Assembly (NCBI GenBank): GCA_016180645.1
Contig: JACPAV010000018.1
Location: 62,001 to 121,034, forward strand
DNA from: Nitrospirota bacterium
Lineage (GTDB): Bacteria > JACPQY01
Reading direction: 5' to 3'
DNA: 59,034 nucleotides
Positions 1 through 59,034 of the stretch are shown here, piece by piece. A program made the translations under genes and the position numbers. Below the pieces are notes generated by a model that had not been told where the DNA came from, did no database searches, and was given only the letters and a program-made list of their open reading frames with translations. Position 1 is the first letter of the stretch. Each line of letters opens with the position of its first letter.

Positions 1-873
1 GCCTCGTTCCCGAATCTGGCCAACACAGAGGATGCCCTCTCACGACTGGAGTTTCTCGTCGTTCAGGATGGCTTCTACCCCACTCCCACGGCGGAGCGCG
101 CTCACCTCTTCCTGCCCGCCGCGATCTGGGGTGAAAAGGAAGGCACGTTCACCAACTCGGAGCGCCGCGTGGGGCGTGTGCGTGCGGCCGTTCCCCCCGT
201 GGCCGGATGCCGCACCGATTTCGACATTATTCTCGATCTGGCGCGGCGCGCGGGTTGGGCCGATCGGCTCTTTCCCGGCTGGACCACCCCGGAGGATGCC
301 TTCAATGAATGGGCACGGGTCAGCCGGGGCAGGCTGTGCGACTATTCGGGCATGAATTACGGTCGGCTCGACCGGGAGGGAAGCATCCAATGGCCCTGCC
401 CGGACCACGACCGCCCCGGAGATGAGCGATTGTATTCCAGCGGCGAGTTTCCGACCGCCACGGGCCGGGCGAAACTGTGGTGTGTCGACTGGGCCGAACT
501 CCCGGAGGAACCGCGCCCCGAGTTCCCCTTCATCCTCAATACCGGACGAACCGTGGAACACTGGCACACACGCACCAAGACGCGCGAGGTCGAAATCCTC
601 GAAACGCTCTCACCGGAAGCGTGGGTGGAAGTGAACCCCAGGGATGCCGCGCGACTCCGGATCCGGGACCGCCAGCGGATCACCCTCCGATCCCAGCGGG
701 GAAGCGTGTCCGGAATCCCGGCTCGAATCACTGAAACGGTCGCGCCGGGTCAGGTCTTCGTCCCCTTTCACTTTTTCGAAACGAACGCCAATGCGCTCAC
801 CCTCAACACATTCGATCCCCTTTCCCGTGAACCCAACTACAAACAGTGCGCCGTTCGGATTGAACCCGTCTGA
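1..873 (+). CDS. Molybdopterin oxidoreductase catalytic subunit, C-terminal part (assimilatory nitrate reductase NasA/NarB-like); 5' end outside the window
   Basis: Frame 1 is open from base 1: LEFLVVQDGF...LPAAIWGEKEGTFTNSERRV, then the molybdopterin-dinucleotide-binding domain (LNTGRTVEHWHTRTKT...VFVPFHF...DPLSREPNYKQCAV). Confidence 0.85.
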   Translation, partial: ASFPNLANTEDALSRLEFLVVQDGFYPTPTAERAHLFLPAAIWGEKEGTFTNSERRVGRVRAAVPPVAGCRTDFDIILDLARRAGWADRLFPGWTTPEDAFNEWARVSRGRLCDYSGMNYGRLDREGSIQWPCPDHDRPGDERLYSSGEFPTATGRAKLWCVDWAELPEEPRPEFPFILNTGRTVEHWHTRTKTREVEILETLSPEAWVEVNPRDAARLRIRDRQRITLRSQRGSVSGIPARITETVAPGQVFVPFHFFETNANALTLNTFDPLSREPNYKQCAVRIEPV

Positions 874-1018
874 CCTGCGGGCGGCATCGAGCGTGGGCGA
901 TGCCGGGAACGAGGTTGCCACGGGATCGACGCCCCAGGCGCCGATCTCCCTCGCAACGACATCACAGGAAGTCATTGCGAGCAGGTTGCTGCACGGGCAA
1001 CTGCGAAGCAATCCCCGG

Positions 1019-2005
1019 ATGGATTTGGTGGACCGATTCGGCCGTGTACCGCGCGACTTGCGAATTTCCGTCACCGAGCGTTGCAATTTCCGCTGCACCT
1101 ATTGCCTCCCGGAAGAGGAGCATCTTCACGGTGGCCGCCCCCCCCTTCTGAGTTTTGAAGAAATCGACCGGCTTGCGCGACTTTTCGCGGAACGCGGAAT
1201 CCGGAAGTTCCGGCTGACGGGAGGCGAACCGCTGCTCCGAAAGAACCTTCCGGATCTCGTCGCGAAACTTTCGAGTATGGCCGGCATTGAAGACTTGGCG
1301 CTCACAACGAATGGATTTTTTCTGGCCGAGGTGGCCAGAGACCTGGCCGGAGCCGGTCTCAAGCGAGTCAGTGTCAGCCTCGATTCACTTCAGCCCGACG
1401 TATTCGCCCGGCTCACCGGGCGCCGGGCCCTGAATCGGGTGCTTCAAGGCCTCGATGCGGCGCGCGCCGCGGGCTTTTCTCCCATCAAGCTCAACACCGT
1501 GCTCATTCGCGGAGAAAACGACGGAGAAATCCTCAACCTCGTGGATTTCGCGCGCGAGACCGGCTGTCCGATCCGATTCATCGAATTCATGCCGCTTGAC
1601 TCCGGCCGGGAGTGGACGCGCGATCGGGTCGTCCCCACGGACTTCATTCTCGAAGCCATCTCCGCACGATTCCCTCTCGTGCCGGTGATCCCTCGAACCG
1701 CCTCGGAAACCGCCCGGTGTTTCGCGTTCGAGGACGGCAAGGGTGAAGTCGGGTTCATCGCCTCGGTGACCCGGCCCTTCTGCGCCCATTGCAACCGGCT
1801 TCGGCTGACGGCGGACGGCCGGCTCCGAACGTGCCTCTTCGCGCACACGGAAATCGACCTGTGCACGCCGCTTCGACGATCTGCGCCCGATGAGGAAATC
1901 CATGCCCTCATCGTGAACGGCGTCTACGGGAAGGAGTGGGGACACCGGATTGCCGAACCCGACTTTTTGCCTCCGCAGCGTGGGATGGTCAGAATCGGCG
2001 GATAG
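1019..2005 (+). CDS. moaA: GTP 3',8-cyclase MoaA
   Basis: DRFGR..LRISVTERCNFRCTYC radical SAM motif, LTGGEPLLR, RFIEFMP, FCAHCNRLRLTADG..RTCLF, C-terminal IGG. Start placed at ATG 1019 within ORF 644..2005. Confidence 0.95.
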   Translation: MDLVDRFGRVPRDLRISVTERCNFRCTYCLPEEEHLHGGRPPLLSFEEIDRLARLFAERGIRKFRLTGGEPLLRKNLPDLVAKLSSMAGIEDLALTTNGFFLAEVARDLAGAGLKRVSVSLDSLQPDVFARLTGRRALNRVLQGLDAARAAGFSPIKLNTVLIRGENDGEILNLVDFARETGCPIRFIEFMPLDSGREWTRDRVVPTDFILEAISARFPLVPVIPRTASETARCFAFEDGKGEVGFIASVTRPFCAHCNRLRLTADGRLRTCLFAHTEIDLCTPLRRSAPDEEIHALIVNGVYGKEWGHRIAEPDFLPPQRGMVRIGG

Positions 2006-2050
2006 CACTTCCGAAACTCCGATCAACCATCCATCTTCGGTTCCGATCGT

Positions 2051-2066
2051 TTCCACAATTGAGAAG
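2051..2066. promoter_or_regulatory. Putative upstream activator (EBP) site
   Basis: Imperfect palindrome TTCCACAATTGAGAAG about 90 bp upstream of the sigma-54 motif; resembles the perfect palindrome at 27422-27437. Confidence 0.4.
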
Positions 2067-2154
2067 TCCCCTGGCAGAGACTTCCCATTTGGTGTATCAG
2101 ACTGTGGAAAACCGAGTAACCATTGGAATGCACTGGTAGTTCAGATCGCTCGGT

Positions 2155-2170
2155 TGGCCATCGCTTTGCA
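2155..2170 (+). promoter_or_regulatory. Sigma-54 (-24/-12) promoter for the mobA-moeA operon
   Basis: TGGCCA-TCGCT-TTGCA has GG-N10-GC spacing and is near the TGGCAC-N5-TTGCW consensus; followed by GGAG and ATG 2195. Confidence 0.7.
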
Positions 2171-2194
2171 CTGACCGAGCTGGAGTAATTGCCG

Positions 2195-2854
2195 ATGTCT
2201 TCGATAGCATTTGCCATCCTCGCGGGCGGCCAATCGAGCCGATTCCGATCGGACAAGCGAATCGCCAGGTTCAGAGGCAGGCCCCTGCTCGGAATCATGA
2301 TGGACAAGGCGAAATCCCTCGGCTGGCCCCTTATTCTTTCGGTGCGAGATCAAAGCCAGATGGCGACGCTGGAATCCATGGACGGGATTTCTTGGCCGGG
2401 GGTGAGAACGGTGCTGGATCGGCCGGAAGTGGAAGGGCCCATCGCCGGCCTGATGGCTTCCCTCGCCACCGTCGGACATGATTACGTTTTCGTCACGTCC
2501 TCCGACTTGCCTTTGCTGGAAACCGGAACAATCCAAAGGCTGTTCAGAATGGCCTCCGATCCTTTGGCCGCCCTGTGTGTGCCGCGGACCCCCAGGGGCA
2601 TCGAGCCGCTCGCCTCCGTCTACTCCTGTGAGTGCGCGAGCGAACTTGAATTGTTCGTCCGGAACGGCGGCCGTTCTCCGGAAAAGTTCATCCACTCACT
2701 CCCCCCGCACAGGGTCCGATTCTGCGATTTCACGTTGGAGGACTCCCGGCAGTTCGCCAATATCAACACACCGGCTGATTTGGAAGCACTGACGATCTCC
2801 CCGCCCACCACCCCTTCAAGCACCGTTCACGCGAGAACCGCCCATGCAGGTTAG
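2195..2854 (+). CDS. mobA: Molybdenum cofactor guanylyltransferase MobA
   Basis: ILAGGQSSRF..DK, GPIAGL, SDLPL, EPL..VY, FANINTPADL. Confidence 0.9.
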   Translation: MSSIAFAILAGGQSSRFRSDKRIARFRGRPLLGIMMDKAKSLGWPLILSVRDQSQMATLESMDGISWPGVRTVLDRPEVEGPIAGLMASLATVGHDYVFVTSSDLPLLETGTIQRLFRMASDPLAALCVPRTPRGIEPLASVYSCECASELELFVRNGGRSPEKFIHSLPPHRVRFCDFTLEDSRQFANINTPADLEALTISPPTTPSSTVHARTAHAG

Positions 2855-3134
2855 CGTCCGTTTCTACGCAAAGGCCCAGGAGCTGGCCGGACTCTCGGCG
2901 GCACTCATGGAGGTTTCACCCCCCGTCACGGTCGCCGACTTCCGCCGATTGCTTTCGGAGCGGTTTCCTCGGTTGTCCGGAATGGAACGAAGCCTGGCGC
3001 TGGCCGTGGTGGAGCGGTTGCCCGGGGAGACGGCGGACCCGCTCGACGCCCGACCGGCCATGGTGGTCACGGATGCCTACCAATTCAACGGCAGCGAGGA
3101 AGTGCTCGTCCTCCCGCCGGTGAGCGGAGGCTGA
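2844..3134 (+). CDS. moaD: Molybdopterin synthase sulfur carrier MoaD
   Basis: Ubiquitin-like, ends LPPVSGG, lies between mobA and moaE. Confidence 0.9.
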   Translation: MQVSVRFYAKAQELAGLSAALMEVSPPVTVADFRRLLSERFPRLSGMERSLALAVVERLPGETADPLDARPAMVVTDAYQFNGSEEVLVLPPVSGG

Positions 3135-3139
3135 TCGCC

Positions 3140-3601
3140 ATGGAGGACCGGCCTCGGCACCTGACCCGCCGCGAACTCCGGCAGGAGGAACTCCTTCCGC
3201 GGAGTGGGGATCCTGAGTGCGGAGCCACGGTGATTTTTTCCGGAACCGTCCGCCGTGCGAATCAGGGCCGGACCGTTTCCAGCATCGACTATGAGGCGGA
3301 AGAGCGATTGGCGGATGCCGCCCTATCGCAGATCTTCGAGGAAATGGAGAGGACCGCGGGCGGCCCAGGCGTCCTCATCCATCGGTTGGGACGCGTCCCC
3401 GTGGGGGAAGCGTCAATTTTCATTTCGGCTTCGTCCGCGCATCGCGACCAGGCCTTCCGCGCCGTGCGCGATGCCATCGAGGCGGTGAAGGTCCGCGTTC
3501 CCATCTGGAAAAAGGAACACTACGAGGACGGTTCCTCCGAGTGGCTCGACGGCAAGCCGCTCCAATCTGCGCCCCAATCTGAGAAGGAGATCCAAACGTG
3601 A
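3140..3601 (+). CDS. moaE: Molybdopterin synthase catalytic subunit MoaE
   Basis: GATVIFSGTVR, HRLGRVPVGEAS, SAHRDQAF, VPIWKKE. Confidence 0.93.
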   Translation: MEDRPRHLTRRELRQEELLPRSGDPECGATVIFSGTVRRANQGRTVSSIDYEAEERLADAALSQIFEEMERTAGGPGVLIHRLGRVPVGEASIFISASSAHRDQAFRAVRDAIEAVKVRVPIWKKEHYEDGSSEWLDGKPLQSAPQSEKEIQT

Positions 3602-4644
3602 AAGACGTCAGCGAGAAATTTGAGACGTTGCGCACCGCGAAGGCCCAGGCCCAGATCCGCGTGGGGGCCGGGACGCCCGCACTCATGGCCGCGGGGAAAT
3701 TGCCCAAGGGGGACCCGCTCCCTGTCGCTCGGGTCGCGGCAGTGATGGCCGCGAAGCGCACCTCGGAAATCATCCCCTACTGTCACCCGATCCCCATCGA
3801 TCACGTCGACGTGCAAATGACGAGCCTCGATCATTGGCTGATCGTCACCGCCGAGGTGAAGGCCATTGCGAAGACGGGCGTCGAGATGGAGGCGCTGACC
3901 GCGGCCGGCGTGGCCGCTCTCACGGTGTACGACATGCTGAAACCGGTCGACAACGAACTCGTTATCGAGTCCATTCGACTCGTCGAGAAAACCGGAGGAA
4001 AGTCCGATTTCGCGGAGGCGGTGGCGTCGCCCCTCAGGGTGGCGGTCCTGGTCCTCTCCGATTCCGTCCACTCCGGCGCCAAAGAGGACAAGGCCGGAAA
4101 AGCCATCGTGGAAGCCCTCCAATCGCAACCGGTCAAAGTCGAGAAATACGAGATCCTGCCGGATGAGACGGCCCAAATCCGCGAGGCCCTGGTGCGCTAC
4201 TCGGATGAATACAAGATGGACATGGTCATCACAACAGGCGGAACGGGCCTCAGCCCGCGGGACGTGACGGTCGATGCCGCGCGGGCGGTGATCCGGCGCG
4301 AGATCCCCGGCGTCATGGAGGCGGCGCGGAGCTACGGTCAGCGACGCACTCCGTACGCCATGCTTTCGCGCGGTATTGCAGGCTTCCGGAACGGGACGCT
4401 CATCGTCACCCTCCCCGGCAGCTCGCGTGGGGCCAAAGAATCCATGCAGGCGCTCTTTCCTGCGCTCCTCCACGTGTTCCGCATTGCGCGCCACAATCCG
4501 CAGCACGACGCCGGGACCCCACCTGCAATCCACTCGTCGTCCCGGTGCCGATCCTCATACCCTTCCGATCACCGTCCCCGGAGGGGGCCGAAGCGAACCG
4601 AAGGGGGCGACGCCGGAAGAAAAAAGAAGAAACCCTTGGAATGA
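3598..4644 (+). CDS. moaCB: Bifunctional MoaC-MoaB/MogA fusion
   Basis: N-half KGDPL...IIPYCHPI...TGVEMEAL...YDMLK (MoaC); C-half VLSDS...TTGGTGLSPRDVT...LSRG...LPGS (MogA/MoaB). GTGA overlap with moaE and ATGA overlap with the next gene. Confidence 0.9.
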   Translation: MKDVSEKFETLRTAKAQAQIRVGAGTPALMAAGKLPKGDPLPVARVAAVMAAKRTSEIIPYCHPIPIDHVDVQMTSLDHWLIVTAEVKAIAKTGVEMEALTAAGVAALTVYDMLKPVDNELVIESIRLVEKTGGKSDFAEAVASPLRVAVLVLSDSVHSGAKEDKAGKAIVEALQSQPVKVEKYEILPDETAQIREALVRYSDEYKMDMVITTGGTGLSPRDVTVDAARAVIRREIPGVMEAARSYGQRRTPYAMLSRGIAGFRNGTLIVTLPGSSRGAKESMQALFPALLHVFRIARHNPQHDAGTPPAIHSSSRCRSSYPSDHRPRRGPKRTEGGDAGRKKKKPLE

Positions 4645-5405
4645 CAGACTTCCCCCTCTGGCTCATCCCCGGATTTTTCGCCGCGGGGGCGCTCTACGGC
4701 TCGGTAGGACACGGGGGCGCCACGGCCTACCTCGCCCTGATGTCTCTCGCGGGAATCCTGACGCCCGGACTGATCCCGTTCGTGCTTGTCGTGAATGTCG
4801 CGGTCGCCATCGGATCTTTCATCCGATATGCAAAGCAGGGACTTCTCCCATGGAAGATCCTCGCCGCGTTCGCGGCAACGTCCGTACCGGCGGCCTTCCT
4901 GGGTGGCGCCGTTCCGCTGCGTGGTACGACCACCTCCATCCTTCTCTCACTGAGTCTGCTCGCCGCAGGGCTAAGATTCCTGCTGCTGGCGAGTCCCCAT
5001 TCGGCCACACCCGCATCCCTCAGGCCCAGGCCCTCGCTTGCGGTCACTCTCCCCGCAGGGGCCTTTCTTGGATTTCTATCCGGTGCGGTGGGCATCGGAG
5101 GCGGCGTGTTCCTCAGTCCCCTTCTCATCCTGGCTCGATGGGCCGACCCGAAAGCGACCGCGGCCATCTCCAGCGGTTTCATCGTTCTCAATTCACTCTC
5201 CGGGCTGGTGGCGCGTCACGCGGACTTCGCCGCCGCATCCTCCTGGCCCTGGCCGCTCCTGGTGGCCGGGTTCCTCGGCGGATCGTTCGGAGGCTGGGCC
5301 GGGGCGCAGAAACTTTCACGTGCCGCCTTGGTGAGGGTATTGGGAGCCGTTCTCGTCGTGGCTGCCCTGAAGCACGGGTTGGACACCCTCGCCCGAGTCT
5401 CCTGA
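4641..5405 (+). CDS. TauE/SafE (TSUP) family sulfur-compound transporter
   Basis: YGSVGHGGATAYLA and SGAVGIGGGVFLSP motifs, highly hydrophobic. Confidence 0.85.
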   Translation: MTDFPLWLIPGFFAAGALYGSVGHGGATAYLALMSLAGILTPGLIPFVLVVNVAVAIGSFIRYAKQGLLPWKILAAFAATSVPAAFLGGAVPLRGTTTSILLSLSLLAAGLRFLLLASPHSATPASLRPRPSLAVTLPAGAFLGFLSGAVGIGGGVFLSPLLILARWADPKATAAISSGFIVLNSLSGLVARHADFAAASSWPWPLLVAGFLGGSFGGWAGAQKLSRAALVRVLGAVLVVAALKHGLDTLARVS

Positions 5406-5414
5406 AGCACCCCC

Positions 5415-6737
5415 ATGGGAAAACAGGGTTTTCTGATCTCCGTGGATGAAGCCCGAAGAAAAGTTCTTGACCGCGCCCTCCCCCTGCCCCCTACGGCCAT
5501 GGCGCTTGAAGACGCGCTCGGACATGTTCTTGCGGAAGAGATCTCGGCTACCACGGACATGCCGCCGTTCGACGCGTCGGCGATGGATGGTTTCGCCCTC
5601 CGCTCGGAGGACACCAAGCGGGCCGGAGCCGAAACGCCGGTTTCGCTCAGCGTGCAGGGTGTTATCCGGGCGGGAGACGCCTCGGCGCTGGCGTTGGCAC
5701 GCTCGGCCGCCATCCGAATCATGACGGGGGCCGTGGTCCCCCCCCTTGCGGACGCCGTGGTTGAAAAGGAAGCGGTGGAGGAACATGACGGACGCATTCT
5801 CCTGCGCGCACCGGTCCCTCCGGCAAACCACATTCGTCGGCGCGGATCCGATGTCCCGTGCGGGAGGAGACTTCTGGCGCCGGGCCACGTGCTGGACGCG
5901 CCCTCGTTGTTCCTCGCCGCGGCGTCGGGGAGAAGCCGCTTGACCGTAGGTCGTCGGCCTCGCGTGAGCATGATCGTGACCGGTGACGAGCTGGTGCCGT
6001 TCTCCGAGACACCGGGAGCGGCCCAGATCCGCGACGTCAATTCACCGCTCATCGGCGCCTTCCTCCGGGAGATGGGAATCGATCCGGAGCCGGGCTCGGT
6101 GGTGAGAGATTCGGCCGATGATCTGGCGGTGGTCCTGGGTCGCTCCATCCGGCAGAGCGAGGTCGTCATCCTCTCCGGAGGAGTATCGGCGGGTGACTAC
6201 GATGTCGTTCGCGAAGTCCTGAAGCGCGTCGGCGCGCAGGAGCTTTTCGCCGGCGTGTCTCAAAAGCCGGGAAAACCGATGACCTTTGCCGTAGCCGATT
6301 CCAAATTGATTTTCGGCCTTCCCGGAAACCCGATCGCGGTCCTGGTCTGCCTCTACGAATACGTGCGGCCCGCGGTTCAACGCATGATGGGATTTCCAGA
6401 GGGAAACTGGTTCCTGCAAGAGTCACCCGCGAGAATCACCGAGAGCATCACGAAAAAGGCCGGACGAACGCACTTCCTTCGAGCGTGTGTCGAACAATCA
6501 GAGAACGGTCTTGTCGCCGAGATTCTTGAAGGACAGGAATCCTACCAAGTCTCCAATCTGGCCCGGGCCAACGCATGGGTCGTGTTGGATGCGGATCTTC
6601 GCGCGGTCACGAAGGGTTCGCTCGTTCGGGCACACCTTCTGCCTGGGGCGCGGCTCCGGTCCATCGCCGTGGAGGCGGGAAAACTCCGGGGACGGGACAT
6701 GGGCCGGCTTCATCCCGCGGGAGGGGAGATCGCATGA
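5415..6737 (+). CDS. moeA: Molybdopterin molybdotransferase MoeA
   Basis: PPFDASAMDGFA, IMTGA, TGDEL, SGGVSAGDYD, KPGKP, GLPGNP. Confidence 0.95.
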   Translation: MGKQGFLISVDEARRKVLDRALPLPPTAMALEDALGHVLAEEISATTDMPPFDASAMDGFALRSEDTKRAGAETPVSLSVQGVIRAGDASALALARSAAIRIMTGAVVPPLADAVVEKEAVEEHDGRILLRAPVPPANHIRRRGSDVPCGRRLLAPGHVLDAPSLFLAAASGRSRLTVGRRPRVSMIVTGDELVPFSETPGAAQIRDVNSPLIGAFLREMGIDPEPGSVVRDSADDLAVVLGRSIRQSEVVILSGGVSAGDYDVVREVLKRVGAQELFAGVSQKPGKPMTFAVADSKLIFGLPGNPIAVLVCLYEYVRPAVQRMMGFPEGNWFLQESPARITESITKKAGRTHFLRACVEQSENGLVAEILEGQESYQVSNLARANAWVVLDADLRAVTKGSLVRAHLLPGARLRSIAVEAGKLRGRDMGRLHPAGGEIA

Positions 6738-7579
6738 ATCCCGCCAGACGATCGCGCGGTAGATTGGAAGCGGTCGCGATCACCTCTCCAACTCCTCCTC
6801 CCGCCGGCGGACCCCTTCGGCACGCCGCGAATCCTACACCGCACGGTTCCTCCTTCGCCCGGTCGCCCGTCATGGCCGCCATCTGCCGGGAGGCGAGGCG
6901 AATTGCCGTGCACCCGGAGCCCGTGCTCATCTTGGGCGAAACGGGAGTGGGCAAAAGTACGCTGGCTCGATACATTCATTCAGAGTCCGGGCGAATGGCG
7001 GACCGCTTCCTCAGTTTCGATTGCGTCGGCTTGGAGGACGAGATCGTCAGGCGGGAACTCTTCGGGGAATGGAATGGCGATCGATGGGAAAAACAGGGAC
7101 TCGCCTCTCAGGCCGGAAAGGGCAGCCTTTTCCTTAGCAACGTGGATGAACTTCCTCACAAGACACAAGGGGAGATCCTGCGGCTCATCGAAAAGGGAGA
7201 ATTCTTTCCAATCCATTCGACCGAACCTCACCGGGCTGACCTAAGACTCATCAGCTCAGCGGGTCTCAGACTTACCGACAAAATCGAAGGAGATGGGTTT
7301 CGCGCCGATCTCTACTACTCGATGAGCACCTATACTTTGCGGATACCCCCATTGAGAGAGCGGCGCGAGGAAATTCCGATCCTCGCCGGCTCCTTCGCAC
7401 AGGAGGCCACCGGCAAGGACGTGCCGTTGGATGCAGAAGTCCTGGAATCGCTGATGCGATATCCCTGGCCTGGAAACATTCTCGAGCTCAGGAATACGAT
7501 TTTTCAGGCCTCCGAACGGGCCGGCCACAACGCCCTCCGGGTTACTCACCTCCCCTCCTGGATCCTCCAGTCCGGGTAG
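6734..7579 (+). CDS. Stand-alone, degenerate sigma-54-activator-type AAA+ domain
   Basis: VLILGETGVGKS, ELFG, FRADLYY, IPPLRERREEI, YPWPGNILEL. No GAFTGA, Walker B altered, no receiver domain, no C-terminal HTH. ATGA overlap with moeA. Confidence 0.85.
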   Translation: MNPARRSRGRLEAVAITSPTPPPAGGPLRHAANPTPHGSSFARSPVMAAICREARRIAVHPEPVLILGETGVGKSTLARYIHSESGRMADRFLSFDCVGLEDEIVRRELFGEWNGDRWEKQGLASQAGKGSLFLSNVDELPHKTQGEILRLIEKGEFFPIHSTEPHRADLRLISSAGLRLTDKIEGDGFRADLYYSMSTYTLRIPPLRERREEIPILAGSFAQEATGKDVPLDAEVLESLMRYPWPGNILELRNTIFQASERAGHNALRVTHLPSWILQSG

Positions 7580-7646
7580 AATACAGAATAAACGGCGACC
7601 GTATACTCTATTTGAGAGTGGTTCGCACTGTCCCCGTTTGTTCGCG

Positions 7647-8204
7647 CTACTTGAAGAGTTCCCCCACGCTGACGGAAAAGCCGGGGACGAGGACCGCCCG
7701 AAGGGTGTCTCTGCGGGTGAAGCGCTTCGGAGGGGAATAGCCTGACTTGCCGAGCCGGAAAACATCCACGGCGCGCTTGGCGGGATCGACGATCCAATAT
7801 TCCTTCACGCCGGCGCGAGCGTAGAGATCTTTCTTGAGCGATTGGTCCCTCTTGGCGGACCCCGGGGACAAGACCTCGACGATCAGGTCCGGCACTCCTC
7901 TGATGTTGGCCTTCGTGATGATCCGCGCGTTTTCCTTCGAAACATAGATGAGATCCGGTTGAACAACGTTTGTGTCCGACAAAACAACGTCCGTCGGAGC
8001 CACCAGAATCTCCCCTTGACCCGACCTCTCAAGATGGTTCCCCATCAAACGTGCAAGCTTGACAATAATTCTTTGATGTTGCGTTTCCGGCGCTGGACTC
8101 ATGTAGTGCTCCCCCTCAATGATTTCGTGACGATTCCCATCCTCTGGGAACAGAAGGTAGTGATCGTAGGTCAGCTTTATTCTTCGAGCAGGCAGAATGC
8201 CCAT
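7647..8204 (-). CDS. Uma2 family (DUF820) PD-(D/E)XK endonuclease-like protein
   Basis: HEIIEGE..MSPAP...H, VVQPDL, PDLIVEVLSP, KKDLYARAGVKEYWIVDP; start at ATG 8204. Confidence 0.9.
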   Translation of the reverse strand: MGILPARRIKLTYDHYLLFPEDGNRHEIIEGEHYMSPAPETQHQRIIVKLARLMGNHLERSGQGEILVAPTDVVLSDTNVVQPDLIYVSKENARIITKANIRGVPDLIVEVLSPGSAKRDQSLKKDLYARAGVKEYWIVDPAKRAVDVFRLGKSGYSPPKRFTRRDTLRAVLVPGFSVSVGELFK

Positions 8205-8400
8205 ATCCCTAGTACCGCGTTGAGGAATGCAGGAAACAGATCCGGGCTTGGTCGCGGTGCGGTAGCCCCGCTCTCCTGTCGCAGATCCGAATAAAGGCGG
8301 GGCGTATGTACCATGTTGCCGGGAGCCACCCTGCCCCCAATCTGTTCCAAACATTGCGCAACATGGTGCTATCCGGATGCTACACCGGGCGGTTGCTCTG

Positions 8401-10161
8401 TCAAGGAGCGCGCGGTCCCGGCTCTGGACGATGAATCATTTCCCAGTTCGCCTGCCCGGGGGCGTAGGTGGGATCGAGTTCAATCGCCCAGCGGATTCGG
8501 TTTTCCGCCTCCTTCGTCCGACCCTGGTGAAAATAGAGGAGCCCCAGATTGTTGTGGGCCTGCACGTAGGCAGGGTTGATTTCAAGGACCCGCAGGTATT
8601 CCCTCTCGGCAGCCTCCACGTCGCCTTCCAGGTGGAGGAGTCGCCCGAAATTGTAGTGGCCGTCGGCGAACGCAGGTTCGATTTGAATCGCGATCTCGTA
8701 GTGGCTACGCGACTTCGCCCGGTCGAAATGAGCCGAAGACGGATTCTCATGGATCCGCGCGAGATTCATGTGGGCGATGTAGTCGTTTGGATTGAAGGCA
8801 ATCAGCCTCTCGTAGAGATCGAAGGCGTCGTCCACCTTCCCCCTGACCTGAAGGAGAACGGCGAAATTGTTGAGAGCGCGGGGACTGTCCGGGTAGGTTT
8901 TGAGGACATCCTTCCACACTTCGGCGGGATCGTTGATCATTCGGTTGCGCTGGACCGTCACCATCGAGAAAGCCGCGAGAGGCAGAATCATAGCCACGCG
9001 AAAAACATGCCTTGTGGGTCCGGAATTCCGTAATACCTTTGATATCAAAAGGGCGCTGAGAGAAAAGACCGCCATGCCCGCCGGATACAGGCGCCGTTCG
9101 ACCAGGGCATCGACTGTCGGGAAGAAGGAACTCGTCGGCGCCAAAAGCGCGAAGAACAGGATACCGAAAAAGAGGGCGCATCGACCAACCGGGGTTCCGG
9201 TTCGGTCCCACCGCCACAAGGCCGCTCCGATCCCCGCGAGCGTGAGCACCCCAAGAATCTTGTCATCTACGGTCAGGGTGGACGGCTGAATGAAGTGATC
9301 GATCGCCAGGCCTGTGGGTACGAAAAGCATGCGAATGTACTGAACGATGGCGAAGGGCTGGACCGACGTGTAGGCCCATCGCGACCAGGCGTTCTTGCCG
9401 CCGACCAAGTCGCCGATCCCGCCGAAGTATGCCCACCTTCCCAAGACATATAGGGCGGCAATGGCGAAATACGGCAGCCACCTCCTCAATCTGCTTCTTT
9501 CCCGTCCACTCTCATGGTCCACACCGACCAAGATATCCTGAGCCAACAACACAAACGGAATGACCACGGCTGATTCCTTGGTCAACAGGACGAGAACGAA
9601 ACAGAACGGAGCGAGGCGACTCCCGAATGAACCCGGAGAGTGCGCACGAGCATAGAGGACCAGCGTGAGCACGATGAGAAATGCGGAAAGCGTGTCCGAT
9701 CGGCCGTAGGCATACATCACCGTCCCAAACATCACGGGATGGCAGAGGAAATACGCCGCTGGAAAGGCGGCGAGTATTCGCCCGCCGTCCAATCCCATCC
9801 GCGAAAAAATGACCTGCAGATAGAGAAAGACGAGAAACGCCGTGCCCACGTGCGCCAGAACGTCGAACAGGTGATACCCAAGCGGGTCGAGCTTTCCGAT
9901 GCGGTAGTTGAGCGCGTAGGTGAGGGAGACGAGTGGCCGTGATGGATCGTTCCTCGTGTAGACCGGATAAGGGCCATAAGGGTAGATCAGTTTCTTCGGA
10001 AGATCTTTCAGGCTCCGGATATCCAGGTTCTCAACGATTCGGATTTGATCGTCGAGGATGAAGGGAGCGCGAAGACCCGGAAAGGCCAGCCCCAACCCGA
10101 GGGCAAGGAAACAGGTTAGAACCATTCCATTCGCCCATCGGGAACGCCAGACCGTACTCAT
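8401..10161 (-). CDS. TMTC-like multipass membrane protein with C-terminal TPRs (putative protein O-glycosyltransferase, GT-C fold)
   Basis: FILDD, RPLVSLTYALNY, YHLFDVLAH, GRSD, KESA, ERRLY, then TPR repeats (RALNN, AHMNLA, GHYNFG, AHNNLG). Confidence 0.8.
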   Translation of the reverse strand: MSTVWRSRWANGMVLTCFLALGLGLAFPGLRAPFILDDQIRIVENLDIRSLKDLPKKLIYPYGPYPVYTRNDPSRPLVSLTYALNYRIGKLDPLGYHLFDVLAHVGTAFLVFLYLQVIFSRMGLDGGRILAAFPAAYFLCHPVMFGTVMYAYGRSDTLSAFLIVLTLVLYARAHSPGSFGSRLAPFCFVLVLLTKESAVVIPFVLLAQDILVGVDHESGRERSRLRRWLPYFAIAALYVLGRWAYFGGIGDLVGGKNAWSRWAYTSVQPFAIVQYIRMLFVPTGLAIDHFIQPSTLTVDDKILGVLTLAGIGAALWRWDRTGTPVGRCALFFGILFFALLAPTSSFFPTVDALVERRLYPAGMAVFSLSALLISKVLRNSGPTRHVFRVAMILPLAAFSMVTVQRNRMINDPAEVWKDVLKTYPDSPRALNNFAVLLQVRGKVDDAFDLYERLIAFNPNDYIAHMNLARIHENPSSAHFDRAKSRSHYEIAIQIEPAFADGHYNFGRLLHLEGDVEAAEREYLRVLEINPAYVQAHNNLGLLYFHQGRTKEAENRIRWAIELDPTYAPGQANWEMIHRPEPGPRAP

Positions 10162-10251
10162 GCGAGGAGCCGGGATCTTACCACGTCGGACACACCACTG
10201 GTCGAAATCGAACCTCTATGGTAAACCATCCCTTGAGAAACGAGGTGCAAG

Positions 10252-10836
10252 ATGGCGATTCAAGACTTCCTGGGGAAAGAAAAGATCGACATGAAGGGAT
10301 TGGCGGCCTACCTGGACGGGTTGGACCACCCCACGAGGCTGCGCGAGGTGAGAACCCTGACGGCGAAGCAACAGGCCGCCCTTTTTGAGGCGGCGAAAGG
10401 GTTTCGTCCGCTGAGCTTGGACGATTTCGTGCCCAAGAACATTCCCCCCCTCAAACCGGTCATCCATCACGGGAAAAATTCGCTCCCCTTCTTCACCCAT
10501 TTCCAGAAGCCCATGTGCCGGCCCGACTCCACAACCACCCCACCCTCATTGTGGGGTTACAACGAGCAACTGCTCAAGCCCGTCACCGGTCCGGGTTACT
10601 TCATGACGAAGCCGGCCGAGGCGGGCGAGGTCGTCATTGACTATCTGTCCGTTCCTTCCGGAAAGCCTTCCGGTTGGCCGGAAATCCTGCCGAATTCAGC
10701 CGGCCTGAGCCGTTTTGTCTACTATCAAACGAGGGACTTCATGCGGGGAGTGAGCAAGCACGTTTCCATCGGGCGAGCCACGCGGAACGGCAAACCGATG
10801 AACAACTGGTTTGTCCTCTGCCGCGAAGACGCCTAG
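10252..10836 (+). CDS. Hypothetical protein
   Basis: 194-aa ORF with GAGGT RBS and globular-protein composition (GKNSLPFFTHFQK...GPGYF...DFMRGVSKHVSIGRA); function not recognised. Confidence 0.75.
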   Translation: MAIQDFLGKEKIDMKGLAAYLDGLDHPTRLREVRTLTAKQQAALFEAAKGFRPLSLDDFVPKNIPPLKPVIHHGKNSLPFFTHFQKPMCRPDSTTTPPSLWGYNEQLLKPVTGPGYFMTKPAEAGEVVIDYLSVPSGKPSGWPEILPNSAGLSRFVYYQTRDFMRGVSKHVSIGRATRNGKPMNNWFVLCREDA

Positions 10837-10845
10837 GGGTTTTAG

Positions 10846-10946
10846 GAGCCTCTAACAGAATGCCGATTCGTAGGGGAGCATCTTCAGTTGCTCCCTCTTG
10901 TCGGGAGGGTCTGAAGACCCTCCCCTACGCATTCTATTGGAGGTTC
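10846..10946. repeat. 101-bp REPIN/MITE-like palindromic element, copy 1 (inverted relative to copies 2 and 3)
   Basis: GAGCCTCTAACAGAATGC...GCATTCTATTGGAGGTTC termini enclose two GTAG-led hairpins; flanked by TAG on both sides. Confidence 0.85.
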
Positions 10947-10994
10947 TAGGAAACCAATTCGCATCCGGAACGTCGGGCGCCCGGCGGTCGAAGT

Positions 10995-13541
10995 CTAGGG
11001 GACGTCCCCTGCCCCCTTTTCCGTTTCCTTCCCCACCTTACCTACACCCATCGATGCTTTGATTCGTCCGACCACGTCGGTCGCGATCTCGCGCACCTCC
11101 ACGGGCACCGTGATTTCTTGTCCAATGTACATCCGGAGTCCGGCCATCAGCGGTTCGAATCGCCCCGCATGCGCGGAGGCCTCAATCCGTCCAAGGACCT
11201 CGCCTGCCAGTCCCCGGGCCGCAAGTTGGATTGCCAAGTCAATCACGTCTTCCACGAATCCCTCCCAATTCGGACTCTGAGCAAGAAGCGCTTCACATGT
11301 GGAGAGCGCATCGGGCAGTCGATTCATGCGCAGATACACTCCGGCCTTTCCGGATGTACAGACTACACGCATCTGTTCGAATGACGATTCTTCACGAGTG
11401 CTACAGAGCACGATTGCATCGTCGTAACGAGCAAGGCTCTCCTCATCGCGACCGATAAACTCCAGCAAAAGCGCCTTCAGCATGAGCGCTTTGATTCTTC
11501 CCTCCACGCTCGCGGCTTCCTCACGCCCCACGAGTTTTTCCACAGCGGCGTCACACATCGCGATGGCCCTCTCGTGCTGTGAATCTCTGCCCAGCGCGAA
11601 GCCTTTCTCGATCAGCACATCGGCGACCCGTTCGGGCGTCGCGAGATCCGGGCTGCGGTCGAAGCGTGAAAGTACATCGTCAAAAATCCCAATCGACTCC
11701 TTGTAACGACCTTGTTCCCGGAGATCCTGACCCTTGCGGAGGAGGGCAATAACAACCGGCTCGGCAAGAGCCAACTCATTGTTCTGGCCGGAGAGTGACA
11801 CGATATCATCATAAACCGCAGCGGCTTCCCGCGGCCGCCCAAGATCACGCAAAGCGTCGCCTTTTCTTACCAGTCCGCTGGCGACTAGATTCATGACCGC
11901 CGTTTCCTGCCGGCCGTCAAGCCGTCGCGCCATTTCATCGATCGCGGCAATTCCTTCTTCCTTGCGACCCAGTCGCACCAGCCCATCACTTCTCATGGCA
12001 TATGCAACGCCCACCAAACGGGCAAACCTCGGGTCGGTCATGTTTCGATAGCGTGAGATGAAGTTGTCCAAATCCGCTACGGCTGTTTCGAAGTTGCCCT
12101 TGACCATGTCCACGACAATTGATGAAAGGGCCGACCGCAGTTCCCGGAGTTCTCTGTCCTGAGATTCCCCGTCACGGAGCAGATCCCCACCTTCGATGGC
12201 TTCGATCAGCGCTCTCGTCTCCGGCCATTCTCGAAATGTGCTATCCGTCGCTGACAAGACTTCCATCCCAACCACGGGTTCCGTGGCAAAACGTTTGCGG
12301 AGATAGTGCCAAGCTTCAAGGTAAATCGGTCTATCCTCCGTTCTTGCGGCAACCGCTTCCTTCGAAAGAGCCGCCGCGAACTTGACGGGGCCGTAAAAAG
12401 GAACCATGAATTCGACGACCCCGCGCGCGCGTTGGGCCTGCGTGCCGCTCTGCCGCATGAGGAGATAAAGGTTGAACAAGCGTTCGGCCACTTGGTAAAG
12501 CTTCTTCCGACCTTTTTGCCCCATCTCAACCTCCATGACCGCCCCTCTCTGGACCAGACGTCCCATGATCTGGCTGCACTTGTTCACGTTTTCGCGGGCC
12601 AACCGTGCCGCTTCCCGGGCGCCGGCCGGCTTCCAGAGTTCCGCAAGAGTCACAAAAACCCGGCGTTCCAAGGGGGACAGACCTTCGATACATGCCTTGA
12701 AGTACGTCGTGTGGTCGTCGATCAACTCGTCCAATTCGCCGAGAATCTCCCGAAACGGACGCCCGACTGAAAATGAAGCCAAAATTGCCACAAGCCTGGG
12801 GTTTCCACCGGTCAATATTTGGACGGCTCTCGCTCGCTCGCCCTCCAACTCCGATTTCACAACGTTCTCCCACATCGATTTGCATTCAGCCTGGGTCAAA
12901 CGTTCAAGCTTGATCTCACGGAAAAGTTCGTACATGGACTTCTTCGCTTTCTCCACCTCATCAAAACGTTGCGTGGCGGTGGCCACCATCATGATTCGGG
13001 AATCCCCCAGCATCGTCTTCCGAATGTCCCATCCCGCGTCGTCGCTCGCCTGCTCGTCGAACAGCAGGTTGAAGTTTTCCACCGCGATCAGGAGGCGTTT
13101 CCCCTCCTCGTCAGCCAATTCAAAAAGCCGGGCCAATACCTGTTCACGGAGACGCTCGGGGTCCTGCTCTATCCGCAGCTTCTCGTGGGCGGCTCTCCAC
13201 CGTTCAGGATTTCTCACGCCGCAGTCCGGCACGATCCGCAGGGCCTCGAGCCACAACTCCCCGGCCGTGGAGATGCTGTATGCCTCCTCGGGTAGGACGA
13301 TCGGAAGCCACCGATTGCCGAGTCCCACCGTCTCTCGAATCGCCAGGGCCAATCGCCTCACGAGCATGCTTTTCCCGTAACCCCTCGGGCCTATCACAAG
13401 GACGTGCTGATTGGCCTGACCGGTGTTTTCCCTCACGATCCGGATGAGACTCTCCAATTCAGCCAATCGCACCGTGAAGGAGGCGCGCAGTTCCTCCGGT
13501 GTGAGAAATGCCGGATTATGCTTGATGATCCGGGCGGGCAT
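10995..13541 (-). CDS. STAND-like P-loop NTPase with winged-helix region and C-terminal TPRs
   Basis: KHNPAFL...VIGPRGYGKS (Walker A), LLIAVENF (Walker B), LTGGNPR, wHTH-like region (EAARLA...MGRLVQRGAV), TPR-like repeats. Start ATG 13541, 2 bp after the partner's stop. Confidence 0.8.
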   Translation of the reverse strand: MPARIIKHNPAFLTPEELRASFTVRLAELESLIRIVRENTGQANQHVLVIGPRGYGKSMLVRRLALAIRETVGLGNRWLPIVLPEEAYSISTAGELWLEALRIVPDCGVRNPERWRAAHEKLRIEQDPERLREQVLARLFELADEEGKRLLIAVENFNLLFDEQASDDAGWDIRKTMLGDSRIMMVATATQRFDEVEKAKKSMYELFREIKLERLTQAECKSMWENVVKSELEGERARAVQILTGGNPRLVAILASFSVGRPFREILGELDELIDDHTTYFKACIEGLSPLERRVFVTLAELWKPAGAREAARLARENVNKCSQIMGRLVQRGAVMEVEMGQKGRKKLYQVAERLFNLYLLMRQSGTQAQRARGVVEFMVPFYGPVKFAAALSKEAVAARTEDRPIYLEAWHYLRKRFATEPVVGMEVLSATDSTFREWPETRALIEAIEGGDLLRDGESQDRELRELRSALSSIVVDMVKGNFETAVADLDNFISRYRNMTDPRFARLVGVAYAMRSDGLVRLGRKEEGIAAIDEMARRLDGRQETAVMNLVASGLVRKGDALRDLGRPREAAAVYDDIVSLSGQNNELALAEPVVIALLRKGQDLREQGRYKESIGIFDDVLSRFDRSPDLATPERVADVLIEKGFALGRDSQHERAIAMCDAAVEKLVGREEAASVEGRIKALMLKALLLEFIGRDEESLARYDDAIVLCSTREESSFEQMRVVCTSGKAGVYLRMNRLPDALSTCEALLAQSPNWEGFVEDVIDLAIQLAARGLAGEVLGRIEASAHAGRFEPLMAGLRMYIGQEITVPVEVREIATDVVGRIKASMGVGKVGKETEKGAGDVP

Positions 13542-13543
13542 GG

Positions 13544-14797
13544 CTATCGATCCGATCCAGAGGGTGGGACGTGTCCTTGTTTGAAACGCCTCTCCCACCA
13601 ATCCCGCAGCAGTAGCGATTGAAAGACGTGGCCGTTTTTCTTCTCGTCAAACCGGAGATAGCCGTCGTGTTCGAGCACTCGGAGGACGTTGCCCAATTCT
13701 TCGCCGGGGTTTGCGCCTTTGGGGAGCGCGCGGCGGGCCAGCGCCTGCGCCATCGCGCCGTCAACCACCCCGTTGACCGCCGCTTCAGTCAGCAGGTCGG
13801 GCGCAAGTGGGACGTGTGCGGACCCGAGCACCCGCAAGAGTCGTTCTTCGTAGTCGGCCAACTCGGCGTGGCCCCTCGTTCCGAGCATCTGCTCCGTGTA
13901 GACCCGCTCAACATCCCGCACGGTGGCCGTTTTCGATCCCCTCCGTTCACAATCGTCGTGGACATGCCCGAAGTACATCTGTACATGGTGGGGCACGAGC
14001 CAACCCAGCCGATTAAGCATTGCCTCCCTCACCCCTTGAGGGATGGCAAGACCATACGAGCGGGCCAGCGCCTCCAGACAGCCATCCGCAACCTCGCGCG
14101 ACCAAACAGGAAGGTCGAATGACCTCAGATGCCCAATCGTGTGGCTCAGTTTCACTCGATGGAGGACCGGCTCAAGACCAATCGATCCGCACAGGACAAC
14201 GCGGACGTGCCCCTTGTGCTCCTGACACATCTTCCTCAGCCAAGACAAGAATACGCCCGCCTTTTGTATCCCGTCGGTCGTCGCATCTTGTGCCCCACCC
14301 CGCAGGAGGCGGTCCACCATGATGGGCAGTTCATCAAAACATGCTACGACCGGTTTCTCCGCCTCCGCGAGCGCGGCGAACAGACGCTCCCCCTTGACCT
14401 GCCAGGCTTCAGCGGTGCCTTCCCGGATTTTCAACTTCACAACATCGATCGACACTTCATCGACCTTGTCGCGGATGCCCTCGACTACGGTCTTGAAAAC
14501 ATCCAGCGTCAGCTTCCAGAGGTTCTTGTAAGGCTGGGTGGCCATCGAGAGGGCGACGATGACATCTTCCGGCGAGGAACAATCCTCGACGTCCACGAAC
14601 AGCAGAATATCCCTGTCTCTCGTTCTCAACCGGCGTATCATCTCTCGGAGCAGACTGGTTTTTCCCACTCGCCGAGGAGCAACGACCAGGATATTCTCCC
14701 CTCCGTCTATCAGTTCAGTGAGCCGCTCGATTTCATGGTCCCGATCCCAGAAGTCATCGCCGTCCACCCAAACTCCGACCTTGTTTCTGAGTTCCAT
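13544..14797 (-). CDS. AAA+/archaeal-ATPase-like P-loop NTPase
   Basis: V.GDDFWDRDHEI, VVAPRRVGKTS (Walker A), ACFDEL (Walker B), CGSIGL, LEHDGYL, LLRDWW; GGAGG RBS before ATG 14797. Confidence 0.85.
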   Translation of the reverse strand: MELRNKVGVWVDGDDFWDRDHEIERLTELIDGGENILVVAPRRVGKTSLLREMIRRLRTRDRDILLFVDVEDCSSPEDVIVALSMATQPYKNLWKLTLDVFKTVVEGIRDKVDEVSIDVVKLKIREGTAEAWQVKGERLFAALAEAEKPVVACFDELPIMVDRLLRGGAQDATTDGIQKAGVFLSWLRKMCQEHKGHVRVVLCGSIGLEPVLHRVKLSHTIGHLRSFDLPVWSREVADGCLEALARSYGLAIPQGVREAMLNRLGWLVPHHVQMYFGHVHDDCERRGSKTATVRDVERVYTEQMLGTRGHAELADYEERLLRVLGSAHVPLAPDLLTEAAVNGVVDGAMAQALARRALPKGANPGEELGNVLRVLEHDGYLRFDEKKNGHVFQSLLLRDWWERRFKQGHVPPSGSDR

Positions 14798-14847
14798 CGA
14801 TGTTGCCTCCATACATATATCACAACACTACCGTTGCCAACAGTATT

Positions 14848-14876
14848 GTTGTAATAAGTATTTACATTCTTGTCAA
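14848..14876 (-). promoter_or_regulatory. Sigma-70-type promoter in the AT-rich leader of the ATPase pair
   Basis: Minus strand TTGACA-17 nt-TACAAC in a markedly AT-rich stretch. Confidence 0.5.
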
Positions 14877-14917
14877 GTAATTTCAGGTAATTAGTTGGCT
14901 ACGACGAACTCTATTTA

Positions 14918-15018
14918 GAGCGTCTAACAGAATGCGTAGGGGAGGGTCTTCAGACCCTCCCGACAGGAGGGAGCATCTGAAGATGCTCCCCTACGAATCG
15001 GCATTCTGTTAGACGCAT
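14918..15018. repeat. 101-bp REPIN/MITE-like element, copy 2
   Basis: GAGCGTCTAACAGAATGCGTAGGGGAGGGTCTTCAGACCCTCCC...GGGAGCATCTGAAGATGCTCCCCTACGAATCGGCATTCTGTTAGACGC; reverse complement of copy 1. Confidence 0.85.
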
Positions 15019-15114
15019 GGGGAGACTGTCAGGATCCAGTTCTCCGACGCCGTTTTCCCTACTCGACGGGGGCCGGGAGGACCCTGACGATGGTCCCAGA
15101 ATCGGTCGGAGGGT

Positions 15115-15933
15115 CTACTTCGAGACCAGAAACTTCGAGAACGGAGGGGGATTCGTGCCGGGAACGACGGCGTACTTCGAGTAGTCCGTGATGCCGATTT
15201 CCTTGAGGACGTCCTCATCCATGACCGCGCGGCCGGTGTATTCCGACGGCTTCCGGGTGACGATGGCCAAGGTGGCATCGCACATGATCTCCGGTGTTCG
15301 CCACGTTTCTTCCTGGCCCGGCCAGAAATGCTTGGTCGCCTGCGACTCGATCGCCGTAACGGGCCAGAGCGCATTGACCGCAATGTTGTGCTCCCGCATT
15401 TCCTCCGAGAGGGACTGCGCGATGAAGGTCATGCCAAGCTTCGAGAACATGTAGGCCGTTTTTCCGGGCGCGCGGTCCACCACCATCGGAGGCGACATCA
15501 TGATGATGTGGCCATACTTGCGCTCGATCATCCGTGGAAGCACGGCTCGGCTGCACAGATACGCCGCGCGGGCATTCACGCCCAGAACCAGGTCGAATTT
15601 CTTCGCGGGCGTGCTTAGAACATCCGTCAGCGAAATGGCGCCGGCGTTATTGATGAGAATGTCGATCCGGCCGAACTTCTCATAGGTACGGCGGACCATG
15701 TCGTCGATCTGTTCCTCGTGGCGTACATCGAGCTTGACGGCCAAGGCACGCCTCCCGAGGAACTGGATCTCCTTGGCCGTTTCATGAATGGTACCCGGTA
15801 GCCGGCCATCGGGCTGATCGGTTTTCCCGGTCACCACCACATCGGCCCCTTCCTTCGCAAAGGCCAGCGCCAGCGCCTTTCCGATGCCCCGGCTCGCGCC
15901 GGTGATGATCGCCACTTGGTCCTTGAGTCGCAT
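15115..15933 (-). CDS. SDR family oxidoreductase (HSDL2/AtuG-like)
   Basis: TGASRGIG, LPGTI, INNAG, YMFSK (YxxxK), NALWP.T.I, RTPEIM.DA. Confidence 0.9.
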   Translation of the reverse strand: MRLKDQVAIITGASRGIGKALALAFAKEGADVVVTGKTDQPDGRLPGTIHETAKEIQFLGRRALAVKLDVRHEEQIDDMVRRTYEKFGRIDILINNAGAISLTDVLSTPAKKFDLVLGVNARAAYLCSRAVLPRMIERKYGHIIMMSPPMVVDRAPGKTAYMFSKLGMTFIAQSLSEEMREHNIAVNALWPVTAIESQATKHFWPGQEETWRTPEIMCDATLAIVTRKPSEYTGRAVMDEDVLKEIGITDYSKYAVVPGTNPPPFSKFLVSK

Positions 15934-16022
15934 GGTCCCGGATGCTATGCATCCCGTGTGCCCGCGTCAAGAACAAAATCCGACTCGTTCCCTTCCCGGC
16001 CAATCGCGGTATACTCCCAACG

Positions 16023-16454
16023 ATGAAAGTCGGCGAGGTCCGAAGGGTGCAGGCGACGACCGCCACGCCGAGCGTGAAGGCGCGGGTGGAAGAAGCGGGT
16101 AGTGGCTCCTCCTTTTCCAATGTTTTCGATCAGGCCCAGGACCAGCAACTTCGCGAGGAGCTCCAGAAGAAGATGAAGGAGATCGATTCGGCGGCGGACG
16201 GCCTCCGCAAGGACATCAATGCCGATTCGCTGTGGGACTACCGAAGCCGCGTGAAAGAATTCGTCGAGATCATTTCCACCCGCCTCTACCACGTCCGCGG
16301 CAGGGGCGTGCTCCAAACGATGAAAGTCATCGATACGGTCAATGCCGAACTGGAGGAACTCACCCGGATCGCGATGGAAGGGCAGAAGAACATCCTGCGT
16401 GTCGTGCAAAAAATAGAGGAAATTCGCGGCCTCCTTCTTGATCTCTACTCGTGA
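16023..16454 (+). CDS. yaaR: YaaR (DUF327) family protein
   Basis: Helical protein with YRSRVKEFV and EEIRGLLLDLY, immediately upstream of holB as in the yaaR-holB arrangement. Confidence 0.75.
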   Translation: MKVGEVRRVQATTATPSVKARVEEAGSGSSFSNVFDQAQDQQLREELQKKMKEIDSAADGLRKDINADSLWDYRSRVKEFVEIISTRLYHVRGRGVLQTMKVIDTVNAELEELTRIAMEGQKNILRVVQKIEEIRGLLLDLYS

Positions 16455-16455
16455 C

Positions 16456-17487
16456 ATGAGCTTCGCCGACATTCACGGCCAGGATCGGGCGATCGGCCGG
16501 CTGCGTGGTTTCCTTCAAACCGACGTCGTTCCACAAGCCCTGCTTTTCGTCGGGCCCGAAGGGACCGGGAAAGCCAAAGCGGCCCTCACGTTCGCCAGAG
16601 CCCTGAATTGTGGGCGGACCGACCGACAAAATGAACGAATGCAAGACTTGACACCATTTCAGAGGCGAATCGAGCCCTGTGGGTCCGGTGAGGAGGCGTG
16701 CACCTCCTGCCGATTGATCGCCGCCTCCACGCACCCGGACGTCCTGGCGGTTGGTCCGGATGAGAGCCGATTGAAAGTCGATCAGGTCCGGGAGGCCCTC
16801 GAAATGATCCGCCTCCGGCGTCTCTCCGCCCGAAGGCGAGTGGTCATCTTTCTCGACGCGCACACACTCATGCTCCAGGCCGCCAACGCGCTGCTGAAAA
16901 CCCTCGAAGAACCGCCGGAGGCCACTTCGCTCATCCTGGTTGCCCAAGGAACGCGGGGGATTCCTCTCACCGTCCTCTCCCGTTGCTGGCCCGTGCGGTT
17001 CTCCCCATTGCGAGAAGGTACTTTGAAATCCACCGTCGATTTCTCCGGACTTTCCCCCGAGCATGCCGAACGAGTCGCGGCCTACGGCCACGGCATTCCC
17101 GGCAAGGCGGCCCGGTACGTCGCGTGGTTCAAGTCCGGCGAGGCGATGAAGTTCCTCAGCGCATATTGGTCAGGGGTTCGCGAGGGCGGCGGCTCGGCCC
17201 TCTCCTTTTCGGAAAAGTACGGGCGGGACAAGGAGGATTTCGCCTCTCGCTTGGATCTGCTGGCGGACGCGCTCAATGCGGGTCTCGTGAGAAGCCTGTC
17301 CCCCGCCGAGAAGTCGCCCTATCCTCCGAAGGTCTGGCTGGGTCTTGTCGAGAGCGTGCTCCACGCGAAACGATTTCTGGATGTCAACGCCAATCGGAGA
17401 CTGATGCTCGAAGGGCTGATCTACGAAGCGCGCAATGTCGCAGGCGTAAAGCCTGCGCCTACAACTTCCAGCCCGGGGCCCCGGTAG
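16456..17487 (+). CDS. holB: DNA polymerase III subunit delta'
   Basis: FADIHGQ, ALLFVGPEGTGK, zinc module C...PCG...CTSC, HPDV, AANALLKTLEEPP, TVLSRC. Confidence 0.9.
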   Translation: MSFADIHGQDRAIGRLRGFLQTDVVPQALLFVGPEGTGKAKAALTFARALNCGRTDRQNERMQDLTPFQRRIEPCGSGEEACTSCRLIAASTHPDVLAVGPDESRLKVDQVREALEMIRLRRLSARRRVVIFLDAHTLMLQAANALLKTLEEPPEATSLILVAQGTRGIPLTVLSRCWPVRFSPLREGTLKSTVDFSGLSPEHAERVAAYGHGIPGKAARYVAWFKSGEAMKFLSAYWSGVREGGGSALSFSEKYGRDKEDFASRLDLLADALNAGLVRSLSPAEKSPYPPKVWLGLVESVLHAKRFLDVNANRRLMLEGLIYEARNVAGVKPAPTTSSPGPR

Positions 17488-17524
17488 CCGCGGTCTTCAG
17501 CCCGCGCATCCAACAGGCACGACC

Positions 17525-18820
17525 TCAGACCGTCCTGAAGAAAATCCACCAGTCGAGAACGAAGATCGGGATCAGAAGCGGGATCGAGTACTTGAACATG
17601 TACCCGATGAAACTCGCCGTCGGCACGCCGGACTGCTCTGAAATCGTCTTGACCATGAAGTTCGGCGCGTTGCCGATGTAGGTGTTCGCTCCGAAAAAAA
17701 CCGCGCCCATCGATATCGCGCGGATGTAGTCCGCGTGATTCACCAGGAGATAGTGCACGGCTTCATGCTCGGGCGCTCCCGGCGCCTTGAGGCCCATCGC
17801 GGCACTCAGGAAGTTCAGATAGGTAGGCGCGTTGTCCAGAAAGCTCGATAGGATCCCCGTGGCGAAAAAGAAATGGCCTGGCGAGGATACCCCCAGCGTC
17901 GAGGCGTTCTGTTCCAACCAATCCAGCGCCGGCATCATCGTGGCGAAGATGCCGGCGAAGAGAATCGCCACCTCACGAATCGGCTCGAAATTGAACTCGT
18001 TGAACTTCAACGCCTCCTTGTTCGAGAACTTGTAAGCCAGCACGGAAACCGCAATCATGATGATCTCCCGAACCGGCGTATCGAGAAAGACGGAGCCGAG
18101 GATGACGGCCAGGAATCCGACATTCTGAATGCCCTTGAAGGTGAGTTTGTGGGGCACCTCGGGGAGCGTCGAATTGACCTTCCTGTAGTGGTAGGTATCG
18201 ATGGCGAAAAACAAGGCGAGAATCAGTCCGTTCGTAAACGCCCAGATCGGCCAGACATTCTTGAAAACCCAAAAGAACGGGATTCCTTTTAAGTACCCGA
18301 GGAAGAGCGGCGGATCGCCGATGGGCGTCAACGCGCCGCCGCAGTTGCTCACCACGAAGATAAAGAAGATCACGTGGTAGCCCTTGATCCGGGTCTTGTT
18401 CAGCCGGAGGTACGACCGGATGAGGAGCATCGATGCGCCCGTGGTGCCCAACAGATTCGAGACGACGGCGCCGAACAGGAGGAGCAGCGTGTTCGCCAGC
18501 GGCGTCGATTTCCGTTCGATGTCGATCAGGATGCCGCTCGACACCACGAACAGGGAGCCGATGAGGCAGATGAAACTGAAGTATTCCACCAGGGTGTGCC
18601 AGGGTCGTTCGTAATACCGGAGATAACCCAGGTAGTACGCGACGCTCACGACACCCAGAACAAGACTGACGTGGGGATAGTGCTTTTCCCACCAGTGCTT
18701 CTTGAATAGAGGAACAAACGCGATGGCGAGCAGGAGCAGGGCGAACGGCGTGGACATCGCCAGCGGGATGTCCGGACGGATCGCGTGGCCCGCGGCTTCG
18801 GAGGCGAAGGCCGGCGTCAT
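17525..18820 (-). CDS. Ion transporter superfamily permease (sodium:proton antiporter / CitMHS_2-like)
   Basis: GTTGASMLLIR, SNCGGALTPIGDPPLFLG, SSFLDNAPTY, GANTYIGNAPNFMV. Confidence 0.85.
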   Translation of the reverse strand: MTPAFASEAAGHAIRPDIPLAMSTPFALLLLAIAFVPLFKKHWWEKHYPHVSLVLGVVSVAYYLGYLRYYERPWHTLVEYFSFICLIGSLFVVSSGILIDIERKSTPLANTLLLLFGAVVSNLLGTTGASMLLIRSYLRLNKTRIKGYHVIFFIFVVSNCGGALTPIGDPPLFLGYLKGIPFFWVFKNVWPIWAFTNGLILALFFAIDTYHYRKVNSTLPEVPHKLTFKGIQNVGFLAVILGSVFLDTPVREIIMIAVSVLAYKFSNKEALKFNEFNFEPIREVAILFAGIFATMMPALDWLEQNASTLGVSSPGHFFFATGILSSFLDNAPTYLNFLSAAMGLKAPGAPEHEAVHYLLVNHADYIRAISMGAVFFGANTYIGNAPNFMVKTISEQSGVPTASFIGYMFKYSIPLLIPIFVLDWWIFFRTV

Positions 18821-18869
18821 TTCACACCGACCGGCGATGGGATGGAAACTCTCTGCCCGATGCGCTTGT

Positions 18870-19535
18870 TCACATCGTCAGCCCGGAGAACAGCATCGGG
18901 CTGTGGTTCGCGGTCATGAAGAACAGCATCGGAAGCGAGAGCCAGGCATTGGTACGGGATGCCAGAAAAGCGCGACGCGCGCACAGGGGCTTCTCCTCCG
19001 GAGTCGCCTGCACCAGTCCCAACACTTTCTTCTGGTTCGGCCAGATGATGAGCCAGACATTCAGGAACATGATCGTCCCGAAACCGCCGCCGATGGCGAT
19101 GAAAAGCGTATTGGGAGAGGCGATACTGGGATCGATCCACGCCACGCCCGCCACCGCGAGAATCAGCGCCACCGCGCCGATGATCACGGCGAGAAGTTTC
19201 CCATTGTTGAGGGCGCCCTTCGCCGGCTGAAGGAGCGAGTAGATGATCGCATACGCCACGCCAACCACCACGGCCCACTTCAGCAGGGCTGCTTTCGGCG
19301 CCGCCAGATGGATAAAGTAGATCAAGCCGGAGACGAACGTCACCATGGCCGAGTGCCTGAACCAATAGAGGGCCCGCGGTTGAAGCTTGGGATTCACTTT
19401 CGGCTTCACCTCCGCTTCCAATTCTTTCTGGAAGGGCACGTTCACCAGGTTGAAAAAATATAGGAGGCCGATCCATAGAACACCGGCCACGACGTGAATC
19501 CATCTTAGAACCAGCAACAGAGTCGCTTTGTCCAT
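18870..19535 (-). CDS. Urate_ox_N / PuuD-like membrane protein (no cytochrome c domain)
   Basis: LRWIHVVAGVLWIGLLYFFN, YWFR, IMFLNVWLIIWPNQKK, ASRTN..LS.PMLFFM; GGAGG RBS. Confidence 0.8.
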   Translation of the reverse strand: MDKATLLLVLRWIHVVAGVLWIGLLYFFNLVNVPFQKELEAEVKPKVNPKLQPRALYWFRHSAMVTFVSGLIYFIHLAAPKAALLKWAVVVGVAYAIIYSLLQPAKGALNNGKLLAVIIGAVALILAVAGVAWIDPSIASPNTLFIAIGGGFGTIMFLNVWLIIWPNQKKVLGLVQATPEEKPLCARRAFLASRTNAWLSLPMLFFMTANHSPMLFSGLTM

Positions 19536-19592
19536 ACTACCTCCTCATCCCTGTCATGAAGTTCGAACCTTGCAATACGATTGATCTTCCAA

Positions 19593-19693
19593 GAGCCTCT
19601 AACAGAATGCGTTGGGGAGGGTCTTCAGACCCTCCCGACAACAGGGAGCATCTGAAGATGCTCCCCTACGAATCGGCATTCTGTTAGAGGCTC
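19593..19693. repeat. 101-bp REPIN/MITE-like element, copy 3
   Basis: Perfect terminal inverted repeats GAGCCTCTAACAGAATGC / GCATTCTGTTAGAGGCTC around the same two hairpins. Confidence 0.85.
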
Positions 19694-19760
19694 TAAGTAT
19701 CGGTGCGTGAAACCTACCGGGAGCCGATCCTATTGTCAAACACTTCCGGACACGTTTGGC

Positions 19761-19790
19761 TTGACACCTTTCAATGGACTCTGGTAGTCT
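19761..19790 (+). promoter_or_regulatory. Sigma-70 promoter with an overlapping FNR-like dyad
   Basis: TTGACA-18 nt-TAGTCT with extended TG; TTGAC-ACCT-TTCAA overlaps the -35. Confidence 0.6.
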
Positions 19791-19809
19791 CCTTCCAAAG
19801 GAGAAAACC

Positions 19810-19893
19810 ATGACAGACACTCGCTCTTGGTGGCCTGCTCCTCGCCGCAAACCGCGCGGCCCAGCGAAGCCGATCCAAACACCCAGCAAGTAG
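19810..19893 (+). CDS. Small ORF, 27 aa: MTDTRSWWPAPRRKPRGPAKPIQTPSK (not in the ORF track)
   Basis: AAGGAG RBS 6 nt before the ATG, directly downstream of a good promoter; TAG at 19891-19893. Confidence 0.45.
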   Translation: MTDTRSWWPAPRRKPRGPAKPIQTPSK

Positions 19894-20007
19894 CCGGCGG
19901 TTCAGCTTGGGACAGACTCCTTTGCTTGGAAGTCTGTTTCCCCTCCCCAACTGAGCCGAAGCAACCCCTGCGATAGGTCCCGGGTGCGCCGGAGTTGCAC
20001 GCCAATA

Positions 20008-20036
20008 TTGACATCCATCAATAGTTCGGGTAGTTT
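20008..20036 (+). promoter_or_regulatory. Sigma-70 promoter of the first radical SAM operon with an overlapping FNR-like dyad
   Basis: TTGACA-17 nt-TAGTTT; TTGAC-ATCC-ATCAA is one mismatch from TTGAT-N4-ATCAA. Confidence 0.65.
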
Positions 20037-20077
20037 TCCAAGCTGGGAATGCGCGGGATATCGCGCACCCAAGTTCG

Positions 20078-21604
20078 ATGAAGGTTCTTCTCGTCCAATC
20101 GCCTCGTTACTACTGGCCTTACGTCGGTGAGGGCGACAATCACCTGATGCCGCAATGGATGCCCTGTCTCGCGGCGTCGATCCGGCAGGCGGGTCACAGC
20201 GTACGCGCGGTCGATTGCATGGCCTCCCACATCGGATGGAGAAGCCTCGCCGACATCATCCGAGAAGAAAAGCCCCACGTCATCGGCGTCGGCGAGAATC
20301 ACTGCCTCTACGCGCAGGAAGCGATCAAGGTCTTCCAACTCGCGAAGTCGATCGATCCCGGCATAAAGACGATTGCCGGCGGAGTCCATTTCACCAATTT
20401 GGTGGAGCCGAATCTCATGGCCTATCCCATCGACTACATCGCGATCGGTGAAGGGGAGAAGACTTTCGTCGAACTATTGGACGAACTGGAGCGTCAAAAT
20501 CCGCGGCCCGACAAGGTGACGGGACTCGCTTATCGCACCAACGGCCATGTCAGCCGGACCGCGCCGCGCGTCCTCGAGCACGATCTCGACACTTACCCCC
20601 TGCCCGCGTACGACCTCATGCCGATGGAGCAGTACGGGAAATCGAAATACCTCTTCGCGCCCGGCGGGACGACCGCCCAGCACAGCCGGGGGTGCGTCAG
20701 CCGCTGCAATTTCTGCGTCTGGTGGGTGCAGAACGCGGATCGAAAGATCATCAACGGTGAGGAAAAACTGTTCCCCCGCTGGCGCACGAAAAGCGTGGGG
20801 AGGACCGTCGAGGAAATCGAGATTCTCAGCCGGCGGTACGGGAAGAATTTTCTCGTGTTCGTCGACGACGCCTGGAACATCGACTGCCACTGGACCGACA
20901 AATTCGCAAACGAGATGGCCCGCCGCCATCTCCCCACCCAGTGGTTCGCTTTCATGCGCGCCGATTGCATGATGCGGGATGAACGGCTGGGCCTCAACGA
21001 AAAACTCGTCCATGCGGGAATGACCCACATCAGCATCGGGGTTGAGCGCCATCAGGACACCGATCTCGCCGAAATGCGGAAGGGATTTTACAAGGACGAC
21101 TTGACCCGCGAGTGTTTCGGCATGCTCAAGCGGAATCATCCGACGGTGTTCCGACAAGGAACCTTCATCGTCGGTATCCGCGACGAAACGCGTGAAAGCA
21201 TGTACCAGCAACTCCAGTACGCGAAGGAATTGGGACTGGATTATCCCGGCTTCCATCCTCTCACGCCGGTCCCCGGCACGGAGGTATGGGAGGACGCAAA
21301 AGCCCGAGGGTGGATCGAGGTGGACGATTTCTCCTATTACGACTGGATGACGCCGATCATGTCGAGCACCCATCTCTCGCGCCGGGAGATCGAGGAAATC
21401 CTCATCGACATCAGCCGCAAATTCGTCGGCCTGCGATGGCTCATGCGGGGCCTCGCGGATCGGCACGCCTACCGCCGGAACATGTACGTCTGGTGGCTCC
21501 TGGTCAGCCTGCGCATCGCGGCGGACGCGCTGCGACAAAAACTCAATCCGTTCCGAAAGAGCGTGTATACCGCGCTCGTCAAGCCGACCTGGTATGATCA
21601 CTGA
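20078..21604 (+). CDS. Cobalamin-binding radical SAM protein 1 (BchE/Grs-like)
   Basis: B12-binding N-domain (AGGVHFT, IGEGE), SRGCVSRCNFC, FVDD, TPVPGT...DDFSYYDWMTPIM. Confidence 0.9.
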   Translation: MKVLLVQSPRYYWPYVGEGDNHLMPQWMPCLAASIRQAGHSVRAVDCMASHIGWRSLADIIREEKPHVIGVGENHCLYAQEAIKVFQLAKSIDPGIKTIAGGVHFTNLVEPNLMAYPIDYIAIGEGEKTFVELLDELERQNPRPDKVTGLAYRTNGHVSRTAPRVLEHDLDTYPLPAYDLMPMEQYGKSKYLFAPGGTTAQHSRGCVSRCNFCVWWVQNADRKIINGEEKLFPRWRTKSVGRTVEEIEILSRRYGKNFLVFVDDAWNIDCHWTDKFANEMARRHLPTQWFAFMRADCMMRDERLGLNEKLVHAGMTHISIGVERHQDTDLAEMRKGFYKDDLTRECFGMLKRNHPTVFRQGTFIVGIRDETRESMYQQLQYAKELGLDYPGFHPLTPVPGTEVWEDAKARGWIEVDDFSYYDWMTPIMSSTHLSRREIEEILIDISRKFVGLRWLMRGLADRHAYRRNMYVWWLLVSLRIAADALRQKLNPFRKSVYTALVKPTWYDH

Positions 21605-21610
21605 AACCTT

Positions 21611-23026
21611 GTGCGCGTAGCTCTGATCAATCCGAACATGGACAGCCTGAAGGCCGTCGGGGCCTTCAGCAAAGTGTACTGCGTCATGCCCCCGATCAAC
21701 CTGGGTTACCTCGCCGCCGTGCTCGAAAAGGAGGGACACGAGGTGACCGTCATCGACGAAGCCGCGGAAGGGCTGAGCCTCGCGGAAATCATCGACCGCC
21801 TCCGACGGGCCTCCCCGGGCATGATCGGCATGGGCTGCCTCACACAGTCCGCGCCGCATGTCATGGAAATCAGCCGGGCCATCGCCGGGGCCTTTCCCGG
21901 CCTCCCCCGCGTGATGGGCAACACCCACGCGGACTATTTCGCGGAGCCGATTCTCCGCGAGGGTGATGCGGACGTCGTGGTCCACAACGAAGGGGAATAC
22001 ACCTTCGCCCACCTGGCACGAACCTTCGAACACAAGGGCGACTTGCAAGAGGTCGAAGGGATTTCCTATCGGGACGGCGACCGGATCGTCCGCACGCCCC
22101 CGCGAACGATGCAACCGGATCTCAATCGGATCCCCTACCCCGCGTGGCACCTCTTCCCGCGCTCCCGCTACCGGCTTTTCACCTTCGCCGAAATCGAGCG
22201 GCCGGGCACGCTCATTCTCGGGTCTCGCGGCTGCCCGTTCAAGTGCAACTATTGCAGCCTGCTCATCATGGGACACGACCGCCGGCGGCGCACGCTCGAA
22301 GACATGGCCGACGAAATGGAGTTCATGCACGAAACGTACGGCTACAGGCAGATCTCGTTCATCGATCCGATTTTTCCCTTCAGCCGGAAGGAAGGATTGG
22401 AGTTCGCTCAACTCCTCGTGAAACGGGGTCTGAACCGGAAGATCGTGTGGACCACGGAAACCCGCGTCGATCTCGTGACGCCGGAGCTCCTCGAGGCGCT
22501 GAGGGAGGCCGGCTGCCGCAGGGTCATGTACGGATTCGAGGTCGGCTCCGAGGAAAGTCTCGATGCCATCGACAAGGGAACGACGATTGACAAGGCCCGC
22601 CGCGCGGCCAAATGGACGAAGGAAGCGGGCATGGAAATCATCGGCTTCTTCATGGTCGGTTGCCCCGGCGAGACGCTGGAATCGATCGACCGTACCGTGC
22701 GGTTCTCACATGAACTGGACGTGGATTTCGCGAAGTTCAATGTGTTCGTCCCGTACCCCGGCACGGAGATCTTCGAGGAGTTCAGCAAGAAGAACGGCGG
22801 TCTCCCCACGGATTGGGTGCGATACACGAGCTACCCGACGGGCGGAAACCCTCCCGTCTACATTCCGCCCGGACTGTCCGTGGAACAGCTCATCGTGGCC
22901 CAGCGACGAGCCCACCGGATGTTCTACCTCCGTCCCAAGATGATCGCGAGACACATGTTCAAAATCCGCACGATTCCTTTCTCTCATATGGTGTACGGCG
23001 CCCTCGGTCTTCTCGGGGAGAACTGA
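21611..23026 (+). CDS. Cobalamin-binding radical SAM protein 2
   Basis: LINP...PPINLGYLAA, NEGE, SRGCPFKCNYC, ETRVD, GCPGET, PYPGT. Confidence 0.92.
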   Translation: MRVALINPNMDSLKAVGAFSKVYCVMPPINLGYLAAVLEKEGHEVTVIDEAAEGLSLAEIIDRLRRASPGMIGMGCLTQSAPHVMEISRAIAGAFPGLPRVMGNTHADYFAEPILREGDADVVVHNEGEYTFAHLARTFEHKGDLQEVEGISYRDGDRIVRTPPRTMQPDLNRIPYPAWHLFPRSRYRLFTFAEIERPGTLILGSRGCPFKCNYCSLLIMGHDRRRRTLEDMADEMEFMHETYGYRQISFIDPIFPFSRKEGLEFAQLLVKRGLNRKIVWTTETRVDLVTPELLEALREAGCRRVMYGFEVGSEESLDAIDKGTTIDKARRAAKWTKEAGMEIIGFFMVGCPGETLESIDRTVRFSHELDVDFAKFNVFVPYPGTEIFEEFSKKNGGLPTDWVRYTSYPTGGNPPVYIPPGLSVEQLIVAQRRAHRMFYLRPKMIARHMFKIRTIPFSHMVYGALGLLGEN

Positions 23027-23158
23027 ATCCCTGCTCACAACGCGTCAGATGGGCGAGACCAGTACGCCGCGGGTACCCGCCCGGCCCCGCCAGATGTACA
23101 GACCCGGTCCACACAAAGCCAATGCGGGCGTGATCTTTGCAGCTTGCCGAAGAAAATT

Positions 23159-23962
23159 CTACAAGGTGGAGGCGGACGGTTTGGCCAGCAGGAAAGCGAA
23201 TTGGGTACGATCGTGCTTGAACTCAATGCCCCCGACGTTGGGCAGCCTCCTCAGAAGGGTCTGCACTTCGGACGCCTCCCGGGACCTTCGGATCGATTCG
23301 AGCGTGGCCTTGCGGAGGCCACGGAGCAGATGCACCCGCTCAAGGAGTTCCAAGTAGACTCGGAAAAGACGCACTTTCCAGTGACTGCGACTGAAATCCC
23401 ATAAGACCAACCATCCTCCCGGTTTCACTACCGCCCACATCTCCCGAGCCATTTGTTCCGGATTCTCGAAGTGATGGATCGATCCCTCCGAAAAGACCAG
23501 ATCGAAAAACAGCGGGCGAAATGGAAGCGATTTCGCGTCGTTACGCACGAGCAAGACCGGATTTTCGGCGGTCGAGTATTTCCTACACAGGCTTAGAATC
23601 TCCCGGTCCACATCGGATCCGACCCAGATGGACGGAGACGACGGCATTCTCCTCCGCATGATCTCCGTCATCACGCCGCTCCCAATTCCCACGTCGAGCA
23701 CGGACCGGATATTCCCGTTCCAGAGATGCTGCCATTTCTGGACACGCCGGTCCGCATAGGCAACCCGCCTGTCCCAGCTCTGGCGCACGAACTGTTCCTT
23801 GGTGATTCCCTCGAAATCGCTTCCCGGCGGAGTGTGCCCGTCGGGGGCGTCGCCTTCCCGGCAGACCGAGGGAGAGGGAGAGACCCGCGATGGAATGGAC
23901 CGCGGTCCCGCGCTAAATGGGTCGATCAAATTCGACGATTCGCCCAACATGGGGGAGTGCAT
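23159..23962 (-). CDS. Class I SAM-dependent methyltransferase
   Basis: VLDVGIGSG, DAKSLPF, FDLVFS..SIHHF, VKPGGWL; exact start uncertain. Confidence 0.85.
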   Translation of the reverse strand: MHSPMLGESSNLIDPFSAGPRSIPSRVSPSPSVCREGDAPDGHTPPGSDFEGITKEQFVRQSWDRRVAYADRRVQKWQHLWNGNIRSVLDVGIGSGVMTEIMRRRMPSSPSIWVGSDVDREILSLCRKYSTAENPVLLVRNDAKSLPFRPLFFDLVFSEGSIHHFENPEQMAREMWAVVKPGGWLVLWDFSRSHWKVRLFRVYLELLERVHLLRGLRKATLESIRRSREASEVQTLLRRLPNVGGIEFKHDRTQFAFLLAKPSASTL

Positions 23963-24695
23963 CCTTCTCCAGATACTTTGAAAGAATGAAGAGCGTATTG
24001 CCCGCGAGAATCCGTTCGCCCAGAGGTCCCTCCCGAATCACAAAGGTTGAGTTCTGACACTCCAGGTCGCATGCCTTGATCACCGGCGTGGCATCCGACG
24101 CTTCCCGAACACGGAGCCGGGCCACCGCACATAGGCGCGTCGTGGTCAGGTACCGGAACGGCACGTATAGGGCAATATCCAGCCGTGGGCCTATCATCTC
24201 GAACAACGCCGTGTCCCAAACGTCGGTCTCCAGGCCCCGAAATCCCAGTTCGCAGAGCAAACCGATCAGCGGCTCGGACACACGGGTGGCGAGCGGAGTT
24301 GCCCTGCCGTCGTCTCGAGGAACAAGTCTTGGGTCACGCGTTTGACGAAGGAGAAGGCGCCCAAGACGCAGGAGCAACCCGTTTTCGCGAGCGAGCCGGT
24401 ACACCCCCCAGTCGTTAACAACCACCTCGTAGGGGTCGCCGACGGCCTTCGACAGGAGAGAGAATAGCTGCCCAATCCTGCGCAACCCCGATTCGCCAAC
24501 GGGAGGGGTCAGAAGACTGAGGCGCTTGCCTTTGCCGCAAACGTCTTTCACCATCCGGTCGGCCCACACGGAGGAGGGGATCAAATGCTCGCAAAACTCC
24601 GAGCCAATGTAGAAGTGGTCGCACCGATCCAGCCAGGGAGAGAGATCCTCACGGGAAGGTGAGATGAACCTAGCCCTGACCACTCTACCAGGCAT
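23913..24695 (-). CDS. U32-family partner protein (UbiV-like)
   Basis: YIGSEFCEHLIP, LLTPP, EVVVNDWG, LGRLL, TTRLC...CDLEC, GNTLF; coupled to the upstream U32 gene, start placed at ATG 24695. Confidence 0.7.
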   Translation of the reverse strand: MPGRVVRARFISPSREDLSPWLDRCDHFYIGSEFCEHLIPSSVWADRMVKDVCGKGKRLSLLTPPVGESGLRRIGQLFSLLSKAVGDPYEVVVNDWGVYRLARENGLLLRLGRLLLRQTRDPRLVPRDDGRATPLATRVSEPLIGLLCELGFRGLETDVWDTALFEMIGPRLDIALYVPFRYLTTTRLCAVARLRVREASDATPVIKACDLECQNSTFVIREGPLGERILAGNTLFILSKYLEKDALPHVGRIVEFDRPI

Positions 24696-25776
24696 GCCGG
24701 GGGGAGTCCGGGGGGTAATAGCAGGTTCTCGGGCCGCAGTTCCTACCGAAAACGCGGCGGTACTCAAGACAGCTCTCTCTAGCATGGTCTGAGTCTCGCT
24801 TGAAACCTTCGTCCCCTTGCCGCGTCAGGGCTGACCGGATGAGGCGTATCGTCTGGGTCTTGCGTGTAGTCGTGCTTCCCCTGTTCACAATCTTGAGATA
24901 CCTGATTCCTATTCGAACGAGGAGTGGAATGTCGCATAGAGCACATGCGGCGTAGACATCATGTTCTGCCAACACTTCTCGGACCTTTTCCTCGAGGGGA
25001 CGTCCTCTCTCATCCATACCCTTGCCCTGCTTCCGCTCAATGCTCCTCGCATGAAGGCAAGCCAGAGCCGGCCGACCGGCGGCATGTCTCAGGCGATCCG
25101 GTACCAGGCGCATGGCGGCTTTGGCCGCATGGGTGGCCAGGAGCCTGGTCTGCAAAGAGCCCGGTATCTCGTGCGCGAGATTGCAGAAGCCGTCCTCGAA
25201 GGGGCAGCGATCGTGAAACACAAAGGCTTCGAACTCCAGCTCGGGGTAAGCGACACAGAGCCGAGCCATTTCGCGGAGGGTAACATGGCGGGGCAGGACG
25301 ATCCTACGTATCGGGAACCGCAGGTAGAACTTGATCGCTTCCGTGTTGTACACCACGCCAAGACAGCTCAGAGTGAGAGGAAGGGGAAACCGACTGGTTT
25401 CCAAGCTCCGCAGAAGCCCCAAGTCCGCGACGATCACCCCGTCGACGCCCGCGTCCTGAGCCCGCAACGCCTGCTGCATCGCCACCCCCAGGCTCTGTTC
25501 GTCGTAGAAAGTATTGAGTGCAAACTGGACGCGCAGGTTGGAACCGTGGGCCATCTTGACCAATTCCCTCAGTTGTTTCTCGCCATCCAGATTGCAAAGG
25601 GGATTGTCGCGCCGGTTGGTGGACGATCGTGTGGCACCTGCCCCCCGAAGACCGCAGTACACTTCGGAAGCCCCAGCCTCTGCCAACGCGGGGGCCTCGG
25701 TTGGAAAATCCATTCCCGTTACAACCCGGATTTGTCCTCGGACGGTTGTGGGAGGGCCGGTCATCACATCGAACAC
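24685..25776 (-). CDS. Peptidase U32 family protein (UbiU/TrhP/RlhA-like Fe-S hydroxylase)
   Basis: GASEVYCG, ALN, VDGVIVADLG, RRIVLPRHVTL.E, CPFEDGFC (CX6C), ACALC, LKIVNRG, C-terminal CYY. Confidence 0.85.
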   Translation of the reverse strand: MFDVMTGPPTTVRGQIRVVTGMDFPTEAPALAEAGASEVYCGLRGAGATRSSTNRRDNPLCNLDGEKQLRELVKMAHGSNLRVQFALNTFYDEQSLGVAMQQALRAQDAGVDGVIVADLGLLRSLETSRFPLPLTLSCLGVVYNTEAIKFYLRFPIRRIVLPRHVTLREMARLCVAYPELEFEAFVFHDRCPFEDGFCNLAHEIPGSLQTRLLATHAAKAAMRLVPDRLRHAAGRPALACLHARSIERKQGKGMDERGRPLEEKVREVLAEHDVYAACALCDIPLLVRIGIRYLKIVNRGSTTTRKTQTIRLIRSALTRQGDEGFKRDSDHARESCLEYRRVFGRNCGPRTCYYPPDSPRHAW

Positions 25777-25827
25777 GCACAGACTTCTATCGACAACATG
25801 CCGGCGAAACCACCCCGCAAAAGGCCA

Positions 25828-27285
25828 TCAAGATTGGGGCCGAAAACTCTCCAACGCCCCGGCACGGGATCGTGTCGCAAATTCCCAAAGAGCCGAGAGT
25901 CCGCCCGACAGCACCTCGCGCACAGGTGTTTTCTTCAGCTGAAACAGGTGGCGGTAAATCATTCGGGGACGAATGTAGAACTTGAAATGCGCGATCTTCT
26001 GCATCTCGATCAGGCTGGCCGAACTCAACCGGTCATGCCGATACGGCAACTCCTTCGAGGGGTAAGCCCCGTATTCCGACCAATCGTGCGACCGGATGGC
26101 CCCGGCCTCCTCATATCGCCCGTAGAGCAGAGTCCCCGGGTACGGGACGACAAGGGGAAAGTTCGCCAGGTCCAAGTCCAAACTCTTCGCCAAATCCATG
26201 GTGCGGCGGAAGCTTTCCCAGTTCTCGCCGGGCAGACCGAGCATGAAGAATCCCACAACCTCGAAGCCGACGGCCCTCGCCGTCGCGACGGCCTCTCGCG
26301 CTTGGGCCACACTGGTGGACTTGCCCACCCCGCGCAAGAGGTCCTCGGAACCGCACTCAAGACCAAACATGACTCTCGTGCACCCGGCTTCGCGCATGGA
26401 CTCACCGAGGGAGCGTGTAAACAGGTCCGGCCGCGTCTCCGAGACCCATGTGATTTTCTTGTGAAGTCTCCGGCGTATGATCTCCCCACACACCTCGTCA
26501 CACTGGGCCGCGTTCACGGGGAAAATCGCGTCGACAAACACAACGGCTTCGATGCCAAAGTGTTCGATGAGGTATTCGATCTCATCTGCAACGTTCTTGC
26601 CCGACCGCCGGCGAAAGCCCGGCCGGACGATTTTCCAATGCGCGCAGAATTGACAGCGATACGGGCAGTCTCGCCCTGCGGCAACCAACATGACTTTTCT
26701 TGCAATTTCCGCCAGCGGTATGGCTCGGTACTTCGCCAACGGTGCGAGGTGCCAGGCTGGGAAGGGCAGCGCATCCAGGTCCACGATCGGCTCCCGGTCG
26801 CCCGTATCGTGGATGGCCCCTCCCTCGATATAAGAGAGTCCGAGGACATCTCCAGGGTTTCGACCCTGCTCCAGCCTTGCCGCCAACTCGGACATTGCCT
26901 CCTCCCCTTCACCCCGCACAACAAAATCTGCGTACCCTCGGAGGAGAAACTCCTCGCGAAATGTAACCGCATGCAAGTTGCCCATCACGACAGGCGCCAA
27001 GCGGGCCTCACGGACGCCTTGGCCGATCGCAACAGCCTCCGTGGCACTTGGAGTGACGCAGGTAATTCCCACGAGGCCGGGCCCAGCCTCCCCGATCCTT
27101 CGCACGACCTCCTCCGCGCAGAGTTTCTCCGCAAATGCATCAATCAAGACGACAGAATGCCCGCGCTGTTCGAGGACGGCGGCAATGTATAACAGGCCCA
27201 TGGGCGGCAGGGCATGATTGTATCGCGCAAACAGTCGCATCGTTTTTCTCTGATCGCATGAAGGATTAACGAGAACGATTTTCAT
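25828..27285 (-). CDS. Cobalamin-binding radical SAM protein 3 (paralog of protein 2)
   Basis: PPMGLLYIAA, RGEGE, GRDCPYRCQFC, ETRPD, GLPGE, PYPGT; GAGGAG RBS. Confidence 0.92.
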   Translation of the reverse strand: MKIVLVNPSCDQRKTMRLFARYNHALPPMGLLYIAAVLEQRGHSVVLIDAFAEKLCAEEVVRRIGEAGPGLVGITCVTPSATEAVAIGQGVREARLAPVVMGNLHAVTFREEFLLRGYADFVVRGEGEEAMSELAARLEQGRNPGDVLGLSYIEGGAIHDTGDREPIVDLDALPFPAWHLAPLAKYRAIPLAEIARKVMLVAAGRDCPYRCQFCAHWKIVRPGFRRRSGKNVADEIEYLIEHFGIEAVVFVDAIFPVNAAQCDEVCGEIIRRRLHKKITWVSETRPDLFTRSLGESMREAGCTRVMFGLECGSEDLLRGVGKSTSVAQAREAVATARAVGFEVVGFFMLGLPGENWESFRRTMDLAKSLDLDLANFPLVVPYPGTLLYGRYEEAGAIRSHDWSEYGAYPSKELPYRHDRLSSASLIEMQKIAHFKFYIRPRMIYRHLFQLKKTPVREVLSGGLSALWEFATRSRAGALESFRPQS

Positions 27286-27328
27286 TGTGGTTCACTCCTC
27301 TCGCCTTGGTTCCATATCCCGTCCTGCC

Positions 27329-27344
27329 AGCAATTCCAGGTCCA
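27329..27344 (-). promoter_or_regulatory. Sigma-54 promoter for the rSAM3-U32-U32-methyltransferase operon
   Basis: Minus strand TGGACC-TGGAA-TTGCT, GG-N10-GC, about 45 bp upstream of the start codon. Confidence 0.6.
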
Positions 27345-27421
27345 TTCGCGCAGGTCCAACCACCGGCAACCTCCCGCGTCGGCATGGAAATTGAGACGAA
27401 AGGCCGCCGGGATCGACATTT

Positions 27422-27437
27422 TTTCTCAATTGAGAAA
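27422..27437. promoter_or_regulatory. Perfect 16-bp palindrome, putative activator binding site
   Basis: TTTCTCAATTGAGAAA is its own reverse complement and lies about 80 bp upstream of the sigma-54 motif. Confidence 0.6.
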
Positions 27438-27657
27438 TGGTGTGGGGAAACCTTTTCCGAAAGTGGAATCCTTTGGAGTTCCGATGGACTGATCGGCTCG
27501 AGCCGTGCGATCTTCGATATCGGCCGCAGCCCGGCAGGGATGGAGTTGATGCCGGTGGCAACGGCGAGGAGCATCGACTTTCGCCTGTCGGGCTCACGCC
27601 GGTGATCCGTGACACCCACCCGGTTGCCGCCTGGACCGAATGCGGTATCATGAACCC

Positions 27658-29199
27658 GTGTCCAGAGTATTGCTGTTAAATCCCCCCGGCCGTCGCCGCT
27701 ATATTCGCGACAACTATTGCAGCCACGTTTCCAAGGGAAGGTACCTCTATCATCCCATCGATCTACTCGTCCAAAGTGGAATCCTGAGAGCGCGGGGAGA
27801 ACAGAGCACCGTTATCGGGGTGCTGGACGCAATCGCCGAAGGTCTCAAACCGGAGGAGGGCCTCCGCCGCGTACAGGATTTCCGCCCTGACTTTGTGCTG
27901 AGTCTTGCCGGAATTGTCTCCTGGCCCGAAGACGCCGTTTTCCTCTCCGCCGTCAAGCATGCCACTCGCGCCGAAATGGCATTGACGGGAGACAAGCCTC
28001 TGTTCGAATGGCCAGAAATGATGGACCGGCTGCCTTGGATGGACGCCGTCCTATTGGACTACACCACCGACGCATTCGCCCGACACGTTTTCGATGGTCA
28101 TGCCGCACGGGGTCTGGCGCTCCGGGGCGCCCGGAGACCGGCACGCGCAGGCCCGGAAATGGGCCCCCCGAACCGAGTCGTGAATGTCCCCCCCCCTTTC
28201 TGGGATGCTTTTCCCCTGTCTCGTTACCGCCTGATGCAGGCGAGGCACCATCCCTTCATGACCGTGTTCGCAAGCCTGGGGTGTCCTTGGCGTTGTACCT
28301 TCTGTCCGATGGAACGCATCCCGTTCGTTCGGCGAGACCTCTCCAACCTGCTGGAGGAGCTGGATCAACTCCGCCGACTCGGCTACCGGGAGATCAAGTT
28401 TCGGGACCAAACGTTCGGGGCGGATCGCGACTACTATGAGCAACTTTGCAGGGGAATGATTGCCTATCGATTGGGATTCGGTTGGAGCTGCGAAACTCGA
28501 ACCGATGTTGTGGACTATCCATTCCTTTCATTGATGAAGGAAGCCGGGTGCCATACGGTGATGATGGGAGTAGAAACTTCCACTCAGAATGTTCTTCGGC
28601 ACACACGCAAGGGCCAGCGCCCCGGATCAGTGCCGAGTGCTTTCCAAGCTTGCCGAGAACTGGGAATGAAAAGCCTTGCTCATTTTATTATTGGCCTTCC
28701 CGGCGAGACCCCGGAAACCACGGAACGGCTGGTCGAATACGCTTTACAACTCCGGCCGACCTATGCGGCCTTCAATGTGGCCGGACCGGCGCCGGGAACG
28801 ACCCTGCTGGATCGGGCCCTTGCGCAGGGCTGGTTACGCTCCAGCCGCGAGGCGATCGATAATTCCGATTCCTACCCACCCATGGAGCTGCCTGGATTTT
28901 CTTCCCGTGAAGTTTGGACATGGCACCGCAGAGCCGTCCGAAAGTTCTACCTGAGTCCATCCACGTGGCTCCGCATGGCCTCCAGCGTCAGGACGTTCCG
29001 CGAATGGCTTTGCCTGTTCTCGGAAGCCGTTTCCCTGCTTCAACGAATTCTGGTCCGGGCCCTTCGATGGAGTCCACACCCCCCAATCGCGCCATCCCCT
29101 TTCCATCCTACTGCCGGTCCTGACCATGGGACCGCCGTTCCGCACGCTGCGAGAGATGTTCTTCTCTCACGGCTTTTCTCAAGTTCGCCGACCTCTTGA
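27658..29199 (+). CDS. Cobalamin-binding radical SAM protein 4 (HpnJ-like N-terminus)
   Basis: LLLNPP...RDNYCSHVSK...HPIDL, SLGCPWRCTFC, FRDQTF, ETRTD, GLPGET; start GTG 27658 is 6 nt after TATCAT. Confidence 0.88.
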   Translation: MSRVLLLNPPGRRRYIRDNYCSHVSKGRYLYHPIDLLVQSGILRARGEQSTVIGVLDAIAEGLKPEEGLRRVQDFRPDFVLSLAGIVSWPEDAVFLSAVKHATRAEMALTGDKPLFEWPEMMDRLPWMDAVLLDYTTDAFARHVFDGHAARGLALRGARRPARAGPEMGPPNRVVNVPPPFWDAFPLSRYRLMQARHHPFMTVFASLGCPWRCTFCPMERIPFVRRDLSNLLEELDQLRRLGYREIKFRDQTFGADRDYYEQLCRGMIAYRLGFGWSCETRTDVVDYPFLSLMKEAGCHTVMMGVETSTQNVLRHTRKGQRPGSVPSAFQACRELGMKSLAHFIIGLPGETPETTERLVEYALQLRPTYAAFNVAGPAPGTTLLDRALAQGWLRSSREAIDNSDSYPPMELPGFSSREVWTWHRRAVRKFYLSPSTWLRMASSVRTFREWLCLFSEAVSLLQRILVRALRWSPHPPIAPSPFHPTAGPDHGTAVPHAARDVLLSRLFSSSPTS

Positions 29200-30764
29200 G
29201 GATATCAACACCACGCGCTCCCGCCTTGCTGGCCGGGATCATCCTCACTTTCCTCGTCACCCGTCTCGCCACGCTCGGCTATTTTCTGGGAACGTTTGCC
29301 TCTTCGGTTGACGAGTTCATGTCCCAAGAACCCGCGCTGCGAATCCTGACGGAAGGCAGAACAATACCGAGCGACTATCTCCATACTCCTTTCGAGAGCC
29401 GCTTGTACGCCGCCTACCTCGCGATCCTCCATCGGATAGGCCTCCTCCCCGATCCCTTATCTTTCGAACCCCACTATTACCTGGCCAGCCGATGTATTTC
29501 TGCCGCGGCCGGAGTCGCGGCTATCTTTCTTTGCTACAGATTGGGCGCCCTGGTTGGAGGTGCATCCGCGGGACTCCTCGCGGCATTCTTTGTAGCCACC
29601 GCCCCCTTGCATTTCCTGCTCTCGGGCACTGCGGTTCCCCATACGGTTCTCTTGTGTCTCGTGACAAGCAGCTTCCTACTGGCCCACCGAGTCTCAAAGG
29701 CGCCTACGGTGCGACGGGACTTGCTGGCGGGAGTCCTCACGGGTCTGGCCTCTGCGCTCCGATACGATCCCCTGACCCTTGTGCCCATCGCTTCCGCCTA
29801 CCTTTTTCCTCGAAAACATCTGCCCTTGTGGAGAATATTGGGCGGGATCGGCCTGATCCTTTGCCTCGCGTTGCTCCTATTTGTAGCTTTGAATCCATCC
29901 GTGCTGACGCAACGATCCGGCTTCTGGGAACCGGACCGCAACTATATCGTTCTCCGCTGGCAGCATCTTTTCAACAACGGGATTTCCACCGATCATCTTT
30001 GGCCCACCCTCCAGGCCCATTTCGCATTCGGAATACCCCATTCACTGGGCCTCACGACGGTCCTGCTCCCGGTGATCGGACTTTTGAAATTGGCGAGAAT
30101 ACGGAGTCCATGGTTTTGGATCTTCACCCTCTATGCCGTTACCTATGGGGTTTTCCTGATCTTGTTCGCCTGGCATCCATACCTCAGCCCGTATCTCCAT
30201 TTCCTGCCGGTCCTATCGGTAGGGGCCGCCATGGCATTTCAGACCACCACCCCGCGGAATCCCGGTCACACCCTCGCGCGCGCGCGATTCGTTGCGATAC
30301 TCCTATGCTTGATCTACGGTGTGATGAACGTAGGGAGCATGCATTCGCAATTCACCCGTTACGAACAGGCCGCCTCCTGGGCGAAGGCACACAGTTCGGA
30401 GGATCGACCCTGGGTGATCTACCTGCCCTTTCCGGTGAGAAAAGACATGGTCGGAATCCGGTCGCCCCGGCCGGACGACGTGGAAGCCTTGTTCACCCTG
30501 CCCCCCGATCGATATGTCATCTCCCCACAGCTCGCCGCACTCATGACCCAGCGCATGTACCCGGAGCGTACGCCGCACATCGTCGAGGCGACCCGCAGGA
30601 TCCTTTCGAATCAAGATCCTTGCTATCACGTTGTTGAGCGATGGACGCCTCACTCCCCACTTGAGCCGCTCATGCGCCGGATGGCCGGTCCCTACGCGGA
30701 CCCCTCCGCCTACGCCGTCGAAAAAACGCCCGGTTGCACCGGCTCTTTCACCTTTCGCCCTTGA
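29196..30764 (+). CDS. GT-C fold membrane glycosyltransferase-like protein (PMT/ArnT-like)
   Basis: N-terminal TM followed by VDE, SRCISAAAG, about 10 hydrophobic segments, GLASALRY, soluble C-domain. Confidence 0.7.
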   Translation: MRISTPRAPALLAGIILTFLVTRLATLGYFLGTFASSVDEFMSQEPALRILTEGRTIPSDYLHTPFESRLYAAYLAILHRIGLLPDPLSFEPHYYLASRCISAAAGVAAIFLCYRLGALVGGASAGLLAAFFVATAPLHFLLSGTAVPHTVLLCLVTSSFLLAHRVSKAPTVRRDLLAGVLTGLASALRYDPLTLVPIASAYLFPRKHLPLWRILGGIGLILCLALLLFVALNPSVLTQRSGFWEPDRNYIVLRWQHLFNNGISTDHLWPTLQAHFAFGIPHSLGLTTVLLPVIGLLKLARIRSPWFWIFTLYAVTYGVFLILFAWHPYLSPYLHFLPVLSVGAAMAFQTTTPRNPGHTLARARFVAILLCLIYGVMNVGSMHSQFTRYEQAASWAKAHSSEDRPWVIYLPFPVRKDMVGIRSPRPDDVEALFTLPPDRYVISPQLAALMTQRMYPERTPHIVEATRRILSNQDPCYHVVERWTPHSPLEPLMRRMAGPYADPSAYAVEKTPGCTGSFTFRP

Positions 30765-31600
30765 TGCACCCGGATACGCCTCGCTATGTTATGACGTTCG
30801 ATCTGGAAGACTGGGCTGACGCGTTCTTGGTCCAGGCTCCAAAGCGGATACGAGAGCATCGCATTCGTGAGGGGCTGGACTGGGTGCTCCAGCTCTTGTC
30901 CGACGGCCATGCCGGCGCCACTTGTTTTGTGGTCGGCCGCCTGGCAAGGGAACATCCCGAATGGGTGCGTGAAATCGCGGGCCTCGGGCACGAGATTGCA
31001 TGCCACGGACAAGACCATCAGAGAGTGGATAGACTCACCGCGGCGCAATTCCGGGAGCAGGCGCGAACTTCAAAAAGATTGATCGAGGATTTGACCGGAC
31101 AACGGGCCGTGGGCTATCGTGCCCCGGGCTTTTCCATTACCTTCCGCGCTCCCTGGGCGTTCGACATCCTGAGCGAGGAGGAATTTCAGTTCGATTCGAG
31201 TTGCTACCTTGAGCACTGGCCATGGAGACTCCCCCCCTCGGGGATCCACGAAATCCCTCTGGCCACGGCCAGAGCAGGACCGTTCTGCCTGCCTTTCTCG
31301 GGGGGGACAACAATGAAATGGCTCCCTTACCGCCTGTTCGCCTGGGGTCTGCGGCGGGCCCGTTCTTCGTTTCCCGCCGTTGCCGTCTATCTTCACCCGT
31401 GGGACTTTTTCCCGCCCCCTAAGGGGATGGGAGGGGCTGCCAGTCATTACCTGTTTCATCGCCATCAAGGCAGGCATCTCTTTTACAAATGGCAAAGACT
31501 CTTGTCTGAGATGACGTGGGTTCGGGCATGCGACACGCTGCCCGAACACCTTCAGGCAGCCTCTGCCAGGCACGGGGTCCGCCCGAATCTTTCGAAGTGA
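30764..31600 (+). CDS. Polysaccharide deacetylase family protein (DUF3473-type)
   Basis: TFDLEDW, ATCFVVG, GHEIACHGQDH, GYRAPGFS, FDSS, YLHPWDF. Confidence 0.88.
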   Translation: MHPDTPRYVMTFDLEDWADAFLVQAPKRIREHRIREGLDWVLQLLSDGHAGATCFVVGRLAREHPEWVREIAGLGHEIACHGQDHQRVDRLTAAQFREQARTSKRLIEDLTGQRAVGYRAPGFSITFRAPWAFDILSEEEFQFDSSCYLEHWPWRLPPSGIHEIPLATARAGPFCLPFSGGTTMKWLPYRLFAWGLRRARSSFPAVAVYLHPWDFFPPPKGMGGAASHYLFHRHQGRHLFYKWQRLLSEMTWVRACDTLPEHLQAASARHGVRPNLSK

Positions 31601-33405
31601 AAGCGGACATCGCCCTCTTCGGCATCGGGGCCGGTCTCGGGCTTCTTTTCTGGGACCTCCCATTTGTCAAGCCGGGATACTCCCTCTTCATCAACCTCTC
31701 TTACTCCATGGACCTGGATCCATGGGACTTTTTTTTTCAACCGCAAGGACGAACCTACCGTCCCCTTCAGACGTTGTTGAATCTTGGACTGTACCATCTA
31801 TGGGGGACCCGCCCTGGACCGTATCACCTTGTCCCGATGCTGTGCTTGGCCGGCACCGCGGTGGCGGTCCGCCATTTTCTCCTTGAAACGGGTGTTGGGA
31901 GAAGAAAGTCCTTCGCCATCTCCTGCCTTTCGTTCGCCACGCTTCCTTTCATCTATGAGACGATGGCAGGAACGGAGCCCGGCCTTATCTCCATGGCGTC
32001 GACCTGCGCGGCTCTGCTCTGTCTCCTCCGCTCGCGCAAGGGAAAAGTCCGATGGGGGTGGATGGCGGGATTCCTCGCTTTTTCCCTCATCACCCTGTTG
32101 TCGAAGGAGATCGCGCGTGCCTTCTTCATCCCCATCTTGCTGCTGACGGGATTCTTCTTCGGCAAACAGCGCCACATCCTGTACGGCATCATGGCGGTCC
32201 TCTCGCTGACGCTCCTGACCACCCTTCCGCTCATGCGCGCGGTGGACACATGGACGTCCGGCCGGATCGACATCGATGCGGGGATGGGATGGCCCTTCCT
32301 GGAAACCGCTCTGACGGTGAATGCCATGGCCATGATGTCCGCGTTGGGTCCTCAGGTGGGAATCCTCTGGCTTCTGGGTGCGGCGTGCCGGGCGCCCACT
32401 CGGGCCGCAAAACTTGTTCTGCTGGCCTGCTCTCTTGGCCCCGCCTGCGCTCTCCTCCTCTCTCCGCCCATCGGTTATGCCTTCTTCGCTGGAACGTTCT
32501 ACTTTTCGGGCGAATCCGCCCGGCTTTTCGAAATCCTGGGCGGCTCGGCGGTCGCCGGTCTTGCGGCCTGGCTCGTGTGGGGCGATGACCGCGAACGATT
32601 TTTCTCTTCCGCCATCCTGACCACCTGCGCCGTCTATGCGGTCGTCCCCCTGATCTACAAGGAAACGCGCGTGGAACCGACGGCTCGGCATTTTATCTAT
32701 TTGGTCCCCTGGTCGGTCGCGCTCACGGTCACGGCGCTCTCGCGCGCGTGGACCGTCACCTCACCACGATTCCCGGCCTGCGTACTGCGAGCGTGGACGC
32801 TCGCCATCGCGCTCAGTTGGTTCTATTCGCTCCTGGCGTTCAGCACCAATGCCGCATCCCAAGTGGGAGCGATTGCGCGAGCCGAGTGGAAGGGTCATGA
32901 GTATGTCCGAGATCAACCCAACGCGACCTTTCGCCTCCTCTCGCCCGGCGATGCCTGGGACCTTGCGAGCTACACCCTGGAGTTTCTGGCTCCAGATCGA
33001 CTCCCAAGCTTCCTCCAGACACCGCGGATCTTTTCGCTCTCGAAAATCGCACGCACCCACGCCGCGCTGGGTTCTGGAGGCGAGTTTTGGGGATACTATT
33101 CGAGATCCGAAATCTCAGATCCGGCGGACCGGATGTTTCAGCAGTCCCTGAACTTTGACGAGTACTACGGCCGCATGGCGCGCTGGGAACACGTCTACGT
33201 CATGGAAGGCCTTAAACCTTCACCCTTGCTGTCGGATTTCAAGAGATTCGGCAAGGTGTTGTTCCGGCAGGAGGAGCGTTACACACGTCTGCCCTTGTGG
33301 TTCTCGCACGCGATACAGAGACGTCGTTTCAGACTCCCCCTGATCGAACATCGGATCTACCCGGTAGAAATATTCGAGCTTCTTCTGCCCTCGCTAGGAC
33401 ACTAG
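31597..33405 (+). CDS. GT-C-like multipass membrane protein (paralog of 51175-53070)
   Basis: YRPLQ, PYHL, LLSKE, many TM segments; GTGA overlap with the deacetylase. Confidence 0.65.
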   Translation: MKADIALFGIGAGLGLLFWDLPFVKPGYSLFINLSYSMDLDPWDFFFQPQGRTYRPLQTLLNLGLYHLWGTRPGPYHLVPMLCLAGTAVAVRHFLLETGVGRRKSFAISCLSFATLPFIYETMAGTEPGLISMASTCAALLCLLRSRKGKVRWGWMAGFLAFSLITLLSKEIARAFFIPILLLTGFFFGKQRHILYGIMAVLSLTLLTTLPLMRAVDTWTSGRIDIDAGMGWPFLETALTVNAMAMMSALGPQVGILWLLGAACRAPTRAAKLVLLACSLGPACALLLSPPIGYAFFAGTFYFSGESARLFEILGGSAVAGLAAWLVWGDDRERFFSSAILTTCAVYAVVPLIYKETRVEPTARHFIYLVPWSVALTVTALSRAWTVTSPRFPACVLRAWTLAIALSWFYSLLAFSTNAASQVGAIARAEWKGHEYVRDQPNATFRLLSPGDAWDLASYTLEFLAPDRLPSFLQTPRIFSLSKIARTHAALGSGGEFWGYYSRSEISDPADRMFQQSLNFDEYYGRMARWEHVYVMEGLKPSPLLSDFKRFGKVLFRQEERYTRLPLWFSHAIQRRRFRLPLIEHRIYPVEIFELLLPSLGH

Positions 33406-34791
33406 CGAGGGAAAATTGGCTGTCCGTCGGTCAAAGTTGCCTGCGGCCCGCATGTAACTGAGCGCCTCCCACCAAGCAATCCCCAAGATGTCCTTGTCCA
33501 AACCGGCGGACAGCAGCCGAAACCATGGCTGAAGCCGCAATCTTCTGCGTCCCGCCAAGAAACGGACCGTACCTTTCAGCGCCGGCCAACGAACGGCAAG
33601 GCGAAAGAGGTAGTACAAGTTGGCGATCCGCTCGTCCGAGGTGCTCCGCCGTTCGGGAAGCCATCCCTGAGTCAAGTCCGGGAGGTCGGTCGGAACGCTT
33701 TCCCCCAGGGGCGTTCCCGGCAAAGGAATGTACAGGGCCACCCGCGCGTCCGGGATGCCCACCGAAACGTTCCACTCCAAAGTCTGCCAAGCCTCCTCAA
33801 ATGACTCCTGAGGCCACCCGATAACGTTCAGCCCCACGCATCGGATTCCAGAGCTTGTCAGCCTTCGGCAGGCCTCCTTGTATTCCCGATCCTTGCCCAT
33901 CCCCTTCAGGGCTTCGCGAAGGCTTTCCCGCCCCGTTTCCACGCCCATGCCCACGGCACGGCACCCCGCCCTCGCCAGCAGCGGCACGGAGCGTTCGTTG
34001 ATCATCGATGCCGTCATGTTGCAATAAAAAGGCAACGCCACTCTCGCGTGGTAGGCCTGCGCGAATTCTTCCAGCCAGCTCACATGGGATCCGAAGAGGT
34101 CATCCGAAAACACAACGAACTTGAGGGGATGCCGCGCGCGCACTCGCTCAATCTCGTCGATCACGCGGGCCACCGATTTGCGTCGCACGGAATGCTGATG
34201 TCCAGGCGCCAACCGTCTGATCCCCGATATGTAACAGAATGAGCAATCGTGAAGGCAGCCCCGGCTGGACAGGAACTTCTTCACGCTGAAGCGAGCCGCG
34301 GGGTGATATCGAAAGTATAGATCGCGATCGGGGAAAGGCATCTCGTCAAGCGAATCCACTCTCGCGAGTCCGACATCGGGTCCCGCATCTTTGGTCCCGA
34401 GCCCCGGGATCGACCCCACCTGCCCCCCTCGCTCCAGCGCGCGGCAAAGGTGTGAGACGGGGATTTCCGCCTCTCCCCGGCAAACATAGTCGACAGAAGC
34501 GTCTCGGAGAACGTCTCCCTGAAAGGTGGGCAAACTGCCCAGCAGGATGACGGGCCGGTCTAGATGGGCCTTGGCCTCACGAGCGATCCGGAGCGCCCAG
34601 CCTGCGGCCAGAATCGAACTGGGAATGGCTACAAGGTCGGGGCGCCACGCCGCCGCCTTCTCCCAAAGAGGTCTTTCGAGACGTTCGATCAACAGGTGGG
34701 TTTCGTTGCCTGAAGCCTTCAGGAATGCCGAGAGATCGGCGAGAACCGGTGATTCGTCGATCAGAGCATGTTGGACAAACAGAACCCTCAC
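33394..34791 (-). CDS. Cobalamin-binding radical SAM protein 5
   Basis: RGEAE, PFPDRDL, SRGCLHDCSFC, FSDDLF, GVETG, PLPGT. Confidence 0.9.
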   Translation of the reverse strand: MRVLFVQHALIDESPVLADLSAFLKASGNETHLLIERLERPLWEKAAAWRPDLVAIPSSILAAGWALRIAREAKAHLDRPVILLGSLPTFQGDVLRDASVDYVCRGEAEIPVSHLCRALERGGQVGSIPGLGTKDAGPDVGLARVDSLDEMPFPDRDLYFRYHPAARFSVKKFLSSRGCLHDCSFCYISGIRRLAPGHQHSVRRKSVARVIDEIERVRARHPLKFVVFSDDLFGSHVSWLEEFAQAYHARVALPFYCNMTASMINERSVPLLARAGCRAVGMGVETGRESLREALKGMGKDREYKEACRRLTSSGIRCVGLNVIGWPQESFEEAWQTLEWNVSVGIPDARVALYIPLPGTPLGESVPTDLPDLTQGWLPERRSTSDERIANLYYLFRLAVRWPALKGTVRFLAGRRRLRLQPWFRLLSAGLDKDILGIAWWEALSYMRAAGNFDRRTANFPSLVS

Positions 34792-34867
34792 CGGTTCATA
34801 CTACCCCCGCTTGGGAGCCTTGACAAAACTCCTGAGAGGAGGCGTATTTCATCCCAAGGATCGGCAC

Positions 34868-37102
34868 ATGACGTTGAAACCGCACCGCCAGGCCATGTCA
34901 AACCTCAGAAGGGGTTGGGGATGCGCTCTCGCCGCGGCGATGATCGCGGCGGGTTGGCTGCACCTCAAGTCTGTGGGCTCCGGCGTCCTCCCGGAGGAGC
35001 TCATGGCCTATGATGTGGCGCGAGGGATCGCAGCGGGTGAGCCTCCCCCGCTGCTTCTCAATTCGTACATGCTTCCGTTCTATGAGTATGCGCTGGCCCC
35101 CCTCACGGAGCTGGGCCCGATCTCGGCCAGGCTGCTGGCGAAAGCGGGCGCCGTCGGCTCCATCGGTCTGACGTTTGTGCTCACCCGCCTTTGGCTCGGC
35201 ACTACACCCGCCCTATGGGCTTCAGCTCTTTTCGGCGGCTCCACCTTCCTTTTTTACCTGTCCAGTCACGGAGCCTACTTTCAAACCCCCCTATGGTCGC
35301 TTCTCACTCTCACGCTTTTCTCGGCCGGCTGGAAAAGGGCGTCCGGCATCCTGATCGCCGCGTCCGGTCTCTCCTTCGGCCTGGAGATGGGATTCCTTCT
35401 TTTCTTTTCCATCACTCCCCTCGTGATCGGGCTCTTCTGTCTTCTGGCCGGGACTTGGCGGAGAACCCTTCGCGTTGGCCTCTGGTTTGTTCTCGGCTCA
35501 TCCGTGGTTCTCCTTCCCCTCGGTTGGTCGCTCCTCCGGAATCACCCGAGCGACCTGTTCCTCTTCTGGGACGCCTTGGCCGGGGGCGGTCCGCACATGC
35601 ACATCGAGGTCAAGCGACCCTTGACGTCCCACCTCGTGCCCAAGTTCTTGGAGTTCCTCCAAGGTCTTTGGTACTGCCTGATCGGCCGTCTGCCGTTGTG
35701 GCCGCGGGTCGATCTTCTCGCCATCCCGCTTCTCTTTCTGTGCGCCCTCGTCGGCCTGCACCGTCATGCGAACAAGACGGCCCGAGAGGCCAACCTTTTC
35801 TTGCTGGCATGGTTCTACTCGGCCCTCGTCGTCCTTTCATGGATCGTCACCTGGCTGCATCCCCACGAATCCGCCGGGGGGGAGATCATGCTGCGCCCTC
35901 TGTGGTACTACTTGGTCCTTTTCCCGATGCCCTTCATGGCCATTGCACGTTTTGCGGGCGCGACGGATAGGGGAGAGCCACGCTCCAGGCGCGGAATAGT
36001 TCTGGCCATTGCCGCCTGTACCCCATTCCTGCAACTGTGGACCGTCGCCTCTGAAGTGATCCCCGTCCAAAACGCCAACCAACGCGCCGCTCTTGATTTC
36101 ATTCGTTCCCGACTGAACCATGTTGATCTCGTGTTCAGCAACGTCAACATATTCAACTATGGCGACCTCAAGGAATTCCGGCCGGCCATCCGTCCGAGCC
36201 AAGACTTTTACGAATCACAGGGCCGATGGCTACCGGCGGATTCCGGTGCGTTCCTATCTCGCTTTCCTTACTTCATCTATGCCCGACAGATCACGGATAC
36301 GTACAACGCAACGCTTCGGGGAGAGGCGGAGAGTCCTGTGCCCGCTCTCATCTCCTTCTCCGACCTGCCGATCCAGCCGCCGCACAGTCCATCCCCATCC
36401 AAGCCCATGGCGTTCAGGGAATTGAACATTGCCTACCTCCTCCGTGTAACGCCTGTAGGTCGGGAATCGCCCAGGATCGGGCCAACAACCTCAACGTCCG
36501 GAGTTGACCGTACGGAGCCGGCCCTACGCAAATCCTTCGCGGGGATCTCGCCCATTCAAACGTGGAACTTCGCCGGCCGGAGAAATTATGTCCTGTATGT
36601 CGTGCCGATATCGGTTCCCACAGCGGCTCCCGCGAAGTTCCTTTTCGAACCCCGCGCGGACGAATCCCTACCGGGATCATACGCGGGTACCCGAGGGCAG
36701 TTGTTTCTCGACGCCATCGGGTTTGGATGGGACCACAATCTATGGCTGGAGGAGGTGTCGGCCGTAGACGCAGCCGGCGAACCCAGGCGTGGCTTGTCCT
36801 CCGCTCTGTCGAACGCCTTCCGATGGAAGGTGGGACCGGGCCGGTATGTCGTTACATTGACCTGGTTTCACTCCTGCGTCGGTGATCCCAACCTGATGGT
36901 GGAGAACGTCCCCTTGCGACTCCTTCCGGCCGGAGACTGCGGGACCGGGGGCCGGCCGACGACTCTCGAGTCGTCTTCACCCGTCGAGGTGAGCGACGGC
37001 CGTCTGGACCTCGTCATTCAACCCACGCCTGGAGGTTGGAAAACATGGGGATTGGTTTCTCTCGAGATTAGGCCCATCGAGGCGTCCCTCGGGGCGCGCT
37101 AG
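34868..37102 (+). CDS. GT-C (ArnT/PMT-like) membrane protein with a C-terminal beta-sandwich carbohydrate-binding-like domain
   Basis: N-terminal TM, PEE, about 11 TM segments; C-terminus FLFEP...GFGWD...FRWKVGPGRYVVTL...VEVSDGRLDL...LVSLEI. Start 34868 or 34895. Confidence 0.65.
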   Translation: MTLKPHRQAMSNLRRGWGCALAAAMIAAGWLHLKSVGSGVLPEELMAYDVARGIAAGEPPPLLLNSYMLPFYEYALAPLTELGPISARLLAKAGAVGSIGLTFVLTRLWLGTTPALWASALFGGSTFLFYLSSHGAYFQTPLWSLLTLTLFSAGWKRASGILIAASGLSFGLEMGFLLFFSITPLVIGLFCLLAGTWRRTLRVGLWFVLGSSVVLLPLGWSLLRNHPSDLFLFWDALAGGGPHMHIEVKRPLTSHLVPKFLEFLQGLWYCLIGRLPLWPRVDLLAIPLLFLCALVGLHRHANKTAREANLFLLAWFYSALVVLSWIVTWLHPHESAGGEIMLRPLWYYLVLFPMPFMAIARFAGATDRGEPRSRRGIVLAIAACTPFLQLWTVASEVIPVQNANQRAALDFIRSRLNHVDLVFSNVNIFNYGDLKEFRPAIRPSQDFYESQGRWLPADSGAFLSRFPYFIYARQITDTYNATLRGEAESPVPALISFSDLPIQPPHSPSPSKPMAFRELNIAYLLRVTPVGRESPRIGPTTSTSGVDRTEPALRKSFAGISPIQTWNFAGRRNYVLYVVPISVPTAAPAKFLFEPRADESLPGSYAGTRGQLFLDAIGFGWDHNLWLEEVSAVDAAGEPRRGLSSALSNAFRWKVGPGRYVVTLTWFHSCVGDPNLMVENVPLRLLPAGDCGTGGRPTTLESSSPVEVSDGRLDLVIQPTPGGWKTWGLVSLEIRPIEASLGAR

Positions 37103-37105
37103 TCT

Positions 37106-38017
37106 TCAGCCGCCGCGCGCTTCTTCGCGCGAACTCGGCCCTCTTTGCGGAGATTTCTCGGCCACCAGCAGGGATTTCCACGCCCATCTCGGGAAACGCG
37201 GCAACAGAAATCGATCCGCCAGCGCATCCACCTTGACGGTGAGGTGCAGCATGAGAAGGAGACCCTTGGCGGCCCGAGAGGACCCAAGCGCCAGCACCTC
37301 CGCGCAGTAGAGGATGAAATCGGAAAGGAGCGTGTGGTCACAACGACGGCGCACTTGGAATCCATTCTCCTCCAGCAATTGAACAATCCTATCCGGATCC
37401 ATCGCGCTTTCATCGGGGCTCATGAGGCGGGTGCGTCTGCCGACCCAATTGACGATGGGACGGGAAATGTGTCCTCCATTCGGATCGACGAGAAAGAGCT
37501 TGCCGCCGTCTCTAAGAACCCTCCTGGCCTCCTGAAGAGCATCTACGGGAGACGAAAGATGATGAAACACCTGGGAGAGCCACGCGGCGTCGAAACTCGA
37601 GGATCGAAACGGAAGGACTTCGATCGCCGCCTGGACCGTCCTTCCTCCCGCGACCTCGATGTCTTCCCCGCAGACGGTCCGCGGCGATTTCGCCACACCC
37701 CTTCGAAGGTGCCCCAGCGAAACGTCCACCCCGATGGCCAAGCATTCAGCCTTCTCCTGAAAGTAGGAAGCATGTCGCCCGTCTCCACAGCCAAGGTCGA
37801 GAAGACGGAGCCCCCTGATCTCATCGAGGTCAACCAAGGCCACGGCCCGATCGAAAGTGCGCGCAGCCAGACCTTTCAGCCGGCCCTCCAGGCCGGAGGC
37901 GCCGAGTTCCTGAAACCAGAGTGTTCGGGAATCGTAGAAGGCCCTTTCATGGTCCCATCGAACCCCGCGGCTTCGAGCGTTGGCCGGGCCTGAATCGCGT
38001 GTTATTCTATCGGCCAT
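37106..38017 (-). CDS. Class I SAM-dependent methyltransferase
   Basis: ERAFYD, LLDLGCGDG, GVDVS, LPFRSSSFD, FHHL, VLRDGG, DPN; start uncertain because it abuts the divergent gene. Confidence 0.85.
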   Translation of the reverse strand: MADRITRDSGPANARSRGVRWDHERAFYDSRTLWFQELGASGLEGRLKGLAARTFDRAVALVDLDEIRGLRLLDLGCGDGRHASYFQEKAECLAIGVDVSLGHLRRGVAKSPRTVCGEDIEVAGGRTVQAAIEVLPFRSSSFDAAWLSQVFHHLSSPVDALQEARRVLRDGGKLFLVDPNGGHISRPIVNWVGRRTRLMSPDESAMDPDRIVQLLEENGFQVRRRCDHTLLSDFILYCAEVLALGSSRAAKGLLLMLHLTVKVDALADRFLLPRFPRWAWKSLLVAEKSPQRGPSSREEARGG

Positions 38018-39541
38018 GTCCTGCGTCATCCTGATTCACTTGGCGTTCGACCCTCCCTCCGGCCATGTCGACAAGAAGATCCGCTACCAGCGCATCCAAA
38101 GACGGCCCCAACTGGGCCTGCAATACATCGCGGCCGTCTTGGAAAACCTCGGACACGCCACCGAAATCTGGGACCAGGCGGTTGAGCGTTTCACCATGGA
38201 AAGCCTCCTGGCCCGGATGAGCCGCACAAAACCACTCTTCTTCGGCTACTACTCTCATTCCTTTGTCCGGGACAAGCTATGCCGTCACCTCCGCCAAATC
38301 AAGCCCATCGTTTCCTCAAAACTGATTGTGGGTGGGCCTGGTGCGTTGCACGCCAAAGACTTCCTGGAGGCAGGGGCGGACGGCGTGGTGCGAGGCGAAG
38401 CTGAAGCCGTCTTGCCTGCGTTGGTCCGCTTCTGCGGCGGCGAGATACCCGGAGGGTCGGTCCCGAGCTTCGCATTTTTCGAGCCGGGCGGGATCCACTC
38501 CACACCCACCGCGACCCCTATCGCGGATTTGGATACGTTGCCTTATCCGAAACGCGAACCTTTCCAACCCGATGCCTACCACGACTATTTCATACCCACG
38601 ATGAGGTCCCCCTACGCAACCTTGATCACCTCTAGAGGTTGCCCCTACACGTGCACCTTTTGCGGCTCACCGACTCAATGGGGCCATAAGGTCCGACAAC
38701 GGTCGGTCGAGAACGTCCTCAGCGAAGAACAGAAGGGACGCGTCCCCGCCTGGTGTCCTCTGTGTCCCACCCTTCAACCCGCCCCGGCCCACCGGGCCAC
38801 CCACCGCGCGACGCGCGGATGTGCATTTTGCACCCCTACAGCTTCCGCGGCCCGCGAAAAGCGGAATTCTTCAGACTCTTGAGGCAAGCGGGATGCAACT
38901 TCATATCCTTCGGACTCCAGTCGGCGGATCCCGGGATTCTGGAAAATATCCAGCGCCATGCCGACGAACCGGACCACCTCGAAGAAAGCCTGCGATTCGC
39001 CCGGCAGAACGGCATCATGACCGTTGTGGATTTCATACTCGGCCTGCCCGGCGAAACCCGTGAGACGGCGGAACGCACGGCACGGTTCATCCAAACGACC
39101 CAGGCGGATTTGGTCAATCTACATCGGCTGACCCTGTTGGACGGAACCGAGATCGGCGAGCGATTCGACCCCCTTCATCCGCCGTGCAACATCTCGCAGG
39201 ACGAATTGACGGAAATGTGTGAGAGACTGAACCGCATGTTTTACGGCAATCCGAGACGAATCGCCCGACTGGGCCTCGGGGTCCTTCGCGCGAACCCGGG
39301 GTGGTTTCTCCATGCGCATCGTTTCCTCGGCGCCTATCTGAATGTGTCGGGATTCTCCAGGCCGAGACCTCGGGCGGCCGCTTCAGCCGAACCCCGCTCG
39401 TCTACGTTCTTAGGACGCCCGCCGCTGTCTGAAACCACGCCGGGACTTGCGCCGGATCCTGCAAGACCCGCCACACCACCGCGAGCAGCTTCCTCGGCCT
39501 ACCGTAAAATCTCAAATTCGCGCGCAGCGTTTCGGCCCTGA
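38016..39541 (+). pseudogene. Cobalamin-binding radical SAM protein 6, disrupted near 38728-38818 (pseudogene or assembly artefact)
   Basis: The first frame has PQLGLQYIAA, RGEAE, TSRGCPYTCTFC, RSVENVLSE. The C-half (AGCNFISFGLQS, GLPGET) is in another frame, and the FxDD segment is absent in all three frames. Confidence 0.75.
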
Positions 39542-40709
39542 GCTCCGGCGAATAGTGGAAGAATGGCTCATGGATATCCACCAACATGTTGAAATGGGCG
39601 AAATCGAGAGGGAGGGAGAGGGCCAGAGCCAGGGTCTCCCGGACCGTCCGGGGTGTTTCCCCTGCCAACCCCAGAACAAAAAGCCCCGTAGCTTCCAATC
39701 CCACACTCTTGACCAGATGGACGGCCATTCGAGCCTGCTCAACGGTGGCCGACTTGAGGTGCCGGTCGAGGAGGGCCTGGCTGCCGGTTTCCAGGCCAAA
39801 GGAGATCTGGTGGCATCCGGCGCGCCGCATGAGGATCAGCAACTCTGAGTCCACCTCGTCCACCCGCGCCAGACATCTCCAACTGAACCGAACATTCCGC
39901 CGCAGGATCGCCTCGCAGATTTCGAGCGCCCAGTCCCGCCGATGCGTGAAAACGAGATCTTTGAAATTAATTTGCGGAATACCGTTGCGATCGAGGATCG
40001 CCGCGATTTCCTCCACCACATGGGCCGGACTGCGATAACGAACTTTGGCCCCGAACCACAAGGAATCCGGGCAGAAGGCACAGGCATAGGGGCAACCCCG
40101 CGACGCCTGGATCGTCGTATAGGGCGCCCGCCGGTCGAGAATGGAACGGTATCTTCTCACGTCCATCAGGCCGCGATCCGGGATGGGAAGGTCGTCCAGA
40201 CGGGCGACCCAGGCGCGCTGCCCCAGCACCACCGCGCCGTCGCTCCGGTGGGCCAGGGAACGTTCAGGTTGGCCGCGCAGGAAATCCAAGAGCGGCATTT
40301 CGGGCTCTCCCTGGATCACGTAATCGACGCCGCCCGCCAACGCCGGTCGCGGGTCAACCGTAACGTTCGCGCCCGCGAAGAGGACCCGCAGATCCGGAAG
40401 GGCGGCCTTGACCGCCTGAATGAGCGCCAAATCATCCTCGAGGGAGTACCACGTTGAAATCAGGAGAAGGGCCGGTGCCGGTTGCTCTCGAAGGTATCCC
40501 GCGATTTCGCCGGCTCCCCATCCCCGCGAGTCCGCGTCCAGGAAGTCCGCTTTGAATCCGGAGGCCCGCGCCCACGTGGCCAGTCCGGCCAAGTCGACCG
40601 GCGGGTACGGGATGGCCGCCGGCAGGAGCCCTCCCGACCAGTCCCGGATCACGGCGACAGGCCGGCCCTTCCACTTGCCGGAAGGATGGAGGAACAAGAT
40701 ATCGTTCAT
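39402..40709 (-). CDS. Cobalamin-binding radical SAM protein 7 (HpnJ-like N-terminus)
   Basis: PYPPVDLA, QGEPE, ASRGCPYACAFC, FKDLVF, ARVD, GLETG, GLAGET. Confidence 0.9.
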   Translation of the reverse strand: MNDILFLHPSGKWKGRPVAVIRDWSGGLLPAAIPYPPVDLAGLATWARASGFKADFLDADSRGWGAGEIAGYLREQPAPALLLISTWYSLEDDLALIQAVKAALPDLRVLFAGANVTVDPRPALAGGVDYVIQGEPEMPLLDFLRGQPERSLAHRSDGAVVLGQRAWVARLDDLPIPDRGLMDVRRYRSILDRRAPYTTIQASRGCPYACAFCPDSLWFGAKVRYRSPAHVVEEIAAILDRNGIPQINFKDLVFTHRRDWALEICEAILRRNVRFSWRCLARVDEVDSELLILMRRAGCHQISFGLETGSQALLDRHLKSATVEQARMAVHLVKSVGLEATGLFVLGLAGETPRTVRETLALALSLPLDFAHFNMLVDIHEPFFHYSPELRAETLRANLRFYGRPRKLLAVVWRVLQDPAQVPAWFQTAAGVLRT

Positions 40710-40713
40710 GGAT

Positions 40714-42129
40714 TCAGCCCGCAAATCCCAGGAAATAGCGGAGCCCGTGCCAGTAAGGCTTGGCGTCCTCCCATGATCGGATCCTTCTCAGGTGTTTCCA
40801 GAAGAAACCCGGTCTGAGATAGAAGCGTCGGTAGGCCCGCAGGAACATTCTCGAAACCTCACGCTCATCCTTGTACCCCGTGGGAACGAAGGACGGTTCC
40901 TTGAAGTGATAATCGTAGTTCTCCTTGATGCGTCCCATTTTTCGACACAACTCCAGAAATGCGTGGACTCCTCCCTCCGGGTAGCACAGGTTGAAGATCG
41001 CGTGGTCCAAGTCCAGTTCAATCGCGAATCGGATGGTCCGTTCCCCTTTTTCCGGAGTTTCGCCCGGCAGCGCCAGGATGAAAAAGGCCGCCGGCGAAAT
41101 CCCGACTTCATGGGTCCACCGGACCACTTCCCGGGTCTGCTCGATCGTAATTCCCTTCTCCACCAAGTCCAACAAGTCTTGGCTCCCCGATTCGATTCCG
41201 TACGTGATCATCCAACAGCCGGCGTCCGCCATGGCCCGAAGGATCCCCCGGTCCACGGAATCGATTTTCGTCTCGCAGCTCCAGCTCACCCCCATTCCGC
41301 TTCGGGCCATGCGTTCGCAGAACTCAAACATCCACTTCCGACGATTGACGAAGTTATCGTCCTCGAAGTATATATCGCGGATACCGTACTCCTGTTGGAC
41401 CTTCCGAATATCCTCAACCACGCGCTCGGGAGAATGGCGGCGGTACTTTACCTTGAATTGCTCCGTGAGGGCGCAAAACGTGCACTGGGCATAGTCGCAT
41501 CCCCGGGCGGTGACCATGGGGAGCGTCGGGAGTCTTCTCCATTTGTGGGGAAGCGGTCGATACCTCTTGAGATCGTACAGACGCCAAGCCGGGGAAGGCA
41601 GCGAATCAAGATCCGAGACCAAAGATCGAGGGAGATTCTTTCTTATGCCCCCCTCGGGCAAGCGGTAGATGATTCCTTGAACGCCATGCCAATCCTCGCC
41701 CGCTTCGGCACGCGCGCAGATCTCGCTCAGGGTCTCTTCGGCTTCACCATAGACGAGGGCGTCGATCTCCGGGCATTCAAGGAGCGACTCTTCGTTCGTA
41801 GCCGTAACATGCGGGCCTCCCAGCAGAACCGGAACGGGAAAAGATCGCTTCAGTGTCCGAATGAGCGCGAACGCCTGCTGAGACCAGAGGGTCAGGGCGT
41901 TCACCCCGATGAGATCGGGACCGAATTCTCCGAGACGTCTCGTGATGACCCCCTCCGGAATTCCTTCCGCAAGGGCATCGATCAGGAGGGTCTGATGACC
42001 GGCTTTCTCCAGCATTGCTCCGATGTATCCGAGTCCCACCTGGGGCTGGATGGACAGATTCTCATTCAATTTGATGCCGTAGAGCTGCCTGTAGATGTTG
42101 TAGGGCGGAGTGACCAGCGCAAACTTCAT
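40714..42129 (-). CDS. Cobalamin-binding radical SAM protein 8 (CX4CX2C variant)
   Basis: PQVGLGYIGA, GGPHVT, GEAE, TARGCDYAQCTFC, FEDDNF, GIESG, LPGET; ATGA overlap with the upstream gene. Confidence 0.92.
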   Translation of the reverse strand: MKFALVTPPYNIYRQLYGIKLNENLSIQPQVGLGYIGAMLEKAGHQTLLIDALAEGIPEGVITRRLGEFGPDLIGVNALTLWSQQAFALIRTLKRSFPVPVLLGGPHVTATNEESLLECPEIDALVYGEAEETLSEICARAEAGEDWHGVQGIIYRLPEGGIRKNLPRSLVSDLDSLPSPAWRLYDLKRYRPLPHKWRRLPTLPMVTARGCDYAQCTFCALTEQFKVKYRRHSPERVVEDIRKVQQEYGIRDIYFEDDNFVNRRKWMFEFCERMARSGMGVSWSCETKIDSVDRGILRAMADAGCWMITYGIESGSQDLLDLVEKGITIEQTREVVRWTHEVGISPAAFFILALPGETPEKGERTIRFAIELDLDHAIFNLCYPEGGVHAFLELCRKMGRIKENYDYHFKEPSFVPTGYKDEREVSRMFLRAYRRFYLRPGFFWKHLRRIRSWEDAKPYWHGLRYFLGFAG

Positions 42130-42845
42130 GCGGCCTTCGAGTCGGAGGGGAACACACGCAGGAGAAGATCGTCCCAGAAACACCGACGGGCATCCAGCGA
42201 GGCATGGGCCCCAACCTGGATGTCTTCCCACGCCCTTCCTCCCGTCGCGTACTTCCCGATGAGTTCGGAGAAGATCCTGCCGTGTTCCTTGTCTTGCTCA
42301 ATGTGGAGGTGGAAATACTCCATGTCATCCCTGGACACCTGTCCCCATGCCTCGAGGCCTTGCCGGAGGTAGCCGAACATGGTCGGCAGCGACCATTCAT
42401 GGCCGGGACCCATCGCACCCATCCCCACCCAAAGCGAGGAGCGCCGGGTGAGCTTCCAATGCGTTGCGACAAACCTATCGGTTCCCGGCGCCCAATTCAC
42501 GAAGTCCCACGTCTTTCTGGGCACGCCCACGGACAGCAGAAACTTCTCATACAGGCGCGGATGACTCTCGGAGGGGTTCACTCCCCCATACTCGTCCGCC
42601 AAGACCTCTCGAAGCTTGTCTGAAATCTCACCCGGACCGGACGTCTTCATGAGCGACGTAATGTACTTGGGGAAAACCTTCACCAACTGATAGTGCTGGA
42701 GGGCAAAGGCCCGAACTTGATCCATCGTGAGATCGCCCCGCGACATCCTTTGCAGAAAAGGGTGGTGAAGAGCCGGATGTGCGAAGACGGTTCTTTCAAG
42801 CGCCGAAACGATGCTGCGGCCCGAGCCTCCCTCTCGACTGGACAT
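42126..42845 (-). CDS. Heme-oxygenase-like diiron oxidase (CADD/PqqC/TenA-like iron-containing redox enzyme)
   Basis: HHPFL, LADEYG...SHPRLY...GHEW...YFHLHIEQDKEH gives the E, H, E, H, D, H ligand set. Confidence 0.85.
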   Translation of the reverse strand: MSSREGGSGRSIVSALERTVFAHPALHHPFLQRMSRGDLTMDQVRAFALQHYQLVKVFPKYITSLMKTSGPGEISDKLREVLADEYGGVNPSESHPRLYEKFLLSVGVPRKTWDFVNWAPGTDRFVATHWKLTRRSSLWVGMGAMGPGHEWSLPTMFGYLRQGLEAWGQVSRDDMEYFHLHIEQDKEHGRIFSELIGKYATGGRAWEDIQVGAHASLDARRCFWDDLLLRVFPSDSKAA

Positions 42846-42973
42846 GGTCGAATTGTATCGTTTTGACTCTACCTTGCAAATCTCCACGCCTTCACGGGAT
42901 GCGCCGCTCGATGAAAGACCTCCCCTCGGCTCCACGGATTCATGGTGTTTGCTGCTGGATCGGCCTCCTCCCG

Positions 42974-44353
42974 CTACCTGGAGCGGTCCGGGGTTGACCC
43001 GGCTGCGGAGGCCGCCGGAAGGAGATCTTCCCGCTTCAATCTGAGCCGATCCGCGCGTCGCAGGTCGAACAGGGCCCGGGCGGTGGCATAGTGATACATG
43101 GCTTTCGTTCCCCGCGGCGAGCGCCAACACCGCGGGGCGAGAAATCGCCGCCCCCAGTGGAACCCGCCGACCTCCGAACTGAGGCGGCGGAACTTCTCAA
43201 AGTCCGCCCGTTGCTCATCCAGGTCGGATCGGGGCAACGGCTGATCGATCGCCCAGAAACTATTGTTCAGGAGCACCATGCGATGCCGTCTCCACAATTT
43301 CAGAACGGCCTCAACGTACCCCACCGCGCGATGCGCAAGACCGTCATCCACGAACAAGTAGACCCGGCAGTTGCGACCACGCAAATACTCCATGAGATGG
43401 CTCAGGTATTCGAAGTTCGTTCGTCCCGACTTATCGGCATGGTTCCGCTCCGAACTGAACCAGAAGTGGCACGAGTTGAAAACGTTCAACATCCGATCGA
43501 GAACCCTCTCCTCCGGCAGGTTGTAGAATTCAAAATACAAATCCAGATCGTATTTTTCTGAAAAGACCGGCTCGACGTACCTCCATCCATAGGCATCTAC
43601 AAAGTCGCTGATCATGTGGACCGTCCGCACCCGAGGGTCCGCGCTCCAATGGCGAAGATCGTCCCGGATGCTCTCCGGGGTCCGACGCGCGACGCCTCGC
43701 CCCATGATCGCGCGCTGCAGCTTGGGATTGCCATAGCAGAATTCACAATCATAGAGACACCCCTTCATGGCCGGGACCCAAGGGTAGATCAGGGTCGGAA
43801 AAGGGTTCTCCTGGTATCGGTACATCACTTTCTCGAAGGAAGGAAACCAGTCGAGCGCTCGATAGTCGGATCGGCTGTACTCCTCCGCACCAACCCGATA
43901 GGCAAAGGGGGATGAAAACTCCTTGGCGATAAGGTTCGGAACGTGCGCGGGGTCTCCACCCTCCATCAACGCATGAACCAGTTGGGGAAAGGGACCCTCC
44001 GCGTCCCCTCGAATGACAAAATCCACCTGGGACCCCGACACCAGTGCTCTTCCCAGAACGGAGGCCGTATAGCCGCCGACAACAATTTGGATCGAAGGGT
44101 TGATCCGCTTGTAGGCTTCAGCCAGTCGGACCAACCGGTCCAAAGTGTAGTACCAGTGCAGATCCATGGCCACGACTTTCGCCCGGCGGAGGTGAGCTTC
44201 CGTAACCTCCCTCTCGAAAAGACCGAGCTTCGGATACGGAATACTGTTCATGAGCGGGACAACGCCCATGGGAATGATATGGTTTTGCCCCTCCCGACCC
44301 GGACGAGGGTGAACATACAGCACCCTCGCCGTGTCGCTTCCTTCACGACGCAT
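42974..44353 (-). CDS. Cobalamin-binding radical SAM protein 9 (divergent C-half)
   Basis: IPMG, DLHWY, VGGYTAS, RGDAE, KGCLYDCEFC, RRTPE. Confidence 0.85.
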   Translation of the reverse strand: MRREGSDTARVLYVHPRPGREGQNHIIPMGVVPLMNSIPYPKLGLFEREVTEAHLRRAKVVAMDLHWYYTLDRLVRLAEAYKRINPSIQIVVGGYTASVLGRALVSGSQVDFVIRGDAEGPFPQLVHALMEGGDPAHVPNLIAKEFSSPFAYRVGAEEYSRSDYRALDWFPSFEKVMYRYQENPFPTLIYPWVPAMKGCLYDCEFCYGNPKLQRAIMGRGVARRTPESIRDDLRHWSADPRVRTVHMISDFVDAYGWRYVEPVFSEKYDLDLYFEFYNLPEERVLDRMLNVFNSCHFWFSSERNHADKSGRTNFEYLSHLMEYLRGRNCRVYLFVDDGLAHRAVGYVEAVLKLWRRHRMVLLNNSFWAIDQPLPRSDLDEQRADFEKFRRLSSEVGGFHWGRRFLAPRCWRSPRGTKAMYHYATARALFDLRRADRLRLKREDLLPAASAAGSTPDRSR

Positions 44354-44618
44354 GAGGTCAAAATATCACGACGTATGAGGAGCGACAAGGGATGCAAGAT
44401 CCGACGGGATCACCGCGGCCGGTTCAGCACGGAGAATACCAGTCGCCGAGGACCGTTCCATGATGTATCCTTGCCTCGATGGTGGGGGTCGAGACCCTAT
44501 TGCGGAGCCCACGAGGCCCCATGCACGGCCCAATAGCCCAGCCCCAAACTCAGGGCCGGTCCCATTGGAGCCAACCGTACACCCGCGGAAGAATCCCCCT
44601 CATCGCAAGGAGCTCGGC

Positions 44619-45827
44619 ATGACACGAAGAAGGGCGATGGGGGTCGGGATCCTGATTTCATTCGTTGCCGCGGCTGTCTTCTTGTTGATGCGAAGCGGCA
44701 GAGGGTCAAGAGAATGGGAGATCTCCCGCAACACCGCGCCGGTTTTTTTCTACGATCGCTTTCCCCGCGCCACCGACCAAGCCTCCGAAACGCTCTTGAA
44801 GCGGCTGTTGAGCGATTACCACGACCCCGCGGATGGACTTTTTTTTGATTTCCTCGGAAACGGAAAAGGAGTTTTGTATCAGCTCAATGCTTTCGGCAAA
44901 CCTTTTGACTTTCATGTAAATGGATCGACAAAGACGGCCGCCTTCAATGCCTGGGTGGGAATCACCGCGGCGACCGCTCTCGCGGCCAAGAGCGGCGTTG
45001 TCCATCGATCCCTTCTCGAAGACTTGGCCGGATCCATGCGCCAACGGTTCTGGCAAGACGATGAACAATCCTACGACATTCTTGGGGACGGGAAGCAGTA
45101 CGATGCCATCAATGACGCCCTCGTCGGGGCGTTCTATCTGTACTTGGCCCAACGGGTCGGACATGCCCCCTACCTGGACTGGGGCAGAGATGGAATCGAG
45201 GCCGTCATGAGACGCATTAACGACGGTGGAAGGATCGCTTGTTGCGAAATCGCCGGCCGGCCCTACCCTGAGATGTACTCGCGGCATGGCCTGATTCCGG
45301 CCGTTCTGGCGTACGCCTTCCAGCTAACCGGAGAAGAGCGGTATGCCCGCTCCGCCGTAGCCGTCGCCGATCTCTTCCTCAAAGAATTCTGGACGGGGAC
45401 TTATTTCCGCGATTGGATCTCGATAGGAACCGACTCGGAAATCGGCATGGGCATGTTGGAGGTGTTCGCCATGACCGGCCGCGAAAAGTACCTCCACGCC
45501 GTCGAAACATTGGTCGAACACTATCACAATCCGCATGGGGAGATAGCCCACGATCCGGGAGATCACAACGACGTGCGCCACGATCAGCATGTCAACTCCG
45601 TTGTCGACCAGGCGGAGTTCATCATCCTCCTGCGCAATCTTGCCCAGATCACAGGGCGCAGGGAGGTACGCCTCTTGGCAGATCAAAGGGCCGCACAATT
45701 GAGTGCCTGCTACAATGAGCACCTGCACCTGTATCCCCACATGTGCTTCGCGGGTCCCCGGCGGGAAGGCGACTATTTCTCCGCCATCAATGCCCTCGCG
45801 TATCTCTCCTTGTCCGGCGGACTCTGA
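44619..45827 (+). CDS. Membrane-anchored (alpha/alpha)6 six-hairpin glycosidase-like protein
   Basis: AAGGAG RBS, N-terminal TM, repeated L...TG...Y...A helical hairpins (FQLTGEERYARSA, FAMTGREKYLHA, AQITGRRE). Confidence 0.6.
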   Translation: MTRRRAMGVGILISFVAAAVFLLMRSGRGSREWEISRNTAPVFFYDRFPRATDQASETLLKRLLSDYHDPADGLFFDFLGNGKGVLYQLNAFGKPFDFHVNGSTKTAAFNAWVGITAATALAAKSGVVHRSLLEDLAGSMRQRFWQDDEQSYDILGDGKQYDAINDALVGAFYLYLAQRVGHAPYLDWGRDGIEAVMRRINDGGRIACCEIAGRPYPEMYSRHGLIPAVLAYAFQLTGEERYARSAVAVADLFLKEFWTGTYFRDWISIGTDSEIGMGMLEVFAMTGREKYLHAVETLVEHYHNPHGEIAHDPGDHNDVRHDQHVNSVVDQAEFIILLRNLAQITGRREVRLLADQRAAQLSACYNEHLHLYPHMCFAGPRREGDYFSAINALAYLSLSGGL

Positions 45828-45973
45828 CCGCAAACGCCGGGGGCGGCCGTAGGCAGCGCCCCCGCGGTCTGTTTTACGTCAAAAGTCGCGCCTCACCGGA
45901 TCGGGAGTGGAAAAACACCGCTCTTGTGCCGTGGGCATGCTGATGTATCCTTCCCTGGCGAAGGACATGAAAG

Positions 45974-46705
45974 ATGATTGAGGGGAAACGCGTCTCGCTC
46001 ATTCTGCCTTGCCTGGATGAGGAAAACGGCCTGCGCATGCTGTTGAAGAATATTCCGAGTGCCGTAGATGAGACGATCGTCGTGGATAACGGCTCGACCG
46101 ACAAGACCGCCGCGATCGGCCGGGAAGCCGGAGCCCGGGTCGTTCATGAACCGCGCCGCGGCTACGGGCGAGCGTGTCTCCGCGGGCTCACGGAAGCGCG
46201 GGGAGAAATCCTGGTCGTCATGGATGGGGACGGGACCTATCCCGTGAACCGCGTGGAGACCGTCGTGAGCAAGATGGTGCGAGAGAAGTATGACTTCCTG
46301 GTTACGAGGCGGCTTCCCCTCGGAACTCCTTCGATTCGAAGCCGCCTCCGGAGGCTCGGGTGCTACGTGCTTGATCAGACCGCCCGGCTCCTCTTCGGCA
46401 TTCCACGGATGGATACTCAATCCGGATTCTGGGCTCTACGACGAAGCGCTCTGCCCCTTCTTGGGCCCGGAAGTCCGGGAATGTCCTTCTCAGAAGAAAT
46501 CAAGATTGAAGCTTTCACGCGAAAAGACATGCGGGCCGGCCAATGGATCGTTGAATACCGGGGAGAACCCAGGCCGGGAACCAGCAAGCTCCGGCCCTTC
46601 CGGGACGGGCTCTCCACTTTCCTATTCCTCTGGATACAGAGAGGTCGCCATTTTCTGCGGATTCACGGTGAAGAACATCATAAAAACCACGGACCCACCC
46701 AGTAG
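45974..46705 (+). CDS. GT2 glycosyltransferase, DPM1-like (polyprenol-phosphate sugar synthase)
   Basis: ILPCLDEE, VVDNGSTD, GYGRA, MDGDGTY, DTQSGF, R.GTSKL. Confidence 0.88.
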   Translation: MIEGKRVSLILPCLDEENGLRMLLKNIPSAVDETIVVDNGSTDKTAAIGREAGARVVHEPRRGYGRACLRGLTEARGEILVVMDGDGTYPVNRVETVVSKMVREKYDFLVTRRLPLGTPSIRSRLRRLGCYVLDQTARLLFGIPRMDTQSGFWALRRSALPLLGPGSPGMSFSEEIKIEAFTRKDMRAGQWIVEYRGEPRPGTSKLRPFRDGLSTFLFLWIQRGRHFLRIHGEEHHKNHGPTQ

Positions 46706-48042
46706 TAGCCCTCGCAGGGAACAATGAATCGAAAACGGGAGGACCGAGACATCGCCACGCGGTCCCGAGAAGGATCCGCCTTCAGCTCGCGCGCGGTTAC
46801 GACGGTAAAATCGGAATCGGCAACCTCCAATGTAGAACCGGCGGGAGCCGACACGCGAACGAGCTTCCCGGCCAACCAAAATGAACGGACGTGCGCCGAT
46901 ACGTCTTTGCACGGCCCCGGAGGCGGTGTCGGCAGTCGCCAGGTCTGGTTTCCGTACCCCGCCCGCTTCATCGCCAAGTAGGGTTCGAGCGTGTGACACG
47001 CCGTTTGGGCGAATTCGGACCCAAAAACGCTTGACCTCCCCGCCTTGAATGAATGGGTGGCCGGATCATATCTGTCCCGAACCATCTTCCATCCGACCCG
47101 AAACGGGCGGGATGTCTCCGGGAGGTACCCTTGGAGACCCAGCAGCGCGATGGACGCGGGATACACGTGGGATTCATCCAACGCCGTCAGAAGGTATTCC
47201 ATCAGCTCCTGGTTGACTTTCCGGAACGCTTCGTAGCTGCTCACGCCTACGCCTTTCCACATGAGAAGCGTCAGCCCGTCTCCCACGATATAGTCCGGAA
47301 AATACTCCCCCTTGTAGGCTGAACTGAGGATCGATGCGTCGTTTGCGGCTCGCGCGCCTTGAATGATCTTGTCCCCAACAGGCAATCCCACTTTCAGCAA
47401 ACCCATGATCGCCGCCGGGTTCGCCTCGTTGGACGAAACGGAATACCCTTCGCCTGTCCTTCGTACGGCTCTCGAGTAGTCGAGGTTCACCCAGCCGCCG
47501 TCCTGGACACGCAGGCCGATCAAAAGTTTCATGTGATCCGAGAGGGATCCCGGGGAGCGCAACACGTCGCGGGATCCCGCCAGTTCCAACACCTTTGGAC
47601 CGGCGCAGCCCATGTCAAATCCGGGGACAATCCCGCCATGCGAATCCGTCGATTGGCGGATGAATTCAAGGATCTGATTCGTGAGGGTTTCTGATCCGGG
47701 AATGAGGGCTGACGCCGCCGCAAAATACAGAATGCAATGAAGATCGTACCGGAGGCCTAGATCGGATTCACGCTGACTGCCCGTCGCGCGATCGATATGC
47801 CGGGGCAAACGGTCCAACTCGTCCGGTGTGTGCTTCTTGACCTCCTCAAAATGCTCCGCTGTTCTCCGAATCAGCCACTTGGCCGCCTGATCAATCTCAA
47901 CTTGTGGAAAATCCATTTCGTCGGAAACCATTTCGACCGTGCGCGGCGATCTCTCCGCGAACACGCAGGCGGGCAGCCCGACACAGCCGACTGAAATGAG
48001 CAGGGCCCATCGTCCACCAAGCGCCCCAAATCTTCGCGCCAT
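46678..48042 (-). CDS. Exported alpha/alpha-toroid protein (prenyltransferase/terpene-cyclase-like repeats)
   Basis: Signal-peptide-like N-terminus, IDQAAKWL, QDGGW, AAIMGL, small beta-rich C-domain; start uncertain (48042-48120). Confidence 0.5.
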   Translation of the reverse strand: MARRFGALGGRWALLISVGCVGLPACVFAERSPRTVEMVSDEMDFPQVEIDQAAKWLIRRTAEHFEEVKKHTPDELDRLPRHIDRATGSQRESDLGLRYDLHCILYFAAASALIPGSETLTNQILEFIRQSTDSHGGIVPGFDMGCAGPKVLELAGSRDVLRSPGSLSDHMKLLIGLRVQDGGWVNLDYSRAVRRTGEGYSVSSNEANPAAIMGLLKVGLPVGDKIIQGARAANDASILSSAYKGEYFPDYIVGDGLTLLMWKGVGVSSYEAFRKVNQELMEYLLTALDESHVYPASIALLGLQGYLPETSRPFRVGWKMVRDRYDPATHSFKAGRSSVFGSEFAQTACHTLEPYLAMKRAGYGNQTWRLPTPPPGPCKDVSAHVRSFWLAGKLVRVSAPAGSTLEVADSDFTVVTARELKADPSRDRVAMSRSSRFRFIVPCEGYYWVGPWFL

Positions 48043-48166
48043 GATGGCGAGCGATTTTCCTTCCATGAACATAAATCGACCGGTTATCATGTCCCTTCCC
48101 GCTGGAGAAATCAATATCATTGTTCCATCTCCACGGATGTCGTCGCGCCCCTCGCAGCATCATGAT

Positions 48167-49612
48167 TCAGTATGGAGAGCAACGGTACACGCGGAGCCCG
48201 CCGTCTCGGCTGGAGAAAAGGTACTCCAGCCGCGCGGCGCCCACGAGGGAATCGCCCGCCGAGGGCGTGACCAGAATTCCATATCCCTGGGGCGGGCGAC
48301 GGCTCGGCGCCAAGCTATCGCCGAAGAAAAATGGCGGCGGCCCACCCACCCGCTCTCCCACGTAGGCCCAAGACCATCGGGGAGCAAACCAGATGCAAGG
48401 GGAGCGGCTCTGAAAAACGAAATCGGGTTCCGTAATGTCCATCGCGACGAAATCCGGCCGCTCCCGGGCGAGGTGGGCCTGAAACCGTCGTTCGAGCTCC
48501 TCATAGTCCGAGCCATACCTCACTTTTGGGTTTGGAAAAAGCGACGCCGGGAAACCCCTGCGCAGGATCGGCCACGATTGGACGCCAAGGGCCAGGAGAA
48601 GAATGACGACACCGTATTTCCGGAAATGCGACGATACCCGATTCTCGGCAAGCCGGTCGAACACCTGCCAACTCCACAGGATCAGCCAGGGGAGAAGAAA
48701 CAACAGGAAACGGATTTCAAATCCCTCTCCAAAGACAGTCATCAGGACCACCGTCCCGATCACCGTCGCGATCAGGACAAAGTAGGTGCCGAAGTACCAT
48801 CTGCTCTTGACCCACCAACCGAGCAGACCGCCGACAATCCATAACGGTCCGATCACGCGGAAGATGTCTGCCACAACGGCAAGATCGAAGCGTCTCGCGG
48901 CCCGCGCGGGAAACAGAGCGTGACGCTTGGCGTAGTAGGCCACCGCGTGAAAAGGATTGCCGAATACGATCGCGTCCACCGCCAAAGACAAGAACACCGG
49001 AAGGACAATCCACATCATGCTCCTCCACTCTTTGCGGTGAACCATGATCAGGAACCAAGCCCCGGCGGCGAAAGCCCCCTCAAACTTGACAAGGGGGAGA
49101 CACCCGAACAAGGCGGCGGCGGCCTTGCCGTGCCCGAGAAGCCCCGACCAGAGCGCGCCAAACAGAACCAGGGCGAAGAAAGGTTCCGGGAGAGCCGTCC
49201 AATGCGCCACGCTGAACCAAGGATGCAGCGCCAGCAACAGGACCGGCGCCGGATGCGGCCGCCCCCCCGCCTCCTTGGAAAAAAACACGATCATGATCAA
49301 AACCGCGGCCCCGCAGAGAACGCTGAACATTCGGCCGGAGGTGACCGGATCCAAGCCCAGGGCGCTTCCGGCGTGAGTGGCCAGCCACACCAGAGGCATC
49401 CAAGGACGACGCTGAGGATTCGTCAACAAACGAGGATTTTGATCGGCACAGTAAGCCATGATGGCGTTGATCTCCTCCACGCAGCCGATGTCGGACCCGA
49501 GCCCAATCCGACGCGCCGTGGGGAAGTCCCGGACGCGCAGAAGGGAAATCACGGAGCCAACCACCCAGGCAAGAACCACAAGAAAACACGTGAGATGCGC
49601 CCTTCGGTTCAC
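48167..49612 (-). CDS. GT-C-like multipass membrane protein
   Basis: LDPVTSGRMFS, LALHP, PEPFF, LPLVKFEG, EIRF, soluble C-domain. Confidence 0.65.
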   Translation of the reverse strand: MNRRAHLTCFLVVLAWVVGSVISLLRVRDFPTARRIGLGSDIGCVEEINAIMAYCADQNPRLLTNPQRRPWMPLVWLATHAGSALGLDPVTSGRMFSVLCGAAVLIMIVFFSKEAGGRPHPAPVLLLALHPWFSVAHWTALPEPFFALVLFGALWSGLLGHGKAAAALFGCLPLVKFEGAFAAGAWFLIMVHRKEWRSMMWIVLPVFLSLAVDAIVFGNPFHAVAYYAKRHALFPARAARRFDLAVVADIFRVIGPLWIVGGLLGWWVKSRWYFGTYFVLIATVIGTVVLMTVFGEGFEIRFLLFLLPWLILWSWQVFDRLAENRVSSHFRKYGVVILLLALGVQSWPILRRGFPASLFPNPKVRYGSDYEELERRFQAHLARERPDFVAMDITEPDFVFQSRSPCIWFAPRWSWAYVGERVGGPPPFFFGDSLAPSRRPPQGYGILVTPSAGDSLVGAARLEYLFSSRDGGLRVYRCSPY

Positions 49613-49651
49613 GGATGGGGAAGATCATGGCATGATCCCGGTCACCAAACA

Positions 49652-51178
49652 ATGCCGGGAGAAAGAAGTCATCCACGCCGCCCGCGAAGACCTTTGCGGT
49701 GGATCCTTGCCGCAACTCTCCTGTGGCTTTCGCTGCTGGTGGCAGCCGGCTACCATCTCAATGATCTTTCCTCGGCTGCAAAGATTGACCGGAGGATCCT
49801 CCATACCATCGATGACCACTGGAGAGGAACGGTTCCCGTATGCGCTCTGGAGAAGCCGAGTCTCCTCTTCTATTCAAACCCCCGGTTCGGTTTCGGCCTG
49901 ATCGTCATGGCGTTTCAGGGCCTCTGGAGCCGCTGGGCCGGACTGGACCCCTTTCTGGGGTTCCGTTGGCTGAACGCCGCCATCAGCGCGGTCGGCGCGG
50001 CCGTCTTCCTTCTCCTCGCTCGAAACTCGATCCCACCCCTGCTTCGATGGGGCGTGATTCTCGCCGCCTTGGGGCAACCCTTGTCCCTCCTCCTATCGAT
50101 TTCAGGATTTCAAGAAGTTCTGTGCGCTTGCCTGCTTCTGCTGCTCGCTCATTCCTGGGGAAGGAACAAGATGGTCTGTGCCGTGCTTGCAGGCTACCTC
50201 CCCCTCGTGAGGGCGGAGACGATCTTCATCACGCTGGGGGTGTCCATCTCTCTCATGAGGTCCCGGCGCATTCTGCCTGGGATCGCCGCTCTCGCGCCTC
50301 TTTCGGCCTTCCAACTGGCCGGGAGATGGCTGTTGGGCGACTGGCCGGATGCCATCTCCTACGCCGCTCTCGGGCCGTTTCAGATCTCAGGAAGATCCTA
50401 CTGGACTGAGCTCAAGCCCCATCTCTTGGAAACGTTGACCTCCTACGGCTGGATCACCAGCCTGGGCCTTCTGGCGGCCGTTGGAACAGGCTTGTGGATC
50501 CCCAAAGCGCGAACAAACGCCCTCCTCGCCGCTTCCTACCTTCTGGGTTCGGCGGCCGCCTTCACCGTTTCTCCCGCGCAATTCCCGTGCGGCCGGTACG
50601 TATTCCCCGCCTTCGTCCTCTCGCTCCTCTGCCTCCCGCAAGTCGTGGCAAACGCCGTGAATAGGTTCCCAAGCTTGAAGCGATCTCTCCCGCCTGTTTT
50701 CGCGGTATGGGCGATGATGTCCTTCGTCGAAGGTTTGTCCATCTGGCGCCGCGGACTCCCCCCGCAGTCGAGCGCGTACCAGTTCGGCGCTCTCGCGAAG
50801 GCGGAAAACGACCCCTTTCGCGGTTCTCGGGAGTGGCTCCTCGACTATCTCAAGCGTGACCCTGTCGATTGGGTCTTCTTCTCGTGGGAGTTCTACGATG
50901 TCCGGTCCTTCACCGCCGAAAACTGTTTCATCTTCCGCCGACATCAACTGCTTTTCGGCCCGCCCCGTCCCCCCGACGACTACGTCATCGCCCAATGGAA
51001 AGGAGGCGTACCCGTGCTCGATCTCGGAGCCATGAAAGTGCGCAAGTCATTGCCGGAAAACCAACCCGGTCTGATGATCACGAGATCCAGGAGATACGCC
51101 CCCTCCTCCGGCAACTGGGAGAAGATCGCGGTCTTTCCAAACGACGTCCAAGTCTTCCGGCACACACCCGTCAGATGA
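49652..51178 (+). CDS. GT-C-like multipass membrane protein (related to 48167-49612)
   Basis: LDPFLGFRWLN, FQEVL, LPLVRAET, GRYVFP; start placed at ATG 49652 within ORF 48920..51178. Confidence 0.65.
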   Translation: MPGERSHPRRPRRPLRWILAATLLWLSLLVAAGYHLNDLSSAAKIDRRILHTIDDHWRGTVPVCALEKPSLLFYSNPRFGFGLIVMAFQGLWSRWAGLDPFLGFRWLNAAISAVGAAVFLLLARNSIPPLLRWGVILAALGQPLSLLLSISGFQEVLCACLLLLLAHSWGRNKMVCAVLAGYLPLVRAETIFITLGVSISLMRSRRILPGIAALAPLSAFQLAGRWLLGDWPDAISYAALGPFQISGRSYWTELKPHLLETLTSYGWITSLGLLAAVGTGLWIPKARTNALLAASYLLGSAAAFTVSPAQFPCGRYVFPAFVLSLLCLPQVVANAVNRFPSLKRSLPPVFAVWAMMSFVEGLSIWRRGLPPQSSAYQFGALAKAENDPFRGSREWLLDYLKRDPVDWVFFSWEFYDVRSFTAENCFIFRRHQLLFGPPRPPDDYVIAQWKGGVPVLDLGAMKVRKSLPENQPGLMITRSRRYAPSSGNWEKIAVFPNDVQVFRHTPVR

Positions 51179-53070
51179 CTGAAGACCCTCTCCGAATCGT
51201 CGGAAAGCCGCCCGACTCACCCGCGTGGAACTGGGTGATCCGCGTCTCCCTTCTGGCGCTCGGCATGAGCACCTCTCTGGCTCTCGGAAACACGCCGTTC
51301 TTCACGAACGAATACGACGACATCGTCGGGTTCGGAAAGGAAGTGACCGGGTTTGAATGGGACGATCTCTGGAGAGTATTCGCCGCAGGATCGCCCCGCA
51401 TGACCAACTGGCGCTACCGGCCCGTACCGGACCTGTTCGTGATCGTGATGCACATGTCGGTCGGCGCCGTCCCGATCTACTTTCGGATCTTCTACGGCCT
51501 CGTCCTGGGCACGTTCCTCAACGCCGTCTACGTTGTGGGCAGAAGGCTTGGGGGATCAAGTCGTGTCGCCCTGGCGACCGCGGTCGTATCGGGGTTCCTC
51601 GGTCCGGTCCTTTGGGAAACCTGGTTCTACAGCGGATCGGAGTTGGTGGCCGCAACGTTTCTCTACATCGCGCTCGGAACCTTGGCCCGAACCGAAACGC
51701 GATCTCGCCGCTGGCCCCAATGGATCTTGTTCTCGTTGGCGTTTGGCTTGGCTGTGTTCAGCAAAGAAACCGTCCGCGCCTATGGCCTGCCCGTCGTTGC
51801 CGCCTTCCTCTGGGCTCACCGCATGCGTCTCCGAAGCATCGGGGGCGTTTTGGCGCCTTCCCTTCTCCTGACCGGCCTGTCGGTCTGGCTCTCCAACCGG
51901 AATACGCCGCCACATTGGAGTTGGATCGCGAAGTTCATGCCCGGAGAAGAGGGGTTCTGGACTTCCGCTCAATCCCAACTCCTTAGCTTGGCCGCTCAAT
52001 GGACGACTCCTCTCGGCGTGGATTTCTTCCTTCTTCTCGCGGTCGGGACATCGGTGCTGAGTCTGAGTTCGGCCCGAAGCACCACTGCACGGCGATGGGT
52101 TCTCCTCGTAGGGATCATGCTTTTCATCGCTCACCTTGGAGCGCCGGTGCTCGAACCGGTCGTCTACTTCCAAGCGTACTACTACTCCAAACCGTGCTAC
52201 ACGTTCCTGCTCCTCGGACCCGCGTACTTCCTCCTCGGCTCAACAGCCGCTTTCTTCCGCCCGGCTCCGGGGACTCGGCTTGCGGCAGCCACCGCATGGA
52301 TCGTTCTCGCCATTCTGGCGGGTTCGGTCATTCTCTTCCCCTTCGGGAAAACCGACCCGTCCACCAGAGCGCTCCTACCGGTCCTCCCTCTCATCGCCCT
52401 CCTGGGAATTCGCGGGGGGGCCGCGCTTCTCTCCACACAGACAGATGCAGTGAGCAAATACGCGGGCCTACTGCTCTCCGTGCTGGTCTGCCTCTCGACA
52501 GGCTATCACTTGGTTGCCGGAACCATCAACCTGGCGAGCGAGACGATAGCCCGGGGAGAAGTGGACCATGGAATGCGCAAACATCTTGCGGGCATGGACC
52601 TGGAGGGCACGTCGGTCATCGATCCCGACCCGCTCTTCCCCTTGACGGCGAGATTCTTCGCCGTCTTTTCCGAGCAGCCGCCCCGGCGGGTTTTTGACTC
52701 GCCCTCTTGGCAGGAGGTCCTGGTGGCGGTGAGAGAGGGGCGGCTGGGCAACCGGAAAGTTCTGCTCTCCCACTGGGAGACCAAACCCGATCCCGGCGGA
52801 AAAAACCCCTCGGCGTTTTGCCTCGACTTGTCCTGGATGGACGAACACCACGACCTGATTGGAAAGTGGAAGGTGGAGAGACTGGCCTCGGCCTCCTGCC
52901 CGAAAGATTCGGATTTCGTCCTCTTGGATCGGTTCGGCTCCCTCGTCAGACAGGAAAAGTCCTCGTTCATCCACCTCCCTCTGTTCGCCAACGATATTCC
53001 CCGTCGAACCCAGCAGGGAGTTTCGCTGCTTCTTCGCTTCACGTTGGACCGCAGAACCTACTCTTTTTGA
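51175..53070 (+). CDS. GT-C-like multipass membrane protein (paralog of 31597-33405)
   Basis: EYDD, YRPVP, FSKE, many TM segments; ATGA overlap with the previous gene. Confidence 0.65.
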   Translation: MTEDPLRIVGKPPDSPAWNWVIRVSLLALGMSTSLALGNTPFFTNEYDDIVGFGKEVTGFEWDDLWRVFAAGSPRMTNWRYRPVPDLFVIVMHMSVGAVPIYFRIFYGLVLGTFLNAVYVVGRRLGGSSRVALATAVVSGFLGPVLWETWFYSGSELVAATFLYIALGTLARTETRSRRWPQWILFSLAFGLAVFSKETVRAYGLPVVAAFLWAHRMRLRSIGGVLAPSLLLTGLSVWLSNRNTPPHWSWIAKFMPGEEGFWTSAQSQLLSLAAQWTTPLGVDFFLLLAVGTSVLSLSSARSTTARRWVLLVGIMLFIAHLGAPVLEPVVYFQAYYYSKPCYTFLLLGPAYFLLGSTAAFFRPAPGTRLAAATAWIVLAILAGSVILFPFGKTDPSTRALLPVLPLIALLGIRGGAALLSTQTDAVSKYAGLLLSVLVCLSTGYHLVAGTINLASETIARGEVDHGMRKHLAGMDLEGTSVIDPDPLFPLTARFFAVFSEQPPRRVFDSPSWQEVLVAVREGRLGNRKVLLSHWETKPDPGGKNPSAFCLDLSWMDEHHDLIGKWKVERLASASCPKDSDFVLLDRFGSLVRQEKSSFIHLPLFANDIPRRTQQGVSLLLRFTLDRRTYSF

Positions 53071-53145
53071 TTCCTGTTCAAGATAATCATGGCTTCCACT
53101 GTCAAAATCAAAATGCACTAACGTGGCGTCACATTACCGCCCCTT

Positions 53146-53161
53146 TGTGATATGAATCACA
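53146..53161. promoter_or_regulatory. CRP/FNR-family binding site (perfect CRP core)
   Basis: TGTGA-TATGAA-TCACA, upstream of TAGTAT (53182-53187) and TTGACA (53191-53196). Confidence 0.7.
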
Positions 53162-53226
53162 TTCCCATTTTGTTCGACAGGTAGTATCCCTTGACATTTC
53201 ACGAACAATTCGGGCAAAATGCAGTA

Positions 53227-54000
53227 ATGGGAACCATCGGAGTCCTCGACCTCCGACATGGTGGCAGGGTATTTTCCAGTTGGCTCATGGTTGTGCCCGC
53301 CGCCGTCATCGCCATAGGAGCAGCCGCCTGCTCCGAAAATACCAAGACTGAAGAAATGCTTGCACCCACCAAAGACCCAATGCCCGTGCTCGAAGGGTCG
53401 ATTCTGTCGGCCGTTCCGGAACCGGCCAGGGCCCTTGTCGTCGCAGCAAACGATGCCCTCGCCAATTCCAAGAAGATTGAAGACGCAAAAGCTTTGGCGC
53501 AAGGATTGAGTCTTCAGATGGACGTGCTGAAGAACAATCCGGAATGGGGTCAGGCCCTTGAAGCCGCCGCCACGAACGAGAAGGCTAAGGCGGAGTTGCT
53601 CAAGCAGGTTCAAAAGGAGCATGGCGACAAGGGAGTAGAAGTCGTAAAATATGTTCTTTCGCAGTACATGGATACTCCGGAGGAAAGAACGATGTCCACG
53701 TTTACAGCGGAAATCTTGGCCGTCGACGTGGCCTACATGTCGCCTGAAGCGGATCCACCTCACCTTCTCCTGGAAAGGTACCAAAAAACGCGTTTGCAAG
53801 TCGAAAAGTGGGCCCCTCAGCCGGCTGAACCCGACGCCCAGGGAAAAACCACCCCCTCCAAAACGGAGGAAGGTCGCCTGGCGCTTCTGCTCCAGTTGGA
53901 TGAACGAATTTCACGCCTGGAGAATCACATCCAAGAAAAAAGGCAGGCCGCATTAAGTGCCCCACCCCTGCCGGTCGGAATGTCGGAGGGTTCCGATTAA
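53227..54000 (+). CDS. Putative helical lipoprotein
   Basis: Hydrophobic stretch ending AAAC (lipobox-like), then a charged alpha-helical sequence. Confidence 0.65.
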   Translation: MGTIGVLDLRHGGRVFSSWLMVVPAAVIAIGAAACSENTKTEEMLAPTKDPMPVLEGSILSAVPEPARALVVAANDALANSKKIEDAKALAQGLSLQMDVLKNNPEWGQALEAAATNEKAKAELLKQVQKEHGDKGVEVVKYVLSQYMDTPEERTMSTFTAEILAVDVAYMSPEADPPHLLLERYQKTRLQVEKWAPQPAEPDAQGKTTPSKTEEGRLALLLQLDERISRLENHIQEKRQAALSAPPLPVGMSEGSD

Positions 54001-54001
54001 C

Positions 54002-55420
54002 ATGCCCTCCAAAGGACGGCAGGCGCGCCGGCTTCCCCGATGGGGAATGACCCTCGCCATTGCCGCGTGCTTGGCCGCACTCGCGGGCTTGGCCTCCCCT
54101 TTCGTCTTCGTCTACCTCCAAGGAGGGGAAATCCATTTCACGAGCTACGATGGCCTCCGGATCGTTGCCGGAGATCGCACCGCCCAGTCCCTCATTCGCA
54201 ACCTGGATCTCTCATCCAAAGCGGCTGGGCAGGTGGATGATCTCAACCGGCTGAACGAGACGGACCGCTTCAAATTCCTGCTCTATCGCGCGCTCGCGGA
54301 CGTTCTCAGGCGAAACCGCCAACCCGAGGCGGCGGCCTATATCCTGGGTCGGCTCAGTCGGGACCCGGCCGTTCACTCCATGCAGACCAGCCTCTTCCGC
54401 TACATGGGGTCCCTTCAACAGGAAATGGGGGACTACCGCTTCGCCATCGAAAGCTACGAAAAAGCGCTCAGCGGCATCCAGGACCCTTCCGAACGCTACT
54501 ACACGTACCGATCGATTGCCGACTGCCTCGTCAGCCTCCAACAGTACGGCCGCGCTCGCCGGTTGTACCGCGAACTCCTGGAAACGGTTCCCTCCACACA
54601 CGGCCTCGGACCTGAGTACCTGAAGGACATATACCGGCGTCTCTCAGACGTAGAACGATACGCGGGCGAAATCCGCCAATCCGCCAAGTACTTGGATCTG
54701 GCCCTCGAAAAATCCCAGAACGATCTCCGCGAGCGGAACGCCATTCTGTTCGATCGAGCGCAACTCGAAATCGGCATCGGGGACTATGAAACGGCCCTGC
54801 GAACGTTGGCCGACCATATCGAAACTCAGGCTTCAGAGGTGTCCGCGCCGCCGTCCGCCGATCTGAACGTCATGCTGATCAATCTCTACCTTCGCTCAAG
54901 AAAGTACCCCGAGGCCAAAAATCTGTTCCTCAAGATCGTTTCTTCGCGGGAAATCAGCGCGGACCGGCTTTCTCAGCCCGGCGTCCGGTTGGCCACTTCC
55001 CTCCTGGAGGGATCCGACCCTTCATCCGCCTTCAAAGTGCTCGACGCCCTCGCGGCCATGAACGGCACCCAAGAGACCCTGGACCAGCTGGCCCTGACCG
55101 AATGGGCACTGATGAGCATCGAGGACGGCGGGCCGGAACGAATCCGACAGGCATGGCAAAGAATCGGTGCCTCCCAATCGCTGCAAGTCCCGAAGCCCGA
55201 CCTCGACTTCATGGAAGCGTACACCCTCGAACGGGCCGGCCGATCGGAGGAGGCCCTGAGACAATACCTCGCCCTCTCGGATAAGAATGCGCCGACATCG
55301 ATGGAGTTCTTCCGCCAGGTCGCATACCGAAAAGTGGGCCAGGCCGAGGCCAAGCGCCCCATCAGTCCAAACCGCAAGCTGGTCGAAATCAAGCACGGTG
55401 GGGAGGACCCCTCCCGATGA
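54002..55420 (+). CDS. Membrane-anchored TPR protein
   Basis: N-terminal TM and TPR-like repeats (MGDYRFAIESYEKAL, QQYGRARRLYRELL, GDYETALRTL, GRSEEALRQY). Confidence 0.8.
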   Translation: MPSKGRQARRLPRWGMTLAIAACLAALAGLASPFVFVYLQGGEIHFTSYDGLRIVAGDRTAQSLIRNLDLSSKAAGQVDDLNRLNETDRFKFLLYRALADVLRRNRQPEAAAYILGRLSRDPAVHSMQTSLFRYMGSLQQEMGDYRFAIESYEKALSGIQDPSERYYTYRSIADCLVSLQQYGRARRLYRELLETVPSTHGLGPEYLKDIYRRLSDVERYAGEIRQSAKYLDLALEKSQNDLRERNAILFDRAQLEIGIGDYETALRTLADHIETQASEVSAPPSADLNVMLINLYLRSRKYPEAKNLFLKIVSSREISADRLSQPGVRLATSLLEGSDPSSAFKVLDALAAMNGTQETLDQLALTEWALMSIEDGGPERIRQAWQRIGASQSLQVPKPDLDFMEAYTLERAGRSEEALRQYLALSDKNAPTSMEFFRQVAYRKVGQAEAKRPISPNRKLVEIKHGGEDPSR

Positions 55421-58400
55421 CTTCGCGCAGCCGCCCCCCGTTCTTTCTCCGTCCCCTGGTTTCCCTGTTCGCGTGCGCCGCCCTGTTCGGCCCGGCGGTT
55501 CAAGCGAGAGCGGAAGTGAGCGGATACCACCGGTTCAACGTCGATTGGGTCAACAATGCAGGCGACACCAGCGGCTGGGTCGACTTCGAGGGAGAACTGG
55601 CCGATCAGGATGAGTGGCACATCCACTTCGACATCACCGATACAAACAACAAGGATGGCTTGGGCGCGCGGCGCTCCCACGTCGCTTGCACCGCCATCGA
55701 TGGCCCGGAGTACTACCTGATCACGAACCCGGATGTGTATGACCTGGACGTTTCGGACACTTCGAGCATCGACCCGTGGCGCTTCACCGTCTACACCGAG
55801 GCGTGGGAAGATGACTATGGAAGCTGCGACAGCAGCTACGTTGGATCCGCTCCCTGGTGGGCCGATGTCGACGAGTGGTGTTCAAGCGGGAGCGTCAACG
55901 GGGACAACACGACGGGAACGGAGGGCGCCTGGCAAGAAAACCAAGTCGGCGGAGCATGTTGGGTTCGCTGGCGGCGGAAATGGGACGATTTTCGGACCCC
56001 GGATATCACAACATTCACCGACGACGGAAACAAGGCATACGACCTCACCTACAACACCCAAGCCGACCTCTCGGACGTCATGGGGCTTGGCGCCACGAAA
56101 AACGTCCACTACAAGTACGACGCCTGCCCCACCACGGGCGACGTCTCGGTCGCGATGTCCTTCGTATCGGGCAATAACTACCGAGGAACGATTCCCGCCC
56201 CGGGAGCGGGGAACTGGAACAAAACCCTGTACTGGATCGTTCGGGCGTGCGACACCCAGGGAAATTGCCTCACCTCGTCCTGCCAGACGGGCGGCCGAAT
56301 CACGGACCCGTACGCACCCACCGTAACGCTGAGCAATGTCGCGGGGTCGTGGGTTCAATCGGATGTGATCAACTTCGCCTGCTCCGATAGCGGCAGCGGA
56401 TGCCAATCCACCTTCTGGTGGGACTACGATGCCGACGGCGTCTGCTCAACCAACTCCGCCATCTACGCGAATAGCACGACACTCACGTCCGTCACCATCA
56501 ATACCACACACAATGATTACATTTGTCTCTTGGTGAAAGACAACGAGCCCAACGTGAGCACCACCAGCGCACGCCTCTGGGTGGACGCCACCAATACCGT
56601 TCTCAACGCCTCCTCGTTCTCAGGGTGCAACTACGTCAACGGCTCCATCTGCTGGGTAAAAAACGGAACCAACTTCACGGTTCGGCTCCGTTACTACGAC
56701 CAACACAGCGAACCATCCGGCAATCAGTTTCTATCGTTCACCAGCGGATGTACTCCGAACAATTGCGGCTGCGCCTGGTATGAACTGTGTGCCACAGGCA
56801 ACGAGATCAAGTCCTACATCGATACCGACCCCGTAGGAGGATATGCCGACTCCCATTGGAATGACAGCTACCTCAACATTACAGGCGCCTCGTGCACCGA
56901 AGCAGGGGGATGTACCGGAAACTATGCGCAGATGGACTTCACGGTCACCGGCGGCAGTTCGGAAAAGAATTACGATATCTACGGATTCCAGTACGATCTG
57001 GTGGGAAACGGGCCGGCAGCGGGCTACAATGATACGGGCCTCGACTTGAGACTGGACAACACCGCGCCCACTTTCGGCGCCGTCACGCCCGCCAACACCG
57101 CCACGGCACTTTACGTCGACGGCACGTTCGACCTCAGCACCACTTTCGCCGACGGCACGGGCTCCGGCGTCGCCTCCTGCCAATACTGCAAGTCCACCGA
57201 CGGCGTATGCGACACCGAGTGGGCCGCCGCCACCTGGAGCGCCGGCACCTGCTCCGTCACCGGCCTGACCTGCACGAACGGCCAGGCCCTCACCCTCAAC
57301 ATGCGCGCGACTGACAACGTCGGGATCGTGGGGCAAGCCTCTGGAGCCAGCCGCACCTGCGACACCACAACCCCAACGTTCGGAACCGTGACCCCGGCCA
57401 ACACGGCCACCGCCACCTACGTCGACGGAACCTTCGACCTCTCCACCACGTTCAGCGATACGGGATCGAACGTCGCCTCCTGCCAATACTGCAAGTCCAC
57501 CGACGGCGTGTGCGACACCGAGTGGGCCGCCGCCACCTGGAGCGCCGGCACCTGCTCCTTCACCGGCACAACCTGCACCAACGGCCAGACCGTAACCCTC
57601 AACATGCGCGCCTACGACGGCGTCAACAACCTCGGCACCGCCACCGCCGTCTCACGCACCTGCGACACAACAACCCCAACGTTCGGAACCGTGACCCCGG
57701 CCAATACCGCCACAGCCTCCCACGTGGACGGGACGTTCGATCTCTCCACCACGTTCAGCGATACGGGATCGAACGTCGCCTCCTGCCAATACTGCAAATC
57801 CACCGACGGCACCTGCGACACCGAGTGGGTCAACGCCACCTGGAGCGCAGGCACCTGCTCCTTCACCGGCGCAACCTGCACGAACGGTCAGGCCCTCACC
57901 CTCAACATGCGCGCCTACGACGCAGTCAACAACCTCGGCACCGCCACCGCCGTCTCACGCACCTGCGACACCGCCGTCCCCACGTTCGGCACCGTCACAC
58001 CCGCCAACACGGCCACCGCCACCCACGTCGACGGAACCTTCGACCTATCCACTACCTTCGCCGACGGCACCGGCGCCGGCGTCGCCTCCTGCCAGTACTG
58101 CAAATCCACCGACGGCACCTGCGACACCGAGTGGGCCGCCGCCACCTGGAGCGCAGGCACCTGCTCCTTCACCGGCACGACCTGCACCAACGGCCAAACC
58201 GTAACGCTCAACATGAGGGCCGCCGACAGCGTCGGCAATCAGTGGGGCACCGCCACGCAAGTCTCACGCACCTGCGATACCGCCGTTCCCACGTTCGGCA
58301 CCGTCACGCCCGCCAACACGGCCACCGCCACCCACGTCGACGGAACCTTCGACCTGTCCACAACCTTTGCCGATGGCACGGGCGCCGGCGTCGCCTCCTG

Positions 58401-59034
58401 CCAATACTGCAAATCCACCGACGGCACCTGCGACACCGAGTGGGCCGCCGCCACCTGGAGCGCCGGCACCTGCTCCTTTACCGGCGCAACCTGCACGAAC
58501 GGCCAGGCCCTCACCCTCAACATGCGGGCCGCCGACAGCGTCGGCAATCAGTGGGGCACCGCCACGCAAGTCTCACGCACCTGCGATACCGCCGCCCCAC
58601 CCGTTCCCACGATCTCCTCCGTAACGAATACGGGCAACCTGAAACTCACCGTCAACTGGTCCACCGTTGTCGACGCCGGCTCCGGCCTCGCCAACTATGA
58701 ACTCGACCGGATCGGCGCCGGCCAGATCGCCACCCCCGCCTCGGGAGCCACCTCGTACCAAGACACCGTCGCCTCGGACAATACCGAGTACTGCTACCAG
58801 ATGCGCTCCAAGGACAATGTCGGGAACCTAAGCGCCAATTCCACGCAGAAATGCGCCACCGCCATCATCGCCAACGAAACCATCGCCGCCGAAGTCAAAG
58901 GCTTCCCCGCCTCCGCCACCGACCAAGGCGGCACCTACATCGGCACCTACGTCGGCGCCGGAACCACCGTCTACCTCCTCAGCGCCAACGGCACCGTCGC
59001 CGACAGCGAAGCCCTCCCGGGCGCCTCGGGGTCC
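55417..59034 (+). CDS. Large secreted Cys/Thr-rich surface protein with tandem Ig-like repeats and an FN3-like domain; runs off the window (>1200 aa)
   Basis: ATGA overlap with the TPR gene; signal peptide MTSRSRPPFFLRPLVSLFACAALFGPAVQARA; frame read by hand with no stop found; absent from the ORF track because it has no stop codon. Confidence 0.9.
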   Translation, partial: MTSRSRPPFFLRPLVSLFACAALFGPAVQARAEVSGYHRFNVDWVNNAGDTSGWVDFEGELADQDEWHIHFDITDTNNKDGLGARRSHVACTAIDGPEYYLITNPDVYDLDVSDTSSIDPWRFTVYTEAWEDDYGSCDSSYVGSAPWWADVDEWCSSGSVNGDNTTGTEGAWQENQVGGACWVRWRRKWDDFRTPDITTFTDDGNKAYDLTYNTQADLSDVMGLGATKNVHYKYDACPTTGDVSVAMSFVSGNNYRGTIPAPGAGNWNKTLYWIVRACDTQGNCLTSSCQTGGRITDPYAPTVTLSNVAGSWVQSDVINFACSDSGSGCQSTFWWDYDADGVCSTNSAIYANSTTLTSVTINTTHNDYICLLVKDNEPNVSTTSARLWVDATNTVLNASSFSGCNYVNGSICWVKNGTNFTVRLRYYDQHSEPSGNQFLSFTSGCTPNNCGCAWYELCATGNEIKSYIDTDPVGGYADSHWNDSYLNITGASCTEAGGCTGNYAQMDFTVTGGSSEKNYDIYGFQYDLVGNGPAAGYNDTGLDLRLDNTAPTFGAVTPANTATALYVDGTFDLSTTFADGTGSGVASCQYCKSTDGVCDTEWAAATWSAGTCSVTGLTCTNGQALTLNMRATDNVGIVGQASGASRTCDTTTPTFGTVTPANTATATYVDGTFDLSTTFSDTGSNVASCQYCKSTDGVCDTEWAAATWSAGTCSFTGTTCTNGQTVTLNMRAYDGVNNLGTATAVSRTCDTTTPTFGTVTPANTATASHVDGTFDLSTTFSDTGSNVASCQYCKSTDGTCDTEWVNATWSAGTCSFTGATCTNGQALTLNMRAYDAVNNLGTATAVSRTCDTAVPTFGTVTPANTATATHVDGTFDLSTTFADGTGAGVASCQYCKSTDGTCDTEWAAATWSAGTCSFTGTTCTNGQTVTLNMRAADSVGNQWGTATQVSRTCDTAVPTFGTVTPANTATATHVDGTFDLSTTFADGTGAGVASCQYCKSTDGTCDTEWAAATWSAGTCSFTGATCTNGQALTLNMRAADSVGNQWGTATQVSRTCDTAAPPVPTISSVTNTGNLKLTVNWSTVVDAGSGLANYELDRIGAGQIATPASGATSYQDTVASDNTEYCYQMRSKDNVGNLSANSTQKCATAIIANETIAAEVKGFPASATDQGGTYIGTYVGAGTTVYLLSANGTVADSEALPGASGS
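57055..58584 (+). repeat. Five tandem in-frame repeats of 303-309 bp (101-103 aa)
   Basis: Units start at 57055, 57361, 57664, 57967 and 58276; each reads D...PTFG.VTPANTATA..VDGTFDLSTTF...VASCQYCKSTDG.CDTEW..ATWSAGTCS.TG.TCTNGQ..TLNMRA.D..G.....SRTC. Confidence 0.95.

What the first reader, a model, noticed from the sequence alone, without database searches (positions are those of the whole stretch)
20078..53070. 33-kb locus of nine B12-radical SAM enzymes interleaved with six GT-C proteins: candidate undescribed cell-surface glycan or lipid tailoring system
Seen: nine cobalamin-binding radical SAM genes (20078, 21611, 25828, 27658, 33394, 38016 broken, 39402, 40714, 42974), six GT-C-like membrane proteins (29196, 31597, 34868, 48167, 49652, 51175), a DPM1-like GT2, a deacetylase, two methyltransferases, a U32 pair, a diiron oxidase and two exported alpha/alpha barrels. 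Several are translationally coupled, e.g. rSAM4-GT-C-deacetylase-GT-C. I see no PKS, NRPS, FAS, nucleotide-sugar, Wzx/Wzy or squalene-hopene cyclase gene. Known: GT-C enzymes transfer groups from polyprenyl-phosphate donors outside the membrane; DPM1-like GT2s make such donors; B12-rSAMs methylate unactivated carbons or form and contract rings (HpnP, HpnJ, BchE, GrsAB, OxsB). Inference: cytoplasmic radical chemistry builds unusual lipid-linked units that GT-C enzymes attach to surface proteins or lipids. I know no characterised pathway with this composition.
Basis: partly seen in the sequence, partly recalled or inferred. Interest (0 to 1): 0.85.

Follow-up and report, generated by a model that had tools for sequence, protein, structure and literature searches.

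The report
Hidden peptide heads B12-enzyme glycosyltransferase island
The large cluster of vitamin-B12 radical enzymes and membrane sugar transferases is real and is headed by a tiny overlooked gene for a tryptophan-proline peptide that travels with the first two enzymes across several groups of uncultured bacteria, pointing to an undescribed peptide-modifying system with a variable cell-surface tailoring extension.

Summary
The inventory is confirmed. The "broken" rSAM is an assembly artefact. A W-[R/W]-P-x-P, K/R/P-rich ORF lies in 52 of 80 rSAM1-anchored loci from several phyla (shuffles 2 of 80) and elsewhere in 15 of the other 28 genomes. It is often multi-core or on the opposite strand. 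In 251 sampled genomes, rSAM2-type genes occur in 35 of 36 rSAM1-positive versus 2 of 215 other genomes, and rSAM5-type in 18 of 36 versus 2 of 215. So the locus has two tiers: a conserved core (peptide, rSAM1, rSAM2, plus a methyltransferase encoded elsewhere) and a poorly codon-adapted 30-kb accessory island. GT-C linkage to rSAM1 is only about two-fold. Best reading (0.45): a leaderless RiPP-type system whose island tailors and glycosylates an envelope product. Main rival (0.3): the peptide is an accessory factor and the substrates are lipid-linked sugars. No curated family cut-off is met. Nine literature searches found no description. This scan noted similar Omnitrophota arrays before, but I found no note of this peptide family.

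The parts
19810..19893 (+). Unannotated 27-aa peptide gene (MTDTRSWWPAPRRKPRGPAKPIQTPSK); W-W-P-A-P variant of the W-[R/W]-P-x-P family; candidate precursor
   Evidence: Strong RBS and a conserved counterpart in the sister genus; family in 52 of 80 rSAM1 loci; synonymous codon variation
19898..19958 (+). Stem-loop behind the peptide gene (approximate ends)
   Evidence: MFE and centroid structure of 19780-20085, z -2.34; not a T-tailed terminator by scan; no Rfam match
20078..21604 (+). rSAM1 (family A), core B12-radical SAM, 508 aa
   Evidence: PF02310+PF04055; tight family at 49-58% identity over full length; 76% to sister-genus orthologue
21611..23026 (+). rSAM2 (clade B), second core B12-radical SAM
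   Evidence: 73% to sister orthologue; clade support 1.0; 35 of 36 versus 2 of 215 genomes
23159..23962 (-). Class I SAM methyltransferase (not the core c1 family)
23913..24785 (-). UbiV-like partner of the U32 protein (start uncertain)
   Evidence: E 1.6e-8 to L113:17547, which sits beside a U32 gene
24685..25713 (-). U32-family Fe-S protein, UbiU-like
   Evidence: PF01136; UbiU 98.7 bits versus cut-off 440; E 1e-28 to L113:16459
25828..27285 (-). rSAM3, divergent clade-B paralogue
27658..29199 (+). rSAM4, HpnJ-like; no PF02310 hit
   Evidence: clade with L043, L024, L016 (0.995)
29196..30764 (+). GT-C 1 (PMT_2/ArnT-like, acidic pair after TM1)
30764..31600 (+). Polysaccharide deacetylase (DUF3473 type)
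31597..33405 (+). GT-C 2, TMTC-like, lacking the WDD motif and TPR tail of its relatives
33394..34791 (-). rSAM5 (clade D), accessory member tied to rSAM1 at genome level
   Evidence: clade support 0.999; 18 of 36 versus 2 of 215 genomes
34868..37102 (+). GT-C 3 (probable)
   Evidence: ESM Atlas 0.95; hhalign E 1e-3, probability 19%
37106..38017 (-). Class I SAM methyltransferase
38016..39541 (+). rSAM6; the apparent frameshift at 38720-38816 is an assembly artefact
   Evidence: clade with L062 (0.995)
39402..40709 (-). rSAM7
   Evidence: clade with L032, L045, L051, L052 (0.988)
40714..42129 (-). rSAM8
   Evidence: clade with L042, L045 (0.975)
42126..42851 (-). Haem-oxygenase-like diiron oxidase, CADD-like (start uncertain)
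   Evidence: PF14518; TIGR04305 82 bits versus cut-off 200
42974..44353 (-). rSAM9, divergent
   Evidence: 38% to L117:5477 in an Omnitrophota array
44622..45827 (+). Membrane-anchored or exported protein, possibly a GH88/GH127-like barrel
   Evidence: sub-threshold Pfam hits only; no PDB sequence match
45974..46705 (+). GT2, polyprenyl-phosphate sugar synthase type
   Evidence: PF00535; best models AglJ and Dol-P-hexose transferase, below cut-off
46678..48072 (-). Exported protein of no known family
   Evidence: 2 relatives at 36%; no PDB match
48167..49612 (-). Multi-TM protein, GT-C status inconclusive
   Evidence: NF046093 E 9e-4; no hit with local GT-C profiles
49652..51178 (+). GT-C 5 (probable)
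   Evidence: ESM Atlas 0.99 to PMT-type clusters; weak with local profiles
51175..53070 (+). GT-C 6, TMTC-like with acidic motif
   Evidence: PMT_2; hhalign 97% to the TMTC-like profile

Best explanation
The locus is a two-tier system. Tier 1 (conserved core): a leaderless, cationic W-x-P-x-P peptide is the substrate of two cobalamin-dependent radical SAM enzymes, rSAM1 and rSAM2, usually with a class I methyltransferase (c1, encoded on another contig here). The likeliest chemistry is radical C-methylation, or a C-C ring closure, at the invariant Trp and Pro residues; the K/R/P-rich tail serves as the recognition (follower) sequence. Tier 2 (30-kb accessory island, acquired later and variable): further B12-rSAMs of subfamilies that recur with rSAM1, plus U32, diiron oxidase and methyltransferases, add oxygen-independent tailoring. 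The GT2 and deacetylase make a polyprenyl-phosphate (amino)sugar that the GT-C proteins transfer on the outer face of the membrane, diversifying an envelope-displayed product. Shown: gene inventory, peptide coding and linkage, genome-level co-occurrence, GT-C fold of one protein. Inferred: that the peptide is the substrate, the chemistry, and that GT-C products and peptide product meet.
For: Peptide ORF in 50 of 80 rSAM1 loci by a strict rule, 52 by a relaxed rule; shuffles 2 of 80; 13 matches in the 4.7-Mb own genome. A free-standing copy with RBS lies elsewhere in 15 of the other 28 genomes. Reciprocal search from the peptide DNA pattern: 61 of 80 fetched metagenome loci (of 91 matches) hold c1 and 39 hold rSAM1; of 26 with at least 2.8 kb on both sides 20 hold rSAM1, and 5 of the 6 misses are long chance ORFs. 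All six Arg and all four Pro codons are used, 44 of 50 have an RBS, 10 are multi-core and 16 of 50 lie on the opposite strand, so it is a coded peptide and not a cis leader. In 251 genomes: in-frame motif 22 of 36 versus 1 of 215; clade B 35 of 36 versus 2 of 215; c1 28 of 36 versus 12 of 215; clade D 18 of 36 versus 2 of 215. Window rSAM3-8 fall in supported clades with neighbours of rSAM1 from other phyla; the 12 other G000 B12-rSAMs outside the C54 locus score 100-251 bits against that set, rSAM2,3,4,5,7,8 score 247-447. Three sister-subfamily loci carry another Trp-ending cationic peptide with a SPASM maturase in front of the rSAM1-like gene. A peptide gene sits beside a GT-C gene with no rSAM1 in the stretch fetched in L247 and L264. 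Precedent: B12-rSAMs methylate peptide residues including Pro (PMC10849626, PMC9204698, passages); repeated three-residue Trp motifs are radical SAM substrates (PMC12957482, passages).
Against: No peptidase, exporter or RRE/PqqD family was hit in the window, and the peptide has no leader or signal. rSAM1 and rSAM2 score best against BchE and HpnJ, which act on non-peptides, and only 81-91 bits against TIGR03975 (cut-off 282). No peptide was found for 13 of 80 genomes, most of them in one rSAM1 clade, nor near 7 of 10 sister-subfamily genes examined. The peptide gene is often unlinked, which is unusual for a precursor (own knowledge). GT-C enrichment near rSAM1 is only about two-fold. GT-C active sites face outward (own knowledge) while the peptide is cytoplasmic. 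The six GT-Cs have no close relatives in other loci. Other rSAM1 arrays carry beta-propeller or multihaem membrane proteins instead of GT-C. The genome counts come from one phylum sample, and kin are not independent.
Confidence: 0.45

Rival explanations
1. First reader's model plus an accessory peptide. The rSAMs tailor polyprenyl-linked sugars on the cytoplasmic face, as HpnJ does with a GT2-made, deacetylated lipid-linked sugar, and GT-Cs transfer them. The peptide is a small subunit, activator or regulator of rSAM1/rSAM2 and is not converted.
For: Best family scores are BchE and HpnJ; HpnJ contracts a lipid-bound glucosamine ring (PMC9204698, passages). GT2, deacetylase and GT-C are coupled to rSAM4. 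13 of 23 G000 B12-rSAMs lie within 8 kb of a GT-C, and others lie in nucleotide-sugar clusters. GT-C genes occur in 5 of 6 sister-subfamily Omnitrophota loci. The peptide lacks leader, peptidase and exporter.
Against: Tandem multi-core copies (10 of 50) fit a substrate better than a subunit. Most core loci have no glyco genes. No GtrA flippase was found in G000.
Confidence: 0.3
2. Two unrelated things lie side by side: a peptide-rSAM1-rSAM2 unit, and a variable envelope-glycosylation island or gene sink that merely integrated behind it.
For: Island genes have low codon adaptation (median 0.091 versus genome 0.163; rSAM1/2 0.18 and 0.21), switch strand 10 times, and are absent beside the core in the sister genus. 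A second rSAM/GT-C/GT2 locus without core exists on C54.
Against: Island rSAM subfamilies recur beside rSAM1 in other phyla, and clade D tracks rSAM1 even when unlinked (18 of 36 versus 2 of 215). This argues for the rSAMs, less for the GT-Cs.
Confidence: 0.17
3. The rSAMs tailor membrane-lipid cores (hopanoid or membrane-spanning ether lipids) and the glyco genes build head groups.
For: GrsA/B and Gmm are B12-rSAMs acting on lipids (PMC11214058, passages). Tes-like rSAMs occur in L022, L029 and L016, and L111 has polyprenyl synthase and UbiA.
Against: No squalene-hopene cyclase in 5 of 5 genomes tested; no Tes-type zinc ribbon in G000; the Tes-like protein is far below the Tes cut-off (160 versus 450). 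It does not explain the peptide.
Confidence: 0.08

Closest known systems
Clavusporin (mpc) RiPPs, MpcA/MpcB/MpcC (PMC10849626, passages read)
   Same: Short precursor beside a B12-radical SAM; Pro residues among the methylation targets
   Different: mpc has a leader, an S9 peptidase, a transporter, DUF5825 and a CX7CX2C motif, and is actinobacterial. Here: no leader, cationic core, two CX3CX2C enzymes, none of those partners in the window
WPR cyclophane RiPPs, WprA/WprB/WprC/WprP (PMC12957482, passages read)
   Same: Radical SAM enzyme with a precursor bearing one or three repeats of a Trp-led three-residue motif
   Different: The motif is W-P-R (Trp-Arg cross-link) against W-[R/W]-P-x-P here; no S9 protease was hit here; the enzymes here carry B12-binding domains
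Bottromycin BotRMT1-3 and polytheonamide PoyC (PMC9204698, passages read; follower-peptide logic recalled)
   Same: Several B12-rSAMs acting on one ribosomal peptide
   Different: They form a separate SSN cluster; rSAM1/2 score far below TIGR03975; no YcaO or NHLP leader seen
Hopanoid cyclitol-ether branch HpnI/HpnK/HpnJ (HpnJ from PMC9204698 passages; HpnI and HpnK roles recalled)
   Same: GT2 + deacetylase + HpnJ-like B12-rSAM
   Different: No squalene-hopene cyclase found; HpnJ cut-off not met; GT-Cs and peptide have no place in it
ArnC/ArnD/ArnT and Gtr-type three-component glycosylation (recalled)
   Same: Polyprenyl-phosphate sugar synthase, deacylase and GT-C transferases
   Different: Six divergent GT-Cs, no GtrA found, radical enzymes and a peptide alongside
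Uncharacterised Omnitrophota rSAM/U32/GT-C arrays with a SPASM maturase and K/R-rich Trp-ending peptide (earlier AI notes e1-1269185, e1-770875; seen here in L107, L108, L111)
   Same: rSAM1-like and clade-B enzymes, U32, GT-C, small cationic Trp peptide
   Different: Different peptide; SPASM maturase not found in G000; sister subfamily at about 46% identity

Membership tests
RiPP biosynthetic system (general) | Dedicated short precursor gene linked to the maturase | tested here: met
RiPP biosynthetic system (general) | Leader peptide or RRE recognition | tested here: inconclusive
   Only 1-6 residues precede Trp; no PqqD/RRE Pfam hit; a follower role for the tail is inferred
RiPP biosynthetic system (general) | Peptidase and exporter in the cluster | tested here: not met
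   No such family hit in the window; U32 read as Fe-S hydroxylase type (own knowledge); rest of genome not tested
RiPP biosynthetic system (general) | Enzymatic modification of the precursor | not testable with these tools
   needs co-expression and MS
TIGR03975 / ApyD / TsrM peptide or Trp C-methyltransferases | Curated HMM cut-off | tested here: not met
   rSAM1 80.6 versus 281.85; 77.9 versus 750; 27.5 versus 500
Clavusporin mpc cluster | CX7CX2C motif, S9 peptidase, DUF5825, transporter | tested here: not met
   CX3CX2C in rSAM1/2; none of the partners hit; features from PMC10849626 passages
WPR cyclophane RiPPs | W-P-R motif in the precursor | tested here: not met
   The motif is W-[R/W]-P-x-P
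BchE | TIGR02026 cut-off | tested here: not met
   best 204 versus 481
Hopanoid HpnI/J/K branch | HpnJ equivalog cut-off | tested here: not met
   best 183 versus 578
Hopanoid HpnI/J/K branch | Squalene-hopene cyclase in the genome | tested here: not met
   0 of 5 genomes, G000 97% complete
GT-C superfamily (six membrane proteins) | GT-C fold or family match | tested here: met
   29196, 51175; 31597 by fold; 34868 and 49652 by ESM features only
GT-C superfamily (48167) | GT-C fold or family match | tested here: inconclusive
   not folded
GT-C superfamily (31597) | Acidic catalytic motif after TM1 | tested here: not met
   The WDD motif of most relatives is missing in 31597 and in its three closest relatives
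Arn/Gtr three-component glycosylation | GT2 donor synthase plus GT-C transferase | tested here: met
   (family level; AglJ-type cut-offs not reached)
Arn/Gtr three-component glycosylation | GtrA-type flippase | tested here: not met
   PF04138 not found in G000; ArnE/F types not tested
UbiU/UbiV | UbiU equivalog cut-off | tested here: not met
   98.7 versus 440; a U32 pair is present
SPASM/peptide Omnitrophota arrays | PapB-like SPASM maturase | tested here: not met
   best tblastn in G000 23% identity, E 4e-9
Tes/Mss membrane-spanning lipid pathway | Tes-type radical SAM in the genome | tested here: not met
   PF23545 not found in G000

The most novel reading that the evidence does not exclude
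A ribosomal peptide serves as scaffold for an oxygen-independent assembly line. Two core B12-rSAMs convert the Trp-x-Pro unit, a strain-variable battery of further radical enzymes and U32 hydroxylases decorates it, and GT-C-fold proteins join it to, or glycosylate it on, the cell envelope. That would be a RiPP-derived surface modification that varies like an O-antigen locus in uncultured bacteria of several phyla.
Probability: 0.22. Interest if true: 0.93.

Novelty: new variant of a known kind. Interest (0 to 1): 0.82.

Why it matters
Arrays of B12-radical SAM genes in uncultured phyla have no known substrates. This locus supplies a concrete, cheap candidate: a 15-41 residue gene that annotation misses and that tracks two conserved enzyme families in Myxococcota-, Omnitrophota-, Elusimicrobiota- and Deltaproteobacteria-labelled genomes. 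A three- or four-gene co-expression can test it directly. If modified, it is a leaderless RiPP class matured by enzymes from the BchE/HpnJ side of the superfamily rather than the known peptide methylases. If not, it is a new kind of small partner for B12-rSAMs. Either way it gives an entry point into the large rSAM/U32/GT-C islands.

Tried and rejected
Single-sequence fold of 31597 was useless (pLDDT 38); the alignment-based model is confident only in its N-terminal part (mean 56.6). Complex prediction of the L081 rSAM1 with its 41-aa peptide gave no verdict; it is no evidence either way. No RNA holder was listed. A PDB sequence search with alignment A2 returned only TPR matches. No PDB sequence match for 44622 or 46678, and no significant similarity of 44622 to the GH76-like protein of L237; neither was folded. 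I first took the L016 membrane proteins for GT-C and rejected that: three look like TM plus beta-propeller by sequence and two are TM plus multihaem cytochrome c. Cis-acting leader peptide: rejected, because 16 of 50 lie on the opposite strand, including the sister genus, and 15 are free-standing. Pseudogene status of rSAM6: rejected (the runs are from one study and may be the source samples). Hopanoid and Tes pathways. Rfam: nothing. No W[RW]PxP[RK] in any called G000 protein. Looser patterns in the 15 still-negative genomes gave mostly chance hits and 2 real peptides. Dropped before counts: L020 as a duplicate of L012; G199's match (out of frame); out-of-frame and W-C-P matches. Literature: nine searches found no description; two searches returned 0 papers, and only unrelated acronyms. 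Subscription journals and all supplements were not seen; large RiPP-mining supplements could list this precursor.


Full report
Setting. The window is the last 59 kb of contig C15 of G000 (4.7 Mb, 97% complete). Only one other held genome, G001, is in its family; all others offered are 'same domain'. The closest rSAM1 orthologue lies on a record titled 'Nitrospirae bacterium', and the DNA occurs in groundwater metagenomes.

Observation. No curated NCBIfam cut-off is reached; the best scores are BchE and HpnJ at under half their cut-offs. Five of six membrane proteins have GT-C evidence of differing strength. For 31597, 44 relatives plus its own record give a TMTC-like consensus, and the model's 19 best structural matches are STT3, AglB, AftD, ALG3, PMT, PIGU, ArnT and kin, but it lacks the WDD motif. 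48167 stays inconclusive. The 38016 gene is not broken: contigs of two runs carry 134 letters in place of 97, which restores the frame and the missing 43-45 residues.

Two tiers. rSAM1 and rSAM2 have native codon adaptation (0.18 and 0.21) and 76% and 73% orthologues in G001, where no GT-C lies beside them. The 22 genes from 23159 to 53070 score far lower (median 0.091 versus 0.163), the locus switches strand ten times, and the rSAMs share only 23-39% identity with each other. rSAM1 defines a tight family. A scan of genome contigs gave 176 relatives, of which 80 loci were returned, titled Omnitrophota, Elusimicrobiota, Myxococcota, Deltaproteobacteria, Oligoflexia and others. It is patchy: 6 of 151 genomes in an Omnitrophota sample, five of them a sister subfamily, and 36 of 251 in the phylum of a Myxococcota-titled genome.

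The missed gene. A lead from earlier AI notes on Omnitrophota arrays made me search the intergenic gaps. A 27-codon ORF with a strong RBS lies at 19810-19893 and has a counterpart in G001. Small ORFs with W-[R/W]-P-x-P and a K/R/P-rich tail occur in 50 of the 80 loci (shuffles 2 of 80), 52 with a relaxed rule. In 15 of the remaining 28 genomes the gene stands elsewhere; none was found for 13, most of them in one rSAM1 clade. The reciprocal search from the peptide pattern gave 91 metagenome matches, 80 fetched: 61 hold the c1 methyltransferase and 39 hold rSAM1 within 4 kb; 20 of 26 with enough flank hold rSAM1, and five of the six misses are long chance ORFs. Codon use is synonymous-rich, 10 of 50 are multi-core and 16 of 50 are on the opposite strand. 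This is a coded peptide acting in trans.

What travels with it. In the 251-genome sample, clade B occurs in 35 of 36 rSAM1-positive and 2 of 215 other genomes, c1 in 28 and 12, clade D (rSAM5) in 18 and 2, and the in-frame peptide pattern in 22 and 1. The one true rSAM8 orthologue lies beside rSAM1. Kin are not independent and only six to ten candidates per genome were scored, so these are tallies, not tests. G000 has c1 on contig C57. In the tree, rSAM3-8 group with neighbours of rSAM1 from other phyla with support 0.975-1.0, and rSAM9 more weakly (one search finds a 38% match in another array). G000's rSAMs in nucleotide-sugar clusters mostly do not. Omnitrophota arrays repeat the recipe of several B12-rSAMs, GT-Cs, U32s and a deacetylase; L029 with L113 even holds the same type of U32 pair.

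Against a single glycan pathway. GT-C lies near rSAM1 in only 13 of 80 loci by one HMM rule (9 of 44 long loci), against 9.6% of random windows of G000, whose own GT-Cs seeded the profile. By a hand-set list of 15 GT-C loci it is 7 of the 19 loci with three or more rSAMs. Other arrays carry beta-propeller or multihaem membrane proteins instead. The window's GT-Cs have no close relatives among the fetched loci. No GtrA, SHC or Tes was found in G000. On the other side, a peptide gene sits directly by a GT-C gene in L247 and L264, and 13 of 23 G000 B12-rSAMs lie within 8 kb of a GT-C.

Mechanism. I commit (0.45) to the peptide as substrate of rSAM1 and rSAM2, with C-methylation or ring closure at the invariant W and P, the tail as recognition element, and the island as optional oxygen-independent tailoring and outer-face glycosylation. 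Linkage, coding and co-occurrence are shown; chemistry and the join to GT-C are inferred. Rivals: peptide as accessory factor with lipid-linked sugars as substrates (0.3), unrelated neighbours (0.17), lipid-core tailoring (0.08).

Comparison. It works like B12-rSAM RiPP systems (clavusporin, PMC10849626; PoyC and BotRMT, PMC9204698; passages read) and resembles multi-core WPR precursors (PMC12957482, passages), but fails their defining features. The glyco part works like Arn/Gtr (recalled) or HpnI/K/J (HpnJ in PMC9204698). Passages of PMC12931638, PMC11214058 and the Omnitrophota preprint 10.64898/2026.06.07.730766 do not describe such loci. Nine searches found no description; supplements and subscription journals were not seen. 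Earlier notes of this scan describe related Omnitrophota arrays, but none matched this peptide by words or sequence or rSAM1 by sequence.

Verdict. Real feature, reinterpreted. New variant of a known kind, interest 0.82; the categorically new reading has probability about 0.22.

Noticed in passing
window 19586-19700: Palindromic repeat with about 200 blastn hits in G000, two more copies within this window, and very high contig depth; MITE- or REP-like
   Followed up: partly
window 8401-10161 (-): TMTC-like GT-C with TPR tail and intact DD motif, 10 kb upstream of the locus
   Followed up: partly
window 55417-59034 (+): Exported Thr/Cys-rich repeat protein, open at the contig end, with paralogues on other contigs; possible glycosylation target
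   Followed up: no
window 10995-14812 (-): Pair of AAA/STAND-type ATPase genes, one with TPRs; defence-like
   Followed up: no
window 1019-6737 (+): Molybdenum cofactor cluster (moaA, mobA, moaE, moaC/B, tauE, moeA), conserved in G001
   Followed up: no
L010 (G000 C54:59000-76000): Second locus of two B12-rSAMs, about six GT-Cs and a GT2, without peptide or rSAM1; its rSAM matches L024 neighbours at 44%
   Followed up: partly
L111 and L115 (G056): Two K/R-rich peptides ending in a conserved R-x-G-R-V-L-W tail, two SPASM-type rSAMs, polyprenyl synthase, UbiA, four B12-rSAMs, sulfatases and a GT-C in one cluster
   Followed up: partly
L016, L022, L050, L235: Membrane-anchored multihaem cytochromes c and TM plus beta-propeller-like proteins recur in rSAM1-type arrays; no family names them
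   Followed up: partly
L022:9695, L029:15882, L016:7389: Short Tes/TrsS-like radical SAM proteins inside the arrays
   Followed up: partly
G275, G326, G238; 12 genomes: W-C-P variants of the peptide pattern, and a c1-like family, in genomes without rSAM1; possibly a related system
   Followed up: no
L247:2756-7402: 1548-aa, 21-TM protein with a PMT_2 hit next to a peptide gene, an SGNH-like gene and rSAM5
   Followed up: no
L074, L078, L084, L095: Record titles name Klebsiella or Bifidobacterium, but gene content matches the Myxococcota-titled loci; titles are probably wrong
   Followed up: no
G000 C53:79835-80206; G033 C13:182129-182935: One in-frame TGA inside a PMT_2 match and inside a c1 match
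   Followed up: no
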